Source of the DNA: an uncultured Anaerolineaceae bacterium
GTDB lineage: Bacteria > Chloroflexota > Anaerolineae > Anaerolineales > DRMV01
DNA length: 64,000 nucleotides
Assembly: GCA_964435005.1 (NCBI GenBank)
Contig: CAYSXA010000001.1
Coordinates: 2,237-66,236 of the forward strand
Direction: 5' to 3'
The translations under genes and the position numbers were made by a program. Numbering within the stretch: position 1 is the first letter of the stretch; every line of letters starts with the position of its first letter. Below the pieces are notes generated by a model, which saw nothing but the letters and a program-made list of their open reading frames with translations, was not told the DNA's origin and did not search any database. This document shows, in pieces, positions 1 through 64,000 of this stretch.

Positions 1-1
1 G

Positions 2-622
2 GTGCGCGAGGGACTGCGTCTGTTGCTTGACCGGCAACCCGATTTCCGTGTGGTGGCCGAGGCGTCGAACGGTCGCGATGCGGTGCGCTTTGCCCTGGAA
101 GCCTGTCCCGATCTGTTGCTGATGGACATCAGTATGCCGGAAATGGACGGCATCCAGGCGTTGATCGAAATCCGCCGCTGCTTACCCGCTGTGCGCGCGC
201 TGATGCTTACCATGCACGAAGACCGCGACCTGTTCTTCCGCTCCTTGCAGGCTGGCGCAGCGGGTTACCTGCTCAAGGGGGCTTCTTCCCAGGAGCTGCT
301 GGAAGCGTTGCGCGTGGTGAAGCGCGGCGAGGTGTACCTCTCCCCACGGATGAACACCATCCTGGTGCAGCATTTCCTGTCGCACAACCAGATGCCGGCG
401 CCAGGTGAACCGGCGCCGCACGAAGTGCTCAGCCCGCGTGAGATGGAGGTGCTCCAGCGCCTGGCAGAGGGACAGACGAACGCCGAAATCGCCGAGGCGC
501 TGGTCATCAGTCCCAGTACGGTGCAAACCCATCGCACACGCATCCTGGAAAAACTGAGGCTGAAGACCCGCGCCGACCTGGTGAAATACGCTCTGCGTCA
601 TGGCCTGATTGACCTGGGTTGA
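2..622 (+). CDS. NarL/FixJ-type (LuxR HTH) response regulator, N-terminus cut by window edge
   Basis: ORF is open to the 5' edge. Receiver residues (DLLLMDISMPEMDG, LMLTMHED, AGAAGYLLKG) are followed by a LuxR HTH (LSPREMEVLQRLAEGQTNAEIAEALVISPSTVQTHRTRILEKL). Stop at 620-622. Confidence 0.9.
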   Translation: MREGLRLLLDRQPDFRVVAEASNGRDAVRFALEACPDLLLMDISMPEMDGIQALIEIRRCLPAVRALMLTMHEDRDLFFRSLQAGAAGYLLKGASSQELLEALRVVKRGEVYLSPRMNTILVQHFLSHNQMPAPGEPAPHEVLSPREMEVLQRLAEGQTNAEIAEALVISPSTVQTHRTRILEKLRLKTRADLVKYALRHGLIDLG

Positions 623-757
623 TCGGCTGTTGGGGGAAAAAGCCGTTCGTCACCCGTTGGTGTGATGATTTTCACCCTGGATGTCACGTTTTTAACGACA
701 CGTGAATCCCTATCTGCGCGATACCCGCCCACAGTCTCTCATGGTATCTTAATCTCC

Positions 758-1132
758 ATGAGGCGACTGCGCATTTTCCTGATCTGGAAGCACCCCCTGT
801 TACGTGATACCGTTCATGCCATCCTGGAGCAGGCCAACCTCTCGCTGAGCGGCGAATTCGTCGGCGGGGCCGATCTGGAGCAGTTGGAACAACTGCAGCC
901 GGATGTGTTGTTGGTGGAAGACGATGGCGACCTGGTGCAGCGATTGTTGCCTCTGCTCTCGCAGATGAGCGGCGTGCGGCTGATTCGCATCAGCCTGGAA
1001 GATAACCGCCTGCATTTGTATCACCACGTGGAGCGCACGCTGACTCATCAATCCGACCTGATCGAAGCGTTACAGAGCGTCGTTCGCCTGGAAGGCCGCG
1101 AGCGACGAAAATCCCAAAGGAAGGAGAATCGC
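758..1132 (+). CDS. Receiver-like (pseudo-receiver) domain in frame with actA and not separated from it by any stop; either a cytoplasmic N-terminal extension of ActA or untranslated
   Basis: ATG at 758. Alternating beta/alpha pattern (LRIFLIW / PLLRDTVHAILEQ / DVLLVEDDGD / VRLIRISL / LHLYHH) with genome-typical codon usage. No clear SD before 758 and no stop before 1133. Confidence 0.4.
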
Positions 1133-1675
1133 ATGGCTGGAGAGACCCCCTGGTTTCGGCAACCGAAGAAGTTGCTGCCGGTCGTGGCGGTTGTGGTTGT
1201 GCTGCTGCTGGCAGCGGGCTTTTTCGGCCTGAAGCAAACGCAGGCCGCGCCGCCGCAGCCGATTGCCTTCAACCACTCCGTGCACGTCAACCTGGGTGTG
1301 CAGTGTTTGTATTGTCACTCCGGGGCGTTGCGTGGCCAGACGGCCGGGCTGCCCACCATCAGCAAGTGCATGGGCTGTCACCAGCAGATTGACGCCGGTG
1401 ACAATCCTGGCAAGAAGGCGCTGATGGAATACGCCCAATCGGGCAAGCCGGTGGAGTGGGTGCCGGTGGCGATGCAGCCGGACTTTGTGTACTTCAGTCA
1501 CCGGCCTCACGTGAACGCTGGTCTGAACTGCGAGACCTGCCACGGGGATGTGAGCAAGATGACCGTGGCCGAGCCGCAGAAAGGCCAGAACATGGGCTGG
1601 TGTCTGTCCTGCCACAAGGGTCTGGCACCGGAGCACTTCGTGAAACTGTCCGACTGCGCCACGTGCCACAAATGA
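1133..1675 (+). CDS. actA: Alternative Complex III pentahaem cytochrome c subunit (ActA-like) with N-terminal membrane anchor
   Basis: SD AAGGAGAA (1120-1127) plus ATG 1133. TM helix LLPVVAVVVVLLLAAGFFGL. Five CXXCH motifs (CLYCH, CMGCH, CETCH, CLSCH, CATCH). First gene of an act-ordered operon. The ORF stays open upstream to 758/662. Confidence 0.85.
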   Translation: MAGETPWFRQPKKLLPVVAVVVVLLLAAGFFGLKQTQAAPPQPIAFNHSVHVNLGVQCLYCHSGALRGQTAGLPTISKCMGCHQQIDAGDNPGKKALMEYAQSGKPVEWVPVAMQPDFVYFSHRPHVNAGLNCETCHGDVSKMTVAEPQKGQNMGWCLSCHKGLAPEHFVKLSDCATCHK

Positions 1676-1687
1676 GCGGAGGCTGGA

Positions 1688-3868
1688 ATGAGTGAACAGA
1701 TCACCCGACGAGATTTTCTCAAACTAAGCGGTGCCGGTGCCGCGGCGGCAGCGGTGTTGACCGGTTGTGGCCCGGTGGCGCGCTACGTCACCCGCCGCCC
1801 GTACACCGAGATGCCGGAATACACCCTGCCTGGTCAGAGCACCTACTATGCCACCACCTGCCGCGAGTGCCCCGCCGGTTGTGGGCTGATCGTCCGCACG
1901 GTGGAAGGGCGCGCAATCAAGGTGGAGGGCAATCCCAACCATCCGGTCAGCCGTGGGCGCACCTGCTCGCGCGGCCAGGCCTCTTTGCAGGGCCTGTACA
2001 ACCCCGACCGCATCCAGGGGCCGGTGAAGCAGGCCCAGCGCGGAAGCGGCTCGTTCGAGGCGGTGGACTGGGATGCCGCCGTGCAGGTGGTGCAGGACGC
2101 GCTGGCGAACACCGCCCCGGAGGGCATCGCCTTCCTGATGGGGTTGAACCATGACCATTTGTTCGATCTGGTGCAGCAGATCACTCAGGCGCTGGGCGCA
2201 CCTGAGCCGCTGCGCTTTGGGGCGCTGGGGCTGCTGGAGGGCCGCGCCACGCTGATTGCTGCCGCCAGTAAGGTGCTGGGCAAGGCGGCGTTGCCGCACT
2301 TTGACCTGCATCACGCTGAGATGGCCTTCTCCTTTGGCGCAAACTTCCTGGAGACCTGGCTTTCGCCGGTGGCCTATGGCAACGATTACGGCGCGATGCG
2401 GCGCGGGGAGATTGGTCAGCGCGGATATCTGGTGCACTTTGAACCGCGCATGTCGCTGACCGCGGCCAACGCCGACGAGTGGTTCCCGATTACGCCGGGT
2501 ACGGAAGGACTGGTGGCCCAGGCGTTGGGCAAACTGGTCGCCGAAGCGCTGGGTGCTCCCGCGCCGAAGATTTTCGCCGATGTAGATGTGGCGGCTGTCG
2601 CGAAGCAGGCTGGCGTTAAGGAAGAAGACCTGCATCGTCTGGCGACGATGTTCGCCCGCGCCAGCCGCAAGGTTGCTATCCCCGGCGGCGCGGCGCTGGG
2701 ACACACCAACGGCTTCCAGGCCGCGCAGGCCATCCTGGCGCTCAACGCGCTGGTGGATAACCTGGGTAAACCCGGTGGCGTGTTCTTCGCCCCCGATCTG
2801 CCGGTGAACGCCGATCTGGCACACCGACCGGCCACCCTGGCGCAGATCACCCGGCTGGTCAAGCAGATGAATGAGGGCAAGATTCAGGTGCTGTTCGTGC
2901 ACGGCGTGAATCCGGCCTACGAACTGCCGGCGGCGCTGGGCTTCGCTGAAGCGTTGAACAACGTGCCGCTGGTGATTTCCTTTGCGTCCTTCCCCGATGA
3001 GACTGCTCAGATGGCGGATTATGTGTTCCCCGACCACACGCCGCTGGAGGGTTGGGGATATCAGAAGGTGGCCGTGGGCGCCGATCGTGCGGTGATCTCC
3101 GGCGCGCAGCCGGTGGTTGTGCCGCTGTATGACACGCGCGCCACTGCCGACGTGCTGCTGGCTGCCGTCCAGGGCATCGGCGGCAACCTGGCCGATCAGG
3201 TGCCTTACAAGGACGAAGTGGACTTCATCCAGCAGTCGGTGACCGCCTTGTTGCGCGAGCAGGGCTTTTACGCGGCTCCGGAGATCAAGACCTTCTTCGC
3301 CCGCTTCCAGCAGTTTGGCGGCTGGTGGTCGGCTTCTCCCAATCTGGAAGCGCCCACCTCTGGCGCGGCGCTCGGCCATTCGCTGGAGATGCCGGTAGCC
3401 GAGTTTGATGGCGAGGGCGAGTTCACGCTCTATGTGTACCCTTCGCCTACTCTGGGCGACGGTAGTGGCGCCAACCGCCCCTGGTTGCAGGAAACCCCCG
3501 ATCCCATGACCACGGTGATGTGGAACTCGTGGGTGGAGATCAACCCGGAGACGGCGCGCGAACTCGGTTTGCGCGACGATGACGTGGTGCGCATCACCTC
3601 GCCCTATGGCTCGGTGGAGGCAGTGGTGTATTTGTACCCGGCCATCCGTCCGGATACCATTGCCATCCCGCTGGGACAAGGGCACACCGCGCTGGGACGC
3701 TATGCCGAAGGACGCGGTGTCAACCCTCTGACCCTGCTCGGCGCGAAGGTGAACGCGGCCGGCGATCTGGCCTTTGTCGCCACCCGTGTGAAGATTGAGA
3801 AGACCGGGCGCCGCCGCCAACTGGCGCGCTATGAAAACCGCGTGGGCGTGTACGGCGACGGCGCGTGA
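1688..3868 (+). CDS. actB: Alternative Complex III molybdopterin-oxidoreductase-like subunit (ActB1 portion), Tat-exported
   Basis: Twin-arginine signal TRRDFLKLSGAGAAAAAVLTGCG. N-terminal Cys motif CRECPAGCG..C. 726 aa with MopB-family architecture. Sits between the pentahaem and FeS subunits. Confidence 0.85.
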   Translation: MSEQITRRDFLKLSGAGAAAAAVLTGCGPVARYVTRRPYTEMPEYTLPGQSTYYATTCRECPAGCGLIVRTVEGRAIKVEGNPNHPVSRGRTCSRGQASLQGLYNPDRIQGPVKQAQRGSGSFEAVDWDAAVQVVQDALANTAPEGIAFLMGLNHDHLFDLVQQITQALGAPEPLRFGALGLLEGRATLIAAASKVLGKAALPHFDLHHAEMAFSFGANFLETWLSPVAYGNDYGAMRRGEIGQRGYLVHFEPRMSLTAANADEWFPITPGTEGLVAQALGKLVAEALGAPAPKIFADVDVAAVAKQAGVKEEDLHRLATMFARASRKVAIPGGAALGHTNGFQAAQAILALNALVDNLGKPGGVFFAPDLPVNADLAHRPATLAQITRLVKQMNEGKIQVLFVHGVNPAYELPAALGFAEALNNVPLVISFASFPDETAQMADYVFPDHTPLEGWGYQKVAVGADRAVISGAQPVVVPLYDTRATADVLLAAVQGIGGNLADQVPYKDEVDFIQQSVTALLREQGFYAAPEIKTFFARFQQFGGWWSASPNLEAPTSGAALGHSLEMPVAEFDGEGEFTLYVYPSPTLGDGSGANRPWLQETPDPMTTVMWNSWVEINPETARELGLRDDDVVRITSPYGSVEAVVYLYPAIRPDTIAIPLGQGHTALGRYAEGRGVNPLTLLGAKVNAAGDLAFVATRVKIEKTGRRRQLARYENRVGVYGDGA

Positions 3869-3890
3869 GCCGGATGGAGGAGCATCTGCC

Positions 3891-4598
3891 ATGAGTGAAA
3901 ACGTGGAACAAGCCAAATGGGCCATGGTCATCGACCTGGATCGATGCAACGGCTGCCAGGCGTGCGTGACGGCCTGTTCGCTGGAGAACAACGTGCCCAC
4001 CGTGGGCGAAGAACAGGCGGCCTACGGGCGCGGCATGCACTGGATTCGTGTGGTACGCTACTGGGAGGGCGAATTCCCCAACGTGCGGGCGCGCTTCATG
4101 CCTGTGATGTGCCAGCAGTGCGGCAACGCGCCCTGCGAACCGGTCTGCCCGGTGTTCGCTACCTATCACAGCGAGGCTGAGCAGATCAATGTGCAGGTGT
4201 ATAACCGCTGCATCGGCACCCGCTACTGCGCCAACAACTGCCCTTACATCGCTCGTACCTTTAACTGGTTTGATTGGGAGCGTCCGGAACCGCTTACTTA
4301 CCAGTTGAACCCGGATGTCACCGTGCGACGGCGCGGCATCATGGAAAAATGCACCTTCTGCGTGCAGCGCATCCGCAAGGCAGAAGAAGACGCCAAGGCC
4401 GAAGGCCGCCCGGTGGCTGACGGTGAGGTGCAGCCCGCCTGCGCGCAGGCCTGCCCGGCGGACGCCATCGTGTTCGGCGACCTGAGCGATCCGGAGAGCC
4501 GCGTGAGCCAGCTGGCCCGCAGCGGGCGCGCCATGCGCCTGGAAGAGGGTCTCGGCACGGAACCCAAAGTGATCTACCTCAAGGGAGGGCAACCGTGA
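3891..4598 (+). CDS. actB: Alternative Complex III iron-sulfur subunit (ActB2 portion), multi-[4Fe-4S] ferredoxin-like
   Basis: SD GGAGGAG plus ATG 3891. Cys clusters CNGCQACVTAC, CQQCGNAPCEPVCP, CIGTRYCANNCP, CTFC, CAQACP. The ORF-track start at 3795 overlaps actB1 and is unlikely. Confidence 0.85.
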   Translation: MSENVEQAKWAMVIDLDRCNGCQACVTACSLENNVPTVGEEQAAYGRGMHWIRVVRYWEGEFPNVRARFMPVMCQQCGNAPCEPVCPVFATYHSEAEQINVQVYNRCIGTRYCANNCPYIARTFNWFDWERPEPLTYQLNPDVTVRRRGIMEKCTFCVQRIRKAEEDAKAEGRPVADGEVQPACAQACPADAIVFGDLSDPESRVSQLARSGRAMRLEEGLGTEPKVIYLKGGQP

Positions 4599-6031
4599 GC
4601 GCACAAACGGAAATTTTGCACCTCGGACAAGTGGGTGAGGAGCAGGAACTGCGCGAAGAGCACCTGTTGCTCGACCCGCGCCCGCGTGAAGAGATGAACC
4701 GCATGGTCATGGAGGCCATGACCAGCACCACGCCGGGCTTCTGGGCTGCGGTCGCCATCCTGGGCGGGCTGGTGACGTTCGCCCTGTTCGGCGCCTGGGG
4801 CTACATGATCACCAAAGGCATGGGCGTGGCCGGCATCCGCCGCCCGATCTTCTGGGGCGTGTTCATCGTGAACTTCGTGTTCTGGATCGGCATCAGCCAC
4901 GCCGGGACGTTCGTCTCCGCCATCCTTCGCGTATTCAAGGCGGAGTTCCGCCGCCCCTTCACCCGTGCGGCGGAACTGATGACCACCTTCGGCCTGGCGG
5001 CGGCGGGTATGTATCCTCTGATCCACCTGGGACGCACCTGGCGCTTCTACTGGATGGTGCCTTACCCCAACCAGCGCTGGCTGTGGCCAAACTTCCACTC
5101 CCCGCTGGTGTGGGACATGCTGGCGATTACCACCTACCTGCTGGGGAGCACGATGTACCTCTTCCTGCCGCTCATCCCTGACCTGGCGATGGCGCGTGAC
5201 CGCTCGAAAGGCTGGCGCTATCACCTGTACCGCATCCTGGCGCTGGGCTGGCGCGGTACGGAGGCCGAATGGAAGCATCTGCACACCGCGATTAACATCT
5301 TCGCCTTCGCCATCATCCCGGTGATGTTCTCGGTGCACACCATCGTGGCCTGGGACTTCGCGGTCTCGATGAAGATCGGCTGGCACTCCACCATCTTCGG
5401 CCCGTACTTTGTGGTTGGCGCGATCCTCTCCGGCGTCTCGGCGGTGGTGATGGTGCTGGTGACCATCCGCGCCACGATGAAGCACATGACCTACTTCATC
5501 CGTCCGGAGCACATCGACGCGCTGGGGAAACTGGTGCTGATCTTCTCCATGTCCTGGGCGTACTTCTTCTTCAACGATTACGTCCTGGAGTGGTACGGCG
5601 GTGAGGAGGTCGGCAAGCAACTGCTCACCTTCCAGGCGCACGGGCCAGTGGCCTGGGTGTGGTACACCATGTTGATTTGCAACGTGCTTATCCCCTGGCT
5701 CACGCTGTGGAATCGCAAGGTGCGCCGTAACCCGACGCTGATGTTCATCATCACCGCCCTGGTGAACGTGGGAATGTACGCCGAGCGCTATGTGATTGTG
5801 ACTGGCGTGCTCAGCCGCAACCGCTTCCCCTTTGATTGGGGCTGGTACAACCCCACCTGGGTGGAGATTTCCATCAGCATCGGTTCGCTCGCACTGTTCC
5901 TCTTCCTGTACGTGGTGATGTCTCGCCTGATCCCGCTCATCCCGGTCTGGGAGGTGCAGGAAGGGCAACTGGCGCACACGCTGCGCCGCATCGGGAAGAC
6001 GGTGGTGCCTTCGGTGAGCGAGCTGGAGTAG
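4595..6031 (+). CDS. actC: Alternative Complex III NrfD/PsrC-like integral membrane quinol-interacting subunit (ActC-like)
   Basis: GTGA overlap with actB2. 478 aa polytopic membrane protein with many hydrophobic helices and a W/F-rich composition. Position in operon. Confidence 0.85.
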   Translation: MSAQTEILHLGQVGEEQELREEHLLLDPRPREEMNRMVMEAMTSTTPGFWAAVAILGGLVTFALFGAWGYMITKGMGVAGIRRPIFWGVFIVNFVFWIGISHAGTFVSAILRVFKAEFRRPFTRAAELMTTFGLAAAGMYPLIHLGRTWRFYWMVPYPNQRWLWPNFHSPLVWDMLAITTYLLGSTMYLFLPLIPDLAMARDRSKGWRYHLYRILALGWRGTEAEWKHLHTAINIFAFAIIPVMFSVHTIVAWDFAVSMKIGWHSTIFGPYFVVGAILSGVSAVVMVLVTIRATMKHMTYFIRPEHIDALGKLVLIFSMSWAYFFFNDYVLEWYGGEEVGKQLLTFQAHGPVAWVWYTMLICNVLIPWLTLWNRKVRRNPTLMFIITALVNVGMYAERYVIVTGVLSRNRFPFDWGWYNPTWVEISISIGSLALFLFLYVVMSRLIPLIPVWEVQEGQLAHTLRRIGKTVVPSVSELE

Positions 6032-6051
6032 CGGTATAAGGAGCGGATGAG

Positions 6052-6576
6052 ATGAGCGAAGGAACAACTCACCTGGCGTTGTTTGATGACATTGAAAAGG
6101 TCACCCACGCGCTGGATCGCCTGCGTGAATTGGGGCTGGACGAACACGACATCAGCGTGGTATCAGGTGTGCCGTATTCCGAGCACATCCTGGGGCGCCC
6201 GATGCGCTGGAGCAACGTGGGGAAGATCGGCATGGGCGGCTTTCTGGTCGGCTTCGCCGCCAGCATTGCGCTGAACTGGGGCACGCCGTTGCTCTACCCG
6301 GTGCACGTCGGTGGACAGGCGCTTTTGCCCATCCCGCCGACGATCATCCTCACGTTTGAGCTGAGCATGTTGGGGCTGCTGATCAGCACCTTCCTCGGTG
6401 TGTTGTGGGAGAGTGTCTTCCCCTCTTATGGGCCGAAGGTGTATCACCCCGGTATCTCCGATGGCAAGATCGCGCTGGTGTTCAATTGCCCGCCGGAGAT
6501 TCATGAGAAAATGCACGCCGTGATGGCTGACCTGGGTGCGGAATGGGTGCATCGAACGGAGGCGCAGAAACTATGA
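6052..6576 (+). CDS. actD: Alternative Complex III ActD-like subunit (DUF3341-type), C-terminal TM helices
   Basis: N-terminus THLALFDDIEKVTHALDRLRELG is typical of ActD/DUF3341. Two TM helices. Operon position. Confidence 0.75.
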   Translation: MSEGTTHLALFDDIEKVTHALDRLRELGLDEHDISVVSGVPYSEHILGRPMRWSNVGKIGMGGFLVGFAASIALNWGTPLLYPVHVGGQALLPIPPTIILTFELSMLGLLISTFLGVLWESVFPSYGPKVYHPGISDGKIALVFNCPPEIHEKMHAVMADLGAEWVHRTEAQKL

Positions 6577-7085
6577 ACGGTTTGGGAAAACGCATCGCGA
6601 TCACTCTGGCGATTATCACCGTGCCGCTGGTCGTGGGGTTGCTGTTTACCTATGAGAAGGTGAAGGTGGACTGGATCAGTTTCATGGAGATTCAGCCTTC
6701 CTATCGCCCGATGGAAGACCCGTTGCCCGTGCCGGCGGACTCCGTGCCGATTGACGGCCCGGCCTATGTGAAGGGCGTGGGCTCGCCGGTGAACCCGGTC
6801 GAGGCGGATGAGGTCTCGCTGGAGCGCGGCAAGATCCTGTACGATATCAACTGCGCGCTGTGTCACGGCTATGACGGCAAAGGGAACGGGCCAATCGCGC
6901 CCTTCCTGCGGAAGGAGCCGCCTGCTGACCTGACCAGTGGTGTGGTGAAGGAAGACAGCGACGGCGCGATCTTTCTGGTGATCACGAACGGCGTGCCGGG
7001 TGCCATGCCTGCGCTGCGCGAGAACCTGACCGTGCGCGAGCGCTGGGACGTGGTCAACTACCTGCGCACCTTGCAGACGCCGTAA
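6573..7085 (+). CDS. actE: Alternative Complex III monohaem cytochrome c subunit (ActE-like), membrane anchored
   Basis: ATGA overlap with actD. TM anchor IAITLAIITVPLVVGLLF. Single CALCHG with a distal ..GAMPAL.. Met region. Confidence 0.8.
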   Translation: MNGLGKRIAITLAIITVPLVVGLLFTYEKVKVDWISFMEIQPSYRPMEDPLPVPADSVPIDGPAYVKGVGSPVNPVEADEVSLERGKILYDINCALCHGYDGKGNGPIAPFLRKEPPADLTSGVVKEDSDGAIFLVITNGVPGAMPALRENLTVRERWDVVNYLRTLQTP

Positions 7086-7099
7086 CGGGAGTGGTTGCG

Positions 7100-7693
7100 A
7101 TGAAGAACACGAAACTCTGGATGATTCTGGTCGGGCTGATGCTCGTGGTGAGCGCCTGTGCCCGCGTGCCCGATACCCCCGGTGAGCGCACCCCCATTCC
7201 GCCCCTGCCGCCGGCCACGTTGCCGGCGCCTGACCTGGGCGTGAGCGAGGGTGGTGAAGCCGCCGCGCTGCCGTGCAACATCGCTGCTGTTGACCTGATT
7301 GGCGCCTGGGTGCAGGCCGGCACGCCGGAAACCGAGCCGTTTGACTTCACCGATGCGTTCGGCACGGCCTGTGAGGGCACGTTCGAGGCGGATGTACTGC
7401 CGCTGTTTACTCAGGCTAACCTGTGGTTCGATGGCGCGCTGGCGTGCAGCTCCTGCCATGGGTCCGATCTGAAGGCCGCTGCTGCGCAACTGGACTTGAC
7501 CTCGTATGCCGGAATCCTGGCTGGGGCGCGTCGCACCTCGGCGGATGCGCCGGGCGAGGACATCCTCGGCGGCGGGAACTGGGAAGGAGCCAAGCTGTAC
7601 CAGATGTTGGTCAGCCGGGCAATGCCTATCGGACGCCCACCGGATTCACCGGAAAAAGGCCCGGTAATTCCCGCTGGTACGCCCAAAAAGTAG
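7100..7693 (+). CDS. Lipoprotein monohaem cytochrome c (PSCyt1 / planctomycete-type cytochrome c domain-like)
   Basis: Signal plus lipobox LMLVVSAC. Single CSSCHG followed by LDLTSYAGILAG...MPIGRP, which resembles the PSCyt1 pattern. Alternative GTG start at 7091. Last gene before the terminator. Confidence 0.7.
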   Translation: MKNTKLWMILVGLMLVVSACARVPDTPGERTPIPPLPPATLPAPDLGVSEGGEAAALPCNIAAVDLIGAWVQAGTPETEPFDFTDAFGTACEGTFEADVLPLFTQANLWFDGALACSSCHGSDLKAAAAQLDLTSYAGILAGARRTSADAPGEDILGGGNWEGAKLYQMLVSRAMPIGRPPDSPEKGPVIPAGTPKK

Positions 7694-7721
7694 CGCGGCC
7701 CTGTTTGAGGCAGGCCCAGAG

Positions 7722-7760
7722 ACCTGCCAGGTCGGATAGACCTGGCAGGTTTTTTCGTTT
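7722..7760 (+). terminator. Rho-independent terminator of the ACIII operon
   Basis: 12-bp perfect stem ACCTGCCAGGTC / GACCTGGCAGGT, loop GGATA, then TTTTTCGTTTT. Confidence 0.85.
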
Positions 7761-9227
7761 TCCACTCATGATATACTCACGTTACTCCCCGGCTGGAGGT
7801 GACCATGCGGTCGGTCTTGCAGGCGCGCTTGCACGAAGTGGTCTCCGGTGCGGATACGCAACGAGCGTTGCGCTACGCACAGGTGTTTTTGCCGCTCATC
7901 CTGTTTTTTGTGGCTGCCGGCTTCGAAGTGGTAGAGCACCATGTCTGGTCACCTGAACTGCGGCGTCCTGGCTGGAGTCAGGAGATCTTTCTTTTCGGCG
8001 TAGTGGGGCCATTGGCCGTCTCCCTGGTGATCGGCTACATTCGCTATGTGACGCGCTACACTCTGACCATGGAGCGTCACCTGGCGGCCATCACCCAGCA
8101 CTCGCCAGATGCCATCCTGAGCCTGACGCCTCAAGGCGAAGTGCTCTCCTGGAACCGGGGTGCGGAGCGGTTGTTCGGCTATAGTACAACTCAAGCGCTA
8201 AGGCAGTCCATCGAGCATCTGCTACAGGCTGAAGCAGATGCGCTACAACGGTTGCTACAGCAGACTGTGCAGCAGGGCGAGGTGCATGGGCAGGTGCTCA
8301 CCTTCCACGATGCGATGGGGGATGAGCGCCTAGCCGAAGTTTCTCTCACGCTGCTTCCGGCGGTGGAGGGTGAAGCGCTGGCAGTGGCTGCGATCTTCCA
8401 CGATGTGACCGAGCGGGTACAGCATCAACGGGCCATCGAACGCCTGAACGCCGATCTGGCGCGGCAGGTGGAAGAGCGCACCCGCGATCTGGCGCAACGC
8501 AATCGCCAGTTAGAGGCCGCCAACCGCCGCTTGCAGGAACTCGACCGGTTGAAGAGCGAGTTTGTCTCGCTGGTCAACCATCAATTGCGTGGCCCGCTGA
8601 CCAATCTCCGCGGCGCGGTAGAGTTGATGCAGAGCCGTTGCACTCAACCCAACGCCACCTGCGCTCGCATGCAACCCATCGTGCTCGACGAGATCGACCG
8701 TCTGGCGTTTATGGTGCGTCGCATTCTGGATGTTTCGCGCATTGAAGCCGGAGCGATGGCGCTTTCCCTGGAGCCGGTGTTTTTGCAGGAAGTGCTCCAG
8801 TCGCTTGCGGCGGAGTTTGTCGCTGATGCTGGGCGCCTGCGGTGGCCAAAAGACGCCGGGGTCTGGGTGCAGGCGGATGTTCACCATCTGCACGATGTGA
8901 TCTTCAACCTGGTGGACAATGCATTGCGCTATTCTCCCGAAGAGACGCCGGTGGAGATCGACTGCCGTCGTGATGACGGCTGGGTGACGCTTACCGTCAC
9001 GGATCACGGGCCGGGCATTCCGCCGGAAGAGCAGGTGCGCATCTTTGATAAGTTCCACCGCCTGGACGGTGGCGATGCGCAGCGGGTGTATGGCTACGGC
9101 CTGGGATTGTTCATTTGCAAGCGGCTCACCGAAGCCATGGGTGGTGAGATTCACCTGGAGAGCGGGGTCGGGCAAGGGAGTCGCTTCACCGTGCGGCTGC
9201 CGCTGGCGTCTGTGAAGGAGGAGAAGG

Positions 9228-9921
<694 letters not shown>

Positions 9922-9923
<2 letters not shown>

Positions 9924-9939
9924 GCGCTCCGCGCTTTTT
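9922..9939 (+). terminator. Weak terminator-like hairpin after the response regulator
   Basis: AGCGC-TCC-GCGCT followed by TTTTT. The stem is only 5 bp. Confidence 0.4.
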
Positions 9940-9953
9940 CAGCATGGGAAATA

Positions 9954-10047
9954 GAACGCGGATTGTGCGGATCGAACGGATTCCCACGGATCAAAATCGA
10001 AAAATTACTTTCTGTGGAAATCCGTCGTATCCGTCTTATCCGCGTTC
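9954..10047. repeat. 94-nt imperfect palindrome built from periodic CGGAT / ATCCG pentamers
   Basis: CGGAT at 9959, 9968, 9977, 9987 and mirrored ATCCG at 10020, 10029, 10038. Outer arms GAACGCGGAT (9954-9963) and ATCCGCGTTC (10038-10047) are perfectly complementary. Confidence 0.8.
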
Positions 10048-10122
10048 CGTGTTCACTCGACCGATTGCCGCCTGAGCAGTTACTCGATTTTTGAAAAGCC
10101 CTGAGAGGGAAACCATCCGCAA

Positions 10123-10175
10123 GACAAACGAGACAGATGTCCTGTCCAAAAAACGGGACATCTGTCTCGTTTGTC
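10123..10175. other. Perfect 20-bp stem / 13-nt loop hairpin of unknown function
   Basis: GACAAACGAGACAGATGTCC (10123-10142) pairs with GGACATCTGTCTCGTTTGTC (10156-10175). The loop is A-rich. No U-tract on either side. Confidence 0.8.
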
Positions 10176-10337
10176 GTGGGTAACTGGATTGCAACGCCCC
10201 ATAGACCAGATTTAGACCTCTTTTCGGTATGGTTAAGGTGTGATTCATCTGCGTTTAATCTGCAGGAGGTGAACCGATCGATACCGTACAGGTTTGATGT
10301 CCCGTACCCCAAGATCTGATTGAGGAGGAAGTGTGAG

Positions 10338-12665
10338 ATGAAAGCGCATAAAACCTGGTTCTGGACGGCTGTGATCCTCGTAGCACTGGTCGCCGGGCTG
10401 GTGGGTACCGCCCTGGCGCATGGCGAGGTTCCTGGCATCGTCCGTGGTGCCCAGATGTACGATAACTGGTGGAAGACGTTGGGCGTGGAAGCGCCCACCG
10501 GCAATCACCCGTTGTATCCTGCCGAGGGCAAGAAGAGCGGTGCAGAGACCTGGCGCTGCAAAGAGTGCCACGGTTGGGATTACATGGGCAAAGACGGTGC
10601 GTATAGTGAAGGCTCCAGCCATTACACCGGCATCAAGGGCGTGATGGACGTGGCTGGTCAACCGGTGGAAGAGATTGTGAAGTGGCTGGACGGCACGAAT
10701 AACCCGGATCACAACTTTGCCCAGTTCTTCAACGATGAGCAGGCGGTGATCGACCTGGCGACTTTCCTGAGCGAAGGTCTGTTCGATGCCAGCCAGATCA
10801 TCGACTATGCCACCAAGGCCGCGATCAGCGGCAACGCCGAACACGGCAAGGAGTTGTTTGAGACCTGCGCGGCCTGCCACGGCGTGACGGGTCAACAGCT
10901 CAATTTTGGCTCTGACGAAGATCCCGAGTTCGTTGGAACTGTGGCGTCAGGCAATCCGTGGGAGTTCCTGCACAAGGTGCGCGCCGGCCAGCCGGCTACT
11001 GAGATGCCGGCGGCGCTGGCTCCCAACTCGCCCACCGGCACCTGGACGGCGCAGGACTTCGCCGACCTGATCGCTTACGCCAGCACGCTACCCACGGAAC
11101 CGATCAAAGGGAACGTGCCGCGCGGCGGTCTGCTGTATGACAAGTGGTGGAAGGTGATTGGCGCGGATGCCCCGACCGAGACCCACCCGCTGTATCCTGC
11201 CGAGGGCAAGAAGAGCGGCGCGGACACCTGGCGCTGCAAGGAGTGCCACGGCTGGGACTACAAGGGCAAGGACGGCGCCTACGGCGAAGGCTCCAGCCAC
11301 TACACCGGCATCAAGGGTGTAATAGGCGTGGCTGGTCAACCGGTGGAAGAGATCGTCAAATGGCTGGACGGCACGAACAACGCCGACCACGACTTCTCGA
11401 CGGTGATGAGCGCCACTGACCTGGAAGACCTGGCGGCCTTCCTGAGCGCCGGCCTGGCGGACGACGCCCTCGTGATTGACTACGCCTCCAAGGCCTTCGT
11501 CGGCGATGAAGAAGAGGCCATGGAAGAGGGCGAAGAGCTCTTCGAGGCGGTTTGTGCTGCCTGCCACGGCATGGACGGCACGGCGATCGTCTTTGGCGAC
11601 GAAGAAGAGCCGGAGTTCATCGGTACAATTGCCAACGACAATCCGTGGGAGTTCATCCATAAAGTGCGCTTCGGTCAGCCCGGCACGGAAATGCCTTCGG
11701 GTTACGCCGCTGGCTGGGGGCTGGACGAGGCTGCTGATGTCTGGGTGTACGCCACGACGCTGCCCACGGAGAAGGTCGAGGTGGCCGGTGACGTGGTACG
11801 CGGCGGTGCGATGTATGACAAGTGGTGGAAGGTGCTCGGCATCGACCCGCCGGAAGGCGATATGCCGCTTTGGGCTACGCAGACCACGAACACCCGCTCC
11901 GGTGCGGACACCTGGCGCTGCAAGGAGTGCCACGGCTGGGACTACAAGGGCAAGGACGGCGCTTACGGTGAAGGCTCCTCTCACTACACTGGCTTCCCCG
12001 GCGTGCTGGGTGTATCCGGTCAGCCGGTAGAGGAAATCGTTAAATGGCTGGACGGCACGAACAACGCCGACCACGACTTCTCGGCCTGGATGAGCGAGAC
12101 CGATATGGCCGATATGGCTGCCTTCCTGAGCAGCGCACTGATCGACACCAACGCGGTTATCGACCCGGAGACCAAGGCGATCAAAGGCGACGTTGATGAG
12201 GGCAAGGAGTTGTTCGAGGCGGTCTGCGCTGCCTGCCATGGCCCGGATGGCACGGCGATTAACTTCGCAGCGCCCGATGAGGAGGAGTTCATCGGCACGA
12301 TTGCCAACGACAATCCGTGGGAGCTCCTGCACAAGGTGCGCTTCGGCCAACCAGGCGAGGAGATGCCCGCTGTGCTCGACCCGAACTCCGCGACCGGCGC
12401 CTGGTCGTTGGAGGAGATCGCGGAGGTGATGGCCTACGCGCAGACGCTGCCTGCCGGTGCAGGTGGCGAGGAGAAAGAGGCCACGGTAGAAGCGCCCACA
12501 CAGGCGCCTGAACCCACCAAAGCCCCTGCTCCGACCCAGGCACCTGTGCCTACGGAAGTGCCCGCACCAGCACCCTCAGGCGGCAACACGGGCCTGATCG
12601 TCGGCGCGATCATCCTGGTGGTGATCATCGTCGGCGGCGCAGTGTGGTACTCGCGCAAGAAGTAG
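10338..12665 (+). CDS. Hexahaem c-type cytochrome made of three tandem dihaem modules, with secretion signal, Pro/Thr-rich linker and C-terminal TM anchor
   Basis: SD GAGGAGGAAG plus ATG 10338. Signal WFWTAVILVALVAGLVGTALAHG. Three WRCKECHGWDY motifs and three CAACHG motifs. Linker APTQAPEPTKAPAPTQAPVPTEVPAPAP. C-terminal helix LIVGAIILVVIIVGGAVWY-SRKK. Confidence 0.85.
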   Translation: MKAHKTWFWTAVILVALVAGLVGTALAHGEVPGIVRGAQMYDNWWKTLGVEAPTGNHPLYPAEGKKSGAETWRCKECHGWDYMGKDGAYSEGSSHYTGIKGVMDVAGQPVEEIVKWLDGTNNPDHNFAQFFNDEQAVIDLATFLSEGLFDASQIIDYATKAAISGNAEHGKELFETCAACHGVTGQQLNFGSDEDPEFVGTVASGNPWEFLHKVRAGQPATEMPAALAPNSPTGTWTAQDFADLIAYASTLPTEPIKGNVPRGGLLYDKWWKVIGADAPTETHPLYPAEGKKSGADTWRCKECHGWDYKGKDGAYGEGSSHYTGIKGVIGVAGQPVEEIVKWLDGTNNADHDFSTVMSATDLEDLAAFLSAGLADDALVIDYASKAFVGDEEEAMEEGEELFEAVCAACHGMDGTAIVFGDEEEPEFIGTIANDNPWEFIHKVRFGQPGTEMPSGYAAGWGLDEAADVWVYATTLPTEKVEVAGDVVRGGAMYDKWWKVLGIDPPEGDMPLWATQTTNTRSGADTWRCKECHGWDYKGKDGAYGEGSSHYTGFPGVLGVSGQPVEEIVKWLDGTNNADHDFSAWMSETDMADMAAFLSSALIDTNAVIDPETKAIKGDVDEGKELFEAVCAACHGPDGTAINFAAPDEEEFIGTIANDNPWELLHKVRFGQPGEEMPAVLDPNSATGAWSLEEIAEVMAYAQTLPAGAGGEEKEATVEAPTQAPEPTKAPAPTQAPVPTEVPAPAPSGGNTGLIVGAIILVVIIVGGAVWYSRKK
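10428..12455 (+). repeat. Intragenic triplication (about 680 nt per unit): R1 10428-11108, R2 11109-11786, R3 11787-12455
   Basis: Protein-level repeat (RGxxMYDxWWKxLG...WRCKECHGWDYxGKDGAY.EGSSHYTG...VEEIVKWLDGTNN.DH.F...CAACHG...NPWE..HKVR.GQP..EMP). R2 and R3 share perfectly identical DNA runs at 11223-11278 = 11907-11962 and 11358-11399 = 12042-12083, both at an offset of 684 nt. Confidence 0.9.
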
Positions 12666-12694
12666 CCTGAGGCGCTTCGTGCGTCTGCTAACTC

Positions 12695-12729
12695 AAGACC
12701 TGTCAGGCCTCACTGACCTGACAGGTCTT
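12695..12729. terminator. Bidirectional terminator hairpin between the convergent cytochrome gene and rdgB
   Basis: 13-bp stem AAGACCTGTCAGG / CCTGACAGGTCTT with TTT on the + side. It overlaps the rdgB stop codon (12710-12712). Confidence 0.7.
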
Positions 12730-13306
12730 TGATTATCGGGATCGCTGCGCGCAAGGCGCGTCCCCGGTGGCTGATCTGGTTCTTCTCCGCTGGTGGAATT
12801 TCCGCCATGGTCTGGCCGCGGTCGGGTAGCAGGAAGATCGGATCATAGCCGAAGCCGTGAGTGCCGCGTTCTTCCGGGATGATCTCCCCCGGACACACCC
12901 CTTCGGCAAAATGCACTATGCCGTCTGGCGTGGCGATGGCCACCACGCAGCGAAAACGGGCTGTCCATGGGCGGGGGTGGGGATGCAACCGGTCGATCAA
13001 CAGGCGACGCCGGTCGGCGTCCGTGGCGTCCGGCCACGGGGCAAAGCGCGCCGAGTGCAGGCCGGGCGCGCCGTCCAGCGTGTCCACCTCCAGGCCGGAA
13101 TCGTCGGCCAGGGTGATCAGTCCGGCGGCCTGGGCGTAGGTCAGTGCCTTTTTCGCCGCGTTCTCGCGGTAGGACTGGCCGTCCTCAGTCACGGTGAGGT
13201 GCAGCCCCAGGTCAGATGGGGTAAGCAGATCAAACCCATGAGGGGAGAGCACGGCGCGGATTTCGCGGATCTTGCCGGGGTTTTGAGTGGCGATCAGGAC
13301 AGGCAT
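12710..13306 (-). CDS. rdgB: Non-canonical purine NTP pyrophosphatase (RdgB/HAM1 family, dITP/XTP)
   Basis: MPVLIATQNPGKIREI..., ...DDSGLEVD.L.GAPG..SAR..., ...GFGYDPIF..., ...ISHRGRAL: classic Ham1/RdgB motifs. 198 aa. Confidence 0.9.
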   Translation of the reverse strand: MPVLIATQNPGKIREIRAVLSPHGFDLLTPSDLGLHLTVTEDGQSYRENAAKKALTYAQAAGLITLADDSGLEVDTLDGAPGLHSARFAPWPDATDADRRRLLIDRLHPHPRPWTARFRCVVAIATPDGIVHFAEGVCPGEIIPEERGTHGFGYDPIFLLPDRGQTMAEIPPAEKNQISHRGRALRAAIPIIKDLSGQ

Positions 13307-13346
13307 ATTTGAACTCCTTTGGTTTGGATATTATGTATTATTTCTC

Positions 13347-13375
13347 TTGACGATACCTGCTATGCATGTTATAAT
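13347..13375 (+). promoter_or_regulatory. Near-consensus sigma-70-type promoter for yceD-rpoD
   Basis: TTGACG (13347-13352), 17-nt spacer, TATAAT (13370-13375), in an AT-rich island within an otherwise GC-rich window. Confidence 0.7.
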
Positions 13376-13432
13376 GAGGTCACTTTTTAGAAAATATTTT
13401 GCAAGCATATTTTGCAAACATAGTGCCCTTCC

Positions 13433-13966
13433 GTGAAACTTCCTGCTTCCCTCCTCCGCATCAACGTGGGCTTCATCGCCCATGAGAACGTTGGCTACTC
13501 GCGAACCTTCCCCTTTGAGTTCCCGGAACTGTTCCTGCCGCCCGATCTGGATGTCTGGCGTCTGGCCGGACAGGCCAAGTTCAGCCGCACGGCCCGCGGT
13601 CTACTCGCTGAGGTGATCGCTGAGGCACACATTCAGGCGGAATGCGTGCGTTGCCTGGAGCCATTTCGCCTTCGGTTGCACGTTGAGTTCTCCGAACTGT
13701 ATGCCTTCAACCATAAGACGGTGACGGAAGCCGGCTTGATTTTACCGGAAAACGGCTTTGTGGACCTGGCACCATTGCTGCGTGAGTACCTCTGGCTGGC
13801 TGTGCCGATCAACCCGATCTGTCACGCTGGTTGTGCTGGCTTGTGCCCGGAGTGTGGCGAGAACCGCAACCGGGTGGATTGTGGTCATTCCGCCGCGGGT
13901 GTGGATCCGCGCCTGGCGGCGTTGCGATCCCTGTTACACCCAGATGACAAAGCATCAGCCGAGTGA
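13433..13966 (+). CDS. yceD: YceD/DUF177 family protein (large-subunit rRNA accumulation protein)
   Basis: GTG start. C-terminal Cys motif [17 protein letters not shown]...CGH is typical of DUF177. 177 aa. Confidence 0.75.
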
Positions 13967-15147
13967 CATCGAGGAGCGTACTTATGGATGATCAGGGGTC
14001 CCCGGTTCCATTGGATGCGCGTTTCCTGCAGTTGTTAGAGCAGGCGGAAACGCAGGGTTTCCTCACCACGGCGGAGCTGGACGCCTACTTGCAGAGCGAC
14101 GAGGATACGCTGGACGTCCCGCTGGAGGATCTGGTGGCGTATCTGAGTCGTCTGGGCGTGGATGTGGTCGATGAGGAGGAGCCCTTTCACGGAGCCGAAG
14201 TGCCACCTGAAGAAGCACCGTTCAGCCTGGATCACGTGCACGTCGATGACACGGTAGGGCTGTACCTCAAAGAGATGTCGCGCGTCCCGCTGCTCACGAA
14301 CGAGGAAGAAGTGGAACTGGCAAAGCGCATCGAGCGCGGGCGACAGGCGCAGGCCGAGCTGCAAACGCTGGATCGCCGTCAGACGGCGCGCCGTCGTGAG
14401 CTGGAAGCCCTGGTGCGGGACGGATTGGCCGCGCGAGACCACCTGATCAAGGCGAACACCCGCCTGGTGGTCAGCGTGGCCAAGCGCTATGTAGGGCGTG
14501 GCGTGCCTTTCCTCGATCTGATCCAGGAAGGGAACCTGGGCCTGATGAAGGCGGTTGAGAAGTTCGATTACCGCCGTGGCTTCCGCTTTTCCACCTACGC
14601 CACCTGGTGGATCCGCCAGACTATCAGCCGCGCGATCGCTGATCAGGGGCGCACCATCCGCGTGCCAGTGCACATGTCGGATCGCATCCGCCAGATGTAT
14701 CGCAAGAGCCACGAGCTGGAACAGGAGTTGGGCCGTCCGCCGACCAGCGAGGAGCTTGCGGAGGCGCTGGGTGTTACGGTGGATCGCCTGGAATGGATGC
14801 AACGGGTGGCCATGTTGCCGCTCTCGCTCGAAAGCCCGGTGGGGGATGACGAAGACTCCAGCGAGCTGGGGGCGTTTGTGGAGGATGTGGACACGCCCTC
14901 GCCGACTCAGGTCACCTACCAGAACATGCTGCGCGAAAAGATCGAGCAGGTGTTGAGCACCCTTTCGCCGCGTGAGGCACTGGTGCTGCGTATGCGTTAT
15001 GGCCTGGACGACGACCGGCCGTATACCCTGGAAGAGGTGGGTCAGAAGTTTGGCCTGACGCGGGAACGCATTCGCCAGATTGAGGGCAAGGCGCTGCGGC
15101 GGTTACGCCATCCCAGCCGCGCGCGCCAGTTGAAGGGATACCTCTGA
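13963..15147 (+). CDS. rpoD: Primary (group 1) RNA polymerase sigma factor
   Basis: Acidic region 1, then regions 2-4 ([53 protein letters not shown]; [29 protein letters not shown]). GTG 13963 overlaps the yceD stop. ATG 13984 is an alternative start. Confidence 0.92.
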
Positions 15148-15174
15148 CTGGTTGACGGTTCCAGTCGGTACGGG

Positions 15175-15200
15175 GCGCACCGCCTGGTGCGCTTGTTTGC
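15175..15200 (+). terminator. Putative terminator after rpoD
   Basis: GCGCACC-GCCT-GGTGCGC, then TTGTTTGCTT. Confidence 0.5.
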
Positions 15201-15219
15201 TTAAATGTGACCTTTTTGC

Positions 15220-15228
15220 TGATATAAT
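15220..15228 (+). promoter_or_regulatory. Extended -10 promoter element (TGaTATAAT) immediately upstream of moaA
   Basis: TG at 15220-15221 and TATAAT at 15223-15228. The moaA ATG is at 15235, only 6 nt downstream, with no SD. Confidence 0.55.
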
Positions 15229-15234
15229 GACCGC

Positions 15235-16218
15235 ATGGCACTTGATCGATTTGGGCGACGCATCCATTATCTGCGTATCAGCCTGACGGATCACTGCAAC
15301 CTGCGTTGCGTGTATTGTATGCCGGAGGACATCACTTTTCGCCCCAGGGCGGAACTGATGCAAGATGACGAAATTCTGTTCTTTGTGCACCTGTTCGCAT
15401 CCCTGGGGTTCGATAAAATCCGGCTGACGGGCGGCGAACCCACCGTGCGCGCCAATGTGGTTTCGTTGGTGCGGGGAATTGCGCATACGCCGGGAATCCG
15501 TACGGTGACCATGACCACCAACGGCGTATTGCTGGGGCGCCTGGCGCGTCCGCTTAAAGAGGCCGGCTTGCATCGGGTGAACATCAGCCTGGACACGCTC
15601 GACCCGCAAAAGTTCCGCCGCCTGACGCGTTGGGGGAACCTGGAAGACGTGTGGAACGGCATCCGTGCGGCGGAAGAAGCCGGGCTGACGCCGATCAAAA
15701 TCAATGTGGTGGTGGTGCGTGGTTACAACGATGAACAGGACGTGATGGACCTGGCGCGGATGACGCTGGAACATCCCTGGCAGGTGCGCTTTATCGAGAT
15801 GATGCCTTTCGCTGGTGTGACCGGAACGCAAATCCAGCAACTGGTGACTGCCGATGCCCTGAAGCAACGTATCCAGGATACGCTGGGGCCGTTGGAGCCG
15901 GTGAACGGCGGCGCGCTGGACGGCGAGGCGCGGCTATACCGCCTGCCGAACGCGCGCGGCGACCTGGGTTTCATTTCTTCAGTCACCCAACCGTTTTGCG
16001 CCGCCTGCACTCGCGCCCGCCTGACCGCGGACGGTCACCTGCGCCTGTGCCTGCTGCGGGAGAAGGAAGTGGATTTGCTCACGCCACTGCGCCAGGGCGC
16101 GAGCGCAAACGACCTGGCTGACCTGATTCGCACCGCGTTGTGGGAGAAGCCGTGGGGGCACCGTCTGTCCGATGGGGATATCCCGCTCAACCGCACCATG
16201 AGTCAGATCGGAGGGTAA
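15235..16218 (+). CDS. moaA: GTP 3',8-cyclase (molybdenum cofactor biosynthesis protein A), radical SAM
   Basis: HYLRISLTDHCNLRCVYCMP radical-SAM motif. C-terminal CAACTRARLTADGHLRLCL second-cluster motif. 327 aa. Confidence 0.93.
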   Translation: MALDRFGRRIHYLRISLTDHCNLRCVYCMPEDITFRPRAELMQDDEILFFVHLFASLGFDKIRLTGGEPTVRANVVSLVRGIAHTPGIRTVTMTTNGVLLGRLARPLKEAGLHRVNISLDTLDPQKFRRLTRWGNLEDVWNGIRAAEEAGLTPIKINVVVVRGYNDEQDVMDLARMTLEHPWQVRFIEMMPFAGVTGTQIQQLVTADALKQRIQDTLGPLEPVNGGALDGEARLYRLPNARGDLGFISSVTQPFCAACTRARLTADGHLRLCLLREKEVDLLTPLRQGASANDLADLIRTALWEKPWGHRLSDGDIPLNRTMSQIGG

Positions 16219-16940
16219 TGATGGAACCCATCCGCGCGGTACTCTTCGACCTGGACGGTACGCTGCGTTTCCATCGCCCCGGTGCGCTGGAGGCGATTTA
16301 CGACTTCGCCCGCGATCTGGGTGCGCCAGTATGCACCGATTGCCTGCCCGCTGCGACGCGCTGGTCGCATGCCTATTGGGCTTCTTCGGACGAACTCGCA
16401 GCCGATGTGGCCCGCTTTGGTGAACTTAGCGCTGACTTTTGGGTTCACTTCACGGCTCGTTTCCTCATCGCGCTGGGGTGCCCACCCGAAATCGCTGCTG
16501 AGGTCGCTCCACAGGTGCGGCAACGCTTTGAGAGCGACTGGCAGCCGGAGGATCATGTGATGCCTGGCGCTTTGGAGACGCTTTCTACACTGCGGCAACG
16601 TGGTCTTACGGTGAGCGTGGTCACCAATCGACGACAGGCGGTGGACGAGTATCTGCGCGAATTGGGGTTGGGTGATCTGGTGGACTATGCGCTGGCCGCA
16701 GGCGAGATCGATGTGTGGAAGCCTCACCCGGATATCTTCCACCATGCGCTGAAACGCATCAGTGTCTCCCCGGCACATGCGCTATTTGTGGGAGACAATT
16801 ACTATGCCGATGTGGTTGGGGCGCAGCAGGCTGGTCTGCGGGCGGTGCTGATGGATCCGAAGGGGATTTTCCCTGATGCACCATGTCCCGTGGTGCATCG
16901 GTTGGAGGATGTGGTTCCGCTGGTCGAACAATCGTTGTAG
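16218..16940 (+). CDS. HAD-superfamily hydrolase (subfamily IA, phosphatase-like)
   Basis: AVLFDLDGTL (motif I), VVTNR (II), K...GDNYYADVVGA (III/IV). ATG 16218 overlaps the moaA stop. The ORF-track start at 16140 lies inside moaA. Confidence 0.8.
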   Translation: MMEPIRAVLFDLDGTLRFHRPGALEAIYDFARDLGAPVCTDCLPAATRWSHAYWASSDELAADVARFGELSADFWVHFTARFLIALGCPPEIAAEVAPQVRQRFESDWQPEDHVMPGALETLSTLRQRGLTVSVVTNRRQAVDEYLRELGLGDLVDYALAAGEIDVWKPHPDIFHHALKRISVSPAHALFVGDNYYADVVGAQQAGLRAVLMDPKGIFPDAPCPVVHRLEDVVPLVEQSL

Positions 16941-17045
16941 CCGCATCCTGTGGTTGCCGGTATCTGCAGTTCCCTGCTTGTTGCTCAACCTGATAGTTTT
17001 TGAAAGGTCTTCGCCCTAAAATGGGGGTAGCACTATGGAGGAGCA

Positions 17046-18332
17046 ATGATCTCATCACGGATCCCTGGCTTTTACAAGTTGTCGCTGGAAGAGCGGCAGA
17101 AAATCATGGCGCAACTGGGGTTGCTGAGCGCGGAGGAACTAGCGGCGCTGACGGGTTCGGCGCCGCTTTCGCCGCAGCAGGCCGATTACATGATCGAGAA
17201 CGTGGTCGGCACGCACGCGCTGCCGCTGGGCATCGCGCTGAATTTTGTGATCAACGGGCGCGATGTCCTGGTGCCCATGGCGGTTGAGGAGCCGTCCATT
17301 GTGGCTGGTGCGTCATTCATGGCGAAACTGGCACGCGCAGGCGGCGGCTTCCAGGCGCATACCACCCCGCCGGAGATGATCGGCCAGATGCAGGTGCTCG
17401 ACGTGGCCGACCTGCACGCGGCGCGACTGGCGGTGCTCGAAGCGCGTGACGACCTGCTTGCCGAGGCTGCAGAGATCGATCCGGTGCTGCAGCGGCTGGG
17501 TGGCGGTCCGCGCGACCTGGAGGTGCGGCTGATCGAGGATTCGCCCATCGGTCCATTTCTGGTGGTGCACCTGATCTACGACGTGCGCGACGCGATGGGT
17601 GCCAATGCGGTCAACACGGCCTGTGAGCGACTGGCGCCGCGCATCGAGCGGCTGACAGGGGGGCGAGTGCATCTGCGCATTCTCTCTAATCTGGCCGACC
17701 GACGTCTGGCGCGCGCCCGCTGCACCATTCCCCTGAATCAACTGGCCTTTGGCGAGTTTTCTGCCGAGGAAGTGCGCGATGGCATCGTGGCTGCCTGGGC
17801 GTTCGCGGCAGCCGATCCATACCGCGCGGCCACACACAACAAAGGCATCATGAACGGCGTGGACGCGGTGGTGATCGCCACCGGCAACGACTGGCGAGCA
17901 GTGGAGGCCGGCGCACATGCTTACGCTGCCCGTAGCGGGCGCTATACCTCGCTTTCCACCTGGGGCGTGGATGCGGACGGCAACCTGGTCGGCACGCTGG
18001 AAATGCCGCTTGCTGTGGGCATCGTGGGCGGCGCGACCCGTGTGCACCCCACCGCCCAGGCGGTGCTCAAACTGATGGGTGTGACCACTGCAGAACACCT
18101 CGCTGAGATCATCGTCTCGGTGGGTTTGGCGCAGAACCTGGCTGCCTTGCGTGCCCTGGCGACCGAAGGGATCCAGCGCGGACACATGCGGTTGCACGCT
18201 CGCCAGGTTGCCATTGCCGCCGGTGCTCAAGGCAATCAGATCGACGCTGTGGTGGCACGCCTGGTCGAATCGGGCGTGATCCGGTTGGATCGGGCGCAGG
18301 AGATTTTGCGTGAGATCGCAGATGGACAATGA
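17046..18332 (+). CDS. Class II HMG-CoA reductase
   Basis: 428 aa. [38 protein letters not shown] and DAMGANAVN motifs of class II HMGR. SD GGAGGAG. Confidence 0.88.
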
Positions 18333-19423
18333 CTACGTCAGGTAATGGAGCAAAAGAAATGAACCAGCCTTCCCTGTTGAAGCCTGCCCATCCTGTTGGT
18401 ATTGTGGGCTACGGCGCATATGTGCCGCGATACCGCCTGCCAGCGACCGAAGTTGCGCGGGTGTGGCGAGAAGGCCACGGTGGCTTACCGGTACAGGAGA
18501 AATCAGTACCCGGCATGGACGAAGACGTGATCACCATGTCGATCGAAGCGGCGCGCAACGCGCTTAAACGGGCGCAGATCCCGGCGCACGAACTGCGCGC
18601 GGTGTGGGTAGGCTCGGAATCCCATCCCTACGCAGTGAAGCCGACCGGTACGATCGTGGCTGAGGCCATCGGCGCGGCGCCACACGTCCAGGCCGGTGAC
18701 TGGGAGTTTGCTTGCAAGGCTGGCACGGAAGCCATAGTGGCTGCCATTGGCCTGGTCGGCTCGCGCATGGCGCGCTATGCGATGGCCATTGGCATGGACA
18801 CCGCCCAGGGCCGCCCTGGCGATGCGCTGGAATACACGGCAGCTGCGGGCGGCGCGGCTTACATCCTTGGCCCTGCGGAAGAGGCGCTAGCTGAGATCGA
18901 GTGTACATACTCGTTTGTGACCGATACGCCCGATTTCTGGCGCCGCGCTTATCAGAAGTATCCGGAGCATGGAATGCGCTTCACCGGCGAGCCAGCGTAT
19001 TTCAAACACATTACCTCGGCAGCGAAGACCATCATGGAAGCCACCGGTACCACGCCGGCAGACTTCCGTTACGCGGTCTTCCATCAGCCGAACACCAAGT
19101 TCCCTACCCGTGTGGCGAAGCAACTGGGCTTCAGCATGGAGCAGATCGAACCGGGGCTGCTGGTGCCTGTGATCGGCAACACCTACTCCGGCTCGGCGAT
19201 CATCGGCCTGACGGCTATTCTGGATGTGGCTGAACCGGGGGATCGCATTCTGCTGACTTCCTTCGGGTCAGGCGCCGGTTCGGATGCCATGATCATCCGC
19301 GTGACGGACAAACTGCCGGAGCGCCGCGATCTGGCGCCTAAGACCCAGGATTACATCCGTCGCCGCACGCCGATCGATTACGCGATGTATGCCCGCATGC
19401 GTGGCATTCTGACGTTGAAATAA
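18329..19423 (+). CDS. HMG-CoA synthase, archaeal-type
   Basis: [15 protein letters not shown]..., [60 protein letters not shown] overlap with the reductase gene. Confidence 0.85.
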
Positions 19424-19435
19424 GGGAGGTAAACC

Positions 19436-20602
19436 GTGTCCAAAGAAGTTGTCATCGCAGGCGTCGGACAGACGTCATTGGGCGAGCATTGGGATTTCTC
19501 GTTGCGTGAACTGGCCTTTCATGCGGTGGAAGCTGCGATGCAAGATGCCGGCGGCATCCGCCCACAGGCGGTGTTCGTGGCGAACATGCTGGCCTCGGTG
19601 CTCTCTCACCAGGGGCATCTTGGCGCGTTGATCGCCGACTTCGCCGGGCTGTGGGGTGTGGAAGCTATGACGGTGGAGGCCGCTGGCGCTTCTGGCGGGG
19701 TGGCTTTTCGGCAGGCGTTGCTGGCGGTGGCCTCGGGCGCAGTGGATGCGGCGCTGGTGGTCGGCGTGGAGAAACTCACCGACCAGGTCGGCTCGCGGGT
19801 GGATGCGGCCAAGACCATTATGCTGGACAGCGATTATGAATCTGTGCAGGGCGTCACACCGTCGGCGCAGGCGGGGATGCTCATGCGGCGTTACATGTAC
19901 GAGTACGAAGTGCCGCGTGAGGCGTTCGCTGGTTTCCCCATCGTGGCGCATGAGAACGGCGTGCACAATCCAAATGCCATGTTCCGCCGTGCGATCAGCG
20001 AGAAAATCTACCAGCGCGCACCACTTACCAGTGATCCGCTCAATGTTTTTGACGAAGCCCCGGATGCGGATGGTGCAGCGGCGGTGCTGCTCACCCGCCG
20101 CGACTTGCTACCGCCAGAATTCTCGCATCCGCTGGTGGGGGTGGCAGGCTCCAATGTGAGCACGGATACGCTGGCGTTGCATGACCGCCCGGATATGCTG
20201 CGGCTGCGTGCGGCGGAGCGCTCGGTGCAGATCGCCTGCCAGCAGGCTGGCCTGAAGCCAGAGCAGGTGGATCTGTTTGAACTGTACGATGCGTATTCGA
20301 TCTACGCAGCGCTATCGCTGGAGGCCGCGGGCTTTGCGGCGGCTGGCAGAGGGTGGGAACTGGCGCAGAACGGCGCGCTGCGCCGCGATGGGAGCATCCC
20401 GATCTGCACTTTCGGCGGACTGAAAGCACGTGGCAACCCGGGTGGCGCGACAGGGGTATATCAGATCGTGGAAGCTGCGTTGCAACTGCGCGGAGAGGCC
20501 AACGAGAACCAGGTCGAAGGCGCGCGTACTGCGTTAGTGCAGTGTTTTGGCGGCCTGGCATCCACCGTGGCGACGCACGTATTGGCCCGCCTGGAAGATT
20601 GA
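19436..20602 (+). CDS. Thiolase (archaeal-type acetoacetyl-CoA thiolase partner of HMG-CoA synthase)
   Basis: 388 aa thiolase fold (VVIAGVGQT, VEAAGASGG, C-terminal CTFGGLKARGNPGGATG). GTG start after GGGAGG. Confidence 0.8.
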   Translation: MSKEVVIAGVGQTSLGEHWDFSLRELAFHAVEAAMQDAGGIRPQAVFVANMLASVLSHQGHLGALIADFAGLWGVEAMTVEAAGASGGVAFRQALLAVASGAVDAALVVGVEKLTDQVGSRVDAAKTIMLDSDYESVQGVTPSAQAGMLMRRYMYEYEVPREAFAGFPIVAHENGVHNPNAMFRRAISEKIYQRAPLTSDPLNVFDEAPDADGAAAVLLTRRDLLPPEFSHPLVGVAGSNVSTDTLALHDRPDMLRLRAAERSVQIACQQAGLKPEQVDLFELYDAYSIYAALSLEAAGFAAAGRGWELAQNGALRRDGSIPICTFGGLKARGNPGGATGVYQIVEAALQLRGEANENQVEGARTALVQCFGGLASTVATHVLARLED

Positions 20603-20641
20603 TAGTTTCTGATAGCTTCGCAGGCATACACTTCAGGCCGT

Positions 20642-20673
20642 TAGTAAGATCCTTGATTAGTAAGATCCTTGAT
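20642..20673 (+). repeat. Perfect tandem duplication of a 16-nt unit TAGTAAGATCCTTGAT
   Basis: Units at 20642-20657 and 20658-20673, in the AT-rich spacer before the DUF35 gene SD. Confidence 0.9.
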
Positions 20674-20690
20674 GAGGAAGGAGTGCAACA

Positions 20691-21095
20691 ATGGAGATTC
20701 CACGCCATTGGAGATTGAAAAAGCAACGTTACGCATTGGTGGGCGAGGTCTGCCCCCACTGCGATGCCAAAATCTTCCCCCCGCGTGATGTGTGCCCGGA
20801 GTGTGGCCAGGAGGCGAAGACGGACTACCAGTTCAGCGGTCGCGGGGTGGTGTATTCCTATACCCATGTGTACATGAACGCACCGGAGGGTTATGCCGGG
20901 GATGCGCCGTACACCGTGGCACTGGTCAAACTGGATGAGGGAACGATGGTTACAGCTCAACTCACCGATCTGGATGGGCGTGAGGTGGAAATCGGTATGC
21001 CGGTTGAAATGGTCACTCGCCGGCTGCGCTCCGACGGGGATGAACGCGGAATGCTGGTGTACGGTTACAAGTTCCGCCCGGTGCTGGTAGGTTAA
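20691..21095 (+). CDS. DUF35 Zn-ribbon/OB-fold protein (scaffold of the thiolase/HMG-CoA synthase complex)
   Basis: CPHCDAKIFPPRDVCPECG zinc ribbon followed by an OB-fold-like C-terminus. 134 aa. Adjacent to the thiolase. Confidence 0.8.
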   Translation: MEIPRHWRLKKQRYALVGEVCPHCDAKIFPPRDVCPECGQEAKTDYQFSGRGVVYSYTHVYMNAPEGYAGDAPYTVALVKLDEGTMVTAQLTDLDGREVEIGMPVEMVTRRLRSDGDERGMLVYGYKFRPVLVG

Positions 21096-21126
21096 ATCGA
21101 GATCGAAACCCATGAAGTCTGTTAGG

Positions 21127-21167
21127 AGACCTGACGGGGTTCACTAGCCCCGTCAGGTCTTTTTTTC
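21127..21167 (+). terminator. Rho-independent terminator of the mevalonate-entry operon
   Basis: 13-bp stem AGACCTGACGGGG / CCCCGTCAGGTCT, loop TTCACTAG, then TTTTTTT. Confidence 0.9.
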
Positions 21168-21334
21168 TCACGAATTTTTCCGCACCCACCTTCGGACAGG
21201 GGCACTCCGGCGACGGAGTTTATGGTAAACTAACAACATGATGAGCGCGATGATTGGCATGTCCATGCGCAGTCTGCCGGAGCGGTTCCGCGCCTGAGGA
21301 ACCGCCCTGGCCGGCGTTGCCCGGCTCCGGCAAT

Positions 21335-21366
21335 CAGGCTGGCTACGGCCAGCCTGTTGTTTTGTT
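21335..21366 (+). promoter_or_regulatory. Terminator-like hairpin inside the metG 5' leader (possible attenuator)
   Basis: CAGGCTGGC-TACG-GCCAGCCTG followed by TTGTTTTGTT. Ends 26 nt before the metG ATG. Confidence 0.5.
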
Positions 21367-21391
21367 ATCATCCTGTTCTGGAGGACGACCC

Positions 21392-23173
21392 ATGACCGAG
21401 AACATTCTGGTATCCGTCGCCTGGCCCTATGCCAATGCCTACATCCATGTGGGCAATCTGACCGGTGCATATTTGCCAGCGGATATCTTCGCCCGCTATC
21501 ATCGCCTGGCAGGGAACCGCGTGATCATGGTCTCTGGCTCCGATGCCCACGGCACGCCGATCACCGTGCGCGCGGACGACGAGGGCACCACGCCGCTGGA
21601 GGTCTATCAACGCTACCATGCCAGTTTCCTGGAACTCTTCCAGAAATTAGGGCTGGCTTACGATCTGTTCACCACCACACATACAGAGAATCACTTCCGT
21701 GTATCGCAGGCCATCTTCCTTGCGTTGCGAGAGAACGGCTATCTGTACCGGGATACGCAGAAGCAGTGGTATTCGCCCACAGAAGGCCGTTTTCTGCCCG
21801 ACCGGTACGTGGAAGGCACCTGCTACATTTGTGGCTACGAGGGCGCACGCAGCGACCAGTGCGATAAGTGCGGCAACCTGCTCGACCCGGAAAAGCTGAT
21901 CAACCCGCGCACCAAGACCGATGGCTCCACCCCGGAATTGCGTGAGACGGAGCATTTCTTCCTCGACCTGGGCAAATTGCAGGACTTTGTGGTGGATTTC
22001 CTGCGGCAGCGTGAGCACTACTGGCGTCCGAACGTGCTGCGCCAGTCGTTGGGGCAGATCGAGAAGGAACCGCTGCGTGGGCGTCCGATCACCCGCGATC
22101 TGGAGTGGGGTATCCCAGTGCCGGTGGAAGGATGGGAGGAAAAGCGCCTTTATGTGTGGTTCGAGGCGGTGATTGGCTATCTCTCGGCCTCGATTGAGTG
22201 GGCGCACCTGGCCGGCGATCCGCAGGCCTGGCATGCCTGGTGGTACGAGCCGGCACGCGCTTTTTACTTCATCGGTAAAGATAACATTCCTTTCCATGCG
22301 ATCATCTGGCCGGCGCAACTGTACGGAGCAGGTGAGGCCTTCGACCGCCTGTTCGAGAACGGGCCGGGACGCCGGCTCAACCTGCCTTACGATGTGCCGG
22401 CCAATGAGTTCATGAACCTGGAAGGGCGCAAGATCTCCGGCAGCCGCAACTGGGCGGTGTACGGCCTGGACTTCCTCTCGCGCTACGACCCCGACCCTCT
22501 GCGCTACTACCTGACCGTGACCATGCCCGAAACGCGCGACAGCGACTGGGATTGGGCCGACTTCCTGCGCCGCAACAATGACGAGCTGGTGGCTACCTGG
22601 GGGAACCTTGCCAACCGGATGCTTTCTTTTGCCTACAAGCACTGGGAAGGGCGTGTGCCGCAGCCGGGCGCACTGGACGAGCGGGACCGCGAACTGCTGG
22701 CGCAGATCGAGAAAGGCTTTGAGACCGTGGGGGCCGAGATCGACGCTGTGCACCTGCGTGCGGCGTTGAACGAGACCATGCGGCTGGCAGGTGAGGTCAA
22801 CCGCTACCTGGATCAGAAAGCTCCCTGGTTCCAGATCAAGGAAGATCGACAGGCTGCAGCGACCACGGTGTACGTGGCGCTGCGGGCGATCGACTCGCTC
22901 AAGGTGCTGTTTGCCCCCTTCCTGCCGCACAGCAGCGAGCGGCTGCACACATACCTGGGGTACACCTCCCCGATGTTCGGTGAGCAGGGGGTGGAGACGG
23001 TGGAAGATGGGCTGGGTGAGCACACCGTGTTGCGTTACTACCCCGAGAAAGCCACCGGGCGCTGGGCGCCAAGCGACCTGCCTCCGGGGCAGCCGCTGCA
23101 AAAGCCGAAACCGCTCTTCCGCAAACTCGATCCTTCAATCGTCGAAGAAGAGCGAGCCCGATTAGGAAATTAA
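21392..23173 (+). CDS. metG: Methionyl-tRNA synthetase
   Basis: SVAWPYANAYIHVGNL (HIGH-type), Zn knuckles CYICG...CDKCG, KISGSRN (KMSKS-type). SD GGAGGA plus ATG 21392. Confidence 0.93.
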   Translation: MTENILVSVAWPYANAYIHVGNLTGAYLPADIFARYHRLAGNRVIMVSGSDAHGTPITVRADDEGTTPLEVYQRYHASFLELFQKLGLAYDLFTTTHTENHFRVSQAIFLALRENGYLYRDTQKQWYSPTEGRFLPDRYVEGTCYICGYEGARSDQCDKCGNLLDPEKLINPRTKTDGSTPELRETEHFFLDLGKLQDFVVDFLRQREHYWRPNVLRQSLGQIEKEPLRGRPITRDLEWGIPVPVEGWEEKRLYVWFEAVIGYLSASIEWAHLAGDPQAWHAWWYEPARAFYFIGKDNIPFHAIIWPAQLYGAGEAFDRLFENGPGRRLNLPYDVPANEFMNLEGRKISGSRNWAVYGLDFLSRYDPDPLRYYLTVTMPETRDSDWDWADFLRRNNDELVATWGNLANRMLSFAYKHWEGRVPQPGALDERDRELLAQIEKGFETVGAEIDAVHLRAALNETMRLAGEVNRYLDQKAPWFQIKEDRQAAATTVYVALRAIDSLKVLFAPFLPHSSERLHTYLGYTSPMFGEQGVETVEDGLGEHTVLRYYPEKATGRWAPSDLPPGQPLQKPKPLFRKLDPSIVEEERARLGN

Positions 23174-23177
23174 GGCA

Positions 23178-23212
23178 AAGTGTGACGCACCCCAAGGGTG
23201 CGTCACACTTTT
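23178..23212. terminator. Bidirectional terminator between metG and the convergent DUF212 gene
   Basis: 15-bp perfect stem AAGTGTGACGCACCC / GGGTGCGTCACACTT, loop CAA, T-run after it. Confidence 0.85.
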
Positions 23213-23675
23213 ACCGCCAGATCACATACCCCACCTGAGCTACCGCCAGACCCAGGATCACCCCGCCGAGGGCTTCCAGCGGTGTATGGCCGAGCACTTC
23301 ACGGAGTTGTTTTTGATGCTCCTGCCGCAGCGGATGCCCACTCGCCAGATCTCTGATCATAGCGTTGATCAATTCGGCATGCTTCCCTGCCTGGCGGCGG
23401 ATGCCGGTCGCGTCGTAGATCACGATCATCGCGATGGCCACGGCCAGCCCGAACAGTGGCGAATCGAAGCCATGGTACAGCCCGATAGCATGTGCCGTTG
23501 CCGTGACCAGCGCGGAGTGCGAACTGGGCATGCCGCCGGCGCTGAGCAGCATCGCCCAGTTCCAGCGGCGGCTGGTGAAGTACCCCAACGGCACTTTGAG
23601 CGCCTGGGCCAGCCCCCAGGCGATCAGCGCCAGGATCAGGACGTGGTTGTGGAAAATTCCATAAAACGCATTCAT
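23211..23675 (-). CDS. DUF212 / divergent PAP2 (acid phosphatase/vanadium haloperoxidase-related) membrane protein
   Basis: GGMPSSHSALVTA... and IVIYDATGIRRQAGKHA motifs typical of the YuiD/DUF212 family. 154 aa, 4 TM. Confidence 0.8.
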   Translation of the reverse strand: MNAFYGIFHNHVLILALIAWGLAQALKVPLGYFTSRRWNWAMLLSAGGMPSSHSALVTATAHAIGLYHGFDSPLFGLAVAIAMIVIYDATGIRRQAGKHAELINAMIRDLASGHPLRQEHQKQLREVLGHTPLEALGGVILGLAVAQVGYVIWR

Positions 23676-23845
23676 GGTTTCTCGTGGATGATTGGTAACC
23701 AGAATAGAAGTGTGTGTCCTTTAGAGACTGGATGATACTCAGACAATGGCGGTGCCTCTTTGAGGGGCAGCAGTCGCTGGCGCTATTTGCTTACGTGCGC
23801 GATGGTAGGCTTGCCAGAGCAGTGAAGGCAAGCGGGTGGATGAAC

Positions 23846-24210
23846 TCATTCAGCGGTGGGGAGCCGGAGAACAATTTGCCGAAAATGGGTGCGATGAAGA
23901 ACAAAGGCAGGGTTGTTGTGGAAAAGCGATTTCATGGCACTGCTCCCTGAGTTGAGTTTGCGGCCTGGGTGTGGGGGTATTGTGCACTGCCCAGCCGTAA
24001 AGTCCAGCAGGTTGTCTGGGCGCGGGTGGGTGCCCAGCACGTCCAAATGAGCTGGGACCTCTCCAGGAACCATGCTCCGCTCGTGGGCCGCTCAGTACCA
24101 GTACTTGCGCGGTTGCGCGATTGTTCACCACGTAGGCGCAAAGTGCACAGATGAGGTAAAAAGCCCGTTTTTCTCTGCGTTCCCGGCGTTTCCAGCGGTG
24201 AAGCGGTCAT
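23846..24210 (-). pseudogene. Possible frameshifted/truncated remnant of a CoA-transferase beta subunit
   Basis: ATG at 24210, 27 nt after the alpha-subunit stop. Fragments in three frames weakly resemble beta-subunit N-termini (..ICALCAYVVNN..QVLVLSG.., ..LGTHPRPDNLLDFTAGQ..). A5/T5 homopolymers at 24158-24172. No intact ORF in the 560-nt gap. Confidence 0.3.
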
Positions 24211-24236
24211 GGACCACGGGTGATGCGTAACTTCTG

Positions 24237-25142
24237 TCAGTACCCGAAATCCACCGGCGCGGAAGGGGCGGGATGTCGGATGCGGAGCGCATCCAGCCGC
24301 GCCGCGCCCAGGCGGGCCAGGTAGGCTTCCCAATCGCCGCCGAGCACCCAGGTCTCCAGCCAGCAGGCGAAATCCTGCGCTGTGCGGCTCTGGTCGCGGT
24401 ATTCCAGAAAGGCGCGGTGGTCGCGGTTGTAGCAGCCGGGAACGGGCGAGGGGTGCGCTCCCCAGGGGACTTCCGCCACCGCACACACCTTCCAGTTCGG
24501 GAAGGGTATGCGGTTGGGGTCGGAGCGGATCACCTCGTCGGACACGATTTCTTCGCAGGTGATCAGCACGCGGTCGGCGGCCAGGGCAGCTTCGCGGCAC
24601 ATGCCCAGGTTGCCCCACAGATGGACGTTGCCCCGACGGTCGGCGCGCTGTACGTGCAGGATGGTGACATCCGGGCGCAGTGCCTGCACCGCAAGCAGCA
24701 ACTCCTCGTTGAAGGGATCGCGCATTATCTTTAGATGGGGGTTGGTTTGCGGCAGGTCGCTGCCCAGCGCGCTGCGGGTAGGCAGGAAGGGCAATCCCCA
24801 GGCTGCTGCACGCAGGGCCATCGCCAGCAGCAGATTGGAGTAATCCACCACCTGGATCTGACCGCTTTCCGCCGCGCGGCGGAAGTTGTAGGCCGATCCA
24901 GTGATCACATTGCCCACCCAGGCGGCGTGCACCGCGCGCACGCACCCCGCGCCGATCAGTTGATCGAACAGCATGTCCGAGATCGGGGCAATCAGCGTGA
25001 GGTCGCGTTTACCCTGGCGGATGATCTCGTGCCCGGCGGCGAAGGGGATCAGTGTTTCCTGCGCCATCCCCAGCGCCACCGCGTCGCCATCGCGGACGTA
25101 GCGGGCGATGGCTTCTGAAAGCGGAAGCACTTTGTCACTCAT
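24237..25142 (-). CDS. Class I CoA-transferase alpha subunit (glutaconate/3-oxoacid CoA-transferase A-like)
   Basis: MSDKVLPLSEAIARYVRDGDAVALG..., RADRRGNVHLWG..., about 300 aa. Start ATG at 25142 (ORF-track start at 25187 is less likely). Divergent from the BCR-like operon. Confidence 0.75.
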   Translation of the reverse strand: MSDKVLPLSEAIARYVRDGDAVALGMAQETLIPFAAGHEIIRQGKRDLTLIAPISDMLFDQLIGAGCVRAVHAAWVGNVITGSAYNFRRAAESGQIQVVDYSNLLLAMALRAAAWGLPFLPTRSALGSDLPQTNPHLKIMRDPFNEELLLAVQALRPDVTILHVQRADRRGNVHLWGNLGMCREAALAADRVLITCEEIVSDEVIRSDPNRIPFPNWKVCAVAEVPWGAHPSPVPGCYNRDHRAFLEYRDQSRTAQDFACWLETWVLGGDWEAYLARLGAARLDALRIRHPAPSAPVDFGY

Positions 25143-25357
25143 GCGGTTTCCATGTGGTGGTGTTCTGCGTCGCGCATCTCGTGGCATAGCAACTGGTCAA
25201 CTTCGGTCTTGAGAAGCATATCACGAAATTTGATGCTGTGGGGGACTTTGTGGGGCGTCGGTCGCTGAACGGTACCAGGCGCGCCACTCGGCTACGCTCA
25301 TGAAGCGCGTATTCTTGCGCGGTATCACGCTGCTCTGGCTTGCTGTCTTCTTTATCG

Positions 25358-25415
25358 TGAAAAATGTCACTTTGTTGACAAACCGGTAAATCTGTGTATA
25401 CTGAAAATGTCTCAC
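25358..25415 (+). promoter_or_regulatory. Candidate operator repeats bracketing the promoter of the BCR-like operon
   Basis: TGAAAAATGTCAC (25358-25370) and TGAAAATGTCTCAC (25402-25415), plus inverted TGTCA/TGACA (25365-25369 / 25376-25380) overlapping the -35. Confidence 0.35.
25375..25402 (+). promoter_or_regulatory. Sigma-70-type promoter of the BCR-like/aromatic supercluster
   Basis: TTGACA (25375-25380), 16-nt spacer, TATACT (25397-25402). AT-rich divergent intergenic region. Confidence 0.6.
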
Positions 25416-25462
25416 TATTTCATACGGTCGCTGAAAAACCGACGCATAAACAGGAGATGTCT

Positions 25463-26629
25463 ATGACGGTCACCGTATTCGACGCCTGGCAGGGGAAAGA
25501 CCTCGACGAGGTGATCCACCTGTGCCGGGAGTTGTTGGAAGATATGTCCTTCCCCACCGTGCGGCGCTGGCGGGAGGCCGGTGGCAAGGTGCTGGGGCAC
25601 TTCCAGGTGTACTTCCCGGAGGAGGTCGCTCACGCGGCCGGGATGTTGCCGTTCAAGGTGCGCGGCGCGCCGGTCGAACCGATGCAGGCCGATTCGCGTT
25701 TCGGCTCCTACCTGTGTTCTATCCTGAAAACTTCGCTGGAGATCGTGCTGCGCGGCTGGGTGGAACTGGACATATTCGTCACCCACCCGATCTGTGACGC
25801 GGCCCGCAACCTGGCGGCCATCTGGGGACGCAATTTCGACTATCCCTGCGAAATCCTCTACCTGCCCCAGAACGCCAATTCCGCCTACGCGGTGGAGTAT
25901 CTGCGAGGCGAGTACGAGCGGGTGCTGCACGAGTGTGAGCGTATCACTGGCCAGCGAGTGACCGAGGATGACCTGCGGCGCTCGCTGGCGGTGTTTAACC
26001 GCAACCGCGCTTTGATCCGCCGGCTATACGAGATCAAGCGCGAACAGCCCTGGCTGCTGGCGGTGGACGAGGCCTATACCCTGATCTCCGTGGGTGGCAT
26101 GATCCCGCGCGAAGAGCATAACGCCATGCTCGAGGCCGTGATCCCGATGATTGAGGCCCGCCAGGCGCGTCCACAGGACAAAATGCGTGTGGTCTTCGAG
26201 GGTGGTTTCTGCGAGCAGCCCCCGCTGGACTTCCTGACCGTGATCGCCCGCTCCTGCTACGTGGTGGACGACGACCTGATGGTGGGGCTGCGCTGGATCA
26301 CCGAAGATGTGCCGCTGGAGGGCGATCCGCTGCTCAATCTGGCAGAGGCGTACATCGATAAATCGCTCTACAGTCCGGTGCAGCACGACGCGCGCAAGCC
26401 CAAAGAGGCCATGCTGTTGAAAAAGATGCGCGACAGCCGCGCCGGGACGGCCATCGTCGCCGCCGCCAAGATGTGCGAGCCTGGCCTGGAAGATCAGGTG
26501 GCCTATACCCATGCTCTGGACAAGGAGGGGCTGCCCTTCTTTGTCACCGAATTCGAAGAGAACATGACCAGTTTCGACCACCTGGAGATCCAACTGGAGA
26601 CCTTTGTGGAAAACCTGCTGTTTGCGTGA
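25463..26629 (+). CDS. BcrC/BadD/HgdB-family subunit of a benzoyl-CoA-reductase-like / 2-hydroxyacyl-CoA-dehydratase-like enzyme
   Basis: LSFPTVRRWREAGGKVLGHFQVYFPEEVAHAAGMLPF, a family-typical N-terminus. SD AGGAG plus ATG 25463 (ATG 25457 is an alternative). Confidence 0.8.
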   Translation: MTVTVFDAWQGKDLDEVIHLCRELLEDMSFPTVRRWREAGGKVLGHFQVYFPEEVAHAAGMLPFKVRGAPVEPMQADSRFGSYLCSILKTSLEIVLRGWVELDIFVTHPICDAARNLAAIWGRNFDYPCEILYLPQNANSAYAVEYLRGEYERVLHECERITGQRVTEDDLRRSLAVFNRNRALIRRLYEIKREQPWLLAVDEAYTLISVGGMIPREEHNAMLEAVIPMIEARQARPQDKMRVVFEGGFCEQPPLDFLTVIARSCYVVDDDLMVGLRWITEDVPLEGDPLLNLAEAYIDKSLYSPVQHDARKPKEAMLLKKMRDSRAGTAIVAAAKMCEPGLEDQVAYTHALDKEGLPFFVTEFEENMTSFDHLEIQLETFVENLLFA

Positions 26630-26641
26630 AGGAGTAGAGGC

Positions 26642-27928
26642 ATGGCGAAATCAGAAAACGGTCTGGTAGGTCGTGGCAACCGCGAGGGCGCAGCGTTGTT
26701 CCGGCAGTGGTTCGCAGATCTGACCCAACGGGCGGAGCGAAATGAGGGCGCAGCATACGTGTTCGTGATGGGCAGTATGGCCGAGATCCTGCGCGTGTTC
26801 GACCTGCCGACCGTGTTCCCCGAAATCACCTCGCTGCAAACCGCCGTGCGCCATGTGGCGCATGAGTATCTGAGCGCTGCGGAGGACTACGGTTATTCGC
26901 CGGACATCTGCGGCTACGTGAAGGCCGATATTGCATTGCAATTGCGTGGCGGCGAGCACCCCATGGGCAAGGTGCCGCGTCCCATGATTGCTGTGGCGAC
27001 TAACGCTTGCAACACCTACATCAAATGGGGTGAGGCCTGGGAGCGCATGTACAAGGCCCCGCTCTTCGTGCTGGATGTGCCTGCCACGCGGCGCGGCGGC
27101 GCGCAGACCTGGCCAGGCGATCCTGGCTTTGAGCGCGACCGCCGGTACGTGGAAGGTCAACTGCGCGAACTGATTGCCCTCTGTGAAGAAGTCACCGGCA
27201 AGAAGTTCGACATCGACCGCCTGCGCGAGATTCTGGGCTACGCCAATCGCATGAACAAGAACTGGGCACGCGTGCTGGAACTCAACCAGAGCGTGCCCAG
27301 TTTGTTCAACGCCCTGACCGACGGCACCATCTATCTGGGCGTCTCCAACGCCTTTCGCGGCACGCACGAGGGTGCGGAGTTCTTCGAGCGCCTGGTGGAG
27401 GAGATGGAGTACAAGGCCGCCAACGGCATCGGCACCCTGGTGGATGAGAAGTACCGGCTCACGTTCGTGGGTGTGCCATGTTACCCCATCTTCCGTCGCT
27501 TCAATGAACTGTTTACCGAATGGGGCGGCACGTTTGTGGTCTCTACGTATCTGATGTTCGCTTCTGGCGGGGCCAACATGGGCTTTGAATACAACCTGAA
27601 CCGCCCGCTGGAAAGCCTGGCCGAAGGTGTGTTGATCAGCGTGCGCGATGCGATGGATAGCATGTTCCACCAGGATCAGGTGGTGCTGCGCACGCTGGAT
27701 TCTTACAAGATCGACGGTGTGGTGTACCACCCGATCAAGAGTTGCCGTACCGTGTCCACTGGCCTGGCCGACGGGCGGCGCGCGCTGCTGGAATCTCGCG
27801 ACGTGCCCAGCCTGTTCATCGAATCGGACATGATGGATCGGCGGGTGGTCTCCGAAGCGCAGTTGAAGAACCGCATTGACGCCTTCTTCGAGGGGCTGGC
27901 GGCGCGCAGGGCCGCTGCGCTGGCCTGA
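26642..27928 (+). CDS. BcrB/BadE/HgdA-family subunit of the same enzyme
   Basis: 428 aa paralogous fold (..[11 protein letters not shown].., ..[10 protein letters not shown].., ..CNTYIKW.., ..[12 protein letters not shown]..), immediately downstream. Confidence 0.8.
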
Positions 27929-27948
27929 TTTCACCCAAGGAGGATTGT

Positions 27949-28755
27949 ATGGCGTACGCAGCCGGAGTGGATGTTGGTTCCACCCAAACCAAAGCCATTA
28001 TTTTAGACGAGAAACGCAACATCGTGGGGCAGGCGCTGATCGACACTGGCTCCAACGTGATGTTGGCGGCGCAGAAAGCCTTCCGCAATGCGCTGGCCTC
28101 GGCGGATATCCGCGAGGAAGAGGTCGAGTACGTGATTGGCACCGGATATGGTCGCTACCGTGTGACTTTTGGCAACACCCAGGTCACCGAGATCAGTTGC
28201 CATGCACGCGGCGCGGTGCACATGTTCCCTAACACGCGCACGGTGCTCGATATGGGCGGACAGGATACCAAAGCCATTCGGGTGAACGAAAACGGCGAAA
28301 TTCTGGATTTCTGCATGAACGACAAGTGTGCGGCGGGTACCGGGCGCTTCCTGGGCGCGGCGGCAACCGCGCTGGAGATCCCCCTGTCCGAACTTGGCCC
28401 CACTGCGCTGCATTCCGAGAAGCCGGTGCGCATCAGCACCACCTGCACTGTGTTCGCCGAGTCGGAGGTGCTTTCCTGGCTGGGTAAGGGCAAGAAGATT
28501 GAAGACATCCTGTGGGGGGTACACCTCTCCATCGCCTCGCGCTCCATCGGTCTGCTGCGCCGGGTGGGCATCGAGGAGGAGGTCACTTTCACCGGCGGCG
28601 TGGCGAAAAACAAGGGGATGGTCGCGGCGCTGGAACAGGGCCTGGGGGTGAAACTGAACGTCAATCCGCTGTCGCACTTTATGGGTGCGTTGGGCGCGGC
28701 GTTGTTCGCCCTGGATCACATCCTGCTCAGGCGACAGCCTCAGCGCTCGGCCTGA
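27949..28755 (+). CDS. BcrAD/BadFG/HgdC-type ATPase (electron-activating subunit 1)
   Basis: [17 protein letters not shown] (ASKHA N-terminus). Cluster-ligating Cys motifs [12 protein letters not shown] and [11 protein letters not shown]. Confidence 0.88.
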
Positions 28756-28776
28756 CGCCGCATCGGGAGGTTGCAG

Positions 28777-29610
28777 ATGACTTTGACCGCTGGAATAGAT
28801 GTGGGATCCACCTACACCAAAGCCGTGATCCTGGATGACGAATTTCGCATCCTGGGTAAAGCGATGACCAAAACCGGCTTTCAACTGGAAAAGGCCGCCG
28901 AGCGTGCGCTGCTGGGGGCGCTGGACGACGCCGGCGCGCACCGTTCGGATGTGGAATACCTCGTGGCTACCGGCTTTGGCCGCCACCAGGTTTCCTTCCG
29001 CGATGTGAACGTGACGGACATGACTGCCTGCGCCTGGGGCGCCACGCACCTCTTCCCGCGCACGCGCACCATCCTGGATGTGGGCGGGCAGACGATGAAG
29101 GCCATTCGCCTGGGCGACGGTCGGCGGGTGAAATCCTTCCGCCTGAACGACAAGTGCGCCGCTGGCACGGGCGCCTTCCTGGAGAAGACCGCCCGCTACA
29201 TGGGCTACACCACGGAAGAGATCGGTCCGCTGGCCTCCACTTCGAAAGAAGAAGTGCCTATCTCCGGCGTGTGCGCCGTGTTCGCCGAATCCGAGGTGAT
29301 CAATCACCTCTCGCAAGGCGCAGCGCCGGCGGACATCATGCACGGAGCGATCACCGCGCTGGTCAGCCGTTCGGTGCAGTTGATGAAGCGCGTGCGCATG
29401 GAGCCGGAAGTCACGCTGCTGGGCGGCATCCTGCGCTTCGAGACCATGGCTGGCGTGGTGCGGCAGAGCCTGAAGCTGCCGATCAACGTGCCGCCGGGCG
29501 ATATGCCGCAGTTCGTGGCCGCGATGGGCGCGGCTATCCTGGGCCAGCGGCGGCTGCGTAAGCTACGCGCCGGACAGTCGGTGGCGGCCGGAGGCGCTCA
29601 TGCCGTCTGA
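28777..29610 (+). CDS. BcrAD/BadFG/HgdC-type ATPase (electron-activating subunit 2, divergent paralogue)
   Basis: [49 protein letters not shown] plus ATG 28777 (TTG 28771 is an alternative). Confidence 0.88.
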   Translation: MTLTAGIDVGSTYTKAVILDDEFRILGKAMTKTGFQLEKAAERALLGALDDAGAHRSDVEYLVATGFGRHQVSFRDVNVTDMTACAWGATHLFPRTRTILDVGGQTMKAIRLGDGRRVKSFRLNDKCAAGTGAFLEKTARYMGYTTEEIGPLASTSKEEVPISGVCAVFAESEVINHLSQGAAPADIMHGAITALVSRSVQLMKRVRMEPEVTLLGGILRFETMAGVVRQSLKLPINVPPGDMPQFVAAMGAAILGQRRLRKLRAGQSVAAGGAHAV

Positions 29611-29851
29611 TTTGCCGCCCTTTCCCCAGGCGGACTTTGAACCTGACCCCCGCCTGGTGGCTGAGGGTTGGGAGCGGCGCTTTATGGCCGACCCGCAGCG
29701 CGCTCAAGAGGTCCGGGAGATGTTCCTCGCCATGGGTTTCGAGGTGCGGCTGGAGCCGGTGCGCCGCGCTGAGTTCGATGATCTGTGTCAGGACTGCGCG
29801 TTGAGCGCTGAATGTTTGAACTACGTTACCGTCTACGTGCGCAAGAGGTGA
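29600..29851 (+). CDS. Small (83 aa) conserved-looking hypothetical protein with a C-x2-C-x5-C motif
   Basis: SD GGAGG plus ATG 29600, overlapping the ATPase stop by 11 nt. Sequence ..AEGWERRFMADPQRAQEVREMFLAMGFEVRLEP..LCQDCALSAEC..VYVRKR. I do not recognise the family. Confidence 0.6.
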   Translation: MPSDLPPFPQADFEPDPRLVAEGWERRFMADPQRAQEVREMFLAMGFEVRLEPVRRAEFDDLCQDCALSAECLNYVTVYVRKR

Positions 29852-29854
29852 TCT

Positions 29855-30784
29855 TTGACAAAACAACGTCCCACCGTCCAGACTCAGTTCCTGATCTTCA
29901 CCCTGTTTGGCGACTACATTCTGCCGCGTGGAGGCGAGGTCTGGACATCCAGTTTGTTGTATCTGCTGAATTTGCTGGGCGTCAGCGAACGTGCGGCGCG
30001 ATCCACCCTTTCCCGCATGAGCCGCAAGGGGTGGGTGAAGGCCCATCGACAGGGGCGGCGCAGCCGGTATTCACTCACCGAGCGCGGGCGCGCTCTGCTC
30101 AAAAGCGGCGAGCGCCGCATCTTCGAGCCGTTGTACACGGATTGGGATGGCCGCTGGTTCGTGGTGATTTACTCCTTGCCCGAATCCATGCGCGACGCCC
30201 GTCACCAACTGCGTCAGAACCTGATCTGGCTGGGCTTTGGGGCGCTCTCGCCGGGTACCTGGATCTCGCCCCACGACCGGCGCGCCGACCTGGAGCGTTT
30301 GCTGGACGACCTGCAGGTGCGTGAGTACGTGGAGATGTTCGTCGGGCGGCATCTGGGCAACGCCAGCGACCGCGAGATGATCCGCCGATGTTGGGATCTG
30401 GACGGCCTGGTGGAGCAGTATCGTCGCTTCATCGAGCGCTACCAGCCCGAATACGAGCAGTGCGCGATGCCGGGCAACGGCGAGCCGGACATCCCGCCGG
30501 AGGTTTGCTTTGTGCGCCGTTTCTGGTTGACGCACGAGTTCCAGTCTTTCCCCCTCAAAGACCCCAACCTGCCCGTGGCGCTCCTTTCGCCGGACTGGGT
30601 GGGCTTTCGCGCCCGGCGGCTGTTCGAAGAGTACCGCGCCCTGCTGAGCACCAAAGCCAATGCCTTTGTGGATGCGGTGATGAACGGGGAGCACGAAGCC
30701 GTCCCGGCGGTGCAAACGCTGGAGGAAAACCGTCTGGAAGGTTCGTGGCGCATCAGCCCTATGGGGCCGGATGGCTCGCCCTAG
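29855..30784 (+). CDS. paaX: PaaX-family transcriptional regulator (phenylacetyl-CoA-responsive repressor family)
   Basis: QFLIFTLFGDYILPRGGEVWTSSLLYLLNLLGVSERAARSTLSRMSRKGW...RYSLTERG is characteristic of the PaaX N-terminus. TTG start after AAGAGG. Confidence 0.85.
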   Translation: MTKQRPTVQTQFLIFTLFGDYILPRGGEVWTSSLLYLLNLLGVSERAARSTLSRMSRKGWVKAHRQGRRSRYSLTERGRALLKSGERRIFEPLYTDWDGRWFVVIYSLPESMRDARHQLRQNLIWLGFGALSPGTWISPHDRRADLERLLDDLQVREYVEMFVGRHLGNASDREMIRRCWDLDGLVEQYRRFIERYQPEYEQCAMPGNGEPDIPPEVCFVRRFWLTHEFQSFPLKDPNLPVALLSPDWVGFRARRLFEEYRALLSTKANAFVDAVMNGEHEAVPAVQTLEENRLEGSWRISPMGPDGSP

Positions 30785-30796
30785 AGGAGGGGCGTT

Positions 30797-31573
30797 ATGC
30801 AGGAATCCGCACAGGCTACCTTTGTAAAGACTACGGTGGAAGACGGCTTCGCGCGGCTGACGCTGAACCGCCCACCGTTGAACGTGCTGCACATCCCCAT
30901 GTTGCAGCAACTGGATGAAGCGCTGCGCGCGCTGGCGGCGGATGATTCAGTGCGCGTGCTGGTGCTGGACGCCGAGGGAAAGATGTTCTCCGCTGGCGTG
31001 GACGTGGCCGACCACACCGAGGACAAAGTGGGCGAGATGATTCCGCTGTTCGACCGGGTGTGCCGCACGCTGGCGGATTTTCCGGTGCCGACGCTGGCGG
31101 CGGTGCACGGTCACGCGTTGGGCGGCGGCTGCGAGCTGGTGCTGTGCTGCGACCTGGCGGTGATGGTCGAGGGCGCGCGCATCGGACAGCCGGAGGTGCG
31201 CCTGGCGGCGCTGGCGCCGGTGGCGGCCCTTCGTTTGCCGTTGTTGGTGGGGTACCGTGCCGCCGCCGACCTGCTGTTCAGTGGGCGCACGCTGACCGCG
31301 CAAGAGGCGCTGGAGATCGGCCTGGTGAACGCAGTGGTGCCGCCGGAGGAGTTGAGCGGTTGGGTGGAGGGCAAAGCCGCCGGGATCGCTGCGCTCAGCC
31401 GTGCTGCGTTGCGCCTGAACAAACGCGCGCTGCGCCTGGGATACAAGGATTGGACAGCGCGCTTCCCGGAGATGGAGCGCCTCTACCTGGAGGAATTGAT
31501 GTCCACCGAGGATGCCCGTGAGGGCCTGAGCGCCTTCCTGGAGAAGCGCGAACCGGTCTGGAAACACCGTTGA
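30797..31573 (+). CDS. Enoyl-CoA hydratase/isomerase (crotonase) family protein
   Basis: LNRPPLNVL, FSAGVDV, ALGGGCELVLCCD, C-terminal EDAREGLSAFLEKREPVW. 258 aa. Confidence 0.88.
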   Translation: MQESAQATFVKTTVEDGFARLTLNRPPLNVLHIPMLQQLDEALRALAADDSVRVLVLDAEGKMFSAGVDVADHTEDKVGEMIPLFDRVCRTLADFPVPTLAAVHGHALGGGCELVLCCDLAVMVEGARIGQPEVRLAALAPVAALRLPLLVGYRAAADLLFSGRTLTAQEALEIGLVNAVVPPEELSGWVEGKAAGIAALSRAALRLNKRALRLGYKDWTARFPEMERLYLEELMSTEDAREGLSAFLEKREPVWKHR

Positions 31574-31601
31574 GGTTCCGTTCAGTTGAGGAGGAATGAT
31601 C

Positions 31602-32090
31602 ATGGCACGCGGTTTGACGTTCGACGAGTTCGAAGTCGGCGCCCGCTACATCTCGCAAGGACGCACGGTCACCGAGGCCGACGTGGTGGCCTTCGCCGGT
31701 CTGTCGGGTGACTTCAATCCCCTGCACACCAATGCCGAATTCGGACGCCAGACGCCTTTCGGGGAGCGCATCGCCCACGGTATGCTGATCGTCGCCATGG
31801 CGACCGGCATGGCGAACTGGACGGGCATCTTCGAAGGCACCACGCTTGCTCTGATGGAGCAGGTGATCCGCTACAAGGGGGCGGTGAAGTTCGGCGACAC
31901 CGTGCACCTGGAACTCGAAGTGCTGGACAAGCGCGAGACCTCTAAACCCGACCGGGGGGTGGTGCGCTTTGCCGCGCGTGTGCGCAACCAGCGTGACGAG
32001 GTGGTGGTGGACGGCGAATGGACGCTGCTCATGCGGCGGGAACGACCCAAAGAGACCGTGACCGGAGGGGAACATGTTGCTCAAGGATAA
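31602..32090 (+). CDS. MaoC-like (R)-specific enoyl-CoA hydratase / hot-dog dehydratase
   Basis: FAGLSGDFNPLHTNAEFGRQTPFGERIAHGML motif. ATG 31596 is an alternative start. Confidence 0.85.
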   Translation: MARGLTFDEFEVGARYISQGRTVTEADVVAFAGLSGDFNPLHTNAEFGRQTPFGERIAHGMLIVAMATGMANWTGIFEGTTLALMEQVIRYKGAVKFGDTVHLELEVLDKRETSKPDRGVVRFAARVRNQRDEVVVDGEWTLLMRRERPKETVTGGEHVAQG

Positions 32091-32841
32091 AGTTGCCATC
32101 ATCACAGGCGGCGGCAACGGCATTGGCCGCGCCACCGCGCTGCGCTTTGCCCGCGAAGGTGCGAAGGTGGTGATCGCCGACCTGGACGCCGAAGGGCTGG
32201 AAGGCAGCCGCCAGGCCATCGAGGAGCAGGGCGGTGAGGTGCTGGTGTTGGAGGTCAACGTCACCCGGCGTGAGGATGTGCAGCGCATGGTGGATGCCAC
32301 CGTGGAGCGCTTTGGCCGGCTGGACATCCTGATTAACAACGCAGGCATCACCCGTGACGGCCTGACCACACGCATCAAGGACGGCGAAGTGAAGTTGATG
32401 AGCGATGACAAGTGGGACGCGGTGCTGGCTGTCAACCTGAAGGGAACCTGGCTGTGCTCGCAACTGGCCGCCGTGCCCATGATGCAGCAGAAATACGGGC
32501 GCATCGTCAACACCGCCTCGGTGGCTGCGCTGGGCAACATCGGTCAGGCGAACTACTCAGCCTCTAAAGCCGGCGTGATCGGCCTGACGCGCACGCTGGC
32601 GCTGGAATGGGCGCGCTACAACATCGCGGTGAACTGCATCGCGCCCGGTGGCGTGAAGACGCGCATGACCGCCGCTATCCCCGAAAAGATCATGGCAGGG
32701 TTGCTCCAGAAGATTCCCTATCGGCGCATGGCCGAGCCGGAGGAAATTGCTGCGGTACACGCCTTCCTGGCGAGCGATGAGGCCTCTTACATCACCGGTC
32801 AGGTCATTTTTGTGGACGGCGGCCTGACTGTGGGCGCCTGA
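32074..32841 (+). CDS. Short-chain dehydrogenase/reductase (FabG / 3-hydroxyacyl-CoA dehydrogenase-like)
   Basis: TGGGNGIGRA, NNAGI, S..YSASKAG catalytic motif. 255 aa. Overlaps the MaoC gene end. Confidence 0.88.
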   Translation: MLLKDKVAIITGGGNGIGRATALRFAREGAKVVIADLDAEGLEGSRQAIEEQGGEVLVLEVNVTRREDVQRMVDATVERFGRLDILINNAGITRDGLTTRIKDGEVKLMSDDKWDAVLAVNLKGTWLCSQLAAVPMMQQKYGRIVNTASVAALGNIGQANYSASKAGVIGLTRTLALEWARYNIAVNCIAPGGVKTRMTAAIPEKIMAGLLQKIPYRRMAEPEEIAAVHAFLASDEASYITGQVIFVDGGLTVGA

Positions 32842-32853
32842 CGGGAGGCGATT

Positions 32854-34062
32854 ATGGCTATGGAACATTCATACATTCCTTACGGCGGCTACTGGTGTAC
32901 GCCGTTCGTCAAGTGGCAGGGGAACTTCGCCAACCTGCATCCGGTGAAGTTCGCCGCCGAGGTGACCCGCCGTGCTCTGCAAGATCGCGACATCCCGCCA
33001 GATACGTTTACCAACCTGTACTTCGGCATGACCGTGCCGGCGAAACACTCCTTTTACGGCGCGCCGTGGCTGGCGGCTATGATCGGCGCGGAGGGCATCA
33101 CTGGCCCGGTCTTCTCGCAGGCCTGTGCCACCTCGGCGCGCGTGATCGGCAGCGCAGCGCACGCTGTAGAGAGTGATCGTGCGGAGCAGCCTGTCATTCT
33201 GTGCATCACCGCAGACCGCACTTCCAACGGCCCGCACATCGTGTATCCCAACCCGCTCAACCCCGGAGCGCGCGGCGACGCCGAAGACTGGGTGTGGGAT
33301 AACTTCAACTTCGACCCCTATGCCCGCAACAGCATGCTCCAGACCGCCGAGAACGTGGCGCGGGAGTACCACATCACCACCGAGGAACAGCACGAGGTGG
33401 TGCTGATGCGCTACGCGCAGTACCAGCAGGCGTTGGCGGACGGTGCCGCCTTCCACAAGCGGTACATGGTCACGCCCATTGAGGTCAACCCCTCCGGGCG
33501 CAGGGTGATGGCGACCGTGGCCGACGACGAGGGCGTGTTCCCCACCACGGCAGAAGGGCTGGCGCGGCTGAAACCGGTCTTGCCAGACGGCACGGTGACC
33601 TTTGGTGGGCAGACCTATCCCGCCGATGGCAATGCGGGCATGATCATCACCACACGCGATCGGGCGCGCGAACTCAGCCGCGACCCAAACATCGAAATCC
33701 GCCTGCTGTCCTTTGCCGAAGGGCGCACGCAAAAGGGATACATGCCCAAAGCGAACGCCCCGGCGGTGCGTAAGGTGCTCGACCGCGCAGGCATCTCGCT
33801 CAAGGACGTGAAAGCCATCAAGACGCACAACCCCTTCGCGGTGAACGATGTGTTCCTCAGCCGTGAACTGGGCATCCCGCTGGAAGGGATGAACAACTAT
33901 GGATGCTCGCTGATTTGGGGACATCCCCAGGGGCCAACCGGTATGCGCCTGATCATTGAACTGATCGAGGAACTGGTGCTGCTGGGCGGCGGATATGGCC
34001 TGTTCACCGGCTGCGCGGCAGGCGACACGGCGGCAGCGGTGGTGCTGCACGTCCAGGTGTGA
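32854..34062 (+). CDS. Thiolase-family acyl-CoA acetyltransferase
   Basis: 402 aa. Active-site-like SQACATSARV and C-terminal GLFTGCAAGDTAAAVV. Confidence 0.8.
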   Translation: MAMEHSYIPYGGYWCTPFVKWQGNFANLHPVKFAAEVTRRALQDRDIPPDTFTNLYFGMTVPAKHSFYGAPWLAAMIGAEGITGPVFSQACATSARVIGSAAHAVESDRAEQPVILCITADRTSNGPHIVYPNPLNPGARGDAEDWVWDNFNFDPYARNSMLQTAENVAREYHITTEEQHEVVLMRYAQYQQALADGAAFHKRYMVTPIEVNPSGRRVMATVADDEGVFPTTAEGLARLKPVLPDGTVTFGGQTYPADGNAGMIITTRDRARELSRDPNIEIRLLSFAEGRTQKGYMPKANAPAVRKVLDRAGISLKDVKAIKTHNPFAVNDVFLSRELGIPLEGMNNYGCSLIWGHPQGPTGMRLIIELIEELVLLGGGYGLFTGCAAGDTAAAVVLHVQV

Positions 34063-34069
34063 GGCACAC

Positions 34070-34525
34070 ATGGCGAAGCCCAAACCCACGCCCTTTCGCT
34101 ACTACACCACCGTACGGGTGCGTTTTAGCGACACCGACGCGCAGGGCCACGTCAATTTCGCGCAGCACTACAACTACTTCGATGAGGCGCTAACCGGCTA
34201 CCTGCGCGACGCGCTGGGCTACGGCTACTCCCAGCTGCTGGCCGACGGCCTCGACCTGCTGTACGCCGCCTCTCAGGCCGATTATCACTCCCCGGCCTAC
34301 TTCGAGGAGACCCTGCGGGTGCATTGCCGCCTGGCGGAGATCGGCAACTCGTCCATGCGCTTCGAATTTCAGACCTTCGCCGAGACCGACGACCGCCTGA
34401 TCGCCACCGGCAGCATCGTCACCGTGATGGCCGAACGTCAGACCTGGAAAAAGGTCCGCGTCCCCGACCGCATCCGCGAAGCCAACGAACGCTGGCTGGC
34501 GGGTGAGGGACCACCAAACCAATGA
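34070..34525 (+). CDS. 4HBT/YbgC-type acyl-CoA thioesterase (hot-dog)
   Basis: VRVRFSDTDAQGHVNFAQHYNYFDEA is a typical 4HBT N-terminus. ATG 34070. Confidence 0.8.
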   Translation: MAKPKPTPFRYYTTVRVRFSDTDAQGHVNFAQHYNYFDEALTGYLRDALGYGYSQLLADGLDLLYAASQADYHSPAYFEETLRVHCRLAEIGNSSMRFEFQTFAETDDRLIATGSIVTVMAERQTWKKVRVPDRIREANERWLAGEGPPNQ

Positions 34526-34548
34526 ACCGCTAAACTGGCAAACCAACC

Positions 34549-35571
34549 ATGAAAGCAGCCGTATTTTACGAAGCCGGAAAACCTCTGCGAATCGAAGAGG
34601 TTCCCACCCCGGAGCCTGGGGAGGGAGAGGTGCTGATCAAAGTGGCCGCCTGCGGGCTGTGCCACACCGACTTGCACTACATCGACCACGGCGTGCCGAC
34701 CTTCAAGCGGCCGCCCATCATCCTGGGGCACGAGGTCTCCGGGCAGATCGCCGCGCTGGGCAAAGGCGTGAGCGATTGGAAGGAAGGTGACCGTGTGCTG
34801 GCGCCTGCTGTCTACGGTTGTGGACAGTGTCGCATGTGCCGCACCGGGCGCGAGAACATCTGCGAGCGCATGGTGATGTTCGGCAACCATGTGGACGGCG
34901 GCTACGCGGAGTACATGCTCGCGCCCGCCAAAGACGTGATCCCCCTGCCGGAGGAAATCCCGCTGGTAGAGGGCGCGATCATTGCCGACGCCACCACCAC
35001 GCCCTACCATGCGGTGGTCAATCGCGGCCAGGTGCAGCCCGGCGACCAGGTGGTGGTCTTCGGGTGCGGCGGCATTGGCCTGAACCTGGTGCAGGTTGCC
35101 GCGGCGATGGGCGCGCGCGTGATTGCGGTGGACATCCTGGATCAGAAGCTGGAATGGGCGCGGGAACTCGGCGCGCAGGCCACCGTGAACGCCAAAACCG
35201 TGGAGCGCGTGGATAAGGAAATCCGCAAGCTGACCGGTGGCGGCGCGGACATCGGCTTCGAGGCCATTGGCAACCCGATCACCCAGGAGCAGACCTTCAA
35301 GTCGCTGCGCACCGGCGGGCGTTTCGTGGTGGTCGGTTACGCCGACAAGCCCATGCGCCTGGACAGCGGGCGGGTGATGTTTCGCGAGATGGAGATCATC
35401 GGCTCGCTGGGTTGCCGCGCGGTGGACTACCCGCGGGTGATCGAACTGGCCCGCCAGGGCAAGATCAAGGTCAAGGAACTGGTTACCGCCCGCTTCCCGC
35501 TGGACGAAATCAACGCCGGGCTGGACGTGCTACGCAGCGGGGAGGGCATCCGTTCGGTGGTGGTGCCGTGA
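34549..35571 (+). CDS. Zn-dependent medium-chain alcohol dehydrogenase
   Basis: [15 protein letters not shown], structural Zn [21 protein letters not shown] Rossmann. 340 aa. Confidence 0.88.
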
Positions 35572-36446
35572 TCATTGATTTTCACATCCACCTCAGCCGC
35601 CCGGAGCACGAGCGGCCCTGGGTGATGGAGTGGATGCGGAAGAACTTCTCTGGCGACCTGGACGCTCTGATGGAGCAGGTGCTCACGCCGGAGGGGATGC
35701 GTCGCACTCTGCAGGAGTACGGGATCGATTACGCCGTTGGGCTGGCGGAGGTCTCGCCCCTCACCACCGGCGTGGCGGATAACGACTTCGTAGGACGCTT
35801 CTGCCGCCAGGCGAACGCCCTGCCCGACCCACCAGAAGGCCCCAAAGGGCGGCTGATCCCTTTTGCCAGCATCAATCCCTACATCGAAAACGATCTGGCC
35901 GCTGAACTGGAGCGCGTGGTGCAGGAATGGGGCTTTCGCGGCGTGAAGTTGTATCCGGTGTACCAGTATCACTACGTGAACGAGCCGCGCATGTACCCGC
36001 TGTATGCCAAAGCGCAGGAACTGGGGCTGCCGGTGCTGGTGCACACCGGGTCGTCGGTTTTCAAGGGCGCACGCATCAAGTACGGCGATCCACTGCACCT
36101 GGACGATGTGGCGATTGACTTCCCGAACCTGACCATCATCATGGCGCACTCCGGGAGGCCGTTCTGGTACGAGCAGGCGTTCTGGATGGCGCGACGGCAC
36201 GATAACGTGTACATGGAGGTCTCCGGCCTGCCGGGCAAGAAGTTGCTGGAGTACTTCCCTCGGCTGGAGAAGTTGGCGCACAAGGTGATCTACGGCTCCG
36301 ACTGGCCGGGCAATCCCGACCTGCGGCGCAACGTGGAGGCCATCCGCGGCTTGCCGATCTCGGAGGAGGCCAAGTGGCTGATCCTGTACGGAAACGCGGC
36401 GCGGATTCTCGGCCTGGAAGGTGAAACGGGCACCACGTCCCGGTAG
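35568..36446 (+). CDS. Amidohydrolase_2 (ACMSD/LigI-type TIM-barrel metal-dependent hydrolase/decarboxylase) family protein
   Basis: GTGA overlap. VIIDFHIHL..., ...VLVHTG..., ...IIMAHSG..., ...YGSDWP metal-ligand pattern. Confidence 0.78.
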
Positions 36447-36477
36447 GAGAGGTGACTCTCACCTGAGGAGGTATTGG

Positions 36478-38226
36478 ATGAAAGAGTTCCTGTTGGGCAA
36501 TCAGGCCATTGCGCGCGGTGCATGGGAGGCCGGCGTGACCTTCGCTGCCGGTTATCCGGGTACGCCGAGCACCGAGATCATCGAGACGCTGGCGGCGCGC
36601 TACCCGGAGACCAACCCGCGCTGGTCGGCCAACGAGAAGGTGGCCTTCGAGGAGGGGATGGGGGCGGCCATCGGCGGCCTGCGCGTGCTGGTGACCATGA
36701 AGCACGTCGGCCTGAACGTGGCTGCCGACGCGTTCATGGTTTTCCCTTACGCGGGAACCAACGGCGGTTTTGTTTTCATATCTGCTGGCGACCCCGGCAT
36801 GCACTCCTCGCAGAACGAGCAGGACAACCGCTACTTCGCCCGTATGGCGAAAGTGCCCATGCTTGAGCCCAGCACGGCGCAGGAGTGCAAGGATTTCGTG
36901 ATCCAGGGGCTGGAACTTTCGGAGCAATTCGGCACTCCCGTGATGCTGCGCACCACCACCCGCCTGGCGCATCACAAGGGGCTGGTGGAACTCGGCGAGC
37001 GTAAGGAAGTGCCCAAACGGGATTTCGACCCCGACCCAAAGCGTTTTTCGGTGCCCATCTACCGTAAACTGCTGCGCCCGCACGTGGAGGAGCGCCTGCA
37101 ACAACTGAAGCAGTACGCCGAAACCGCGCCCTTCAACCGTGTGGAGCACGCCGATAGTTCAATTGGCGTGGTCACCAACGGGATTGCCTACCAGTACGTC
37201 AAGGAAGTGCTGCCGGACGCGGGCGTGCTGCGCCTGGGGATGACCTGGCCGCTGCCGGACAACCTGCTCAAAGACTTCTGCGCACGCTATGAGACGGTGT
37301 ACGTGGTCGAAGAGGGCGAGCCGTTCATCGAAGAGTACATGCGCAGCATCGGCATCGCGAACATCATTGGGAAGGAGTTGTTCGGCGTGATCGGCGAGTA
37401 CTCGCCCGGTCGGCTGCGGGCGGCGCTAGGGATGGGCGAGGTGCCCAAACCGTTCAGCGAGGGCATCCATTTGCTGCCGCGCCCGCCGATGTTCTGCATC
37501 GGCTGCGGCCATCGCACGGTGTTCGCCGCGCTGCGCCAGTTGAAGGCCACCGTGGCGGGTGATATTGGCTGCTACACCATGGGCGCGCTGCCGCCGTATG
37601 AGGCCGAGCACCTGACCTTCTGCATGGGTGCCAGCATCGGCACGGCGGTTGGGCTGGAGCAGGCCGGTCAGGATCGTACGGTGGCGATCATCGGCGACTC
37701 CACCTTCGTGCACGCCGGCATCCCACCGCTGATTGACGCAGTCTATAACCGGAGCAACCTGACGTTGATCATCCTGGATAACTCGGCGACCGGTATGACC
37801 GGCGCGCAGCCGCACCCGGCGGCGGGCAAGAACGCGCGCGGCGAGGAAGCGCCCAAGCTCGACCTGGCGGCCATTTGCAAGGCGTCTGGTGTGCAGCACG
37901 TCCAGGTGGTGGATACCTGGGATCGACGTGAAGTGGTGCGCTCCATTCGCAAGGCGATGCGCACCGACGGGCCGGCGGTGGTCATCGCGCAAGGCCCGTG
38001 CCAGCAACTGCCGGAGATGAAGCGCCGCAAGATCATCCCCTATATGGTGGAAGAGGAACTGTGTACGCAGTGCGACGCCTGTTTTAAGGTCTGGTGCCCG
38101 GCGATCAAGCGCACGGAAGCGAATTTCCCTTACATTGTGCCGGAGGAGTGCACCGCCTGCACTGTGTGTGCGCAGGTGTGCCCGACCGATGCCATTCACC
38201 TGGCCGACATGGCGGTGGCTGTCTGA
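36478..38226 (+). CDS. iorA: Indolepyruvate (arylpyruvate):ferredoxin oxidoreductase alpha subunit, copy 1
   Basis: LLGNQAIARGAWEAGVTFAAGYPGTPSTEI, GDPGMHSSQNEQDNR, TPP-binding GDSTF, C-terminal 2x CxxCxxC..CP. SD GAGGAGG plus ATG 36478. Confidence 0.9.
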   Translation: MKEFLLGNQAIARGAWEAGVTFAAGYPGTPSTEIIETLAARYPETNPRWSANEKVAFEEGMGAAIGGLRVLVTMKHVGLNVAADAFMVFPYAGTNGGFVFISAGDPGMHSSQNEQDNRYFARMAKVPMLEPSTAQECKDFVIQGLELSEQFGTPVMLRTTTRLAHHKGLVELGERKEVPKRDFDPDPKRFSVPIYRKLLRPHVEERLQQLKQYAETAPFNRVEHADSSIGVVTNGIAYQYVKEVLPDAGVLRLGMTWPLPDNLLKDFCARYETVYVVEEGEPFIEEYMRSIGIANIIGKELFGVIGEYSPGRLRAALGMGEVPKPFSEGIHLLPRPPMFCIGCGHRTVFAALRQLKATVAGDIGCYTMGALPPYEAEHLTFCMGASIGTAVGLEQAGQDRTVAIIGDSTFVHAGIPPLIDAVYNRSNLTLIILDNSATGMTGAQPHPAAGKNARGEEAPKLDLAAICKASGVQHVQVVDTWDRREVVRSIRKAMRTDGPAVVIAQGPCQQLPEMKRRKIIPYMVEEELCTQCDACFKVWCPAIKRTEANFPYIVPEECTACTVCAQVCPTDAIHLADMAVAV

Positions 38227-38238
38227 GGAGGTGCGAGC

Positions 38239-38829
38239 ATGAGCAAAGTGTACAGCCTGATGTTTGCCGGTGTGGGCGGCCAGGGGTCGCTGACGGCGGC
38301 GGAAATCACCTCGCTGACCGCTGTGTTGGCCGGGTACGATGTGAAGCAAACCGAGGTGCACGGCGTGTCCCAGCGCGGCGGGAGCGTGGAGACACACGTC
38401 CGCTTTGGTGAGATGGTCTATTCGCCCACAGTCACCCCCGGCGAAGCCGACGTGGTTGTCGCGCTGGAGAAACTGGAAGCGCTGCGCTTCGCCCACTACG
38501 TGGATCGGGAAGGTGGCACGGTGCTGGTGAACGACTTTGAGATCGTGCCTGCCTCGGTCGCCAACGCGGCGGAGTTGTATCCCCATCACGCGCTGGAATA
38601 TCTGCAACAACAGGGCGTGCGGCTGATGGTGGTGCCCGCTTCGGAGATCGCCCGCGACCTGGGCGATGTGCGCATGACGAACGTGGTTATGCTCGGTGCG
38701 CTCTCCACCCTGCTGCCCTTGCCGGAAGAGACCTGGCTTAAGGCACTGCGGATGCGTCTGCCGAAGAAAATCCTGGAACCCAATTTGAAGGCTTTTGCTG
38801 CCGGTCAACAACTGCGGCAAAGTGCATAG
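38239..38829 (+). CDS. iorB: Indolepyruvate:ferredoxin oxidoreductase beta subunit, copy 1
   Basis: FAGVGGQGSLTAAEI...VHGVSQRGGSVETHVRFG. 196 aa. Confidence 0.9.
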   Translation: MSKVYSLMFAGVGGQGSLTAAEITSLTAVLAGYDVKQTEVHGVSQRGGSVETHVRFGEMVYSPTVTPGEADVVVALEKLEALRFAHYVDREGGTVLVNDFEIVPASVANAAELYPHHALEYLQQQGVRLMVVPASEIARDLGDVRMTNVVMLGALSTLLPLPEETWLKALRMRLPKKILEPNLKAFAAGQQLRQSA

Positions 38830-38839
38830 GAGGAGACCC

Positions 38840-40132
38840 ATGTCCCCCGAACGAGAAGGCCGTGAACTGATTTACGACTGGAACGAGGTGGATGCGCCAC
38901 CGAAGCCAACGCACCGCGTCCTGGTCACCGACGAGACGTTGCGCGACGGACTGCAATCGCCCTCAGTCACGCATCCCGAAATTCAAGACAAGGTGTACCT
39001 GCTCTACCTGATGCGCGACCTGGGCGTGGACGCCGCCGACCTGGGGCTGTGCGGGGCGGGCGAGAAGTTCAAGTACCACGTCACCGTGCTGGCGCGCGAG
39101 ATCGCCAACCAGGGCATGCCCATCCAGCCGCAGAGCGCTGCCCGCACCATGATCGAAGACATCGCGCCCATTGTGGACGCATCCGAGGAGGCGGGTATCC
39201 CCATCGAGGCGGCCATCTTCCTGGGCACCAGCCCCATCCGCCAGTACGCCGAGGGCTGGACGCTGGACTTCCTGCTCCAACGCACGGAGGAGTCGGTGCG
39301 CTTTGCGGTGGATCATGGTCTGCCGGTGATGTTCGTCACCGAGGACACCACCCGCGCCCACCCGGACGTGCTGCGTCAGGTCTATACCGCCGCCATCCGC
39401 GCCGGTGCGCAGCGCATTTGCCTCTCGGACACGGTGGGTCATGCCACACCCGAAGGTACGTATGCGCTGGTGTCGTTCATGCGCCAGGTGGTGGACGAGG
39501 TCAATCCGGAAGTGGGCATTGACTGGCACGGGCACCGCGACCGCGGCATGAGCATCGAGAACACGCTGGCGGCCATCCGCGCTGGCGCCGACCGCGTGCA
39601 CGCCTGCGGTCTGGGCATCGGCGAGCGCAGCGGCAACACGCCGATGGAACTGCTGCTGGTCAACCTGAACCTGCTCGGTTGGGCCGACCGCGACCTCACC
39701 CGTTTGCCGGAGTACTGCCAGGTGATCTCAGAGAAGTGTGGCGTACCCATCCCCTTCAACTACCCTGTGGTCGGCGCGGACTCCTTCCGCACCTCGACTG
39801 GCGTCCACGCGGCAGCCATCATCAAGGCGCTGGACAAGGGCGACACCTGGCTGGCCGACCGCGTGTACTGCGGTGTGCCCGCCAGCATGGTGGGGCGGCA
39901 ACAGGGCATCGAGATCGGCCCGATGTCCGGCGAATCCAACGTGCGCTTCTACCTGCGGCAGCGCGGCATTGAGGAGCATCCCCTTTTCCTGAAGAAGATT
40001 CTTGAGGCCGCCAAGCGGTCCAACCGTCTGCTGGAGGAGGAGGACGTGCTGCGCATGGTGCGCGTGCTGCGTGAGCGTCTTCGCCGCCAGGAAGACGTGG
40101 AGGACATGGACGTGGAGACTCTGTTCCAGTGA
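38840..40132 (+). CDS. 2-isopropylmalate/homocitrate synthase-family (DRE-TIM, LeuA-like) 2-oxoacid:acetyl-CoA condensing enzyme without a LeuA regulatory domain
   Basis: VTDETLRDGLQSP, DTVGHATP, WHGHRDRGM..ENTLAAIRAGADRVHACGLGIGERSGNTPMELL. 430 aa. ATG 38840. Confidence 0.75.
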   Translation: MSPEREGRELIYDWNEVDAPPKPTHRVLVTDETLRDGLQSPSVTHPEIQDKVYLLYLMRDLGVDAADLGLCGAGEKFKYHVTVLAREIANQGMPIQPQSAARTMIEDIAPIVDASEEAGIPIEAAIFLGTSPIRQYAEGWTLDFLLQRTEESVRFAVDHGLPVMFVTEDTTRAHPDVLRQVYTAAIRAGAQRICLSDTVGHATPEGTYALVSFMRQVVDEVNPEVGIDWHGHRDRGMSIENTLAAIRAGADRVHACGLGIGERSGNTPMELLLVNLNLLGWADRDLTRLPEYCQVISEKCGVPIPFNYPVVGADSFRTSTGVHAAAIIKALDKGDTWLADRVYCGVPASMVGRQQGIEIGPMSGESNVRFYLRQRGIEEHPLFLKKILEAAKRSNRLLEEEDVLRMVRVLRERLRRQEDVEDMDVETLFQ

Positions 40133-40268
40133 GATAAGCGTCGGGAGGCGCATCCCCGACCGGGAAATGAGAGAAAGGAGGTGGTGTGTATCGCGGAGGA
40201 AGAGCAGGAGGCAGTCTACTTTTCGGTCAACCGTAGGTTGTCTGTGCGCAGTGAGGAGGATGTGACAA

Positions 40269-41531
40269 ATGAACACCAGGTGGTTAAAAGTTTTGATTGT
40301 GCTGACCGTGATCAGCCTGTTCGCGGCGGCATGCGGAGGCGGCAAAGCCACTCCCACCCAGGCGCCCGCGCCTGGTCAGACGGAAGAGACTCAGAAGGTC
40401 GGCACCACCTATAAGATCGGCTTCATGGCCGCTATCACGGGCAAAGCCGCCTTCCTCGGTGAGCCGGAGCGCGACGCGGCCCTGATGGTCATCGAGCAAC
40501 TCAAGAAGCAGGGTGGTGGTGTTGTTGGTCCAGATGGCGTCTTCCATCCGGTGGAGATCATCATCGAGGACACCCAGGGTAACCCGGACACCGGCATCGA
40601 ACTGGCGAAGAAGTTCATCAACCAGGATCAGGTGGTGGTCATCGTGGGCGGCACCCGCAGCCCGGTGAGCGTGCCGGTGGCGGTCTCTGTGATCGAGAAC
40701 GCCAATACGCCGTTCATCTCGATGGCTTCCAGCAGCGCCATTGTGGAGCCGGTTGAGGAGCGGCACTGGACCTTTAAGACCCCGCAGAGCAACAAGCACG
40801 TGGCTCCGCTGCAGGTGAGGTATTTGCAGGCGTTGGGCATCACCAAGATCGCCAGTCTGTATGTGAACAATGCCTTCGGTGAGGACTCGCGCCAGGCGCT
40901 GTACGATGCTATCCAGGGCACCGGTATTGAGATTGTGGTGGAAGAGTCCTTCGAGGCGGACGATACCGACTTCACCTCCCAACTGACGAAAGTCAAAGCC
41001 AGTGATGCCCAGGCGCTGGTGGTGCACGCGATCCCGCCGGCGGCGTCCACCATCACCGTGCAGTTCCGCGAGCTGGGGCTGGACATCCCGTTGATCCATA
41101 ACCACGGCGTGGGAATGAAACCCTTCATCGACCTGGCGGGCGAAGCTGCCAATGGCGTGGTTTTCCCCATCGGCAAGATGATCGGCGCGGAGAACCTGCC
41201 TGATGACGACCCGCAGAAACCGGTGTTGCTCCAGTTCATCAAAGATTACGAGGCATTCTCCGGCAAACAACGCAGCACCTTCGCCGGGCACGCCTGGGAC
41301 GGTTTGCAAATCGCCCTGAAGTGTCTGGAAAGCCTGCCGGATGGCATCTCGCTGGAGGAACAGCGCTCGCGCTGCCGGGACACCATCGAAAACATGACCT
41401 TTATCGGCACGGGCGGTGTCTTCCACTTCTCGCCGCAAGATCATGTCGGCCTGAGTTCGGACGACCTGATCATGGTGGAAGTGGTGAACGGCGACTGGGT
41501 GTATCTGCCTGAGGAGGAATGGGGCAAATAG
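40269..41531 (+). CDS. Liv-type (cluster-4) ABC transporter periplasmic solute-binding lipoprotein
   Basis: Lipobox LFAAAC plus a Thr/Pro linker. YKIGFMAAITGKAAFLGEPERDAA is typical of LivK/Leu-Ile-Val-binding-family proteins. Confidence 0.85.
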   Translation: MNTRWLKVLIVLTVISLFAAACGGGKATPTQAPAPGQTEETQKVGTTYKIGFMAAITGKAAFLGEPERDAALMVIEQLKKQGGGVVGPDGVFHPVEIIIEDTQGNPDTGIELAKKFINQDQVVVIVGGTRSPVSVPVAVSVIENANTPFISMASSSAIVEPVEERHWTFKTPQSNKHVAPLQVRYLQALGITKIASLYVNNAFGEDSRQALYDAIQGTGIEIVVEESFEADDTDFTSQLTKVKASDAQALVVHAIPPAASTITVQFRELGLDIPLIHNHGVGMKPFIDLAGEAANGVVFPIGKMIGAENLPDDDPQKPVLLQFIKDYEAFSGKQRSTFAGHAWDGLQIALKCLESLPDGISLEEQRSRCRDTIENMTFIGTGGVFHFSPQDHVGLSSDDLIMVEVVNGDWVYLPEEEWGK

Positions 41532-41588
41532 CCTGAATCGGTAAGGGAGGAGGGGAGCGCCTCTCTCCCCTCCTCCGGGAAACCCATT

Positions 41589-42482
41589 ATGACCGCGTAT
41601 GCTTTTTCGGATTACCTTCAGTTTGTGCTCTCAGGGGTTTCCACGGGGAGTATTTACGCCCTGATCGGGCTGGGCTTCGTGGTGATCTTCAACGTGACTG
41701 GCGTGATCAACTTTGCTCAGGGCGAGTTTGCTATGCTGGCGGCCATGCTGGCGAACACCCTGGTGGAGGCGCATCTGCCGCTGCCGGCGGCGTTCCTGAT
41801 CTCGGTGCTGGTGGTGCTGGCGGTCGGGGCGCTGGTGGAGCGCACCACCATCTACCCGGCGCGACATTCCTCGACGGTCACGTTGATCATTATCACCATC
41901 GGCCTGGACATCACCATTCGGGGCATTGCGTTGCTGATCTGGGGCACCACGCCGCACCGGTTGCCGGTGTTCACCAAAGGGCCGCCGTTGGAAATTTTCG
42001 GCGCGGTGCTCAGCCTCCAGCGCCTGTGGATCATGGGCACGGCGGTGGTGCTGTTGATTGGTCTGTACTTTTTCTTCTATCATACGTTGATCGGCAAGGC
42101 CTTTCGCGCCTGCTCCATCAACCGGCGCGCGGCGCGGTTGATGGCGATCTCCCCCAACCGGATGTCGGTGATGGCCTTCACGCTGAGCGCCGGGCTGAGC
42201 GCAGTCGCAGGCATAGTGATCGCCCCGCTCAGTCTGGTGAGTTACGATGTGGGGCTATCCTGGGGGTTGCGAGGGTTTGTGGCTGCCGTGATGGGCGGCT
42301 TCACCGACCCGTTGGGTACGGTGGTCGGCGGGGTGCTGATTGGCGTGCTGGAATCCCTCAGCGCCGGCATGGTCTCTTCGGATTGGAAGAACGCCATTGC
42401 CTTCGTGGTGCTCATCCTGATCCTGTTTGCAAGACCCCAGGGCCTGTTCGGTCGGCGCGAGACCGCCAGGGCCGGGTTGTAG
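41589..42482 (+). CDS. Liv-type ABC transporter permease (LivH-like)
   Basis: 297 aa polytopic. YALIGLGFVVIFNVTGVINFAQGEF motif. Confidence 0.88.
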   Translation: MTAYAFSDYLQFVLSGVSTGSIYALIGLGFVVIFNVTGVINFAQGEFAMLAAMLANTLVEAHLPLPAAFLISVLVVLAVGALVERTTIYPARHSSTVTLIIITIGLDITIRGIALLIWGTTPHRLPVFTKGPPLEIFGAVLSLQRLWIMGTAVVLLIGLYFFFYHTLIGKAFRACSINRRAARLMAISPNRMSVMAFTLSAGLSAVAGIVIAPLSLVSYDVGLSWGLRGFVAAVMGGFTDPLGTVVGGVLIGVLESLSAGMVSSDWKNAIAFVVLILILFARPQGLFGRRETARAGL

Positions 42483-42492
42483 GAGCCTTGTC

Positions 42493-43509
42493 ATGATGCA
42501 AACCCTGTGGAGCGAACACAAACGCGAGATGGAGGTGGCGCTGCTCGCTCTGCTGATGGGGCTGATCCCGCTGGTGGATCGCAGCCCGTACCATCTCTCC
42601 ATTCTGATCCGGATCGGTATATTCACCCTGCTGGTCATTGGGTTGAACCTGGTGATGGGCTACGCCGGGCAGATTTCGCTGGGGCATGCCGCGTTCTACG
42701 GGCTGGGCGCGTACGCCTCGGCCATGACCACGGTGTATTTGCATCTCAACCCCTGGCTGGCGATGGTGCTTGGAATGATCTTCACCGGCCTGGTCGCTTT
42801 TCTGATCGGCATCCCCATCTTCCGCCTGAAGGGACACTACCTGGCGATGGCTACGCTGGGCTTCGGGGTCATCGTGCATCTGATGTTCAAGCAGTTCCTT
42901 AAGAAATGGACAGGCGGGCCGACTGGCCTGCCGGGGGTGCCGTATCTGTCGGTAGGTTCGCTGGTGTTCGATAACGACGTGCGCTATTTCTACCTGGTCT
43001 GGTTCTTTGTGGTGGTGGTGATGGTGCTGGCGCTCAACCTGGTGCACTCGCGGATTGGACGGGCGCTGCGATCCATCCACGGTAGCGAGGTGGCGGCGGA
43101 GTCGCTGGGGGTGGACACCGCGCGCTACAAACTCCAGGTGTTGATCGTAAGCGCGATGTTTGCCAGCCTGGCAGGCTCGCTGCGCGCGCACTACAACCTG
43201 CACGTCAGCCCGTCGTCGTTCTCCTTCATCAGTTCGGTGGAACTGGTGGTGATGTCCGCCGTGGGTGGGCTGGCGAGCATCTGGGGCGCGCCGTTCGGTG
43301 CCGGGGTGGTGCATCTCATCCGTCCTTTGATGCGCGAGATCATGCCGCGCTTGCTGAACTTCCGCTCTGGAGAGTACGAATTGATCGCCTATGGCGTGAT
43401 TCTGGTGGTCATTATGATTGCCATGCCGGAGGGGTTGGTAGCCGGCGCAATAAACCTGTTGCGCCGCTGGCAGCGGAGAAAGGAGGTCAAGGGCGATGTA
43501 TCAACCTGA
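42493..43509 (+). CDS. Liv-type ABC transporter permease (LivM-like)
   Basis: LNLVMGYAGQISLGHAAFYGLGAY motif. ATG 42493. Confidence 0.88.
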   Translation: MMQTLWSEHKREMEVALLALLMGLIPLVDRSPYHLSILIRIGIFTLLVIGLNLVMGYAGQISLGHAAFYGLGAYASAMTTVYLHLNPWLAMVLGMIFTGLVAFLIGIPIFRLKGHYLAMATLGFGVIVHLMFKQFLKKWTGGPTGLPGVPYLSVGSLVFDNDVRYFYLVWFFVVVVMVLALNLVHSRIGRALRSIHGSEVAAESLGVDTARYKLQVLIVSAMFASLAGSLRAHYNLHVSPSSFSFISSVELVVMSAVGGLASIWGAPFGAGVVHLIRPLMREIMPRLLNFRSGEYELIAYGVILVVIMIAMPEGLVAGAINLLRRWQRRKEVKGDVST

Positions 43510-44773
43510 TCTGGAGAGCCTGTCGCGTGAGACGTTGCAGGCGCTGCAACTGGATCGGTTGCGAGCCACGCTGGCGCGCATTCACGCGCGCAACCCGGAG
43601 TACGCCGCCCGCCTGGGAGGGCTGGGGCCGGACGATGTGCACAGCCTGGAAGACATCCGCAAGTTCCCCTTCCTGACCAAAGAGGATTTGCGCAAGGCGT
43701 ACCCCTTCAGGTTCGCCTGCGCGCCGCAGACGGACTTCGTGCGGATGCACATGAGTTCCGGCACTACCGGAACGCCTGTGATCTGTCCGTTCACCGAAGC
43801 GGATGTGGAGCAGTGGAGCGAGATCATGGCTCGCTGCCTGACGGCGGCGGGCGTTACACGCGAGGATGTGATCCAGATCACGCCTTCATTTGGGTTGTTC
43901 AACGGAGGGTTTGGCTTTCACTACGGCGCCAGCGCCATCGGAGCCATGATCATCCCCTTCGGGCCGGGGCGCACCTCCATGCAATTGCAATTCATGAAAG
44001 ACCTGGGAACCACAGCCATCGGTGCCATTGCTTCTTATCCGCTGCGGTTGATGGAGGTGGCTGCCCAGGAAGGTTTCGACTTCCGCCGCGATACTCGACT
44101 GCGCGTGGGCATCTTCGGCGCGGAGACCTGGAGCGACGAGATGCGCCAACGCATCGAGGAGGGAATGGGCATCGAAACCTTCGACATTATTGGCATGACA
44201 GAGACCGGTGGCGTGGGCCTGGGCATTGATTGTGCGGAGCATAACGGTATTCACGTTTGGGAAGACCATTACCTGGTGGAGATTGTGGACCCGCAAACCG
44301 GCGAACCGCTGCCCGACGGCGAACTCGGCGAGATGGTGGTGACTACCCTGACGCGGGAAGGGTTGCCGGTGATCCGTTTCCGCACCCATGACCTGACCCG
44401 CATCCTGAGCCGTGAGCGTTGTGCCTGCGGGCGCACCGGCCTGCGGGTGGATCGTATCCTCAGCCGGACAGACGATATGATCAAGGTCAAGGGGGTGAAT
44501 TTCTTCCCCCGCCAGGTGGAGAGCGTGCTGCTTCAGCATCCTGAGGTCGGGAACGATTACCTGATCGAAGTCGAGCGTGTGGCTGGCGCAGATCATATGC
44601 GGGTTTCGGTGGAAGCGCCGGAAGCGGTGCACCAGACAGCGCTGGCGCAGCAGATCGAGGACGAGATCCACACCCTGTTGGGGTTGCGTGTGGAGGTGCG
44701 GTTACTGCGTCCCGGCGAATTGCCGCGTCTGCCGGGGAAGGCCGTCCGCGTGAAGGACTATCGTCGGAAGTAA
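43496..44773 (+). CDS. paaK: Phenylacetate-CoA ligase family (PaaK-like), copy 1, embedded between ABC permease and ATPase genes
   Basis: [47 protein letters not shown]. 425 aa. Confidence 0.9.
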
Positions 44774-44776
44774 AGG

Positions 44777-45625
44777 ATGGATATGTCGGTAGAAGTGTTG
44801 CTTTCCGCAAAGCAGATACGTAAAACCTTCGGCGGCGTGCTGGCCGTTAACCGGGTGGATTTCGAGGTGCGGCGCGGCGAAATTCTGGCGTTGATCGGAC
44901 CCAACGGCGCGGGTAAGACCACCATTTTCAACCTGATCACGGGTTTTCACCGGCTGGACGGTGGAGAGATCACCTTCGAGGGGGAACGTATTGACCATCT
45001 GCTACCGCATCAGATCGCCGCGCGCGGCATTGTGCGCACCTTCCAGAACCTGCAAATCTTCCACAACATGACGGTGCTGGAGAACGTGATGGTGGGTCTG
45101 CATCGCAGCGGACGCAGCGGACTGGTGGAAGCCATGCTGCGCCTGCCGCGCGCGAGTCGGGAGGAGCGTCGCTTTCGTCAGTACGCGCGCGACATCCTGG
45201 CGATGTTCGGCCTGGCCGACCAGGCCGAACTGCCCGCTGGCGCGTTGCCCTTTGGCAAGCAGCGCTTGCTGGAGATCGCCCGCGCGCTGGCCGCCCGCCC
45301 TCGTTTGCTGATGCTCGACGAACCGGCTGCCGGGCTGACCACCACGGAGACGATTGAACTGGACGAGATCATCCAGCGCCTCCGCGAAAACGGCCTGACG
45401 ATTTTCCTGGTGGAGCACGATATGGACCTGGTGATGGGCATTGCCGATCGGGTAGTGGTGCTGCACTACGGAACCAAACTGGCCGATGGCACGCCATCCG
45501 AGGTGCAAAACAACCCGGCAGTCATCCAGGCGTATTTGGGCACCGACTGGCAGGGCGATACCCGTCTGTTCTGGGAGCCCACGCCGCCTTCTCACGCTTC
45601 GGATGTGGAGGTGCCCCATGCTTGA
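44777..45625 (+). CDS. Liv-type ABC transporter ATP-binding protein (LivG-like)
   Basis: Walker [25 protein letters not shown] signature region, LMLDEPAAG. Carries a 27-aa tail after the usual ..AYLG end. Confidence 0.88.
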
Positions 45626-46418
45626 GGTGCGCGGCATTTCCACCTTCTACGGACGCATCCAGGCGCTGAAGGAGGTCTCTCTGGAGGTGCACCAGGGTGA
45701 GATCGTCACCCTGATCGGCGCGAACGGCGCGGGCAAGACCACGCTGCTGAACAGCATTTCGGGGCTTGTCCCGCCGAAGTCCGGCCAGATTTTGCTCGAT
45801 GGCGATGAAATCACCCATCTTTCGCCGGAGGCCATCGTGGCGCACGGCATCAGCCAGGTGCCAGAGCGGCGGCAACTGTTCGGCACGTTGACCGTGCGTG
45901 ATAACCTGCTGCTGGGCGCTTACCTGCGCCTGCGTCGGGGGGATAAAGCCGGCGTGGAGCAGGACATCGAAGCGATGTTCGAACTTTTCCCGGTGCTGCG
46001 CGAGCGACATAAACAACTGGCGGGGACGCTTTCCGGCGGGGAGCAGCAGATGGTTGCCATTGCGCGTGGCCTGATGGCGCGCCCTAAGGTGCTGTTGCTG
46101 GACGAGCCGTCGTTGGGGCTGGCCCCGTTGCTGGTGCAGGAAATCTTTCGTGTGTTGCGCCGCCTGCGTGACCAGGGCACCACCATTCTGCTGGTGGAGC
46201 AGAACGCCCGTGCCGCGCTGTCCATCGCCGACCGCGCCTATGTGCTCGAAACCGGGCGCGTGGTGCTCTCCGGCTCGGCGCAGGAGTTGGTTGCCAATGA
46301 GCAGGTGCAGACAGCGTATCTTGGACGACGGAGAGACCATCCGCGAGTGCCCGAAGGGTATGTTATAACTTCCTCGGTCACTGAACAACCTTCGAGCAAC
46401 GGACAAAGGAGCGAACCC
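45618..46418 (+). CDS. Liv-type ABC transporter ATP-binding protein (LivF-like); no in-frame stop, so the ORF continues into iorA copy 2 (to 48200)
   Basis: Walker A GANGAGKTT, LSGGEQQMVAIARGL, LLLDEPSLGLAP, family C-terminus ..QTAYLG at about 46325. A 31-codon low-complexity linker then leads to the iorA ATG at 46419, in the same frame. Confidence 0.8.
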
Positions 46419-48200
46419 ATGAAACGAGCCTTGATGAGCGGAAATGAGGCCATTGCTCGCGGCGCATGGGAAGGCGGGGTGGAGGTCGCCACCGCTTACC
46501 CAGGCACGCCCAGCACCGAGATTCTGCAAAACGTGGCGCTGTATGAGGACATTTACGCCGAGTGGTCGGCCAACGAGAAGGTGGCGTTGGACACCGCCAT
46601 CGGCGCAGCCTACGCCGGCAAGCGGGCACTGGCGGCGATGAAGCACGTCGGCCTGAATGTGGCCTCGGAGGCGCTGTTCTACTCGTCCTACACCGGCGTG
46701 AACGCCGGTCTGGTGATCGTTACGGCGGACGATCCCGGCATGCACTCCTCGCAGAACGAGCAGGACAACCGGCACTACGCTCGCTTCGCCAAAGTGCCCA
46801 TGCTGGAGCCTTCGGACAGCCAGGAAGCAAAGGATTTCGTCAAACTGGGGCTGGATTTGAGCGAGCAGTTCGATACCCCGGTGCTGCTGCGTACCACCAC
46901 CCGTACCTCGCACGCCAAGACGGCAGTCACGCTGGAGGAGCGCCACCCGGTGGAGAAGCGGCCTTATGTCAAGCAGCCGTCCAAGTACGTGATGATCCCC
47001 GGCTACGCGCGCCAGCGGCATCCGGTGGTCGAGGAGCGCACGCGTAAATTGCGCGAATGGGCCGAAACGGCAGAGATCAACCGTATCGAATGGGGTGACC
47101 GCTCGCTGGGCATCATTTCCTGTGGCGCGGCGTACAACTACGCGCGCGAGGTGTTCCCCAACGCCTCGTTCCTGAAACTGGGCATGGTCTGGCCGTTGCC
47201 GGAGCGGCTGATCCGCGAGTTCGCCGAGGGCGTGGAGCGGCTGGTGGTGATCGAGGAACTGGATCCCTTCATCGAAGAGTGGGTGCGTCAGATGGGCATC
47301 CCGGTGGAAGGGAAGAACATCTTCCCGCTGGTGGACGAATTGACGCCGGAGCGGGTGCGGCATGCGGCCATCGAAGGTGGGCTGCTGAGCAAGAATGGCG
47401 GCAACGGACACGGTCCCACGCCCTCGGATTTGCCGCGCCGTCCGCCGGTGCTGTGCGCCGGGTGTGGGCACCGTGATGTGTACTGGGTGCTGCGCAAGAT
47501 GAAGGTGACGGTGAACTCGGACATCGGCTGTTATGCGCTGGGCGTGTTGCCGCCGCTGGACGCCACCGACACTATCGGCGCGATGGGCGCCAGCATTGGC
47601 GTGGCGATGGGTATGCGGCACGCCGGTCTGGAGAAGGGCAACGTGGCGACCATTGGCGACAGCACCTTCTTCCACGCCGGGCTGCCCGCGCTGGCGACGG
47701 CGGTCTATAACAACACGCCGATCACGGTGGTAGTGGTGGACAATCGCACCACCGGTATGACCGGTCATCAGGGCAACCCGGCTTCTGGCGAGACGCTGAA
47801 GGGCGAGGAAGGTAAACGCATCGACATCGCTGCTGTGTGCCGCGCGATGGGCGTGGAGTTCGTCGAAGAGGTGGACGCCCGCGACCTGGAGAAACTGGAA
47901 CAGACCATCCGCGCGGCGATGAAGTTCAACGGCCCGGCGGTGGTGGTCGCCAAGACGGTGTGCGTGTTCGTCGCCAGTCACCCGCGCGAGGCGTACACGG
48001 TTGACCTGGAAGCCTGCAACGGCTGCACGATGTGCTTCCGCATCGGCTGCCCGGCGATTTACAAGAGCGAGGAGATGGACGAAAAGTACAACCGTCCCAA
48101 AGCCTGGATTGACCCGGCGCAGTGCGTGGGCTGTGGCCTGTGCTTCGACGTGTGTCCGCGACAGGCCATTGAGCCGGGGAAGGAGAAGGTGACGGTCTGA
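46419..48200 (+). CDS. iorA: Indolepyruvate (arylpyruvate/2-oxoacid):ferredoxin oxidoreductase alpha subunit, copy 2
   Basis: Own SD AAAGGAG (46405-46411) plus ATG 46419. MSGNEAIARGAWEGGVEVATAYPGTPSTEI, DDPGMHSSQNEQDNR, GDSTFFH, C-terminal CNGCTMC..CP and CVGCGLCFDVCP. Confidence 0.88.
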   Translation: MKRALMSGNEAIARGAWEGGVEVATAYPGTPSTEILQNVALYEDIYAEWSANEKVALDTAIGAAYAGKRALAAMKHVGLNVASEALFYSSYTGVNAGLVIVTADDPGMHSSQNEQDNRHYARFAKVPMLEPSDSQEAKDFVKLGLDLSEQFDTPVLLRTTTRTSHAKTAVTLEERHPVEKRPYVKQPSKYVMIPGYARQRHPVVEERTRKLREWAETAEINRIEWGDRSLGIISCGAAYNYAREVFPNASFLKLGMVWPLPERLIREFAEGVERLVVIEELDPFIEEWVRQMGIPVEGKNIFPLVDELTPERVRHAAIEGGLLSKNGGNGHGPTPSDLPRRPPVLCAGCGHRDVYWVLRKMKVTVNSDIGCYALGVLPPLDATDTIGAMGASIGVAMGMRHAGLEKGNVATIGDSTFFHAGLPALATAVYNNTPITVVVVDNRTTGMTGHQGNPASGETLKGEEGKRIDIAAVCRAMGVEFVEEVDARDLEKLEQTIRAAMKFNGPAVVVAKTVCVFVASHPREAYTVDLEACNGCTMCFRIGCPAIYKSEEMDEKYNRPKAWIDPAQCVGCGLCFDVCPRQAIEPGKEKVTV

Positions 48201-48404
48201 TTTGGAGGTGTCCGAGGTGGTAGAAGTCTCTGAGGTATCAGAGATTCAGAGGCGTCAAAGGTGTCAGAGGCGTGATGCACTGACCGCCAGGCGACACCGA
48301 CGACCATCTAGACCACAGCGACTACCACAAACCACAATGACGATACAGACAACGCTGACTACAAAGACCACGACCACCACACAGACTACACAACCGAGGT
48401 AACG
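48201..48404 (+). repeat. Low-complexity spacer with a 9-nt period: purine-rich block (TCNGAGGYR-like units) followed by a C/A-rich block (GACCAC/GACTAC-like units)
   Basis: Units such as TCAGAGGCG / TCAAAGGTG / TCAGAGGCG (about 48210-48275), then GACACCGAC / GACCATCTA / GACCACAGC / GACTACCAC ... (about 48293-48398). One frame (48202-48402, TTG start) is open across the whole spacer. Confidence 0.75.
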
Positions 48405-49013
48405 ATGACCACGAAGAACGTCAACTTTCTGCTCGCCGGTGTGGGCGGCCAGGGCACGCTGCTGGCTAGCGACATTCTGGCTGAGGTGGGGCTGCATGTC
48501 GGCCTGGACGCGAAGAAATCGGAAGTGCACGGTATGTCCCAGCGCGGCGGCGTGGTGACCAGCCATGTGCGCTGGGGCGAGAAAGTCTACTCCCCCCTGT
48601 GCGAGAAAGGCAAGGTGGACATTCTGATCGCCCAGGAACTGCTGGAGGCGCTGCGATTTGTGGATTACCTGCGCCCTGGCGGGACGGCGATCTTGAGCCA
48701 TCACCGTATTCCGCCCACGTCCACCGTGTTTGGCAGCGTGCCCTATCCCGCTGAGGATCAGGTTATGCAAGCGTTTCAGGAACGGGCGGGCAAAGTGTTG
48801 TTGATTGATGCGGTGGAGATCGCTGAGCAGATGGGCAACCGACGCGCGGCGAACACCGTGCTGCTCGGCGCGCTTGCCAGCCAGTTGGATGTGCCGATGG
48901 AGGCCTGGCTGGAAGTGGTGCTGGCCCGTGTTCCGCAGAAGTATAAGGAGGTGAACCGGAAGGCGTTTATGGCAGGCTACGAAGGTCAATGGGAACTGTC
49001 TCGACAACCGTAA
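48405..49013 (+). CDS. iorB: Indolepyruvate:ferredoxin oxidoreductase beta subunit, copy 2
   Basis: LAGVGGQGTLLASDI...VHGMSQRGGVVTSHVRWG. 202 aa. Confidence 0.9.
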   Translation: MTTKNVNFLLAGVGGQGTLLASDILAEVGLHVGLDAKKSEVHGMSQRGGVVTSHVRWGEKVYSPLCEKGKVDILIAQELLEALRFVDYLRPGGTAILSHHRIPPTSTVFGSVPYPAEDQVMQAFQERAGKVLLIDAVEIAEQMGNRRAANTVLLGALASQLDVPMEAWLEVVLARVPQKYKEVNRKAFMAGYEGQWELSRQP

Positions 49014-49084
49014 GGCTGTCTTAACGCTGACCTGTGTGGAGGCCGGCGGCGTTTAACCCATTTCTGCTGTGAGGAGGAGGAACC

Positions 49085-50404
49085 ATGCCTATCTGGAACC
49101 CTGAGTTCGAAACGATGGATCGTGACCGGTTGGCGAAGTTGCAGGGGGAGCGGTTGCGTCAGGTGGTCGAGTGGGTGTACCAGCGGGTGCCATTCTATCA
49201 GCGCAAGTTCAAGGAGGCCGGCGTCACCCCAGAGGACATCCGCTCGCTGGATGACTTGAAGCGGCTGCCCTTCACCACCAAGCAGGACCTGCGTGACGAG
49301 TACCCCTTTGGCTTCTTCGCCGTGCCGCTGGATGAGGTGGTACGCATCCACTGTTCGAGCGGCACCACCGGCAAACCGACCGTGGGCGGCTACAACGCGC
49401 ATGATATGAAAGTGTGGGCCGAGGTGATGGCGCGCACCGTAACGGCGGCGGGCGTGACGGACAAAGACATCTGCCACAACGCCTACGGATACGGCTTGTT
49501 CACCGGCGGCCTGGGCTTTCACCTGGGCTTTGAAACCGTGGGTGCGACCGTGGTGCCTATCTCTGGTGGCCTGACCAAACGGCAGTTGATGTTGATGGAG
49601 GATTTTGGCGCCACCGTGCTCACCTGCACCCCGTCCTACTCGCTGGTACTGGCCGAAGAAGCAGCAGAGCAGGGCTTCGACTTCAAGAGCCGCATGAAGG
49701 TGCGTGTGGGTATCTTCGGTGCGGAGCCGTGGACGGAGGAAATGCGTTTGCGTGTCCAGGAGAAACTTGGCCTGGAAGCCTACGACATCTATGGCCTGAC
49801 CGAGATCATCGGGCCTGGTGTCTCGGTGGAGTGCGAGCATCACAACGGCCTGCATATCTTTGAAGACCATTTCCTGCCAGAGATCATTGATCCCGAAACC
49901 GGTGAGCAACTGCCCTATGGTGAGGAAGGTGAGCTGGTGATCACCACGCTGACCAAGCAGGCCATGCCGATGATCCGCTATCGCACCCGTGACCGCACGG
50001 TGCTGCACGCCGAGAAGTGCGCCTGCGGGCGGACGATGGTGCGCATGGAGAAGGTGCGCGGTCGCACCGACGACATGCTGATCGTGCGCGGTGTGAACGT
50101 CTTCCCCTCGCTGGTGGAGAAGACGTTGTTAAGCATTGACGGTCTGGAGCCGCATTACCAGATCGTGGTGGATCGCCCCAAAGACCAGTTGGACCACCTG
50201 GAAGTCTGGGTGGAAGCCAGCAAGCGTTACTTCGAGCCGGTGGACATGCAGGCGTTGGATGCACTCAAGCGCCGCACGGAAGCCGAGCTGGCCGAAGCGC
50301 TGGGCATTCATGCCGAGGTCAAGTTGATGGGGCCGCACACTATCGAGCGCTCGCTCGGCAAAGCCAAGCGTGTGCTCGATAAGCGCAAAGTGTACCAGGA
50401 CTGA
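49085..50404 (+). CDS. paaK: Phenylacetate-CoA ligase family (PaaK-like), copy 2
   Basis: [47 protein letters not shown]. 439 aa. Confidence 0.9.
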
Positions 50405-50697
50405 TGCGCGTTCACGTGCGCCTGGGTGAACCGTTCTGGCGGGTGGTGGGCCAGCGTGAAGTCGAGGTCGTGTTGCCGGCGGGTAGCAGCCTGGCCGACC
50501 TGCTGGCCCATCTCCGCCAGATGTACCCTGATCTGGAGACGGAGATGGGCGCTGCGCCGCCGTTGCTCTTCCTGGACGACGACGAAGCCGACCCGGAAAC
50601 CCTGCTTTCCGAGGGCGATCGGGTGCATCTGCTCTGGCCGATCGCAGGCGGAATGGAGAGTACCGCACCTGTTCCCCCATTCCGCATCCCTCATTAA
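50404..50697 (+). CDS. MoaD/ThiS-like ubiquitin-fold protein with a 14-aa extension after the Gly-Gly motif
   Basis: Beta-grasp-like pattern ending ..GDRVHLLWPIAGG, followed by MESTAPVPPFRIPH. 1-nt overlap with the paaK stop. Directly upstream of aor. Confidence 0.6.
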   Translation: MRVHVRLGEPFWRVVGQREVEVVLPAGSSLADLLAHLRQMYPDLETEMGAAPPLLFLDDDEADPETLLSEGDRVHLLWPIAGGMESTAPVPPFRIPH

Positions 50698-50726
50698 CTT
50701 ATCCTGCATTCCCATGATCCAAAACC

Positions 50727-52577
50727 ATGAGCCGTACAGCGATCATTGACTTATCTCGCGGCGAAGTCCGCTACACCGAAACGCCACGCGCGCTGGTGGA
50801 AGCCTACCTGGGCGGGCGCGGGTTGAACATGGCCTACCTGCGCCACTACCTGCGGCGTGCGGGCGATCCGCGCGCGGTGGACCCGCTGGGGCCGGAAAAC
50901 CCGCTGATCTTCGGCGCGGGGTTGCTCACCGGCACCATCGCGCCCAACGCGGCGCGCTTCAACGTCTCCGCTCGCTCGCCGGAAAGCGGCATCCTGGGGG
51001 ATGCGAACTGCGGCGGATTCTTTGCCGCGGCCATGCGCAAAGCTGGCTTCGACCGTCTGGTCATCCTGGGACGCGCGGATCGCCCCGTCTATCTGTTGTT
51101 GGAGGACGGTCAGGTACACATCCTGGACGCCGGTGATCTGTGGGGTACGCGCGTGATCGAAGCGCAGGCGCAACTCAAGGCCCGCCACGGTCCTGGCACG
51201 GTTTCGGCGGTCATCGGCCCGGCAGGGGAACATCAGGTGCGCATGGCGGCCATCATGACGGGCAAGAAGAACGCCGCCGGTCGTGGCGGCATGGGCGCGG
51301 TGATGGGGAGCAAGAACCTGAAAGCGGTCGTGGCGCGCGGTGGCAAGGCCATCGCCGTCGCTCAGAAAGAGACCCTGCGTCAGATCCGCATCCAGCAGCA
51401 ACAGGCGCTGAAGAAGTCCAAGGTTGTGCAGGTGCTGGGACGGGTGGGCACGCCGCTGCTTTACGAGGTCAGCAACCGGCTGGGAGCCATCCGCACCCGC
51501 AACAGCCAGGAAAACTACTTCGAGGACACGCTGAACGCCGAAGAGATCGAAAAGTACTCCGACAAGATGCTGGCCTGTACCTCGTGCGTGGTGCATTGCC
51601 GGCATCGCAACACGCTGGGCGGCGAAGGGCCGGAGTACTCCACCATCGGCCTGCTGGGGGCGAACATCGGCATTGCGCCTACCGATCAGGTGATCACGCT
51701 GAACAACCTGGTCAACGACCTGGGGCTGGATGCCTCGTCCACCGGCTCCATCCTGGGTTGGGCGATGGAACTCTACCAGCGGGGCCTGATCGACGACGAG
51801 ATGACCGAAGGCCCGCTGCTGTGGGGGGACTATGAACGGGTGTATGACCTGATTGAGGAGATCGCCTACCGGCGCGGCTTCGGCGACGTGCTGGCGGAGA
51901 GCACACAGGCAGCGCGCTTCTTCCCGCCGGAGGCGAAAGACTACCTGATTGCCGTGAAGAACCTGCCGCAATCCGACCCGCACGATGTGCGCTACTTTAA
52001 GGGCTTTGCGCTGGGTATCGCGGTTGCCAGCCGGGGCGCGGATCACCTGCGCAACCGCCCCACGCTGGAGGTCTTCAAGCTGCCGGACGAGGTACGCGCC
52101 AGCATCTACGGTCGCGTGAACGACCCCGACCCCACCGGTTACAGGGACAAGGGCCTGATTGTGGCCTGGAGCGATGACATCTTCGCCGTGACCGATTGCC
52201 TGGGCATCTGCAAGTTCGTCACGCGTGGCTTCAACAGTCCGCACCTGCTGGGCTACCAGGAGTTCTGCGATCTGATCGAGGCAGCCACCGGTCTACACTA
52301 CACGCCAGAGACGCTGCGAGCCGTCGGGCGGCGGGTGCTGGACACCGAACGGATGATCAACGCGGATTTTGGCCTCAGCCGTGCAGACGACACGCTGCCT
52401 AAACGGTACTTCGACGACCCGATACCAGCCCGCAAGACCAAAGGTCATCATGTAGACCGCGAGCAGTTCCAGCGCATGTTGGACGAGTATTACGCCGAAC
52501 GCGGCTGGGATGCGGAAGGGCGCGTGCCGGCGGGTCGCCAGGCGGGGATCGATGCGTTGATTGCCCAGTTGGGATAA
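50727..52577 (+). CDS. aor: Tungsten-type aldehyde:ferredoxin oxidoreductase (AOR family)
   Basis: N-terminal ..EAYLGGRGLNMAYL.., [4Fe-4S] ligands CTSCVVHC plus DCLGICKF. 616 aa. Confidence 0.9.
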   Translation: MSRTAIIDLSRGEVRYTETPRALVEAYLGGRGLNMAYLRHYLRRAGDPRAVDPLGPENPLIFGAGLLTGTIAPNAARFNVSARSPESGILGDANCGGFFAAAMRKAGFDRLVILGRADRPVYLLLEDGQVHILDAGDLWGTRVIEAQAQLKARHGPGTVSAVIGPAGEHQVRMAAIMTGKKNAAGRGGMGAVMGSKNLKAVVARGGKAIAVAQKETLRQIRIQQQQALKKSKVVQVLGRVGTPLLYEVSNRLGAIRTRNSQENYFEDTLNAEEIEKYSDKMLACTSCVVHCRHRNTLGGEGPEYSTIGLLGANIGIAPTDQVITLNNLVNDLGLDASSTGSILGWAMELYQRGLIDDEMTEGPLLWGDYERVYDLIEEIAYRRGFGDVLAESTQAARFFPPEAKDYLIAVKNLPQSDPHDVRYFKGFALGIAVASRGADHLRNRPTLEVFKLPDEVRASIYGRVNDPDPTGYRDKGLIVAWSDDIFAVTDCLGICKFVTRGFNSPHLLGYQEFCDLIEAATGLHYTPETLRAVGRRVLDTERMINADFGLSRADDTLPKRYFDDPIPARKTKGHHVDREQFQRMLDEYYAERGWDAEGRVPAGRQAGIDALIAQLG

Positions 52578-52602
52578 CCCTTACCCTACCCCCTTCTTTT
52601 CC

Positions 52603-52657
52603 CCCTCACCTCTCCCATTGGGAGAGGGAAGGGGGGCCGGGGGGGGAGAGGTGAGGG
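52603..52657. repeat. GC-rich palindromic intergenic element (core CCTCTCCCA-T-TGGGAGAGG) with two mutually exclusive pairings
   Basis: Left arm 52603-52617 can pair with 52619-52627 (9 bp) or with 52644-52657 (14 bp perfect: CCCTCACCTCTCCC / GGGAGAGGTGAGGG). Confidence 0.8.
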
Positions 52658-52673
52658 CAAACAAGGAGCCATT

Positions 52674-53963
52674 ATGGGAATGACGTTGGCCGAAAAGATC
52701 CTGGCCGCGCACAGCGGCAAAACCGAGGTGCACGCCGGGGAGTTCGTGAACGCCAAAGTGGATCTGGTGCTGGCGTCCGAACTGTCCGGTGTGGTCGCCA
52801 TCGATGCCTTTCGCAAGATCAAAGGCGCGCGGGTGTTCGACCCGCAGAAAGTGGTCTTTGTGATGGATCATTTCACTCCCAACAAAGACATCAAGAGCGC
52901 CGAGATCGTGAAAAAGTGCCGCGAGTTCGCCCAGGAGACCGGTATCCGTCTGTACGATGTGGGACGGGCGGGCATTCAGCACGTGCTGCTGCCGGAGCAA
53001 GGGCTGGTCTCGCCGGGGGACATCATTGCCGGCGCGGACTCGCACACCTGCACTTACGGCGCGCTGGGGGCGCTGGGCACCGGCATCGGGTCCACCGACG
53101 CGGCGGCAGCCATGGCGCTTGGCGAGTTATGGTTCAAAGTACCGGAGACCATCAAAGTCGTCTACCATGGACGCCCGCGCCCTGGCGTGGTGGGCAAGGA
53201 CATCATTCTGCATACCATCAAGGTCGTCGGCGTGGCGGGCGCGCGCTACATGGCGATTGAGTACAGCGGGGAGGCGGTCGGGTATCTGCAAATGAGCGAC
53301 CGTCTGACCATGGCAAACATGGCGATCGAAGCCGGTGCGATGGCCGGGCTGTTTCAGGCCGACGAGGTTACGATGGCGTTCTTGCAGCGCGCGGGTGCGC
53401 GCCCCGGCGTGGCCTATCGGCCCGATCCGGATGCACATTATGCCCGCGTGGTGGACATTGACCTTTCCGACCTGGAGCCGCAGGTGGCCGTGCCCTATCT
53501 GCCAGAGAACAGCGTGCCGGTTTCCGAGGTGGCGGGGCTGGAGATCCATCAGGTGGTGATCGGGATGTGCACCAACGGCACGCTGGACGATCTGCGACAG
53601 GCGGCGGCAGTGCTGCGCGGGCGCAAGATCCATCCGCGCGTGCGAGCCATCATCATCCCCGGAACGCCCCAGGTGTACCGCGACGCATTGAAAGAGGGAC
53701 TGGTGGACATCTTCATGGACGCCGAGTGTGTGGTCAGTATGAGCACTTGTGGGCCGTGCCTGGGCGGGCACATGGGCGTGCTGGCCGCCGGGGAGCGGTG
53801 CGTGTCCACCAGCAACCGCAACTTCCGCGGACGGATGGGGCACATGCAGTCGGAAGTGTACCTCGCCAGTCCCGCGGTGGCGGCAGCTTCCGCCGTGGCA
53901 GGTTGCATTGCCTCGCCGGAGGACATCGGCGTTTCACCGGACGTAGTACGGGTGTATGTGTAG
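52674..53963 (+). CDS. Aconitase-family dehydratase large subunit (LeuC/HacA-type, archaeal-style about 420 aa)
   Basis: MTLAEKILAAHSGK, DHFTPN, GADSHTCTYGALGA, cluster Cys GMCTNG and CGPCLG, STSNRNFRGRMG. Confidence 0.88.
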   Translation: MGMTLAEKILAAHSGKTEVHAGEFVNAKVDLVLASELSGVVAIDAFRKIKGARVFDPQKVVFVMDHFTPNKDIKSAEIVKKCREFAQETGIRLYDVGRAGIQHVLLPEQGLVSPGDIIAGADSHTCTYGALGALGTGIGSTDAAAAMALGELWFKVPETIKVVYHGRPRPGVVGKDIILHTIKVVGVAGARYMAIEYSGEAVGYLQMSDRLTMANMAIEAGAMAGLFQADEVTMAFLQRAGARPGVAYRPDPDAHYARVVDIDLSDLEPQVAVPYLPENSVPVSEVAGLEIHQVVIGMCTNGTLDDLRQAAAVLRGRKIHPRVRAIIIPGTPQVYRDALKEGLVDIFMDAECVVSMSTCGPCLGGHMGVLAAGERCVSTSNRNFRGRMGHMQSEVYLASPAVAAASAVAGCIASPEDIGVSPDVVRVYV

Positions 53964-54022
53964 CGCACCTGTAACTTGCACTCGATTCACCATGAGAAGC
54001 AGAGGTATTTGAGGAATTTGAG

Positions 54023-54418
54023 GTGTCGGAGGAGGAGCGGCTGCGGGCGGATCCCTTCGCCCAATCGCTGGGAGCGGAGTTGCTGAGCGTGCATCCTGGT
54101 GTGGCCAAGGCGGCCATCACGGTGTGCGAGGGACATTGCAACGTGCTCGGCTGGCCGCACGGCGGGATGATCTTTACCCTGGCGGACTACGCCTTCGCGG
54201 CGGCCTGCAACGCCGGAAACCCGCCCACCGTGGCGGTGCACATGGATATGACCTTTCTCACCCCGGCGCGAATCGGCGAGCGGTTGGAGGCCGAGGCCGT
54301 GCGGCGCGGTGGTCAGGGACGCACTCATCTCTATCGCCTGAGCGTGTACGGCGAAGACCGCCGCCTGATCGCCGAAGGGTATGGACTGGCAAGGACGTTG
54401 AAGGAGACGGAGGCATGA
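54023..54418 (+). CDS. paaI: PaaI/PaaD-type hot-dog thioesterase
   Basis: DPFAQSLGAELLSVHPG.A......CNVLGWPHGGMIFTLADYAFAAAC. GTG start. 131 aa. Confidence 0.8.
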   Translation: MSEEERLRADPFAQSLGAELLSVHPGVAKAAITVCEGHCNVLGWPHGGMIFTLADYAFAAACNAGNPPTVAVHMDMTFLTPARIGERLEAEAVRRGGQGRTHLYRLSVYGEDRRLIAEGYGLARTLKETEA

Positions 54419-55965
54419 GTTTCACCCATTTCTATCACACCACCCTGGGCGAGTTGCTGACCACCCAGGCCCGCATCCACGGCAAGCGTCCCTACCTGCG
54501 CCTGGGCGAACGCACCTGGACGTATGCTCAGGCGGAGGAGGCCGCGATCTCCCTGGCCGGGGCGCTGATCGACCTGGGGCTGCGTCCGGGCGACCGGGTG
54601 GCCGTGATGCTGCCCAACCTGCCGGAGTACGTGATCACCCTGTTCGCGGCAGCAAAGGCGGATCTGTTGCTGGTGCCGATCAACTTACGCCGCCATCCAG
54701 GCGAGGTGCGCGCCCGGTTCGAACGCACCCGCCCAAAAGCAGTGGTCACATTTTCTCAACCGGAAGAGTTCTGGGGCGTGGATCACCTGGAGATGGTGCG
54801 CACCATGCAGCCCGATTTGCCCTTCCTGGAGCATATCATTGCGCTGGAGGGCGGCGATGGCGTGCTGGACTGGGCTGCGCTCTGTGAACACGACGGCCCG
54901 CCCCCGCTGGCAGACGTCCGTCCACAGGACGCGGCGGCCATTGTTCACACGCTGGGGAGCGTCGGTACGCCGCGCGGCGCAGTGCTCACCCACGGCGGAT
55001 TGGTGCGCAACGCCGCTGACATCGCCGCCAACCTGGCCTGCACCGAGGCGGATGTCTTCCTGGGGGCGGTGCCGTTCTCCAACACTTTTGGTCTCACTCC
55101 TACCATCCTGTCCTGCACCGTGGCCGGCGCGCAACTGGTCTGCCTTCCGCGCTACCGGGCGGGGGAGGCGCTGCGGCTGATCCGTGAGGTGGGCGTCACC
55201 GTACATCACGGCGTGCCCACCATGTTTGCGATGGAACTGAACCACCCCGATTTCCGCCCGCAAGACTACGCCACGCTGCGAACCGGCATCATGTCTGGCG
55301 CGCCCTGTCCGCCAGAACTGGTGCGCCGCGTGCGCGAGCAGATGGATATCGCGCTGGTGCTGGCCTATGGCCTGACGGAAGCCTCGCCGTCGGTTGCCAT
55401 GACGCGCCTGGACGATGGCCCAATCACCGCCACCGAGACCGTGGGGCGCCCGATGCCGGACGTGGAGGTCAGGGTGGTGGACGAGCGCGGGCAGCCCCTG
55501 CCGCCCGGTCAGGAAGGCGAACTGTGCGTGCGCGGTTACAACGTGATGCGCGGCTACTGGCAGGACGACCGCGCGACCGCCGAGGTGTTGGACGCGGACG
55601 GCTGGCTGCACACCGGCGATCTGGCAGTGATCGACCCCGATGGCCCTATTCGCATTCTGGGGCGCAAGGACGAGGTGATCAACCGGGGCGGCTTCAAAGT
55701 CCATCCTGCGCCAGTGGAGATGGTCTTGCGGTCTCACCCTGGCGTGAAGGAGGCTGCCGTGGTTGGTGTGCCGGATGCCATCTACGGCCAACTCCCGGTG
55801 GCCTGCGTGGTACCTGGCCCGGGAGCCGATCTGGACGCAGACATGCTTCTGGCCTACGCTGCCGAACACCTGAGCGAAGATGCGTTGCCCTCGCGGGTGG
55901 TCTTCTTCGATGTGCTGCCGCGCCGTCCCAGCGGGGCGGTAGACAAGGCCTATCTGAGCGAGCGC
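54415..55965 (+). CDS. AMP-dependent acyl-CoA synthetase/ligase (ANL) domain; no in-frame stop, so the ORF continues into the LeuD-like domain (to 56466)
   Basis: ATGA overlap with paaI. ANL motifs AYGLTEASP, WLHTGDLAV, ILGRKDEVINRGGFKV. Atypical A3 (HTLGSVGTPRGA) and A10 (PRRPSGAVDK) motifs. Confidence 0.8.
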
Positions 55966-56466
55966 GTGCGCCTGCGCGGGCGGGCCTGGAAGTTCGGCGC
56001 CAACGTGGATACCGATGCCATCATCCCCGCCCGGCATTGCAACACCGCCGATCCGCGCGAACTGGCGCAGCACTGCATGGAAGATGCCGACCCCGAATTC
56101 GTGCACAAGATGCGGCGCGGCGACCTGATCGTGGCTGATGAGAACTTCGGTTGCGGTAGTTCTCGCGAGGTGGCTCCCATCACCATCAAGGCTGCCGGCG
56201 TGAGCGCGGTGATCGCCAAATCCTTCGCCCGCATCTTCTTCCGCAATGCGATCAACATCGGCTTGCCTATCCTGGAATGTCCTGAAGCGGTGGACGGCAT
56301 CCAGGAGGGCGACGAGATCGAGGTAGAACCCGCTACCGGCATCATCCGCAACCTGACGCGGGGTGAGACCTATCAGGCCGCCCCCTTCCCGGACTTCTTG
56401 CGGCAAATCATCGACCGGGGCGGTTTGCTGGCCTACGTTCAAGACCGTCTGGCAGGAAAGGTGTAA
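55966..56466 (+). CDS. Aconitase-family dehydratase small subunit (LeuD/HacB-type), encoded in frame with the preceding ligase
   Basis: (V)RLRGRAWKFGANVDTDAIIPAR..., ENFGCGSSREVAPITIKAAGVSAVIAKSFARIFFRNAINIGLP. A possible internal GTG at 55966, but there is no stop upstream. Confidence 0.8.
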   Translation: MRLRGRAWKFGANVDTDAIIPARHCNTADPRELAQHCMEDADPEFVHKMRRGDLIVADENFGCGSSREVAPITIKAAGVSAVIAKSFARIFFRNAINIGLPILECPEAVDGIQEGDEIEVEPATGIIRNLTRGETYQAAPFPDFLRQIIDRGGLLAYVQDRLAGKV

Positions 56467-56467
56467 C

Positions 56468-57616
56468 ATGGTTGATTTTTCACTCTCCGATGAACAAAAG
56501 TTCATGCGCGAACTGGCGCACAAGTTCGCCGAGAAGGAGATCCGTCCCATCGCGGCGGAATATGACGAACGGGAAGAAGTGCCCTGGGAGGTGATCAAGA
56601 AAGCTGCACAGGCCGGCTTCCTCTCCTACTACATCCCGGAGGAGTACGGCGGGGGTGGCGTGACCGACCTGCTGACCCACGTGCTAGTGGATGAGGAACT
56701 CTTCTGGGGCTGTGCTGGGGTGGGAACCATCCTGGGCGGCACCAGCCTGTGCGTCACACCGATTCTGATCGCCGGCACGGAGGAGCAGAAGCAAAAGTAC
56801 CTGTCCCTGTTCTGCGACCCGGAGCATCCGCGCCTGGGTGCGTTCGCGCTCACCGAGCCGTCCGCCGGCTCCGATCCGGCTAGCATGTCTACCCACGCGG
56901 TGCGCGAGGGCGATTACTACATCATCAACGGCTACAAGACATTTATCACCAATGGCGGCATTGCCGACCTGTATGTGGTGTTCGCCACCGTAGACCCCAG
57001 TTTAGGGCATCGCGGCATCACCGCGTTCATCGTGGAGAAGGACACGCCGGGCCTGGTGCCGGGGAAGAAAGAGAAGAAGATGGGCATCCGCGCCTCGCAC
57101 ACTGCCCAGCTGGCCTTCGAGAACATGCGTGTGCCGGTCTCCAACCGGTTGGGTGCGGAGGGCGATGGCTTCACGATTGCCATGAAGACGTTTGAGATCA
57201 CGCGCGTCCACGTCGCCATCGGTGCAGTGGGTATCGCGCGCGCGGCCTTCGAGTATGCCCGCGATTACGCCAACGAACGTGTGCAATTTGGCAAGCCAAT
57301 CATCCAGCACGAGGCGGTTGGTTTCATGCTGGCGGATATGGCAATGCAGATCGAGGCCGCGCGATTGCTGTGCTGGCAGGCCGCCTGGCTGCACGACCAG
57401 GGGAAGACGAATACCTACTATGCCAGCATGGCGAAAGCGTTCGCGGCGGACATGGCGATGAAAGTCACCACCGATGCGGTGCAGGTGTTAGGCGGGTACG
57501 GCTATATCCGCGAGTATCCGGTCGAAAAGTGGATGCGCGACGCCAAAATCGTCCAGGTGTACGAAGGGACATCCCAGATTCAGCGGCTGATCATCTCCCG
57601 CCATCTGATGCAGTGA
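56468..57616 (+). CDS. Acyl-CoA dehydrogenase
   Basis: FSLSDEQKFMRELAHKFAEKEIRPIAAEYDE, FALTEPSAGSD, C-terminal QVYEGTSQIQRLIISR. 382 aa. Confidence 0.9.
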   Translation: MVDFSLSDEQKFMRELAHKFAEKEIRPIAAEYDEREEVPWEVIKKAAQAGFLSYYIPEEYGGGGVTDLLTHVLVDEELFWGCAGVGTILGGTSLCVTPILIAGTEEQKQKYLSLFCDPEHPRLGAFALTEPSAGSDPASMSTHAVREGDYYIINGYKTFITNGGIADLYVVFATVDPSLGHRGITAFIVEKDTPGLVPGKKEKKMGIRASHTAQLAFENMRVPVSNRLGAEGDGFTIAMKTFEITRVHVAIGAVGIARAAFEYARDYANERVQFGKPIIQHEAVGFMLADMAMQIEAARLLCWQAAWLHDQGKTNTYYASMAKAFAADMAMKVTTDAVQVLGGYGYIREYPVEKWMRDAKIVQVYEGTSQIQRLIISRHLMQ

Positions 57617-57640
57617 CAGGCCCTCTCCTCTCCCCCCGCT

Positions 57641-57679
57641 TCCCCCCTCCCCTCTCCCAATGGGAGAGGGGAGGGGGGA
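57641..57679. repeat. GC-rich palindromic intergenic element, second copy (19-bp perfect arms)
   Basis: TCCCCCCTCCCCTCTCCCA (57641-57659), A, TGGGAGAGGGGAGGGGGGA (57661-57679). Same CCTCTCCCA/TGGGAGAGG core as 52609-52627, followed by a similar GGGGTGAGGG tail. Confidence 0.85.
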
Positions 57680-57724
57680 AATGAAGGGGGGCGGGGTGAG
57701 GGAGACCACCAGTGAGGAGGAAGC

Positions 57725-58807
57725 ATGAAAACCTATAACATCGGCGTCATCCCCGGCGACGGCATTGGCCCTGAAGTGGCTGCTGAGGGCCTTAAGGTGC
57801 TGCGCACCGTGATGGAAATCGAGGGCTTCGACTGCAACCTGGTCGAGTACCCGTACTCCGGTGAGTATTACCTGAAGACCAAAGAACTGGTTCCTGAGCG
57901 GGTGATCGACGAGTGGCGCACGCTAGACGCGGTTTTCCTGGGCGCCATCGGGCATCCGGATGTGGAGCCGGGGCTGGTGGAGCGGTCGGTCATTCTGGGA
58001 CTGCGCTTCGGGCTGGATCTGTACATCAACCTGCGTCCGGTCAAACTGTATGCCCCGCACCTCACCCCGCTGAAGGACAAGCAGCCGGAGGATATGGACT
58101 TCGTGGTGGTGCGCGAAAACACCGAGGGGTTGTACGCCCAAATTGGCGGTTTCTTAAAAAAGAACACGCCGGACGAAGTGTCCACCGTGATCGGGGTGTA
58201 CACCCGCAAGGGGGTGGAGCGCGCGGTGCGCTATGCATACGACCTAGCTCGCCGCCGCAAGCAGGAACTCGGAAAACCCGGTCGCCTGACGCTGGTGGAC
58301 AAGGCCAACGCGGTGCGCCCACACGACATCTGGACACGCGCCTTCGCCGAGGTTGGCGAGGAGTATCCCGATGTGGAACAGGATCACGCTTATGTGGACG
58401 CCTGCACCATGTGGATGGTGAAGAACCCGGAGTGGTTTGACGTGATCGTGACCACCAACCTGTTCGGTGACATCATCACCGATCTGGGCGCTGCGCTGAC
58501 CGGCGGGATGGGCATCGCAGCGTCAGGCAATCTGCACCCCGGCAAGACCTCGATGTTCGAGCCGATTCACGGCTCTGCGCCCAAGTACGCCGGCAAGAAC
58601 GTGGCCTGTCCGCTGGGGGCGATTCTGGCGGTCAGTATGATGCTGGAATATTTGGGCGAGAAGCGGGCTGCCACGCTGATCGAAAACGCGATCAGTGACC
58701 TGATGGTGAGCGGCGCCATCCCATCCGCAACCACACGCAGCGGCCTGAGCACCACTCAACAGGGAGACATGGTGGTGGAAGCCATTCGCAAGCAGGTGGA
58801 TGGGTAG
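57725..58807 (+). CDS. Isopropylmalate/isocitrate dehydrogenase-family beta-decarboxylating dehydrogenase (closest by eye to tartrate/D-malate dehydrogenase TtuC type)
   Basis: IGVIPGDGIGPEV, VRENTEGLY, NLFGDIITDLGAAL.GG.GIAAS.N, EPIHGSAPKYAGK. 360 aa. Confidence 0.85.
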   Translation: MKTYNIGVIPGDGIGPEVAAEGLKVLRTVMEIEGFDCNLVEYPYSGEYYLKTKELVPERVIDEWRTLDAVFLGAIGHPDVEPGLVERSVILGLRFGLDLYINLRPVKLYAPHLTPLKDKQPEDMDFVVVRENTEGLYAQIGGFLKKNTPDEVSTVIGVYTRKGVERAVRYAYDLARRRKQELGKPGRLTLVDKANAVRPHDIWTRAFAEVGEEYPDVEQDHAYVDACTMWMVKNPEWFDVIVTTNLFGDIITDLGAALTGGMGIAASGNLHPGKTSMFEPIHGSAPKYAGKNVACPLGAILAVSMMLEYLGEKRAATLIENAISDLMVSGAIPSATTRSGLSTTQQGDMVVEAIRKQVDG

Positions 58808-58861
58808 CAGGAGGTGTGACGCGCTTGCAAAGTGCGTTGTACCTCGTTGTGTCATATATCG

Positions 58862-58895
58862 AAGCGGGTGGCATTGCCGCCCGCTTATTTTGTTT
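58862..58895 (+). terminator. Rho-independent terminator after the dehydrogenase gene
   Basis: AAGCGGGTGGC-ATT-GCCGCCCGCTT (one G-U pair), then ATTTTGTTT. Confidence 0.75.
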
Positions 58896-58991
58896 CCACT
58901 TGCCCGGAAATCACCCTGATGGTAGGATAAGCGCAACCCGATTGCGATGGCGGGGTTGTCACCCTGGGAAATCTCATCGCTTGGAGCGTGC

Positions 58992-60506
58992 ATGTTCAAC
59001 AAGGTCTTGATTGCCAATCGAGGGGAGATCGCCGTCCGTATCTTGCGGGCGTGCCGTGAACTGGGACTGCAAACGGTGGCTGTGTACTCCGAAGCCGACC
59101 GCCAGGCCATGCACGTGCGCTATGCGGACGAGGCGTACTGTATCGGCCCGGCCCCGTCGCGCGATTCCTACCTGCGCATGGATCGCATCCTGGAGGTAGC
59201 GAGGAAGAGTGGCGCGGGCGCCATCCATCCAGGCTACGGCTTCCTGGCCGAGCGGGCAGACTTCGCTCAGGCGTGCGCCGATGAGGGCATTGTGTTCATC
59301 GGTCCCAAACCTTCGGCCATCGCTGCGATGGGCGACAAAGCTGTGGCGCGCGCCACCGTGGCTGCGGCGGGTGTGCCGGTCGTCCCTGGCACGGAGGGCG
59401 AGGGCAGCATGAGCGACGAGGAATTGCTCGCCATTGCGCCCAAAATCGGATTCCCCTTGCTCATCAAGGCCACCGCTGGAGGCGGCGGCAAGGGTATGCG
59501 TGAGGTGCGCAGTCTGGACGAGATGCCTGCCTTGCTTCAGGCCGCCCGCCGCGAGGCCGAGGCTGCCTTTGGCGACGGCAATGTCTATCTGGAGAAACTG
59601 GTCGAGGGCGCGCGACACATTGAAATCCAGATCCTGGCCGACGCTTATGGTAACGTGATCCACCTGGGCGAGCGCGAGTGCTCCATCCAGCGCCGTCACC
59701 AGAAACTGCTCGAAGAATCGCCATCGCCTTTCGTGGACAAGAATGAGGAGTTGCGTCGGCGTATGGGTAAGGTCGCCGTGCGCGCGGCGCAGGCGGTGGA
59801 TTACGTCAACGCAGGTACCATCGAGTTCCTGGTGGACAAGGATGGCAACTTTTACTTCCTGGAGATGAATACCCGCCTGCAGGTGGAGCATCCGGTTACC
59901 GAAATGGTCACTGGGGTGGACATTGTCAAGGAACAAATCCGCATCGCGCGTGGGCGACAACTTTCATACCGCCAGGAAGACATCCAGATGAACGGGTGGG
60001 CCATCGAGTGCCGCGTGAACGCCGAAGATCCCTTCAACAACTTCATGCCGTCTACCGGAAAGATCGTTTTTAGCCAGCTTCCAACCGGGCCGGGTGTTCG
60101 CGTGGACACCGGCGTGTATCCTGGCTTTGAGATTTCCCCTTACTACGACTCGATGATCTCCAAAGTGATCGTGTGGGGGGAGACGCGCGGCCAGGCTCTG
60201 TTGCGTATGCGCCGCGCGTTGGAAGAGTACAAGATCATTGGGGTCAAGACGAACATCCCCTTCCACCAGGCGCTGCTGGAACAGCACCGCTTCATCGCCG
60301 GGCACTTCGACACGCGTTTCGTGGAAGAACGGTTCTCGCTGGAATCTGCCGGAGAGAGCCGCGAATACCGCCCGGAGATCGCTGCGATCTTCGCTACGCT
60401 GGTCGCGCACCAACAAGCCCAGCGCGCGGCGCACATCGTACAGCGCAATGCACGCGACACCAGTAACTGGAAGTGGCTCAGCCGCTGGGAGCGCCTGCGC
60501 CGCTAG
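58992..60506 (+). CDS. accC: Biotin carboxylase (AccC/PycA-type) with about 55-aa C-terminal extension
   Basis: [28 protein letters not shown]-grasp [22 protein letters not shown]. 504 aa. Confidence 0.9.
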
Positions 60507-60514
60507 GAGGCTCC

Positions 60515-61015
60515 ATGACGAAATATATTGCTACCATTGGAGACAAAGAATACCTGATCGAAATCCTGGACGAGCGTCATGTCCGCCTGGGAGACGAAGA
60601 GTTCGAAGTGGATTTCGAGTCGGTCAGCGGGCAGCCGGTGTACACGCTGCTGTTGAATGGCGAATCCTACGAGGCGCTGGTGCACTCTGCCGATGAGGGC
60701 TGGCAGGTGCTGCGGCGCGGCGTGCTCTATGAGGTGCAGGTGGAGGACGAGCGCGAACGTCGGCTGCGAGCATCGGCGGGCAGCGGCGTGGCACAGACCG
60801 GACCCTTCCACCTGAAAGCTCCTATGCCTGGCCTGGTCGTCGCTGTGCCAGTGAGCGAAGGGCAGGAAGTGAAGAAGGGTGAAGTGCTGGTCATCCTGGA
60901 ATCGATGAAGATGCAGAACGAGTTGAAATCGCCGCGCGACGGCACCGTGACCCGCATTCGCGTGCAGGCTGGCGACAGCGTGGAGCAGAAACAGACGTTG
61001 CTGAGCGTAGAGTGA
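60515..61015 (+). CDS. Biotin carboxyl carrier protein with an N-terminal BT-like domain
   Basis: C-terminal biotinyl domain APMPGLVVAV.V..G..V..G..L.ILESMKMQNEL. 166 aa. Confidence 0.85.
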   Translation: MTKYIATIGDKEYLIEILDERHVRLGDEEFEVDFESVSGQPVYTLLLNGESYEALVHSADEGWQVLRRGVLYEVQVEDERERRLRASAGSGVAQTGPFHLKAPMPGLVVAVPVSEGQEVKKGEVLVILESMKMQNELKSPRDGTVTRIRVQAGDSVEQKQTLLSVE

Positions 61016-61650
61016 TGGGTGATGCAGAACAAGGGGGAACCGGCCTGGAGATCGAGGTCAAGTTCTGGGTGCAAGATCTGGCACCCATCCAGGTGCGGCT
61101 GGAGGAGATAGGGGCGCGTCTTGTCCGCCCGCGCACCCTGGAGCGCAATCTGCGCTTCGACAACCCCGCCAGTGAACTCACGCGTAACCATCGTGTGCTG
61201 CGCCTGCGCATGGACACCGTTGCCCGGCTGACGTATAAAGGGCCGGGCTTTGTGCGTCATGGAGTCCGGCATCGGGAGGAGATTGAGTTCGAGGTGAGCG
61301 ACTTCGGCGCGGCGCGCGCGATGCTCGAATCACTTGGCTATCGCGTGGTCGCAGTGTATGAAAAGTACCGTGCCGAGTATGCCCTGGATCAGACCCACAT
61401 CACGCTGGACGAGACGCCGATAGGCCGCTTTGTGGAGATCGAAGGCCCGAATGCAGAGCACATCCGCCGGGTGGCGGAACGGTTGCGTCTGCGCTGGAGT
61501 GCGGGCATCCAGGCCGGTTATCTGGCGCTGTTCGACCGTCTGCGGCAGGTGCGCGGCTGGGAGGGCCGCTCACTTACGTTCGAAGACTTGCGCGGCGAGT
61601 CGGTGGAACCGGCCTGGATCGGCCTGCAATGGGCGGATCAGGCCGGATGA
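61015..61650 (+). CDS. CYTH-domain protein (CyaB-type class IV adenylate cyclase / triphosphatase family)
   Basis: N-terminal LEIEVKF (ExExK). About 210 aa. Overlaps the BCCP stop. Confidence 0.7.
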   Translation: MGDAEQGGTGLEIEVKFWVQDLAPIQVRLEEIGARLVRPRTLERNLRFDNPASELTRNHRVLRLRMDTVARLTYKGPGFVRHGVRHREEIEFEVSDFGAARAMLESLGYRVVAVYEKYRAEYALDQTHITLDETPIGRFVEIEGPNAEHIRRVAERLRLRWSAGIQAGYLALFDRLRQVRGWEGRSLTFEDLRGESVEPAWIGLQWADQAG

Positions 61651-61689
61651 TGCCTGCTGTTGAACCCCACAATTGACCAGGGGCAAGTC

Positions 61690-63051
61690 ATGCGATTGCT
61701 GGAAGTAGTGTTATTGATCCTGGAAGGCGTGGCGTTGATCGCGTGGCAGCGCACTGCCTGGCGGCGTCCGCTGGCCGGGATGGTCCTGGCGGCGCTCATA
61801 GCACAGGTAGCGTTTGAAGGCTTTCGCTGGCAACTCGCGCCGGCGTTGGTGCTGGCGGTGGTGCTGCTCGTGGCGGCTGTCTGGCACCCGCCGGTGTCGC
61901 GCGGTGGGCGCATTGCCCTGTGGAGCGGAGTGGTGCTTTTGGGTGCGGTAGCGGTATTTCTACCAGCGGCTTTCCCCGTTCCACGCATGCCCGATCCGCA
62001 GGGTACATTTGCCGTCGGCCAAGCCGTGCTGTACTTCCGCGACGAGAGCCGTACCGACCCCTACGCTCCTGAGCCCTCGGCGCGCGAGTTCGGCGTGTAC
62101 GTCTGGTATCCAGCGGTGGAATCGTGTGACGATCCGCTGCCCTATTTGCCTGCCGATCGCATCCTGGCGCGCGCCATCGCCGATTATCTGCATCTGCCCT
62201 CGTTCTTTCTGGATCATGTGCCGCTGGTGCGCACCCACACCTGCGCCGATGCGCCAATGGCCGACGGGCGTTTCCCGGTGCTGATCTTTTCCCACGGTTG
62301 GGCAGGCTTCTACGCACAGAACACCATTCAGGCGGAAGTGCTGGCCGCGCACGGCTATGTGGTACTGGCGCTGGATCATCCCTACGGCGCGACCGTGGTG
62401 GTCTTTCCCGATGGGCGGGTGGCCTACCTCAACCGCGATACGCTCCCTGGCGGCCTGCCGGAAGACGAGTACCGCCGTGCGGCGCAACGATTGGTGACGC
62501 AGTGGAGCGGCGATGTGCGCTTACTGCTGGATCGTCTACCTGCTCTGCAAGATGGGGCGATCTCCTCACCGCTGGCCGGGCATCTGGATGTGGAACGCAT
62601 CGGCATGTTCGGCCACTCGACCGGTGGTGGTAACATCGTGGAGACCTGCTTCCGCGATCCACGCTGTGACGCGGCCCTGCTTTACGATCCCTGGCTGGTG
62701 CCTGTCTCGGATGAGGCACTTGAGGGCGGCGTATCGCAGCCGATGCTCGTCCTGCGTACGCCCGAAAGCATCTCCGCGCCCAACCGCGCGCTGCTGGAGA
62801 AGTTATTGCAGCACACGCACACCCCGGCCTGGGATGTGATCATCGCGGGGACAAGGCATTACGACTTCACCGATTTGCCGATGCTTTCGCCGCTCGCGCC
62901 GGCGTTGGGGCTTAAAGGGCCTATTCCGGGTGAGCGGGTGGTCTCTTTGCTCAATCGCCTGACGCTGGCCTTCTTCGATGCTACCTTGAAGGGCGCCTCG
63001 CTTCCCACTGACCTGTTCACGGAACCGGAATTCACCGTGCGCTTACACTGA
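61690..63051 (+). CDS. Membrane-anchored alpha/beta hydrolase (PAF-acetylhydrolase / lipase-like)
   Basis: Three N-terminal TM helices. PVLIFSHGW oxyanion region. Nucleophile elbow GHSTGG. ATG 61690 (TTG 61660 is an alternative). Confidence 0.7.
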   Translation: MRLLEVVLLILEGVALIAWQRTAWRRPLAGMVLAALIAQVAFEGFRWQLAPALVLAVVLLVAAVWHPPVSRGGRIALWSGVVLLGAVAVFLPAAFPVPRMPDPQGTFAVGQAVLYFRDESRTDPYAPEPSAREFGVYVWYPAVESCDDPLPYLPADRILARAIADYLHLPSFFLDHVPLVRTHTCADAPMADGRFPVLIFSHGWAGFYAQNTIQAEVLAAHGYVVLALDHPYGATVVVFPDGRVAYLNRDTLPGGLPEDEYRRAAQRLVTQWSGDVRLLLDRLPALQDGAISSPLAGHLDVERIGMFGHSTGGGNIVETCFRDPRCDAALLYDPWLVPVSDEALEGGVSQPMLVLRTPESISAPNRALLEKLLQHTHTPAWDVIIAGTRHYDFTDLPMLSPLAPALGLKGPIPGERVVSLLNRLTLAFFDATLKGASLPTDLFTEPEFTVRLH

Positions 63052-63227
63052 GACAGGTTGCAGGTAAACGAATCCGGTAAAATATCCTGTCCTGGGGGCT
63101 GATGGCTGCCCCTAAAAATGTCGAGGTGCATTGTACTATAGTCACCCCTGGATGATATTGGACATCGGGGCAGCGTGCCTGCAGCCGGATCGTTGTTTCG
63201 TGCATGGCAATGTGAGAGCGAGGTTCC

Positions 63228-63941
63228 ATGAGCGTAGAATCTGTTCCGTTGGTGCTGGTGGTGGAAGATGAGCCGGCGCTGCGTGAGACGTTGGCTTACA
63301 ACCTGGAACGTGCCGGGTACCGGGTGCTCACGGCGGCAGATGGGCGGCAAGGGCTGGAGATCGCCCGCCGTGAACGTCCCGACGCGCTGGTGCTTGATGT
63401 GATGCTCCCTGGCCTGGATGGGTTGGAGGTCACCCGTATCTTACGCCAGGAGAGCGCAGTACCGATTCTGATGCTCACTGCGCGTGCCGATGAGATCGAC
63501 CGCGTGCTGGGGCTGGAGATCGGCGCGGACGATTACCTGACCAAACCGTTCTCCATGCGTGAATTGCTGGCGCGGGTGAAGGCGTTGTTGCGTCGCGCTG
63601 CTATGAATCAGATTCGGTATGAGGTCACTGAAACGTCACCAGAGGTGTTGCGTTTCGATGATTTGGTGATCGACCTGGGCCGCCGCGAGGTGCGGGTGGG
63701 CGATCGACGCTTCACGCCCAAGCCCCAGGAGTTCGATTTGCTGGTGTACTTCGCCCGCCATCGTGGGCAGACGCTTTCGCGCGAGAGACTGCTGCAGGAG
63801 GTGTGGGGATGGGATTACAGCGGCGGCAGCCGCACGGTGGACGTGCACGTACGCTGGCTGCGCGAGAAGATTGAGGCCGATCCGTCGAACCCGGTGCGCA
63901 TCGTGACCGTGCGCGGTGTGGGCTACCGGTTTGAAGGCTGA
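63228..63941 (+). CDS. OmpR/PhoB-family response regulator
   Basis: [40 protein letters not shown], winged helix ..[32 protein letters not shown]. Confidence 0.9.
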
Positions 63942-63942
63942 A

Positions 63943-64000
63943 ATGCGATCTGCGATCACGCGCGCTGCGCTATCTTCAGCCCTGATTTTGGGCTTGCTGG
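63943..64000 (+). CDS. Start of a probable cognate sensor kinase (3'-truncated by window edge)
   Basis: ATG 63943, 2 nt after the regulator stop. MRSAITRAALSSALILGLL looks like a TM helix. Only 19 codons are visible. Confidence 0.4.
   Translation, partial: MRSAITRAALSSALILGLL

Follow-up and report, generated by a model that had tools for sequence, protein, structure and literature searches.

How cells monitor their electron-transport complexes is poorly understood. The cbb3 oxidase signals to PrrBA/RegBA, and the sensor-less intramembrane kinases of the BceS-BceAB and LiaFSR systems rely on an accessory membrane complex; to our knowledge, a pseudo-receiver is fused to a subunit of the complex in none of them. 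Within receiver domains, helix α1 is one of the main elements on which kinases dock.

Alternative complex III (ACIII) has been described by cryo-EM in Roseiflexus castenholzii and Rhodothermus marinus, where an N-terminal transmembrane (TM) helix anchors ActA and is retained in the mature complex, and where ActD together with the termini of ActC and ActF forms a small cytoplasmic domain (PMC7439408, PMC5928083). The pseudo-receiver, or aspartate-less receiver (ALR), is a receiver homologue without catalytic residues, as in plant PRRs and CikA (PMC12632262, PMC4395418). Pseudo-receivers are common, the workings of the bacterial ones are largely unknown, and their most frequent substitution places Glu at the position of the phosphorylated Asp, plant PRRs being an example (PMC12632262). 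The α1-α5 face of the receiver is also the dimer interface of NarL/FixJ regulators (PMC12632262). Our literature search returned no report joining a pseudo-receiver with ACIII and nothing relevant on ACIII and two-component systems in Anaerolineae, and no cytoplasmic regulatory appendage on ACIII was found either in that search or in the two structural papers (PMC7439408, PMC5928083).

The window, a stretch of 64,000 nucleotides from an uncultured Anaerolineaceae bacterium, encodes an ACIII operon whose first gene carries a pseudo-receiver domain in frame ahead of ActA. The features are as follows:

2..622, + strand: LuxR/NarL-type response regulator gene (Pfam Response_reg 1.7e-22, GerE 3e-21), its 5' end cut by the window edge
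684..750, + strand: putative promoter-like region of the operon, with motifs common to the related loci L089, L088, L006 and partly L091
758..1081, + strand: pseudo-receiver domain, residues 1-108 (family profile, model, dN/dS 0.115)
1082..1132, + strand: basic, stop-free linker, residues 109-125 (dN/dS 0.485), containing the internal Shine-Dalgarno (SD) sequence
1133..1675, + strand: ActA proper, from the internal ATG (Pfam Cytochrome_C7, Cytochrom_CIII, Cytochrom_c3_2)
1688..3868, + strand: ActB1 (Pfam), with a Tat signal, molybdopterin-like
3891..4598, + strand: ActB2 (Pfam), FeS
4595..6031, + strand: ActC (Pfam), NrfD
6052..6576, + strand: ActD (Pfam PF11821)
6543..7085, + strand: ActE (Pfam), monohaem c

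The cytochrome encoded here is an ActA by both its own architecture and its company. As in the R. castenholzii and R. marinus proteins, an N-terminal TM anchor (LLPVVAVVVVLLLAAGFFGL, residues 139-158, 1172-1231) precedes a pentahaem periplasmic domain, whose five haem c CXXCH motifs start at residues 183, 204, 258, 282 and 300, and the remainder of the operon (1688..7085) encodes ActB, ActC, ActD and ActE, as it does in those two organisms. Unlike theirs, the ActB of the window is split between two genes and ActF is absent, no actF having been found in a Pfam scan of the operon. The difference that concerns us lies at the N-terminus: the solved ActA proteins start a few residues before the TM helix, whereas the ActA of the window has 125 extra residues that are predicted to be cytoplasmic. 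Net charge is +7 in the 25 residues before the helix and +1 in the 15 after it; since the helix is retained in the solved complexes (PMC7439408, PMC5928083) and the charges follow the positive-inside pattern, the fused pseudo-receiver would lie on the cytoplasmic side of ACIII, held by a flexible tether, in agreement with the coherent topology (cytoplasmic receiver-like domain, TM helix, periplasmic pentahaem domain) proposed in the preliminary description of this DNA. The hydrophobic segment was also considered as a cleavable signal peptide, given a conserved AQAAP, and this was set aside because the helix is present in mature ACIII of R. castenholzii and R. marinus.

As had been reported earlier, the frame is open upstream of actA: on the + strand it contains no stop from position 662 until the stop codon at 1673-1675. 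ATG 758 opens a 305-codon ORF for a product of 305 aa, 125 of them ahead of the ActA Met at 1133. GTG 662 is an in-frame candidate start further upstream, and as the family homologues start at the position of ATG 758, it is not the start codon. No SD sequence lies ahead of ATG 758. The remaining two frames hold 7 and 2 stops over 758-1132, the last ones at 1059 and 1003, and a 125-codon open frame appeared in 150 of 20,000 shuffled sequences of the same composition (about 1 %).

Selection was gauged by comparison with L089, whose fusion protein (P0265) is 88 % identical. Over pseudo-receiver codons 1-108, substitutions at the three codon positions number 16/6/32, and the codon changes are synonymous in 31 cases and non-synonymous in 12, giving a dN/dS of 0.115 at a dS of 0.68, which indicates purifying selection. 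The corresponding values are 14/6/46, 41 and 15, and a dN/dS of 0.086 for ActA, and 3/6/8, 3 and 8, and 0.485 for linker codons 109-125, so that 8 of the 17 linker codons carry a non-synonymous change. In-frame GC3 is 0.76 over 758-1081, equal to that of the regulator gene (0.76), in line with the normal codon usage noted before; it is 0.81 in actA, 0.79 in actB1 and about 0.5 in the 623-757 spacer. Third-position bias, low dN/dS and GC3 together identify 758-1081 as constrained coding sequence and exclude a leader or pseudogene. We conclude that 758-1132 is the conserved coding sequence of a receiver-like domain, with conservation at the protein level in residues 1-108 and a fast-evolving linker.

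The notion that an assembly or sequencing error deleted a stop or shifted the frame draws on the rarity of the architecture and on nothing more, and its probability is next to nil: the 305-aa product is identical in three independent assemblies (two JGI metagenomes and one from Logan), whose DNA differs by at most 1 nt across 4,675 shared bases, so the missing stop is not an artefact of sequencing or assembly. Relatives at 88 % and 93 % identity are likewise open, and because the linker is stop-free in the other two frames as well, a one-base shift would give no normally terminated protein of ~110 aa. Very improbable, too, is an untranslated leader or decayed regulator remnant whose frame stayed open by chance in GC-rich DNA, for although ATG 758 has no SD, Pfam is silent on the segment and the window is rich in long chance ORFs, such a reading is opposed by the third-position-biased substitutions and their dN/dS of 0.115, the in-frame GC3 of 0.76, a confident predicted fold, 169 family relatives and the chance of about 1 % for an open frame of this length.

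Those relatives were found by an exhaustive phmmer search of 1.84 billion representatives, which returned 169 proteins at E <= 1e-3, nearly all of them stand-alone and about 110 aa long; a profile search of a 5.8-billion-sequence set gave about 75 clusters without a Pfam domain, separated by a clear gap in score from genuine LuxR-type regulators. A word-indexed protein search with the 125-aa segment alone found no match, and metagenome contig scans with a 7-sequence alignment or a single protein gave patterns but zero confirmed relatives. The window copy had no match at E <= 1 in a Pfam scan and falls below the threshold of PF00072 (Response_reg), to which 20 of 60 family members have weak matches only (best 9.9e-5), and the NCBIfam match is a weak one, to NarL over its first 50 residues (E 4.8e-4). 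Against the PDB, the family profile matches the receiver domains of CheY, EvgA and NarL at E 1e-7 to 3e-7, over profile positions 4-86 only.

The AlphaFold2 model of the segment encoded by 758-1132, built from a 64-sequence alignment, has a mean pLDDT of 85.9 and is receiver-like. Its predicted elements are β1 (5-10), α1 (13-25), β2 (29-35), α2 (40-46), β3 (50-54), α3 (58-69), β4 (74-79), a hairpin strand (84-89) and a C-terminal helix (98-124). The best PDB matches in Foldseek are the receivers of EvgA, NarL, RcsB, VraR and DosR (~80 residues, rmsd 2.2 Å, TM about 0.53), and the CikA pseudo-receiver (5jyu) stands at rank 16. The CheY-like β/α pattern of the preliminary description is thereby borne out, both by profile (E about 1e-7) and by superposition on EvgA, NarL and RcsB, and the canonical (βα)5 fold is not completed: after the ~80 superposable residues come a hairpin strand and a helix. 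The lack of an obvious acidic pocket, remarked on in the same description, is confirmed as well. When the domain is aligned with E. coli NarL and the adjacent regulators, the DD-H-P motif reads W-K-H-P (W10-K11), the phospho-Asp of P-D-x-x-x-x-D is replaced by Glu (E54), the T position is occupied by Ser (S79), the β3-α3 loop is 2-3 residues shorter than in the receivers aligned, and the β5 segment G-x-x-G-Y-x-x-K, including its Lys, is deleted, leaving the window pseudo-receiver without the canonical catalytic set of DD, D, T/S and K. Glu stands at the phospho-Asp position in at least 90 % of family members, in which DD and K are missing too. Near-invariant residues of the family are W10, P13, P48-D49, E54, N83 and D100-L101, and conservation is strongest in β1, the β1-α1 loop, α1, the DN turn and the beginning of the C-terminal helix.

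Its best profile and structure matches place the domain with the NarL/FixJ receivers (EvgA 3f6c/5f64, NarL 1a04/1rnl, RcsB), with which it shares the succession β1-α1-β2-α2-β3-α3-β4, H-P after β1, P-D before β3 and a D-L-L helix, and a gene of the NarL/FixJ family lies directly upstream of it in the window. It differs from them in that a β-hairpin replaces α4-β5 and in having no DNA-binding domain. Judged by these residues and matches, the domain is a descendant of a NarL/FixJ-type receiver that is no longer phosphorylatable. A recent duplication of the receiver of the neighbouring regulator was considered as its source and is not supported, identity being 21 % to its own regulator versus 23 % to E. 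coli NarL. As a receiver homologue without catalytic residues, comparable to the plant PRRs and CikA (PMC12632262, PMC4395418), the domain fits the pseudo-receiver or aspartate-less receiver definition of PMC12632262, with a shortened fold that has no model in current libraries. Unlike the ALR domains known so far, it belongs to a distinct, shortened family without a Pfam model whose members either stand alone or are joined to a membrane cytochrome or a TorD-like chaperone.

A fusion search with a profile built from two full-length fusions showed that the architecture recurs. The clade of the window also contains P0265 (304 aa, 88 %) and P0267 (93 %, cut by a contig end), with frames open alike, and a second clade consists of P0006, P0266 and P0268, which are 309-310 aa long and 38-40 % identical to the window protein; P0265, P0266 and P0268 head ACIII operons, full ones in the second clade. 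Just upstream of the fusion gene, L088 and L091-93 carry a short HisKA_3 kinase and a LuxR regulator, and the contigs of L089 and L090 reach only about 130 nt beyond the 5' end of the fusion gene, too short a stretch to show this region. In a neighbour-joining tree of the pseudo-receiver domain, the two fusion clades are supported in 194 and 199 of 200 bootstrap replicates, the five fusions form one clade in 1 of 200, and the nearest relatives of the window clade are stand-alone proteins, that of L006 among them. As the fusion clades do not group together, the fusion either arose twice or alternated with fission. The six fusion linkers are poorly conserved, with Gly and Pro in the relatives, and contain no stop and no frameshift; the open frame has been kept at a dS of about 0.7 in the window clade and at saturated dS in the second. 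The earlier claim of one ORF joining domain and ActA is therefore sustained by recurrence in two clades as well as by identity in three assemblies, and the fusion of the pseudo-receiver and ActA genes is real and maintained.

The usual state in relatives is another one, namely a separate gene of ~110 codons between a HisKA_3 kinase/LuxR regulator pair and the gene for a multihaem cytochrome with which an ACIII-like operon begins. Among the actA loci of the best 80 of 140 relatives confirmed in Anaerolineales genomes, 2 of 80 have a pseudo-receiver homologue, as a separate gene in both: the L006 gene, of 111 codons, ends in its own stop, and actA follows in the same frame after 54 nt; the 120-codon gene of L071 lies in another frame and runs into the start of actA. 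The other actA genes of these 80 (the best of 140) have no coding-looking in-frame extension. A LuxR regulator lies directly upstream of actA in 2/2 of the pseudo-receiver loci versus 0/78 of the others in the same set of the best 80 of 140, and this exclusive co-occurrence implies that the pseudo-receiver travels with the two-component system and not with ACIII generally. Further gene orders are these:

L085: kinase, regulator, pseudo-receiver, ActA-like cytochrome, ActB
L096: regulator, pseudo-receiver, ActA-like cytochrome, ActB1, ActB2, ActC
L086/87: kinase, regulator, pseudo-receiver, 713-aa multihaem cytochrome, cytochrome c, molybdopterin, FeS, NrfD
L097: pseudo-receiver, 700-aa multihaem cytochrome, cytochrome c, molybdopterin subunit; the contig begins just upstream and shows neither kinase nor regulator
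L084: pseudo-receiver, small ORF, 336-aa multihaem cytochrome; a kinase/regulator pair just downstream
L094: pseudo-receiver, 169-aa ORF, 348-aa multihaem cytochrome; contig without kinase or regulator
L095 (a marginal member): the gene after the pseudo-receiver is not a cytochrome

The separate gene thus stands immediately 5' of actA or a multihaem cytochrome gene at L006, L071, L085, L086/87, L096 and L097, and one ORF away at L084 and L094. The survey of ActA N-termini proposed in the preliminary description has accordingly a mixed outcome: fusions do exist elsewhere, in two clades, but more commonly the gene is separate and ends in a stop of its own. P0149, a distant member, is a fusion with a chaperone of the NarJ/TorD family (PF02613, E 3e-12), and its gene (L098) ends an operon that runs GAF-HisKA_3 kinase, LuxR regulator, molybdopterin, FeS and NrfD. 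The pseudo-receiver is a domain type already known; in the literature searched we did not find described this family, its association with multihaem/NrfD-type operons, or its fusion to a subunit of a respiratory complex.

Within the fusion gene, the ordinary start of ActA has been preserved. The internal SD, AAGGAG (1121-1126), precedes ATG 1133 with a 6-nt spacer, confirming the strong actA start seen earlier, and in alignments ordinary ActA proteins begin at this internal Met. An 11-nt block before the internal ATG, AAGGAAGGAGA, is identical between the window and L089, while the remainder of the linker has diverged; the internal start reads CAGGAGGAAAGT-ATG in L088 and GAGGGGGAAGC-TTG in L091-93, so that SD and start are kept in all four fusion loci with DNA (window, L089, L088 and L091). 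This conservation indicates continued independent initiation of ActA. Free ActA is probably made too, and one gene would hence give a long and a short product. In-frame nested products by internal initiation are familiar from CheA (long and short) and IF2 (alpha and beta), and here as there one ORF with a conserved internal SD and start could yield two forms; unlike in CheA and IF2, the arrangement in the window, with its two predicted products, stems from the fusion of two adjacent genes.

Upstream of ATG 758, an inverted repeat, TCACGT (684-689)/ACGTGA (700-705), lies around GTTTTTAACGAC (688-699), CGATAC occurs at 719-724 in the promoter-like region, and an extended -10-like element, TGGTATCTT (742-750), conserved with L089, ends 7 nt before the ATG. 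L006 has GGGTATTCT 7 nt ahead of its GTG start, and L088 and L091 have TGTGGTATGAT and TGTGGTATCAT, respectively, followed by a 23-27-nt leader with GGAGG. A scan of 560-1200 for consensus promoters and terminators gave nothing, and an Rfam scan of 560-1250 gave no family and one chance miRNA match. That the long form of the window clade is leaderless can reasonably be inferred, the -10-like box and the leaderless start both being read from a comparison confined to L089, L088, L091 and L006.

The kinases beside these genes differ with the state of the pseudo-receiver. The regulator gene that the window edge cuts is seen whole at L081 (221 aa), where its HisKA_3 kinase has 317 aa, two TM helices and no periplasmic domain. 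All three fusion-locus kinases are of this kind, with 317-330 aa, a ~15-residue connection between their two TM helices and neither CXXCH nor HAMP, and there is homology between the short kinases of the two clades. In contrast, all five kinases beside separate pseudo-receiver genes have 478-524 aa and two CXXCH motifs in a ~150-aa loop between TM1 and TM2, with HAMP in the four that have Pfam data (L084, L085a/b and L086). That fusion coincides with kinases lacking the dihaem periplasmic sensor domain is a lead: two fused clades are compared with five kinases from four separate-gene loci, and these are possibly non-independent. At L006, the near relative with a separate gene, no kinase lies beside the regulator.

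We propose that the pseudo-receiver of the fusion is a cytoplasmic module tethered to ACIII that would link the complex to the adjacent two-component system, and, taken jointly with the structural claims, we hold this to be about evenly balanced between true and false. Loss of a stop codon here, and likewise in the second clade, has joined the pseudo-receiver to ActA. The long product would run from the pseudo-receiver through a flexible basic linker and the ActA TM helix to the periplasmic pentahaem domain, and the fusion would place the pseudo-receiver on the cytoplasmic face of ACIII, while the internal SD and start would still yield free ActA, the long form possibly being sub-stoichiometric. 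As a third component of the two-component system, the pseudo-receiver may dock on the kinase or the regulator via the conserved face formed by α1 and the C-terminal helix, whereby the presence or state of the respiratory complex would be coupled to expression of its own operon. Receiver ancestry, the exclusive LuxR co-occurrence, the conserved α1/C-terminal-helix surface and the pattern of kinases point to such a signalling link. Coding status, homology, fold, gene order, the recurrence of the fusion and the preserved internal SD stand as results; that the long form is translated, that the gene gives two products, which partner is bound and which way regulation runs, we infer. Against a signalling link count the missing α4-β5 region, the contact site of many receivers, the lack of a kinase beside the L006 regulator, and the chaperone fusion of P0149, which fits a role in assembly at least equally well; against the importance of the long form counts the conserved internal start, as ACIII may rest largely on free ActA.

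In our ranking of the readings, the tethered third component comes first, neutral loss of a stop second and an assembly factor third. That the stop was lost neutrally and its loss tolerated, with the pseudo-receiver acting as in relatives and ActA made from its own SD and ATG, seems to us rather unlikely. L006 shows the route by which it could have happened, since its two genes lie in one frame with just one stop codon and 54 nt between them, and a single substitution in that stop would recreate the architecture of the window; the conserved internal SD and start and the relaxed linker (dN/dS 0.485) agree with it too. Yet an open frame that persists at a dS of about 0.7 in one clade and at saturated dS in the other, without stop or frameshift despite heavy turnover of the linker (8/17 codons non-synonymous versus L089), is hard to reconcile with neutrality, as are the occurrence of the fusion in two clades that do not group together and its coincidence with loss of the kinase sensor domain.

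An accessory of assembly or maturation for multihaem/NrfD-type complexes, with no signalling, is a reading we consider unlikely. The pseudo-receiver would in that case hold or steer the cytochrome by its cytoplasmic N-terminus, or else work together with Tat chaperones, and fusion to ActA would fix the contact permanently. This suits a gene that adjoins a multihaem cytochrome gene, directly or one small ORF away, in 8 separate-gene contexts, that is fused to ActA in two clades, and whose distant relative P0149, encoded last in a molybdopterin/FeS/NrfD operon, is joined to a NarJ/TorD-family chaperone. However, 78 of the 80 Anaerolineales actA loci (the best 80 of 140) lack such a gene, and ACIII therefore assembles in its absence; in those 80 (best of 140), the pseudo-receiver occurs only beside a LuxR regulator; the chaperone-fusion operon of L098 itself follows a HisKA_3 kinase and a LuxR regulator; and the ancestry of the domain is that of a signalling domain.

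The tethered component could be carried one step further, with ACIII as the sensory input: in the fusion lineages, the sensor-less kinase would read the state or abundance of the complex via the ActA-tethered pseudo-receiver. We regard this as a doubtful extension at present. It has an analogue in BceS-BceAB and LiaFSR, as the fusion-locus kinase likewise has two TM helices and no sensor domain and sits beside a membrane complex that is a candidate supplier of the signal. If true, the fusion would amount to a hard-wired "respiratory complex as co-sensor" module, and the free pseudo-receiver found elsewhere its diffusible precursor. For the question of how cells monitor electron-transport complexes, the family is in any event a tractable case: it has fixed genomic partners in the HisKA_3 kinase, the LuxR regulator and the multihaem/NrfD-type complex; natural fusions point to the ActA anchor, on the cytoplasmic side of ACIII, as the site of action; kinase architecture changes in step with fusion; and the proposal predicts two size classes of ActA as well as binding to the kinase or the regulator.

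In public annotation the fusion appears as "cytochrome c3 family protein", a label that overlooks the extra N-terminal domain, and some stand-alone members are entered at JGI as "NarL/FixJ family response regulator". One distant member of the family, P0142, is fused to DUF166.

The ACIII operon of the window is flanked by two kinases that carry the same membrane module, one on each side. The PAS-HisKA kinase lying directly 3' of the operon begins with an N-terminal two-TM module homologous to that of the short HisKA_3 kinases found 5' of the fusion genes, and both kinase types share the pattern LPL..L...E.H ... FFG(V/I)VGP..V at 26-31 % identity. The modules compared, those of the HisKA_3 kinases being from fusion loci in other assemblies, are:

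Window 7799-8080, two-TM N-terminal module of the PAS-HisKA kinase 3' of the ACIII operon
L081 1254-1520, two-TM N-terminal module of a short HisKA_3 kinase
L088 5193-5460, two-TM N-terminal module of a short HisKA_3 kinase
L092 1724-1990, two-TM N-terminal module of a short HisKA_3 kinase

Where the pseudo-receiver is encoded by a separate gene, the adjoining HisKA_3 kinases have a TM1-TM2 loop of ~150 aa with a pair of CXXCH motifs, which would be a dihaem c periplasmic sensor domain; one of these kinases has a weak Pfam match to Mcp40H-20_sensor. These kinases are:

L071 336-1880, HisKA_3 kinase with two CXXCH motifs
L084 8059-9591, HisKA_3 kinase with two CXXCH motifs
L085 1265-2788, HisKA_3 kinase with two CXXCH motifs
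L085 3646-5082, HisKA_3 kinase with two CXXCH motifs
L086 3465-5039, HisKA_3 kinase with two CXXCH motifs

Upstream of the fusion operon, a fixed order of motifs is kept, in which GTTTT(T)AACGAC is followed by CGATA(C/G) and, after ~20 nt, by TGGTAT(C/G)(T/A)T (window 684-750 and the upstream regions of the fusion loci L089, L088, and L091 and of the separate-gene locus L006). The first of these motifs lies, in the window, within the inverted repeat TCACGT-N10-ACGTGA, and the conserved set is possibly a regulator-binding site together with the promoter of the operon.

Within the remainder of the window operon (1688-7693), ActB is divided between two genes, actF is absent, and actE is followed by an additional 200-aa ORF containing one CSSCH motif and having no Pfam match:

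Window 1688-3868, ActB1, with a Tat signal
Window 3891-4598, ActB2
Window 7091-7693, 200-aa ORF

Elsewhere in the window, a 781-aa protein (10320-12665) consists of three long repeats, in each of which class I cytochrome c domains occur together with a CKECHGWDY motif, and has a signal-like segment at the N-terminus and a Pro/Ala/Thr-rich linker leading to a C-terminal TM anchor.

Two sequence oddities concern members of the second fusion clade. ActB1 is called as two ORFs in L091 (4574-6798), probably through a frameshift error in that assembly; it is a single 740-aa gene in two other assemblies with the same fusion protein (L092 4451-6673). At residues ~283-290 of the fusion protein P0006, a haem motif, one of five, reads FFLDCH rather than a CLDCH-type CXXCH, the relatives P0266 and P0268 having FCLDCH there; P0006 has either a haem site with a single Cys or an error in its sequence at this point.

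Distant members of the pseudo-receiver family are fused to other domains. P0149 (L098 6001-6876) is joined to a NarJ/TorD-type chaperone domain (PF02613), and its gene ends an operon encoding a GAF-HisKA_3 kinase, a LuxR regulator, and Tat-molybdopterin, FeS, and NrfD proteins; a second TorD-like gene and then a MobA/MobB-like gene follow 3'. P0142 (366 aa) is fused to DUF166 (PF02593, E 2e-39).

Follow-up and report, generated by a model that had tools for sequence, protein, structure and literature searches.

Within the 64,000-nucleotide window (the whole stretch of DNA analyzed), which comes from an uncultured member of the Anaerolineae, a 33-kb interval forms a single supercluster for aromatic-acid catabolism. 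From synteny, one gene fusion and the residues of a specificity pocket we infer that a dedicated 2-oxoacid chain-elongation module, composed of a LeuA-like synthase, LeuC, an ACS::LeuD fusion and LeuB, is embedded in it. By annotation, the cluster also encodes Dch-like and Had-like enzymes, PaaX, two IorAB-type oxidoreductases, two PaaK-type ligases, an AOR and a PaaI-like thioesterase. That the whole serves to homologate an arylpyruvate and then β-oxidize it is a plausible explanation, falling a little short of likely.

Pfam and NCBIfam searches bore out the gene inventory of the original prediction, with coordinates essentially right apart from the exceptions given below, and placed all genes of the cluster on the + strand. 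The tight packing also stands, with gaps of at most 31 nt from PaaX through the LeuA-like gene and several overlaps. The list had omitted the YbgC-type thioesterase, Had-like Zn-ADH, Amidohydro_2, ThiS/MoaD-like and acyl-CoA synthetase genes, and had named PaaI without coordinates. Two candidate signals bracket the interval almost exactly:

25375–25402, + strand: candidate sigma-70-like promoter preceding the reductase genes (TTGACA-16-TATACT, 11/12 matches; a consensus match only)
58862–58886, + strand: strong terminator-like hairpin closing the cluster, just 3′ of LeuB (11-bp stem, 8 G–C pairs, then a T-run)

A scan of the cluster found no intergenic + strand terminator-like site before 58862; two others on this strand both lie within coding sequences (Had and IorA1). 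Aminotransferase and ETF genes are absent from the cluster. Within the window, nothing resembles Pad enzymes, as originally stated; Mo/FeS/NrfD genes at 1688–6031 were rejected as Pad-like candidates, as they belong to alternative complex III.

The cluster opens with four reductase subunits.

25463–26629, + strand: aryl-CoA reductase gamma subunit, MbdN-like (PF06050; PDB 9G87_B MbdN 548 bits vs HadC-type 121, BzdN 86)
26642–27928, + strand: beta subunit, MbdO-like (PF06050; PDB 9G87_A MbdO 532 bits vs HadB 115, BzdO 101)
27949–28755, + strand: ATPase alpha subunit, MbdQ-like (PF01869; PDB 9GAI_D MbdQ 424 bits)
28777–29610, + strand: ATPase delta subunit, MbdP-like (PF01869; PDB 9GAI_C MbdP 307 bits)

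These correspond one subunit to one subunit to MbdNOQP, the 3-methylbenzoyl-CoA reductase, with 307–548 bits against the solved enzyme. A grouping of this "BCR-like" enzyme with 2-hydroxyacyl-CoA dehydratases was looked for and not borne out, and that identity is ruled out by the far lower scores against dehydratases and activators (115–245 bits). Judged by these matches, 25463–29610 encodes an MbdNOQP-type aryl-CoA reductase, ATP-dependent and of class I. Two ring-pathway candidates and an Amidohydro_2 gene follow:

30797–31573, + strand: crotonase, candidate Dch (cyclohexa-1,5-diene-1-carbonyl-CoA hydratase), alternatively cinnamoyl-CoA hydratase (NCBIfam best match TIGR03189, 186 vs cut-off 292)
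34549–35571, + strand: Zn-ADH, candidate Had (6-hydroxycyclohex-1-ene-1-carbonyl-CoA dehydrogenase) (NCBIfam best match TIGR03201, 259 vs cut-off 339)
35568–36446, + strand: Amidohydro_2 protein (PF04909), its start overlapping the Had end by 4 nt

The assignment of genes to steps changes here, as the crotonase resembles Dch and the Zn-ADH resembles Had. The crotonase is 46% identical to the ECH adjoining Had in reductase cluster L086, and the Zn-ADH is 70% identical to the ADH of that cluster. An Oah-like ring hydrolase is absent from this window and was found in at least eight syntenic relatives. The Amidohydro_2 protein has no NCBIfam match and only an uncharacterized relative in the PDB; its gene is kept in the cluster across relatives, and a weak homologue adjoins the reductase in L087.

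Between and beyond these genes lie a regulator, a thioesterase and candidates for side-chain β-oxidation.

29855–30784, + strand: PaaX-family repressor (all three PaaX Pfam domains; TIGR02277 244 vs cut-off 265)
31596–32090, + strand: MaoC (R)-specific enoyl-CoA hydratase, side-chain β-oxidation candidate (PF01575)
32074–32841, + strand: SDR, FabG-like, candidate 3-hydroxyacyl-CoA dehydrogenase (PF13561/PF00106)
32854–34062, + strand: divergent thiolase, candidate benzoylacetyl-CoA thiolase (Thiolase_N 75 bits, Thiolase_C 69 bits; TIGR01930 173 vs cut-off 241)
34070–34525, + strand: YbgC/4HBT-type acyl-CoA thioesterase (PF13279; TIGR00051 73.7, above cut-off)
56468–57616, + strand: acyl-CoA dehydrogenase (ACAD), MCAD/Bcd-like, candidate 3-phenylpropionyl-CoA dehydrogenase (PDB 1UKW 427 bits, MCAD 382)

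Characterized PaaX members are sensors of phenylacetyl-CoA. The MaoC gene occurs in most LeuA-like/IorAB clusters and not in the reductase-only clusters L086–L088; not every syntenic locus carries the MaoC–SDR–thiolase triad, which L012, L017 and L023 lack. Against isovaleryl-CoA dehydrogenase (240–272 bits) and glutaryl-CoA dehydrogenase (255 bits), the ACAD scores lower than against MCAD-type enzymes.

The elongation module would begin with the LeuA-like protein.

38840–40132, + strand: LeuA-like 2-alkylmalate synthase, candidate 2-benzylmalate synthase (PF00682 only)

Pfam finds no LeuA_dimer domain in this protein. Its scores are 213 for isopropylmalate synthase (IPMS; cut-off 517) and 187 for homocitrate synthase (HCS; cut-off 414), and its CimA score is also far under the NCBIfam cut-off, which rules out isopropylmalate, homocitrate and citramalate synthases. 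The condensation residues R35, D36, E168, H230, H232 and H323 are retained, and the specificity pocket, A100/M164/V166/C194/H254, also differs from those of IPMS (L/E/S/N/E) and HCS (H/R/T/S/H). Ala100 is invariant and corresponds to A73 of the benzylmalate synthase HphA, a specificity-setting position where the A73L substitution raised activity on 2-oxoisovalerate 17-fold (PMC12961565). Of the five HphA specificity residues, the LeuA-like protein has only this one in common.

The remaining module components lie near the 3′ end.

52674–53963, + strand: LeuC-type isomerase large subunit (TIGR02083 621.5, above cut-off 610.7)
54023–54418, + strand: PaaI-like hotdog thioesterase (sequence reading; TIGR02286 106 vs cut-off 119), its stop overlapping the ACS start (ATGA)
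54415–56466, + strand: ACS::LeuD fusion in one ORF, an AMP-forming acyl-CoA synthetase (residues 1–517) and a LeuD small subunit (55966–56466)
57725–58807, + strand: LeuB-type β-decarboxylating dehydrogenase (NF002898 429.5, above cut-off 393)

LeuD had been taken for a separate gene; no stop codon precedes it, and it is the C-terminal domain of the fusion. The junction also lacks a stop codon in L013, L014 and L021, and PF00501, PF13193 and PF00694 occur together in all of the best 120 homologues of the fusion (120/120). Its ACS domain is nearest to feruloyl-CoA and 4-coumarate-CoA ligases, and its LeuD domain to MJ1277. The LeuD substrate loop reads PAR(H/R)C in each of the same 120 proteins. 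Where the fusion has (H/R)-C, the three nearest solved short-type LeuD proteins carry YL, YL and YN, the first residue being Tyr; in four bacterial-type LeuD chains that also matched, the loop reads F-L (Q-F-L) or its position falls outside the printed alignment.

Two IorAB copies, an importer, ligases and an AOR complete the cluster.

36478–38226, + strand: IorA copy 1, candidate 2-oxo-4-arylbutyrate:ferredoxin oxidoreductase (TIGR03336 668, above cut-off 651)
38239–38829, + strand: IorB copy 1 (PF01558; NF005322 226 vs cut-off 237)
40269–41531, + strand: solute-binding protein of ABC importer (PF13458; PDB 4DQD/3SG0 129 bits, CouP 4JB0/3TX6 108 bits)
41589–42482, + strand: LivH permease (PF02653)
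42493–43509, + strand: LivM permease (PF02653)
43496–44773, + strand: PaaK-like arylacetate-CoA ligase, copy 1 (TIGR02155 404 vs cut-off 646)
44783–45625, + strand: LivG ATPase (PF00005 and PF12399)
45618–48200, + strand: a single ORF carrying both LivF ATPase and IorA copy 2 (ABC_tran domain and TIGR03336 717 bits; IorA2 from near 46419)
48405–49013, + strand: IorB copy 2 (PF01558)
49085–50404, + strand: PaaK copy 2, phenylacetate-CoA ligase-like (TIGR02155 560 vs cut-off 646)
50404–50697, + strand: ThiS/MoaD-like small protein (PF02597), always upstream of AOR in syntenic loci
50727–52577, + strand: tungsten-type aldehyde:ferredoxin oxidoreductase, AOR (PF02730 and PF01314)

The Liv-type importer spans 40269–46340, with PaaK copy 1 inside. 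Its binding protein resembles aromatic-acid binders of the CouP type (for the ligands of CouP, see PMC3610893) and scores lower against Leu/Ile/Val binders (45–72 bits). No stop codon separates LivF from IorA2 in this window; a stop or frame change parts them in L004, L006, L008, L015 and L022.

Gene order in relatives bears on which copies act together. The LeuA-like gene immediately follows IorB in 17/18 evaluable Anaerolineae loci, and the order IorAB–LeuA-like–...–ThiS–AOR–LeuC–ACS::LeuD–(ACAD)–LeuB is conserved across Anaerolineae. Copy 1 of IorAB, not copy 2 as originally proposed for the 2-oxo-4-phenylbutyrate step, is syntenic with the synthase gene. One genome (L023) has the compact form PaaX–IorA–IorB–LeuA-like–LeuC–LeuD–ACAD–LeuB, and in L091, LeuC–PaaI–ACS::LeuD–ACAD–LeuB directly follows HpaB, extradiol dioxygenase and hydrolase genes. 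The co-occurrence extends to other phyla, with 2-oxoacid dehydrogenase genes in Dormibacterota (operon E1alpha–E1beta–E2–LeuA-like), benzoyl-CoA reductase in Acidobacteriota (ECH–BcrCBAD–GNAT–TPR–LeuA-like) and IorAB in Sysuimicrobiota (ACS–ECH–ACAD–LeuC–LeuD–PaaK–LeuA-like–IorAB). Comparative genomics supports a functional link of the Leu-like genes to IorAB, ACAD and PaaX. In most Acidobacteriota loci, however, the genes around the LeuA-like gene are all unrelated housekeeping ones (peptidases, LpxA, DnaB, XerC), which makes an aromatic role for the whole family uncertain.

Whether the Leu-like set is specialized or housekeeping divides its members. LeuC and LeuB score above the NCBIfam equivalog thresholds of ordinary leucine-pathway enzymes, which counts against a specialized module, and LeuD misses its own narrowly (243.5 vs 245.9); the LeuA-like score and pocket and the LeuD loop, on the other hand, are divergent. 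The reductase match to MbdNOQP, these LeuA-like and LeuD features, the fusion and the conserved synteny therefore strengthen the proposal to homologate and then β-oxidize, which is nonetheless unproven, with the ordinary scores of LeuC and LeuB and the missing Oah weighing against it.

Under the proposed route, the module would act on a 2-oxoacid that is bulky and hydrophobic, with phenylpyruvate or 4-hydroxyphenylpyruvate the likeliest. The LeuA-like synthase would condense it with acetyl-CoA to 2-benzylmalate, LeuC and ACS::LeuD would isomerize the product, and LeuB would oxidatively decarboxylate it to 2-oxo-4-phenylbutyrate. IorA1B1, the copy adjoining the synthase, would then form 3-phenylpropionyl-CoA, the MCAD-like ACAD cinnamoyl-CoA, and MaoC, SDR and thiolase benzoyl-CoA plus acetyl-CoA, leaving dearomatization of benzoyl-CoA to the Mbd-type reductase. 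Free 3-arylpropionate or cinnamate probably enters the same route once activated by the fused ACS, and IorA2B2, PaaK and the importer may handle arylpyruvate and arylacetate. The module probably lengthens phenylpyruvate by one carbon, with the side chain then β-oxidized to benzoyl-CoA, a route that to our knowledge has not been described before.

A six-frame ORF listing with translation, followed by Pfam and NCBIfam scans, confirmed the gene inventory of the original prediction, with every named gene in its predicted place on the + strand: four reductase subunits, PaaX, a crotonase, MaoC, an SDR, a thiolase, two iorAB pairs, two paaK genes, a Liv-type ABC importer, an AOR, a PaaI-like thioesterase, an ACAD, and LeuA-, LeuC-, LeuD- and LeuB-like genes. 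The list was incomplete in that it lacked a YbgC-type thioesterase, a Zn-ADH, an Amidohydro_2 protein, a ThiS-like protein upstream of the AOR and an acyl-CoA synthetase (ACS), and gave PaaI without coordinates; PaaI occupies 54023-54418, its stop codon sharing bases with the start of ACS. Intergenic gaps from PaaX to the LeuA-like gene are no longer than 31 nt, several genes overlap, and the interval is bracketed by two putative regulatory sites:

25375-25402, near-consensus promoter-like site, by sequence match
58862-58886, + strand, terminator-like hairpin, the only convincing one on this strand, right 3' of LeuB

Together, the tight packing and the bracketing sites indicate that 25463-58807 acts as a single unit or as a small number of co-directional ones. 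Rfam returned no riboswitches or leaders at gathering thresholds. The window is identical over 16 kb to a JGI metagenome contig, and the nearest relatives of its proteins are from Anaerolineae/Anaerolineales MAGs.

LeuD had been taken for a separate gene. Instead, the ACS ORF continues into LeuD with no stop and essentially no linker (ACS::LeuD, 54415-56466). The junction is likewise free of stops in three homologous loci from other genomes (L013, L014 and L021), and all 120 of the 120 best ACS::LeuD homologues (62-86% identity, 670-713 aa) carry AMP-binding, AMP-binding_C and Aconitase_C. An assembly artefact was rejected, since the fusion is in frame in these four divergent loci and in 120/120 best homologues. 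LivF and IorA2 (45618-48200) also share a single reading frame without a stop codon, and the IorA2 start (GGAG-ATG) lies within that frame. In relatives the two genes are separated, by a stop codon in L006 and by a change of frame in L004, L008, L015 and L022. Here too an assembly artefact was considered, and the joint frame, peculiar to this lineage, is either a lineage-specific stop-codon loss or a sequencing error.

The LeuA-like protein (430 aa) contains PF00682 (HMGL-like) alone, with no LeuA_dimer regulatory domain. It scores 213 against an IPMS cut-off of 517, 187 against 414 for HCS (TIGR02146) and 96 against 450 for CimA (TIGR00977), and its best PDB relatives are only ~30% identical. 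Compared with IPMS, it keeps the condensation residues (R35, D36, E168, H230, H232 and H323, aligned with N. meningitidis LeuA and T. thermophilus HCS) but departs in pocket, regulatory domain and family score. Specificity was read at five positions from the HphA study, with the column mapping checked by alignment. The reference residues are A/D/A/M/S in HphA, L/E/S/N/E in IPMS and H/R/T/S/H in HCS (PMC12961565, Table 1), while the LeuA-like pocket is A100/M164/V166/C194/H254. A100 aligns with IPMS Leu81 and HCS His72, the position of A73 in HphA, and T. thermophilus HCS H72, R133 and S135 align with A100, M164 and V166. This position is the main specificity determinant in HphA, where A73L results in 17-fold more 2-oxoisovalerate activity (PMC12961565). 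The window enzyme has the HphA alanine; its other four residues differ (M/V/C/H vs D157/A159/M186/S242). Across 82 family members, drawn from several phyla, A100, M164, V166 and H254 never vary; C194 is shared by 76. An exhaustive representative search (E ≤ 1e-30) delimited a LeuA-like clade of 627 clusters at 50% identity, most full-length members of which keep RDGLQ and have a small residue at position 100; AMVCH is the commonest single pocket signature. These residues point to a larger, hydrophobic pocket, which would fit a bulky non-polar 2-oxoacid rather than 2-oxoisovalerate, pyruvate, 2-oxoglutarate or oxaloacetate.

Homocitrate (AAA lysine), citramalate and Re-citrate synthase were rejected on scores and on a pocket without the Arg/His for a distal carboxylate, and no lysW/X/Y/Z-type genes were seen. 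An HMG-CoA-lyase-like identity, suggested by RDGLQ and a neighbouring ECH gene, was also rejected, as GxGERxGN and the distal catalytic His are kept and the lyase model gives 31 bits. Elsewhere in the family, the Gemmatimonadota MAG CAZZKG01 encodes two LeuA-like paralogues (L031 and L039; 59-60% identical to the query), one stand-alone and the other in a LeuB-LeuC-LeuD-ECH-LeuA-like operon. Matches of 55-78% identity (L019, L025 and L057) come from contigs assigned to Rhodobacteraceae, Patescibacteria and Bifidobacteriaceae, assignments that look like mis-binning rather than genuine hosts.

LeuC scores above the TIGR02083 cut-off (621.5 vs 610.7) and LeuD just below that of TIGR02084 (243.5 vs 245.9). 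LeuB scores above NF002898 (429.5 vs 393), a score from which substrate specificity is not readable. The LeuD domain is nearest the M. jannaschii isopropylmalate/citramalate isomerase small subunit MJ1277 (196 bits, ~60% identity) and has neither the aromatic-Leu loop nor the stand-alone form of isomerase small subunits. Its specificity loop is PARHCNT, compared to PARYLVY in MJ1277, PGPYLRT in the homoaconitase small subunit and PGRYNLT in P. horikoshii. A PAR[H/R]C loop is present in 120/120 fusion proteins, and (H/R)-C also occurs in the separate LeuD of locus L023 and in Gemmatimonadota LeuB-LeuC-LeuD-ECH-LeuA-like clusters. The synthase pocket and the isomerase loop thus both carry smaller residues, and both point to a bulkier substrate. 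The ACS domain is nearest feruloyl-CoA synthetase (250 bits) and 4-coumarate-CoA ligases (217-234 bits); the simplest role for it would be to activate 3-arylpropionate or cinnamate to the CoA ester, for entry into the side-chain beta-oxidation of the proposed route.

Both IorA proteins exceed the TIGR03336 cut-off of 651 (IorA1, 668; IorA2, 717) and both have adjoining PF01558 beta partners, as expected of IorAB. The second pair had been assigned to the 2-oxo-4-phenylbutyrate step, but synteny identifies copy 1 (36478-38829) as the synthase-linked pair; IorA2B2 (~46419-49013) travels with the importer and PaaK. The ACAD is nearest a Thermus ACAD (427 bits) and MCAD (382 bits), with isovaleryl-CoA and glutaryl-CoA dehydrogenases at 240-272 bits. 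MCAD is the classic 3-phenylpropionyl-CoA dehydrogenase. The top PDB matches of the importer binding protein are Rhodopseudomonas-type aromatic-acid binders including CouP (108-129 bits), compared to 45-72 bits for Leu/Ile/Val binders, and CouP binds cinnamates and 4-hydroxyphenylpyruvate with nanomolar affinity (PMC3610893). The similarities of ACS, ACAD and binding protein are modest, but appear mutually consistent. PaaX has three PaaX Pfam domains and scores 244 on TIGR02277 (cut-off 265). Regulators of the PaaX family sense phenylacetyl-CoA.

The reductase had been predicted with the caveat that it might group with 2-hydroxyacyl-CoA dehydratases, which it does not. Its four subunits match the solved 3-methylbenzoyl-CoA reductase MbdONQP (PDB 9G87/9GAI) one to one (MbdN, 548; MbdO, 532; MbdQ, 424; MbdP, 307 bits), compared to 115-121 bits for 2-hydroxyisocaproyl-CoA dehydratase (HadBC), 156-245 bits for dehydratase activators and 86-101 bits for BzdNO. 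Four adjacent genes with two PF06050 and two PF01869 domains give the make-up of a class I aryl-CoA reductase, and the two ATPase subunits are 44% identical to each other. Judged by these matches, the enzyme is a class I (ATP-dependent) aryl-CoA reductase of the Mbd/Bzd type. A 2-hydroxyacyl-CoA (aryllactyl-CoA) dehydratase was rejected, as the MbdNOQP scores far exceed those of HadBC/HgdC and the two ATPase subunits are distinct.

Reductase homologues with 75-79% identity occur in Anaerolineae and Acidobacteriota, where they adjoin an Oah-like ECH (~360 aa), a Dch-like ECH and a Had-like Zn-ADH. The window Zn-ADH is 70% identical to the Had-like gene of one such reductase cluster (L086) and the window crotonase 46% identical to its Dch-like ECH; their best NCBIfam models are Had (259 vs cut-off 339) and Dch (186 vs 292). 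This likeness makes the ring pathway a better fit for the two proteins than side-chain beta-oxidation. The crotonase of the original prediction is therefore present, but side-chain hydration is the less likely role for it, given a best model of Dch, itself below cut-off. The Oah-like ECH is absent from the window, leaving the Dch/Had/Oah triad beside the reductase incomplete relative to the known Mbd system. At least eight syntenic relatives have an Oah-like crotonase (345-360 aa; TIGR03200 ~222 bits) between PaaX and the Dch-like ECH, and the gene is present across the L004-L015 relatives and in L086:

L004, 393-1430, Oah-like ECH; also in L013 and L014
L086, 7418-8500, Oah-like ECH
window, 30784-30797, the equivalent gap

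The ring-opening hydrolase must thus be elsewhere or replaced. The Amidohydro_2 protein (35568-36446), translationally coupled to the Had-like ADH, gave no informative database match; a distant homologue (L087 6767-7642) sits beside an Mbd-type reductase in a Blastocatellia MAG that lacks an ECH. The Amidohydro_2 protein might serve as an alternative ring hydrolase.

Hemerythrin genes occur beside the Mbd-type reductase or inside the Leu-like block of relatives, and may serve oxygen/redox sensing or protection:

L086, 13568-14101, hemerythrin
L087, 13003-13566, hemerythrin
L090, 21667-22067, hemerythrin
L091, 12127-12666, hemerythrin

Several other genes flank the cluster in the window. A family I CoA-transferase subunit (24237-25187, - strand), with no clear partner adjoining, is divergent from the reductase promoter region. 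A mevalonate-pathway block lies 5' of the cluster (17046-20602: HMG-CoA reductase, HMG-CoA-synthase-like protein and thiolase), and a biotin carboxylase with a biotinyl-carrier protein (58947-61015) lies directly 3' of the terminator; the window has no carboxyltransferase close to this pair. Also 5' of the cluster are alternative complex III genes and c-type cytochromes:

662-7085, alternative complex III: multihaem ActA-like, Mo-type ActB, NrfD/ActC, ActD and cytochrome c
10320-12665, large multi-cytochrome-c protein

These genes suggest respiratory capacity alongside an oxygen-sensitive reductase, and the organism need not be a strict anaerobe.

Gene order was compared across Anaerolineae loci with a synthase identity of 69-84%. 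The 5' half reads PaaX-(Oah-like)-ECH-MaoC-SDR-thiolase-thioesterase-ADH-Amidohydro_2-IorA-IorB-LeuA-like, followed by an optional importer/IorA2B2/PaaK block and then ThiS-AOR-LeuC-ACS::LeuD-(ACAD)-LeuB. Of the 18 loci with enough sequence to judge, 17 have IorB immediately 5' of the synthase gene. Outside the Anaerolineae, the synthase recurs in an E1alpha-E1beta-E2-synthase operon of Dormibacterota, after BcrCBAD in the reductase operons of two Acidobacteriota (L078 and L084), beside IorAB in L029, and in a Sysuimicrobiota MAG as ACS-ECH-ACAD-LeuC-LeuD-PaaK-synthase-IorAB. In L091, a set of genes for aerobic cleavage of aromatic rings (HpaB, flavin reductase, extradiol dioxygenase, hydrolase and aldehyde dehydrogenase) is immediately followed by LeuC-PaaI-ACS::LeuD-ACAD-LeuB. 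Among the conserved neighbours of the LeuA-like gene, ECH occurs most often (8 loci). The recurring contexts indicate that the partner of the synthase is an enzyme turning a 2-oxoacid into an acyl-CoA and that the theme is aromatic catabolism. Most Acidobacteriota loci count against the aromatic theme, as their synthase neighbours are lineage-specific housekeeping genes only.

In three unrelated loci, the LeuA-like gene or Leu module has as neighbours either XdhC/MobA-like genes for Mo-cofactor maturation or a Mo subunit of the xanthine dehydrogenase family, which may hint at a 4-hydroxybenzoyl-CoA-reductase-type step:

L023, 9062-10779, Mo-related genes
L029, 11243-12771, Mo-related genes
L084, 11860-14442, Mo-related genes

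The only complete genome seen (L003, CP070688.1) has LeuA-like-LeuC-ACS after ATP synthase genes; at 14131-14487 the ACS is followed by a run of N that masks the LeuD fusion state, and a truncated AOR N-terminal fragment lies ~8 kb upstream.

The observed family identities, fusion, pocket and loop residues and synteny can be joined into one mechanism, which we judge the most likely and hold tentatively. The LeuA-like synthase would condense an arylpyruvate with acetyl-CoA, LeuC and ACS::LeuD would isomerise the product, and LeuB would release 2-oxo-4-arylbutyrate by oxidative decarboxylation. IorA1B1 would convert this to 3-arylpropionyl-CoA for dehydrogenation by the ACAD, MaoC, SDR and thiolase would complete beta-oxidation to benzoyl-CoA and acetyl-CoA, and the Mbd-type enzyme would reduce the benzoyl-CoA. 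We infer every substrate and flux direction in this route. The minimal form of the cluster, in L023 (PaaX-IorA-IorB-LeuA-like-LeuC-LeuD-ACAD-LeuB), is exactly the gene set for steps 1-5, condensation through dehydrogenation, plus a regulator. A wider reading, that many Anaerolineae and, in varied forms, other phyla use such a homologation bypass in the catabolism of aromatic amino acids and phenylacetate, is rather doubtful. PaaK would make phenylacetyl-CoA, which IorA2B2 would reductively carboxylate to phenylpyruvate; the LeuA-like synthase, LeuC, ACS::LeuD and LeuB would elongate this, and decarboxylation by IorA1B1 to 3-phenylpropionyl-CoA would return the ferredoxin electrons spent by IorA2B2, before ordinary beta-oxidation to benzoyl-CoA. 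Full-text literature searches found no catabolic benzylmalate or 2-oxo-4-phenylbutyrate route. The combination is built from known enzyme kinds and would be new as a variant.

The closest known chemistry is that of Hph (HphA/HphCD/HphB) in Nostoc punctiforme, a LeuABCD-type one-carbon elongation of phenylpyruvate or 4-hydroxyphenylpyruvate via 2- and 3-benzylmalate to 2-oxo-4-phenylbutyrate. The key alanine is common to both synthases (HphA A73, window A100), a comparison by pocket residues and not by full sequence, whereas the other four residues (D/A/M/S vs M/V/C/H) differ and the LeuD-ACS fusion is a window feature. Hph is anabolic, supplies NRPS building blocks and ends in transamination, while the window module sits with IorAB, ACAD, beta-oxidation genes, reductase and PaaX. 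The leucine pathway shares the enzyme families and order of chemistry, and window LeuC and LeuB pass its equivalog cut-offs; however, the window synthase lacks the IPMS pocket, regulatory domain and score, LeuD has (H/R)-C in place of the Y-L loop and is fused to ACS, and the genomic partners are catabolic. Plant methionine elongation uses a LeuA-derived MAM synthase without a regulatory domain and a specialised IPMI small subunit on a larger substrate. It redirects Leu-type chemistry alike, but is anabolic, eukaryotic and uncoupled from a 2-oxoacid:ferredoxin oxidoreductase and beta-oxidation.

Downstream, Aromatoleum aromaticum EbN1, Rhodopseudomonas palustris and Desulfococcus multivorans convert 3-phenylpropanoate/cinnamate to benzoyl-CoA by beta-oxidation (PMC5109826). 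That route uses a ligase, ACAD, hydratase, dehydrogenase and thiolase, then ring reduction, and the window has candidates for every step. There the C6-C3 acid is taken up as such, whereas here a 2-oxoacid, also C6-C3, would gain two carbons and lose one on its way through the Leu-like module and IorAB to the C6-C3 CoA ester. The Pad enzymes of denitrifiers (PadJ, PadBCD and PadEFGHI) perform the same task, phenylalanine/phenylacetate to benzoyl-CoA, by alpha-oxidation to phenylglyoxylate with a molybdenum enzyme, unlike the proposed window route. The original prediction that nothing Pad-like is in the window holds: neither PadBCD nor PadEFGHI was found there, the Mo/FeS/NrfD/ActD genes at 1688-6576 belong to alternative complex III, and IorB1 reaches at most 29 bits on PadE (cut-off 300). 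Strict anaerobes such as D. multivorans are also without PadB and PadEFGHI, and their route has been called unclear (PMC5109826).

It is unlikely that the Leu-like genes are the lineage's leucine (or citramalate/isoleucine) biosynthesis, carried in an aromatic island with no aromatic homologation. The main evidence for such a housekeeping role is the family scores, in which LeuC and LeuB exceed NCBIfam equivalog cut-offs and LeuD comes within 3 bits, together with the ~60% identity of LeuD to the M. jannaschii subunit, and it would suit both the many Acidobacteriota in which the LeuA-like gene is stand-alone among housekeeping genes and the loci that have it beside LeuB or LeuCD only. It accounts poorly, however, for an A/M/V/C/H pocket where IPMS conserves L/E/S/N/E, for a synthase without regulatory domain at less than half the IPMS cut-off, and for a LeuD with (H/R)-C in every fusion protein and joined to an acyl-CoA synthetase. 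The compact PaaX-led operon contains IorAB and ACAD, the association with E1/E2, IorAB, benzoyl-CoA reductase or ring cleavage recurs in unrelated arrangements, and none of the 80 best genome matches is a cultured member of the Anaerolineae. The pocket and loop arguments hold equally against the very improbable case that iorAB, paaK and importer are anabolic. In that case scavenged arylacetates or branched-chain acids would be reductively carboxylated to 2-oxoacids as precursors of amino acids, leucine would be completed by the Leu genes, and the reductase block would be an unrelated neighbour. A PaaK and IorAB pair does serve arylacetate assimilation in some anaerobes, and both IorA copies pass the IOR equivalog cut-off, but the ACAD, thioesterases and beta-oxidation genes would be left without a role, the whole interval is tightly packed and terminator-free, and the compact L023 operon has an ACAD.

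The same logic of elongation, decarboxylation and beta-oxidation could act on an aliphatic substrate, the aromatic co-location being secondary; 2-oxoisocaproate from leucine, for example, would yield 4-methylvaleryl-CoA, bypassing the biotin-dependent methylcrotonyl-CoA carboxylase. The pocket is hydrophobic and not demonstrably aromatic, the Dormibacterota operon pairs the LeuA-like gene with a branched-chain-type E1/E2 complex, the family is widespread in aerobic soil phyla without aromatic context, and ECH as commonest neighbour agrees with such a role. Nevertheless, the dense aromatic context (PaaX, Mbd-type reductase, PaaK, PaaI, CouP-like binder and feruloyl/4-coumarate-ligase-like ACS), the LeuA-like gene in the L078 and L084 reductase operons, the L091 module after aromatic ring-cleavage genes and an ACAD nearer MCAD than isovaleryl-CoA dehydrogenase make an aliphatic substrate improbable. 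Slightly less improbable is an aromatic module with different chemistry, either anabolic, for homo-aromatic amino acids, or with phenylacetyl-CoA as nucleophile and glyoxylate. The latter would proceed by a LeuCD-type hydroxyl shift and cleavage to phenylglyoxylate, a redox-neutral 'alpha-oxidation', after which IorAB would convert phenylglyoxylate to benzoyl-CoA. The context evidence is the same as for arylpyruvate homologation, the phenylacetyl-CoA sensing of PaaX-family regulators would be in keeping with it, and the ACS::LeuD fusion and PaaI hint that CoA esters are handled near the isomerase. Yet LeuB is conserved in the module although unneeded for the phenylglyoxylate scheme, no NRPS or other secondary-metabolite genes are nearby, and we know of no precedent for such chemistry in the LeuA-type enzyme family.

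The conversion of phenylacetyl-CoA to benzoyl-CoA has been called unclear in the sulfate reducers Desulfococcus multivorans and Desulfobacula toluolica (PMC5109826), and the cluster bears on this acknowledged gap, the path from phenylalanine, phenylpyruvate or phenylacetate to benzoyl-CoA without Pad enzymes. If arylpyruvate homologation is correct, catabolic Leu-type elongation would be a new metabolic logic, in which two carbons are added and one removed and a side chain that is not beta-oxidisable becomes so. The bypass would replace Pad-type alpha-oxidation, with no high-potential electron acceptor needed. The LeuA-like clade would represent a large family of bulky-substrate alkylmalate synthases used in catabolism, giving a role to this clade and to the widespread ACS::LeuD fusion, and 'leuA/leuC/leuD/leuB' calls in Chloroflexota and Acidobacteriota MAGs would have to be reread for predictions of auxotrophy and pathways.

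Follow-up and report, generated by a model that had tools for sequence, protein, structure and literature searches.

A gene cluster for a probable ATP-dependent class I aryl-CoA reductase, related to 3-methylbenzoyl-CoA reductase, in an Anaerolineae bacterium

In the 64-kb stretch of Anaerolineae DNA analysed here (the window), four genes at 25463-29610 very probably encode a heterotetrameric (γ-β-α-δ) ATP-dependent class I aryl-CoA reductase, which belongs to a clade beside 3-methylbenzoyl-CoA reductase (MBR, MbdONQP) and would act on benzoyl-CoA or a close analogue. The enzyme almost certainly dearomatises benzoyl-CoA-type compounds in an ATP-driven reaction without oxygen. It is real and fairly ordinary, since enzymes of this type have been characterised before and are very common among bacteria that have not been cultured. 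The genes are closely packed and co-directional on the + strand. Those for the γ subunit (MbdN/BcrC-like, 388 aa, 25463-26629) and the β subunit (MbdO/BcrB-like, 428 aa, 26642-27928) both match Pfam HGD-D (204 and 213 bits), and are followed by genes for the α ATPase (MbdQ/BcrA-like, 268 aa, 27949-28755) and the δ ATPase (MbdP/BcrD-like, 277 aa, 28777-29610), which both match BcrAD_BadFG (230 and 183 bits). An alternative TTG start for δ lies upstream at 28771 and would give 279 aa. Open reading frames and Pfam agree with the original prediction of two BcrB/C-HgdA/B-type genes followed by two different BcrA/D ATPases, for which it gave approximate sizes of 389, 428, 268 and 278 aa. The same four gene lengths were called independently on three contigs from metagenomes that carry an identical γ protein (P0001). 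Both cluster-ligating Cys motifs, as predicted for each ATPase, are present, namely NDKCAAGTG and CTVFAESEV in α, and NDKCAAGTG and CAVFAESEV in δ. Because α and δ share only 44% identity, they are truly distinct ATPases.

Every subunit finds its best match, one-to-one and at full length, in a subunit of MBR, for which structures have been solved (PDB 9g87, 9gai, 9gal, 9gba). E-values in this PDB search ran from 1e-163 to 1e-90, which excludes a chance match. The γ subunit matches MbdN (9g87_B) over residues 5-387 with 548 bits (E 1.7e-163) and 60.5% identity, and β matches MbdO (9g87_A) with 532 bits (E 9e-159) and 54.1% identity. For α, MbdQ (9gai_D) scores 424 bits, compared to 245 for the HgdC activator and 183 for MbdP, while for δ, MbdP (9gai_C) scores 307 bits, compared to 191 for MbdQ and 168 for HadI. 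Against the window subunits, components of 2-hydroxyacyl-CoA dehydratases (HADs) score 115-245 bits and BzdNO 86-101 bits. The one-to-one MBR matches, set against far weaker HAD and BzdNO matches, therefore place the enzyme among the class I reductases, in the MBR/Thauera lineage, as neither bzd-type nor a dehydratase, and bear out the predicted class-I-BCR-like enzyme of four subunits with a heterodimeric ATPase module.

Phylogeny was examined for β, in an NJ tree of 160 β subunits that included 50%-identity cluster representatives. The window sequence and 65 MAG β subunits form an exclusive clade, the nearest neighbours of which are MbdO and two cluster representatives; every other 50%-identity representative falls outside. 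The window β shares 69-79% identity with its relatives from uncultured phyla, whereas MbdO is only 51-56% identical to any of these. As the clade is a neighbour of MBR and not nested within it, the substrate range is not simply transferable. The window enzyme resembles MBR in its short (~268 aa) α ATPase, in keeping all conserved Cys in γ and β, and in a similar NCBIfam score profile. It differs in gene order, N-O-Q-P rather than the O-N-Q-P of Aromatoleum sp. CIB, and in having a PaaX-type regulator where the mbd cluster has the TetR-type MbdR. The window cluster also has an extra conserved 83-aa gene after δ and lacks a ferredoxin gene, and its host belongs to the Anaerolineae, unlike the betaproteobacterial host of MBR.

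The γ-β-α-δ order of the window is that of Thauera bcrCBAD; Azoarcus-type bzdNOPQ has the order γ-β-δ-α. Among NCBIfam equivalog models, the window catalytic subunits likewise fit BcrC and BcrB best. However, the four subunits score far under the NCBIfam cut-offs (251/421, 206/487, 226/578 and 135/313 bits), and α has no counterpart to the N-terminal half of BcrA, matching positions 226-432 of that profile only. The characterised MbdN and MbdO also score low with the BcrC and BcrB models (230 and 221 bits, compared to 251 and 206 for window γ and β), so the sub-cut-off scores are a property of the whole lineage. Thauera-type BCR is a permanent heterotetramer in which ATP hydrolysis is coupled to electron transfer (PMC11971306).

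The original prediction had instead likened the cluster to bzdNOPQ, and this likeness is contradicted by scores, gene order and cluster ligands alike. BzdN and BzdO give only 86 and 101 bits in the PDB search and 88 and 104 bits with NCBIfam models, versus 548 and 532 bits for MbdN and MbdO. The γ subunit, ~25% identical to BzdN, keeps only three of the six [8Fe-9S] double-cubane Cys, with BzdN Cys36/263/293 replaced by Gln48/Met273/Ser304. What is shared with BzdNO (PDB 8s02) is the overall class I architecture and, in β, three active-site [4Fe-4S] Cys ligands: Cys90/123/368, invariant in 65 relatives, align with BzdO Cys95/128/380, the ligands of that cluster (PMC11971306). In γ, which keeps a HadC-like three-Cys set, conservation of Cys85/111/338 is 100% across 80 relatives. 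The position of BzdO His131 is occupied by Tyr in the window (Tyr126) and in all 65 relatives, and by Phe in MbdO, so active-site details differ. In BzdO, His131 contacts the catalytic water.

The four genes could also be read as a 2-hydroxyacyl-CoA dehydratase with its activator, serving amino-acid fermentation together with a neighbouring CoA-transferase. HadBC with HadI and HgdAB with HgdC do share the BCR/HAD radical enzyme superfamily and its common folds (Pfam HGD-D, BcrAD_BadFG), and a family-I CoA-transferase α-like gene (24237-25142/25187, - strand; Pfam CoA_trans, 93 bits) is found 275 bp upstream, in the opposite orientation. However, HADs have a single activator, a homodimer, and the one electron it supplies is recycled (PMC11971306), whereas the window has two distinct ATPase genes, orthologous to MbdQ and MbdP. 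The catalytic subunits are just 26-27% identical to HadC/HadB, compared to 54-60% for MbdO/MbdN, and the HadB and HadC models give 148 and 156 bits against cut-offs of 750 and 700. The CoA-transferase gene, held in the original prediction to keep the dehydratase alternative open, is real, but no β-subunit partner was found for it and it is never linked to the reductase genes in 80 related loci; on these grounds and on the HadC/HadB identities, the alternative fails. Further, a 2-hydroxyacid dehydrogenase gene was not seen, and the organism respires. A dehydratase is thus extremely improbable, and this identity was rejected as effectively refuted by sequence.

For the class I reductase, a mechanism can be proposed from the enzyme family. 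The α and δ subunits would be ASKHA-fold ATPases sharing one bridging [4Fe-4S] cluster, with two Cys from each, and the pair would take an electron from reduced ferredoxin, which the neighbouring IorAB may regenerate. ATP hydrolysis would push this very-low-potential electron via the γ [4Fe-4S] cluster (Cys85/111/338) to β, making γ the likely electron-transfer partner of the catalytic dimer. In β, the predicted substrate-binding subunit, an active-site [4Fe-4S] cluster would be held by Cys90/123/368 and a non-protein ligand, and here benzoyl-CoA or a close ring-substituted analogue would be reduced to cyclohexa-1,5-diene-1-carbonyl-CoA.

The reductase genes appear to head a tightly packed operon on the + strand, in which neighbouring genes overlap by up to 11 nt or lie up to 23 nt apart. 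Upstream of the γ gene lies a putative sigma-70-type promoter (TTGACA, 16 nt, TATACT; 25375..25402, + strand) that agrees with the consensus at 11 of 12 positions, the sole strong site of its kind in 23000-41000; no convincing + strand terminator was found before 36446. Overlapping the δ stop codon by 11 nt, orf83 (29600..29851) encodes a conserved small protein of 83 aa that is a candidate accessory component. Of the ~60 related loci reaching that far, most have it directly after δ, across at least seven phyla (43 loci at the linkage-analysis threshold), and its invariant residues include G23, W24, R27, F28 and C63-x-x-C66. It has no Pfam or NCBIfam match, its homologues are 'hypothetical' or nameless in 38 of 38 cases, and its AF2 model (pLDDT 72) found no fold match in the PDB. 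The PaaX-family transcriptional regulator (309 aa, 29855..30784; Pfam PaaX, PaaX_M, PaaX_C) scores 244 bits with NCBIfam TIGR02277, under the cut-off of 264.55, and adjoins the reductase in 11 related loci from Chloroflexota (including Caldilineaceae and Ardenticatenales) and Terriglobia.

Next in the block is a crotonase (258 aa, 30797..31573) that is a candidate cyclohexa-1,5-diene-1-carbonyl-CoA hydratase (Dch); its best NCBIfam model is the dienoyl-CoA hydratase TIGR03189, at 186 bits under a cut-off of 292.5, and 41 of 80 loci have a homologue flanking the reductase. A MaoC-type hydratase (31596-32090; MaoC_dehydratas), an SDR dehydrogenase (32074-32841; adh_short_C2) and a thiolase (32854-34062; Thiolase_N/C) form a β-oxidation-like module, with a putative role in 3-hydroxypimelyl-CoA oxidation or similar, and are kept together in seven loci from Chloroflexota, most of them Anaerolineales/Promineifilaceae (L006, L007, L014, L015, L019, L021, L035). 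A 4HBT-family acyl-CoA thioesterase follows (151 aa, 34070..34525, start from a metagenome gene call; Pfam 4HBT_2, 4HBT), and then a Had-like dehydrogenase gene (34549..35571), whose product fits TIGR03201 (dearomat_had) best, at 259 bits under a cut-off of 338.65; here too, 41 of 80 loci have a homologue next to the reductase. The Amidohydrolase_2-family gene (292 aa, 35568..36446, metagenome gene call; PF04909, 152 bits) has an equivalent in the same position in L034, at 71% identity. Finally, IorA, with a 2x[4Fe-4S] domain, and IorB (36421..38829, + strand) constitute a 2-oxoacid:ferredoxin oxidoreductase that may be the low-potential electron source for the reductase. IorA scores 667 bits with TIGR03336 (IOR_alpha), above the cut-off of 650.9, and IorB 227 bits with NF005322, under 237; ~10 related loci have IorAB homologues linked to their reductase genes. 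IorAB/PaaK arylacetate-type genes surround the reductase cluster.

The original prediction had also suggested looking for Dch, Had, Oah and ferredoxin genes. Across the 64-kb window, the Dch-like and Had-like genes were found, but neither Oah nor an Oah-like ring-opening hydrolase; a stand-alone ferredoxin gene was also lacking, and nothing passed the cut-off for benzoate-CoA ligase. A class I aryl-CoA reductase could have a substrate other than benzoyl-CoA or its simple methyl or halo derivatives, such as a different aryl-CoA or a partly reduced bicyclic carboxyl-CoA, with the MaoC, SDR, thiolase, thioesterase and variant Zn-ADH proteins processing a different dearomatised product. The missing Oah, the sub-cut-off Dch-like and Had-like scores, the PaaX-type regulator with its arylacetate-type surroundings, the Tyr at the His131 position and the separation of the clade from MBR would all suit such a substrate. 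Against it, reductases with 66-73% identical γ adjoin bona fide Had and Oah, which belong to the benzoyl-CoA pathway, in 21 loci, and the nearest characterised enzyme is said to have been found by Tiedt et al. in 2018 to reduce benzoyl-CoA too. We regard another substrate as unlikely. In the gemmatimonadotal locus L008, the reductase (73% identical γ) lies directly downstream of bona fide Had (482 bits, cut-off 338.65; 39% identical to the Had-like protein) and Oah (566 bits, cut-off 464.45), and a Dch-like gene is also present. In all, 21 related loci have canonical Oah and 20 have an Oah-like variant.

The lack of a hydrolase could instead mean that the reductase is intact within an incomplete or decaying pathway, which would not allow growth on aromatic acids. 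Sister Anaerolineales MAGs (L014, L007, L015, L021 and others) have an Oah-like gene between paaX and dch, of which no remnant was detected across the 64 kb. However, the block has 13 genes, every one of them open and with a genome-typical high third-position GC (0.77-0.83), the identical arrangement recurs in three independent metagenome assemblies, and a hydrolase could sit elsewhere in the genome, of which the window covers 64 kb. Decay is quite improbable, and benzoyl-CoA or a close analogue remains our preferred substrate.

Relatives of the reductase occur in 221 species-level genomes from Chloroflexota, Gemmatimonadota, Acidobacteriota, Planctomycetota and others, and the γ-β-α-δ synteny is conserved in ~60 related loci. 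The host is an Anaerolineae bacterium, consistent with the Chloroflexota-like origin first proposed; the best named matches of the window RpoD are Bellilinea/Anaerolineaceae, at 66-67% identity. Since the window encodes alternative complex III and c-type cytochromes, the host respires, as would be expected of a class I BCR bearer, these enzymes being found mostly in facultative anaerobes (PMC11971306). The view that this lineage is not associated with ATP-dependent BCR is outdated: class I BCR genes were described in Chloroflexi single-cell genomes DscP3 and Dsc4 in 2017 (PMC5736913) and in Anaerolineae/Dehalococcoidia MAGs in 2019 (PMC6472368), and 17 of the best 80 related genome loci are from Chloroflexota. 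These earlier enzymes share with the present one ATP dependence, phylum and Dch/Had-type neighbours (PMC5736913; PMC6472368). However, they were described as being of the Azoarcus bzdNOPQ type, in strict anaerobes with the Wood-Ljungdahl pathway (PMC5736913), whereas the window enzyme is MBR-like and its Anaerolineae host respires and has alternative complex III.

ATP-dependent benzoyl-CoA reductases, which perform a biological Birch reduction, control how lignin-derived and pollutant aromatics are broken down anaerobically. In the window, four co-directional ORFs on the + strand (25463-29610) encode proteins of 388, 428, 268 and 277 aa, with gaps of 12–21 nt between neighbouring genes, and gene calling on three independent metagenome contigs encoding an identical γ protein gave the same ORF lengths. 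Pfam places HGD-D domains in the first two genes (γ, 25463-26629; β, 26642-27928), which encode the catalytic subunits, and BcrAD_BadFG domains in the third and fourth (α, 27949-28755; δ, 28777-29610), which encode the ATPases. The E-values of 1e-90 to 1e-163 exclude chance as an explanation of this observation. The α and δ ATPases share 44% identity and are therefore different proteins, such that four different subunits, two HGD-D catalytic and two of the BcrA/D ATPase type, are encoded together. Both ATPases contain the motifs NDKCAAGTG-x-FL and C-x-VFAESEV, by which each offers two Cys for a bridging [4Fe-4S] cluster, and both keep the ASKHA nucleotide-binding motifs DVGST and D(M/V)GGQ. 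The original prediction of a four-gene arrangement with two distinct ATPases, each retaining both cluster-ligating Cys motifs, is upheld by the ORFs, domains and motifs described here.

Class I reductases have been divided into BCR, MBR and BZD types in a study of the BzdNO structure (PMC11971306). All PDB chain sequences were searched with each subunit, including those of the solved 3-methylbenzoyl-CoA reductase (MBR) entries 9g87, 9gai, 9gal and 9gba. Each subunit was closest, over its full length, to its Mbd counterpart: γ to MbdN (548 bits), β to MbdO (532 bits), α to MbdQ (424 bits) and δ to MbdP (307 bits). The best non-Mbd families gave 121, 115, 245 and 168 bits for γ, β, α and δ, respectively, with components of 2-hydroxyacyl-CoA dehydratases (HAD) at 115–245 bits and the Azoarcus-type BzdN/BzdO at 86/101 bits. 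BLASTP identities were 60.5% to MbdN and 54.1% to MbdO, compared with 26–27% to HadC/HadB and 25% to BzdN. The top NCBIfam equivalog models for the catalytic subunits are those of the Thauera-type BcrC (251 bits) and BcrB (206 bits), although none of the BCR cut-offs is reached (score/cut-off in bits: TIGR02263 251/421, TIGR02260 206/487, TIGR02259 226/578, TIGR02261 135/313). As the characterised MbdN and MbdO likewise fall under the BcrC and BcrB cut-offs (230 and 221 bits), these low scores are a property of the MBR lineage and no sign of a different function. Judged by sequence, we assign the enzyme of the window as an MBR-like class I reductase. Its gene order, γ-β-α-δ, is also that of bcrCBAD in the BCR type, whereas bzdNOPQ is arranged γ-β-δ-α. 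A tblastn search for annotated plasmid reference genes returned solely relatives below 30% identity, and no BcrC reference.

The catalytic cluster ligands were compared with those of BzdO, in which Cys 95/128/380 hold an aqua-[4Fe-4S] cluster (PMC11971306). Cys90, Cys123 and Cys368 of the window's β subunit align with these three residues and do not vary among 65 relatives and MbdO. At the position of BzdO His131, a residue in contact with the cluster-bound water, the whole uncultured clade has Tyr and MbdO has Phe. The γ subunit retains Cys85/111/338, the set common to HadC and BzdN, but keeps only three of the six Cys residues that hold the [8Fe-9S] double-cubane cluster of BzdN, with Gln48, Met273 and Ser304 replacing Cys36, Cys263 and Cys293. 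In this Cys set, γ resembles MbdN and HadC rather than BzdN. The resemblance to the Azoarcus-type bzdNOPQ system that had been proposed from gene order and protein sizes does not survive the comparison: scores against the equivalog models for BzdN, BzdO and BzdQ (88/454, 104/449 and 202/380 bits, score/cut-off) stay below the cut-offs, and together with the PDB scores, the gene order and the γ Cys set they rule out a bzd-type assignment.

The β subunit was searched against 1.84 billion cluster representatives, and a neighbour-joining tree was built from 160 sequences comprising the window's protein, 65 β subunits from metagenome-assembled genomes (MAGs), MbdO, HadB and 92 full-length representatives. 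In this tree, which is indicative only, as it has no support values, no maximum likelihood and no BcrB or MbrB references, the window and all 65 MAG proteins form an exclusive 66-member clade. The sequences closest to it are MbdO and two representatives of clusters at 50% identity (P0121 and P0122), such that the smallest clade to include the window as well as MbdO comprises 69 of the 160 sequences, with the remaining representatives all outside and the window in the separate 66-member subclade. Identity to the window's β subunit is 69–79% within the clade, and MbdO is 51–56% identical to all clade members. These identities and the indicative tree place the locus in a clade adjoining the characterised MBR. 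When cluster representatives were labelled with NCBIfam models in order to place BcrB, all ten that were tested stayed below the BcrB cut-off.

A second reading takes the four genes as a dehydratase with an associated CoA-transferase, and the original prediction held that a CoA-transferase gene close by kept this alternative open. Such a gene is present upstream, on the opposite strand (24237-25187, −), with the Pfam domain of a family-I, alpha-type CoA-transferase. No gene for a beta-subunit partner accompanies it: no credible ORF, tRNA or Rfam match lies in the 560 bp that follow it (23676-24236). The gene is linked to the reductase in none of the 80 best related loci. Being unpaired and unlinked, it gives no reason to retain the dehydratase reading. 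HadB and HadC equivalog cut-offs are also far from reached (148 vs 750 and 156 vs 700 bits), and where a dehydratase has a single activator gene for a homodimeric ATPase, two distinct ATPase genes are found here. With the 26–27% identity to HadC/HadB, these observations rule out the dehydratase reading.

Relatives of γ are numerous in sequence databases (6212 at E <1e-20), and the best 120 of these 6212 share 72% identity or more, almost all with a length of 388 aa (range 385–398 aa). A relative is encoded by 221 stretches in the species-representative genomes of GTDB. In the best 80 of these 221 loci, nearly all labelled as MAGs or uncultured isolates, γ is 65–76% identical to that of the window. 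Counted from record titles, these 80 loci belong to Chloroflexota (17), Gemmatimonadota (17), Eisenbacteria (10), Planctomycetota (8), Marinimicrobia/Fidelibacterota (7), Acidobacteriota (5) and Elusimicrobia (3), with 13 other or unclassified records. The window's own host is an Anaerolineae bacterium according to its RpoD, whose best named matches are Bellilinea and Anaerolineaceae (66–67% identity). Within 662-7085 and 10320-12665 (+) lie the genes for an alternative complex III (multihaem cytochrome, molybdopterin-family subunit, FeS subunit, NrfD, ActD and cytochrome c) and for a 781-aa multi-domain c-type cytochrome, and this complex and the several c-type cytochromes indicate a respiratory lifestyle. 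The suggestion that this lineage is not classically associated with ATP-dependent BCR is outdated: a complete bzd-type class I set was described from Chloroflexi single-cell genomes as early as 2017 (PMC5736913), followed in 2019 by bcr genes from Anaerolineae and Dehalococcoidia MAGs (PMC6472368). The window reductase is an orthologue-level relative of an enzyme whose structure and biochemistry have been characterised, and class I BCR genes had already been described from its phylum.

The γ-β-α-δ order is kept in all of the approximately 60 related loci that reach far enough, and the surrounding genes give the strongest indirect evidence that enzymes of this clade dearomatise benzoyl-CoA-type substrates. 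Orthologous reductases of other phyla have true Had and Oah genes as neighbours. In the Gemmatimonadota locus L008 (γ 73% identical), pathway genes lie directly upstream of the reductase, and include a bona fide Had (TIGR03201, 482 bits, cut-off 338.65) and a bona fide Oah (TIGR03200, 566 bits, cut-off 464.45). Also among these genes are an SDR gene, a thiolase followed by a 150-aa ORF, which carries a ‘DUF35’ label by position only and has no NCBIfam match, and a Dch-like crotonase. Across the related loci we see two alternative downstream modules, namely canonical Had and Oah (21 loci) or a variant Oah-like protein (20 loci; 212–235 bits on TIGR03200, under the cut-off), the latter usually with a variant Zn-ADH.

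The reductase genes of the window open a densely packed block that continues, in order, with orf83, a PaaX-family regulator, a Dch-like crotonase, a MaoC hydratase, an SDR, a thiolase, a 4HBT thioesterase, a Had-like Zn-dehydrogenase, an Amidohydrolase_2 protein, IorAB, an HMGL-like synthase and an ABC uptake system. The Dch-like and Had-like proteins fall under their cut-offs (186 vs 292.5 and 259 vs 338.65 bits). The stretch from the reductase to the Had-like gene is kept in seven Chloroflexota MAGs, which have an Oah-like gene between paaX and dch. This was detailed for the sister locus L014, where a crotonase of approximately 350 aa lies at 15270-16319, and an Oah-like match was found at the equivalent position in L006, L007, L015, L019, L021 and L035; a similar protein is encoded beside the reductase in L034 (8915-9970). 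The paaX-dch gap of the window (30784-30797) measures 12 nt and holds no such gene, and no Oah or Oah-like remnant was found in the whole 64 kb, where tblastn matched just the Dch-like gene. Oah is considered highly conserved among anaerobic benzoate degraders (PMC5742626), and its absence from the window is the main gap. The gene may lie elsewhere in the host genome.

The 83-aa orf83 (29600-29851, +) follows the δ ATPase gene, as it does in most of the approximately 60 loci reaching that far (43 at the search threshold), across at least seven phyla, for example at 14108-14440 in L008 and 14284-14613 in L019. The family has no Pfam or NCBIfam match, and every homologue is hypothetical or unnamed. 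Its conserved core, DP..A.GW.RR....R..E...LY...G.EV...C..C...YTR, contains the only two invariant Cys residues. In an AF2 model (pLDDT 72), helices and strands alternate, and no PDB fold matched it with E <1.

One strong promoter-like site, with 11 of 12 consensus positions, lies upstream of the reductase (25375-25402), and nothing convincing as a + strand terminator was found after it before 36446. Considered with the gene spacing, this suggests that the genes would form a single operon. The PaaX-family regulator (29855-30784, +) would then be encoded within the reductase operon, and paaX also adjoins the reductase in 11 related loci of Chloroflexota (including Caldilineaceae and Ardenticatenales) and Terriglobia. 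PaaX is normally a phenylacetyl-CoA-responsive repressor, and the known regulators of proteobacterial BCR/MBR clusters are of the BzdR, MbdR or BadR type. A search of the promoter region gave no convincing palindromic PaaX-type operator, and Rfam and tRNA scans found no RNA genes in the window.

Adjoining the reductase operon is an arylpyruvate/arylacetate module (36421-52577, +) with two copies of IorAB, an indolepyruvate-type 2-oxoacid:ferredoxin oxidoreductase, two PaaK-like aryl-acetate-CoA ligases, a branched-chain-type ABC uptake system, an HMGL-like synthase and an aldehyde:ferredoxin oxidoreductase. HMGL and IorAB genes also lie downstream of the reductase in the Gemmatimonadota loci L008, L017 and L022, and in approximately 10 loci the reductase is linked to IorAB homologues. 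No stand-alone ferredoxin gene occurs in the window; a two-[4Fe-4S] domain is part of IorA. In Thauera, the electron donor is regenerated by 2-oxoglutarate:ferredoxin oxidoreductase, and by analogy a similar donor-regenerating role for IorAB is plausible.

In class I reductases, the two-electron reduction of an aryl-CoA to a cyclic dienoyl-CoA is tied to stoichiometric ATP hydrolysis, and the MBR type acts on 3-methylbenzoyl-CoA and other ring-substituted benzoyl-CoAs. For the enzyme of the window, gene content, orthology, cluster ligands and synteny are direct observations, and a mechanism can be proposed from them. By homology, α and δ would share a bridging [4Fe-4S] cluster and accept an electron from reduced ferredoxin, the likely donor, and ATP hydrolysis, with a stoichiometry we infer from related enzymes, would drive this electron via the γ cluster to the active-site cluster of β. 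There, the putative substrate, benzoyl-CoA or a close analogue, would be reduced to a 1,5-dienoyl-CoA, which the Dch-like protein may hydrate and the Had-like protein may then oxidise. A more far-reaching reading, which we consider improbable as a whole, is that the uncultured-phyla clade is a distinct class I aryl-CoA reductase subtype in which the orf83 protein, with its CxxC, is an undescribed fifth component (e.g. an electron-entry or assembly factor replacing a cluster-encoded ferredoxin), a PaaX-type aryl-CoA sensor controls the Anaerolineae operon, and a non-canonical ring opening uses the MaoC hydratase, thiolase and thioesterase in place of the missing Oah.

The locus adds no new enzyme type. 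It shows that a highly conserved MBR relative is the usual form across many uncultured phyla (Chloroflexota, Gemmatimonadota, Acidobacteriota, Planctomycetota, Eisenbacteria and Marinimicrobia), for whose enzymes the solved MBR structure is a good template. As this relative is so common and at least the window's host respires, the data suggest that oxygen-independent reduction of aromatic rings is widespread well beyond the proteobacterial models. The unannotated orf83, the PaaX-type regulator and the variant downstream module without Oah deserve attention.

Two long ORFs of the window each span, in a single frame and with no intervening stop codon, two genes that are normally separate. At 45486-48200 (+), a LivF-type ABC ATPase runs into IorA (junction ...TAYLGRRRDHPRV...SEPMKRALMSGNEA), and at 54124-56466 (+), a FadD-like acyl-CoA ligase runs into a LeuD small subunit (junction ...AYLSERVRLRGRAWKFGANVDTD); these may be genuine fusions or may stem from lost stop codons or assembly errors. 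Finally, the stretch 17046-21095 (+) encodes, one after another, HMG-CoA reductase, an HMG-CoA-synthase-like protein, a thiolase and a DUF35/ChsH2-type OB-fold protein; mevalonate-pathway genes in this thiolase/HMGS/DUF35 arrangement are archaeal-style.
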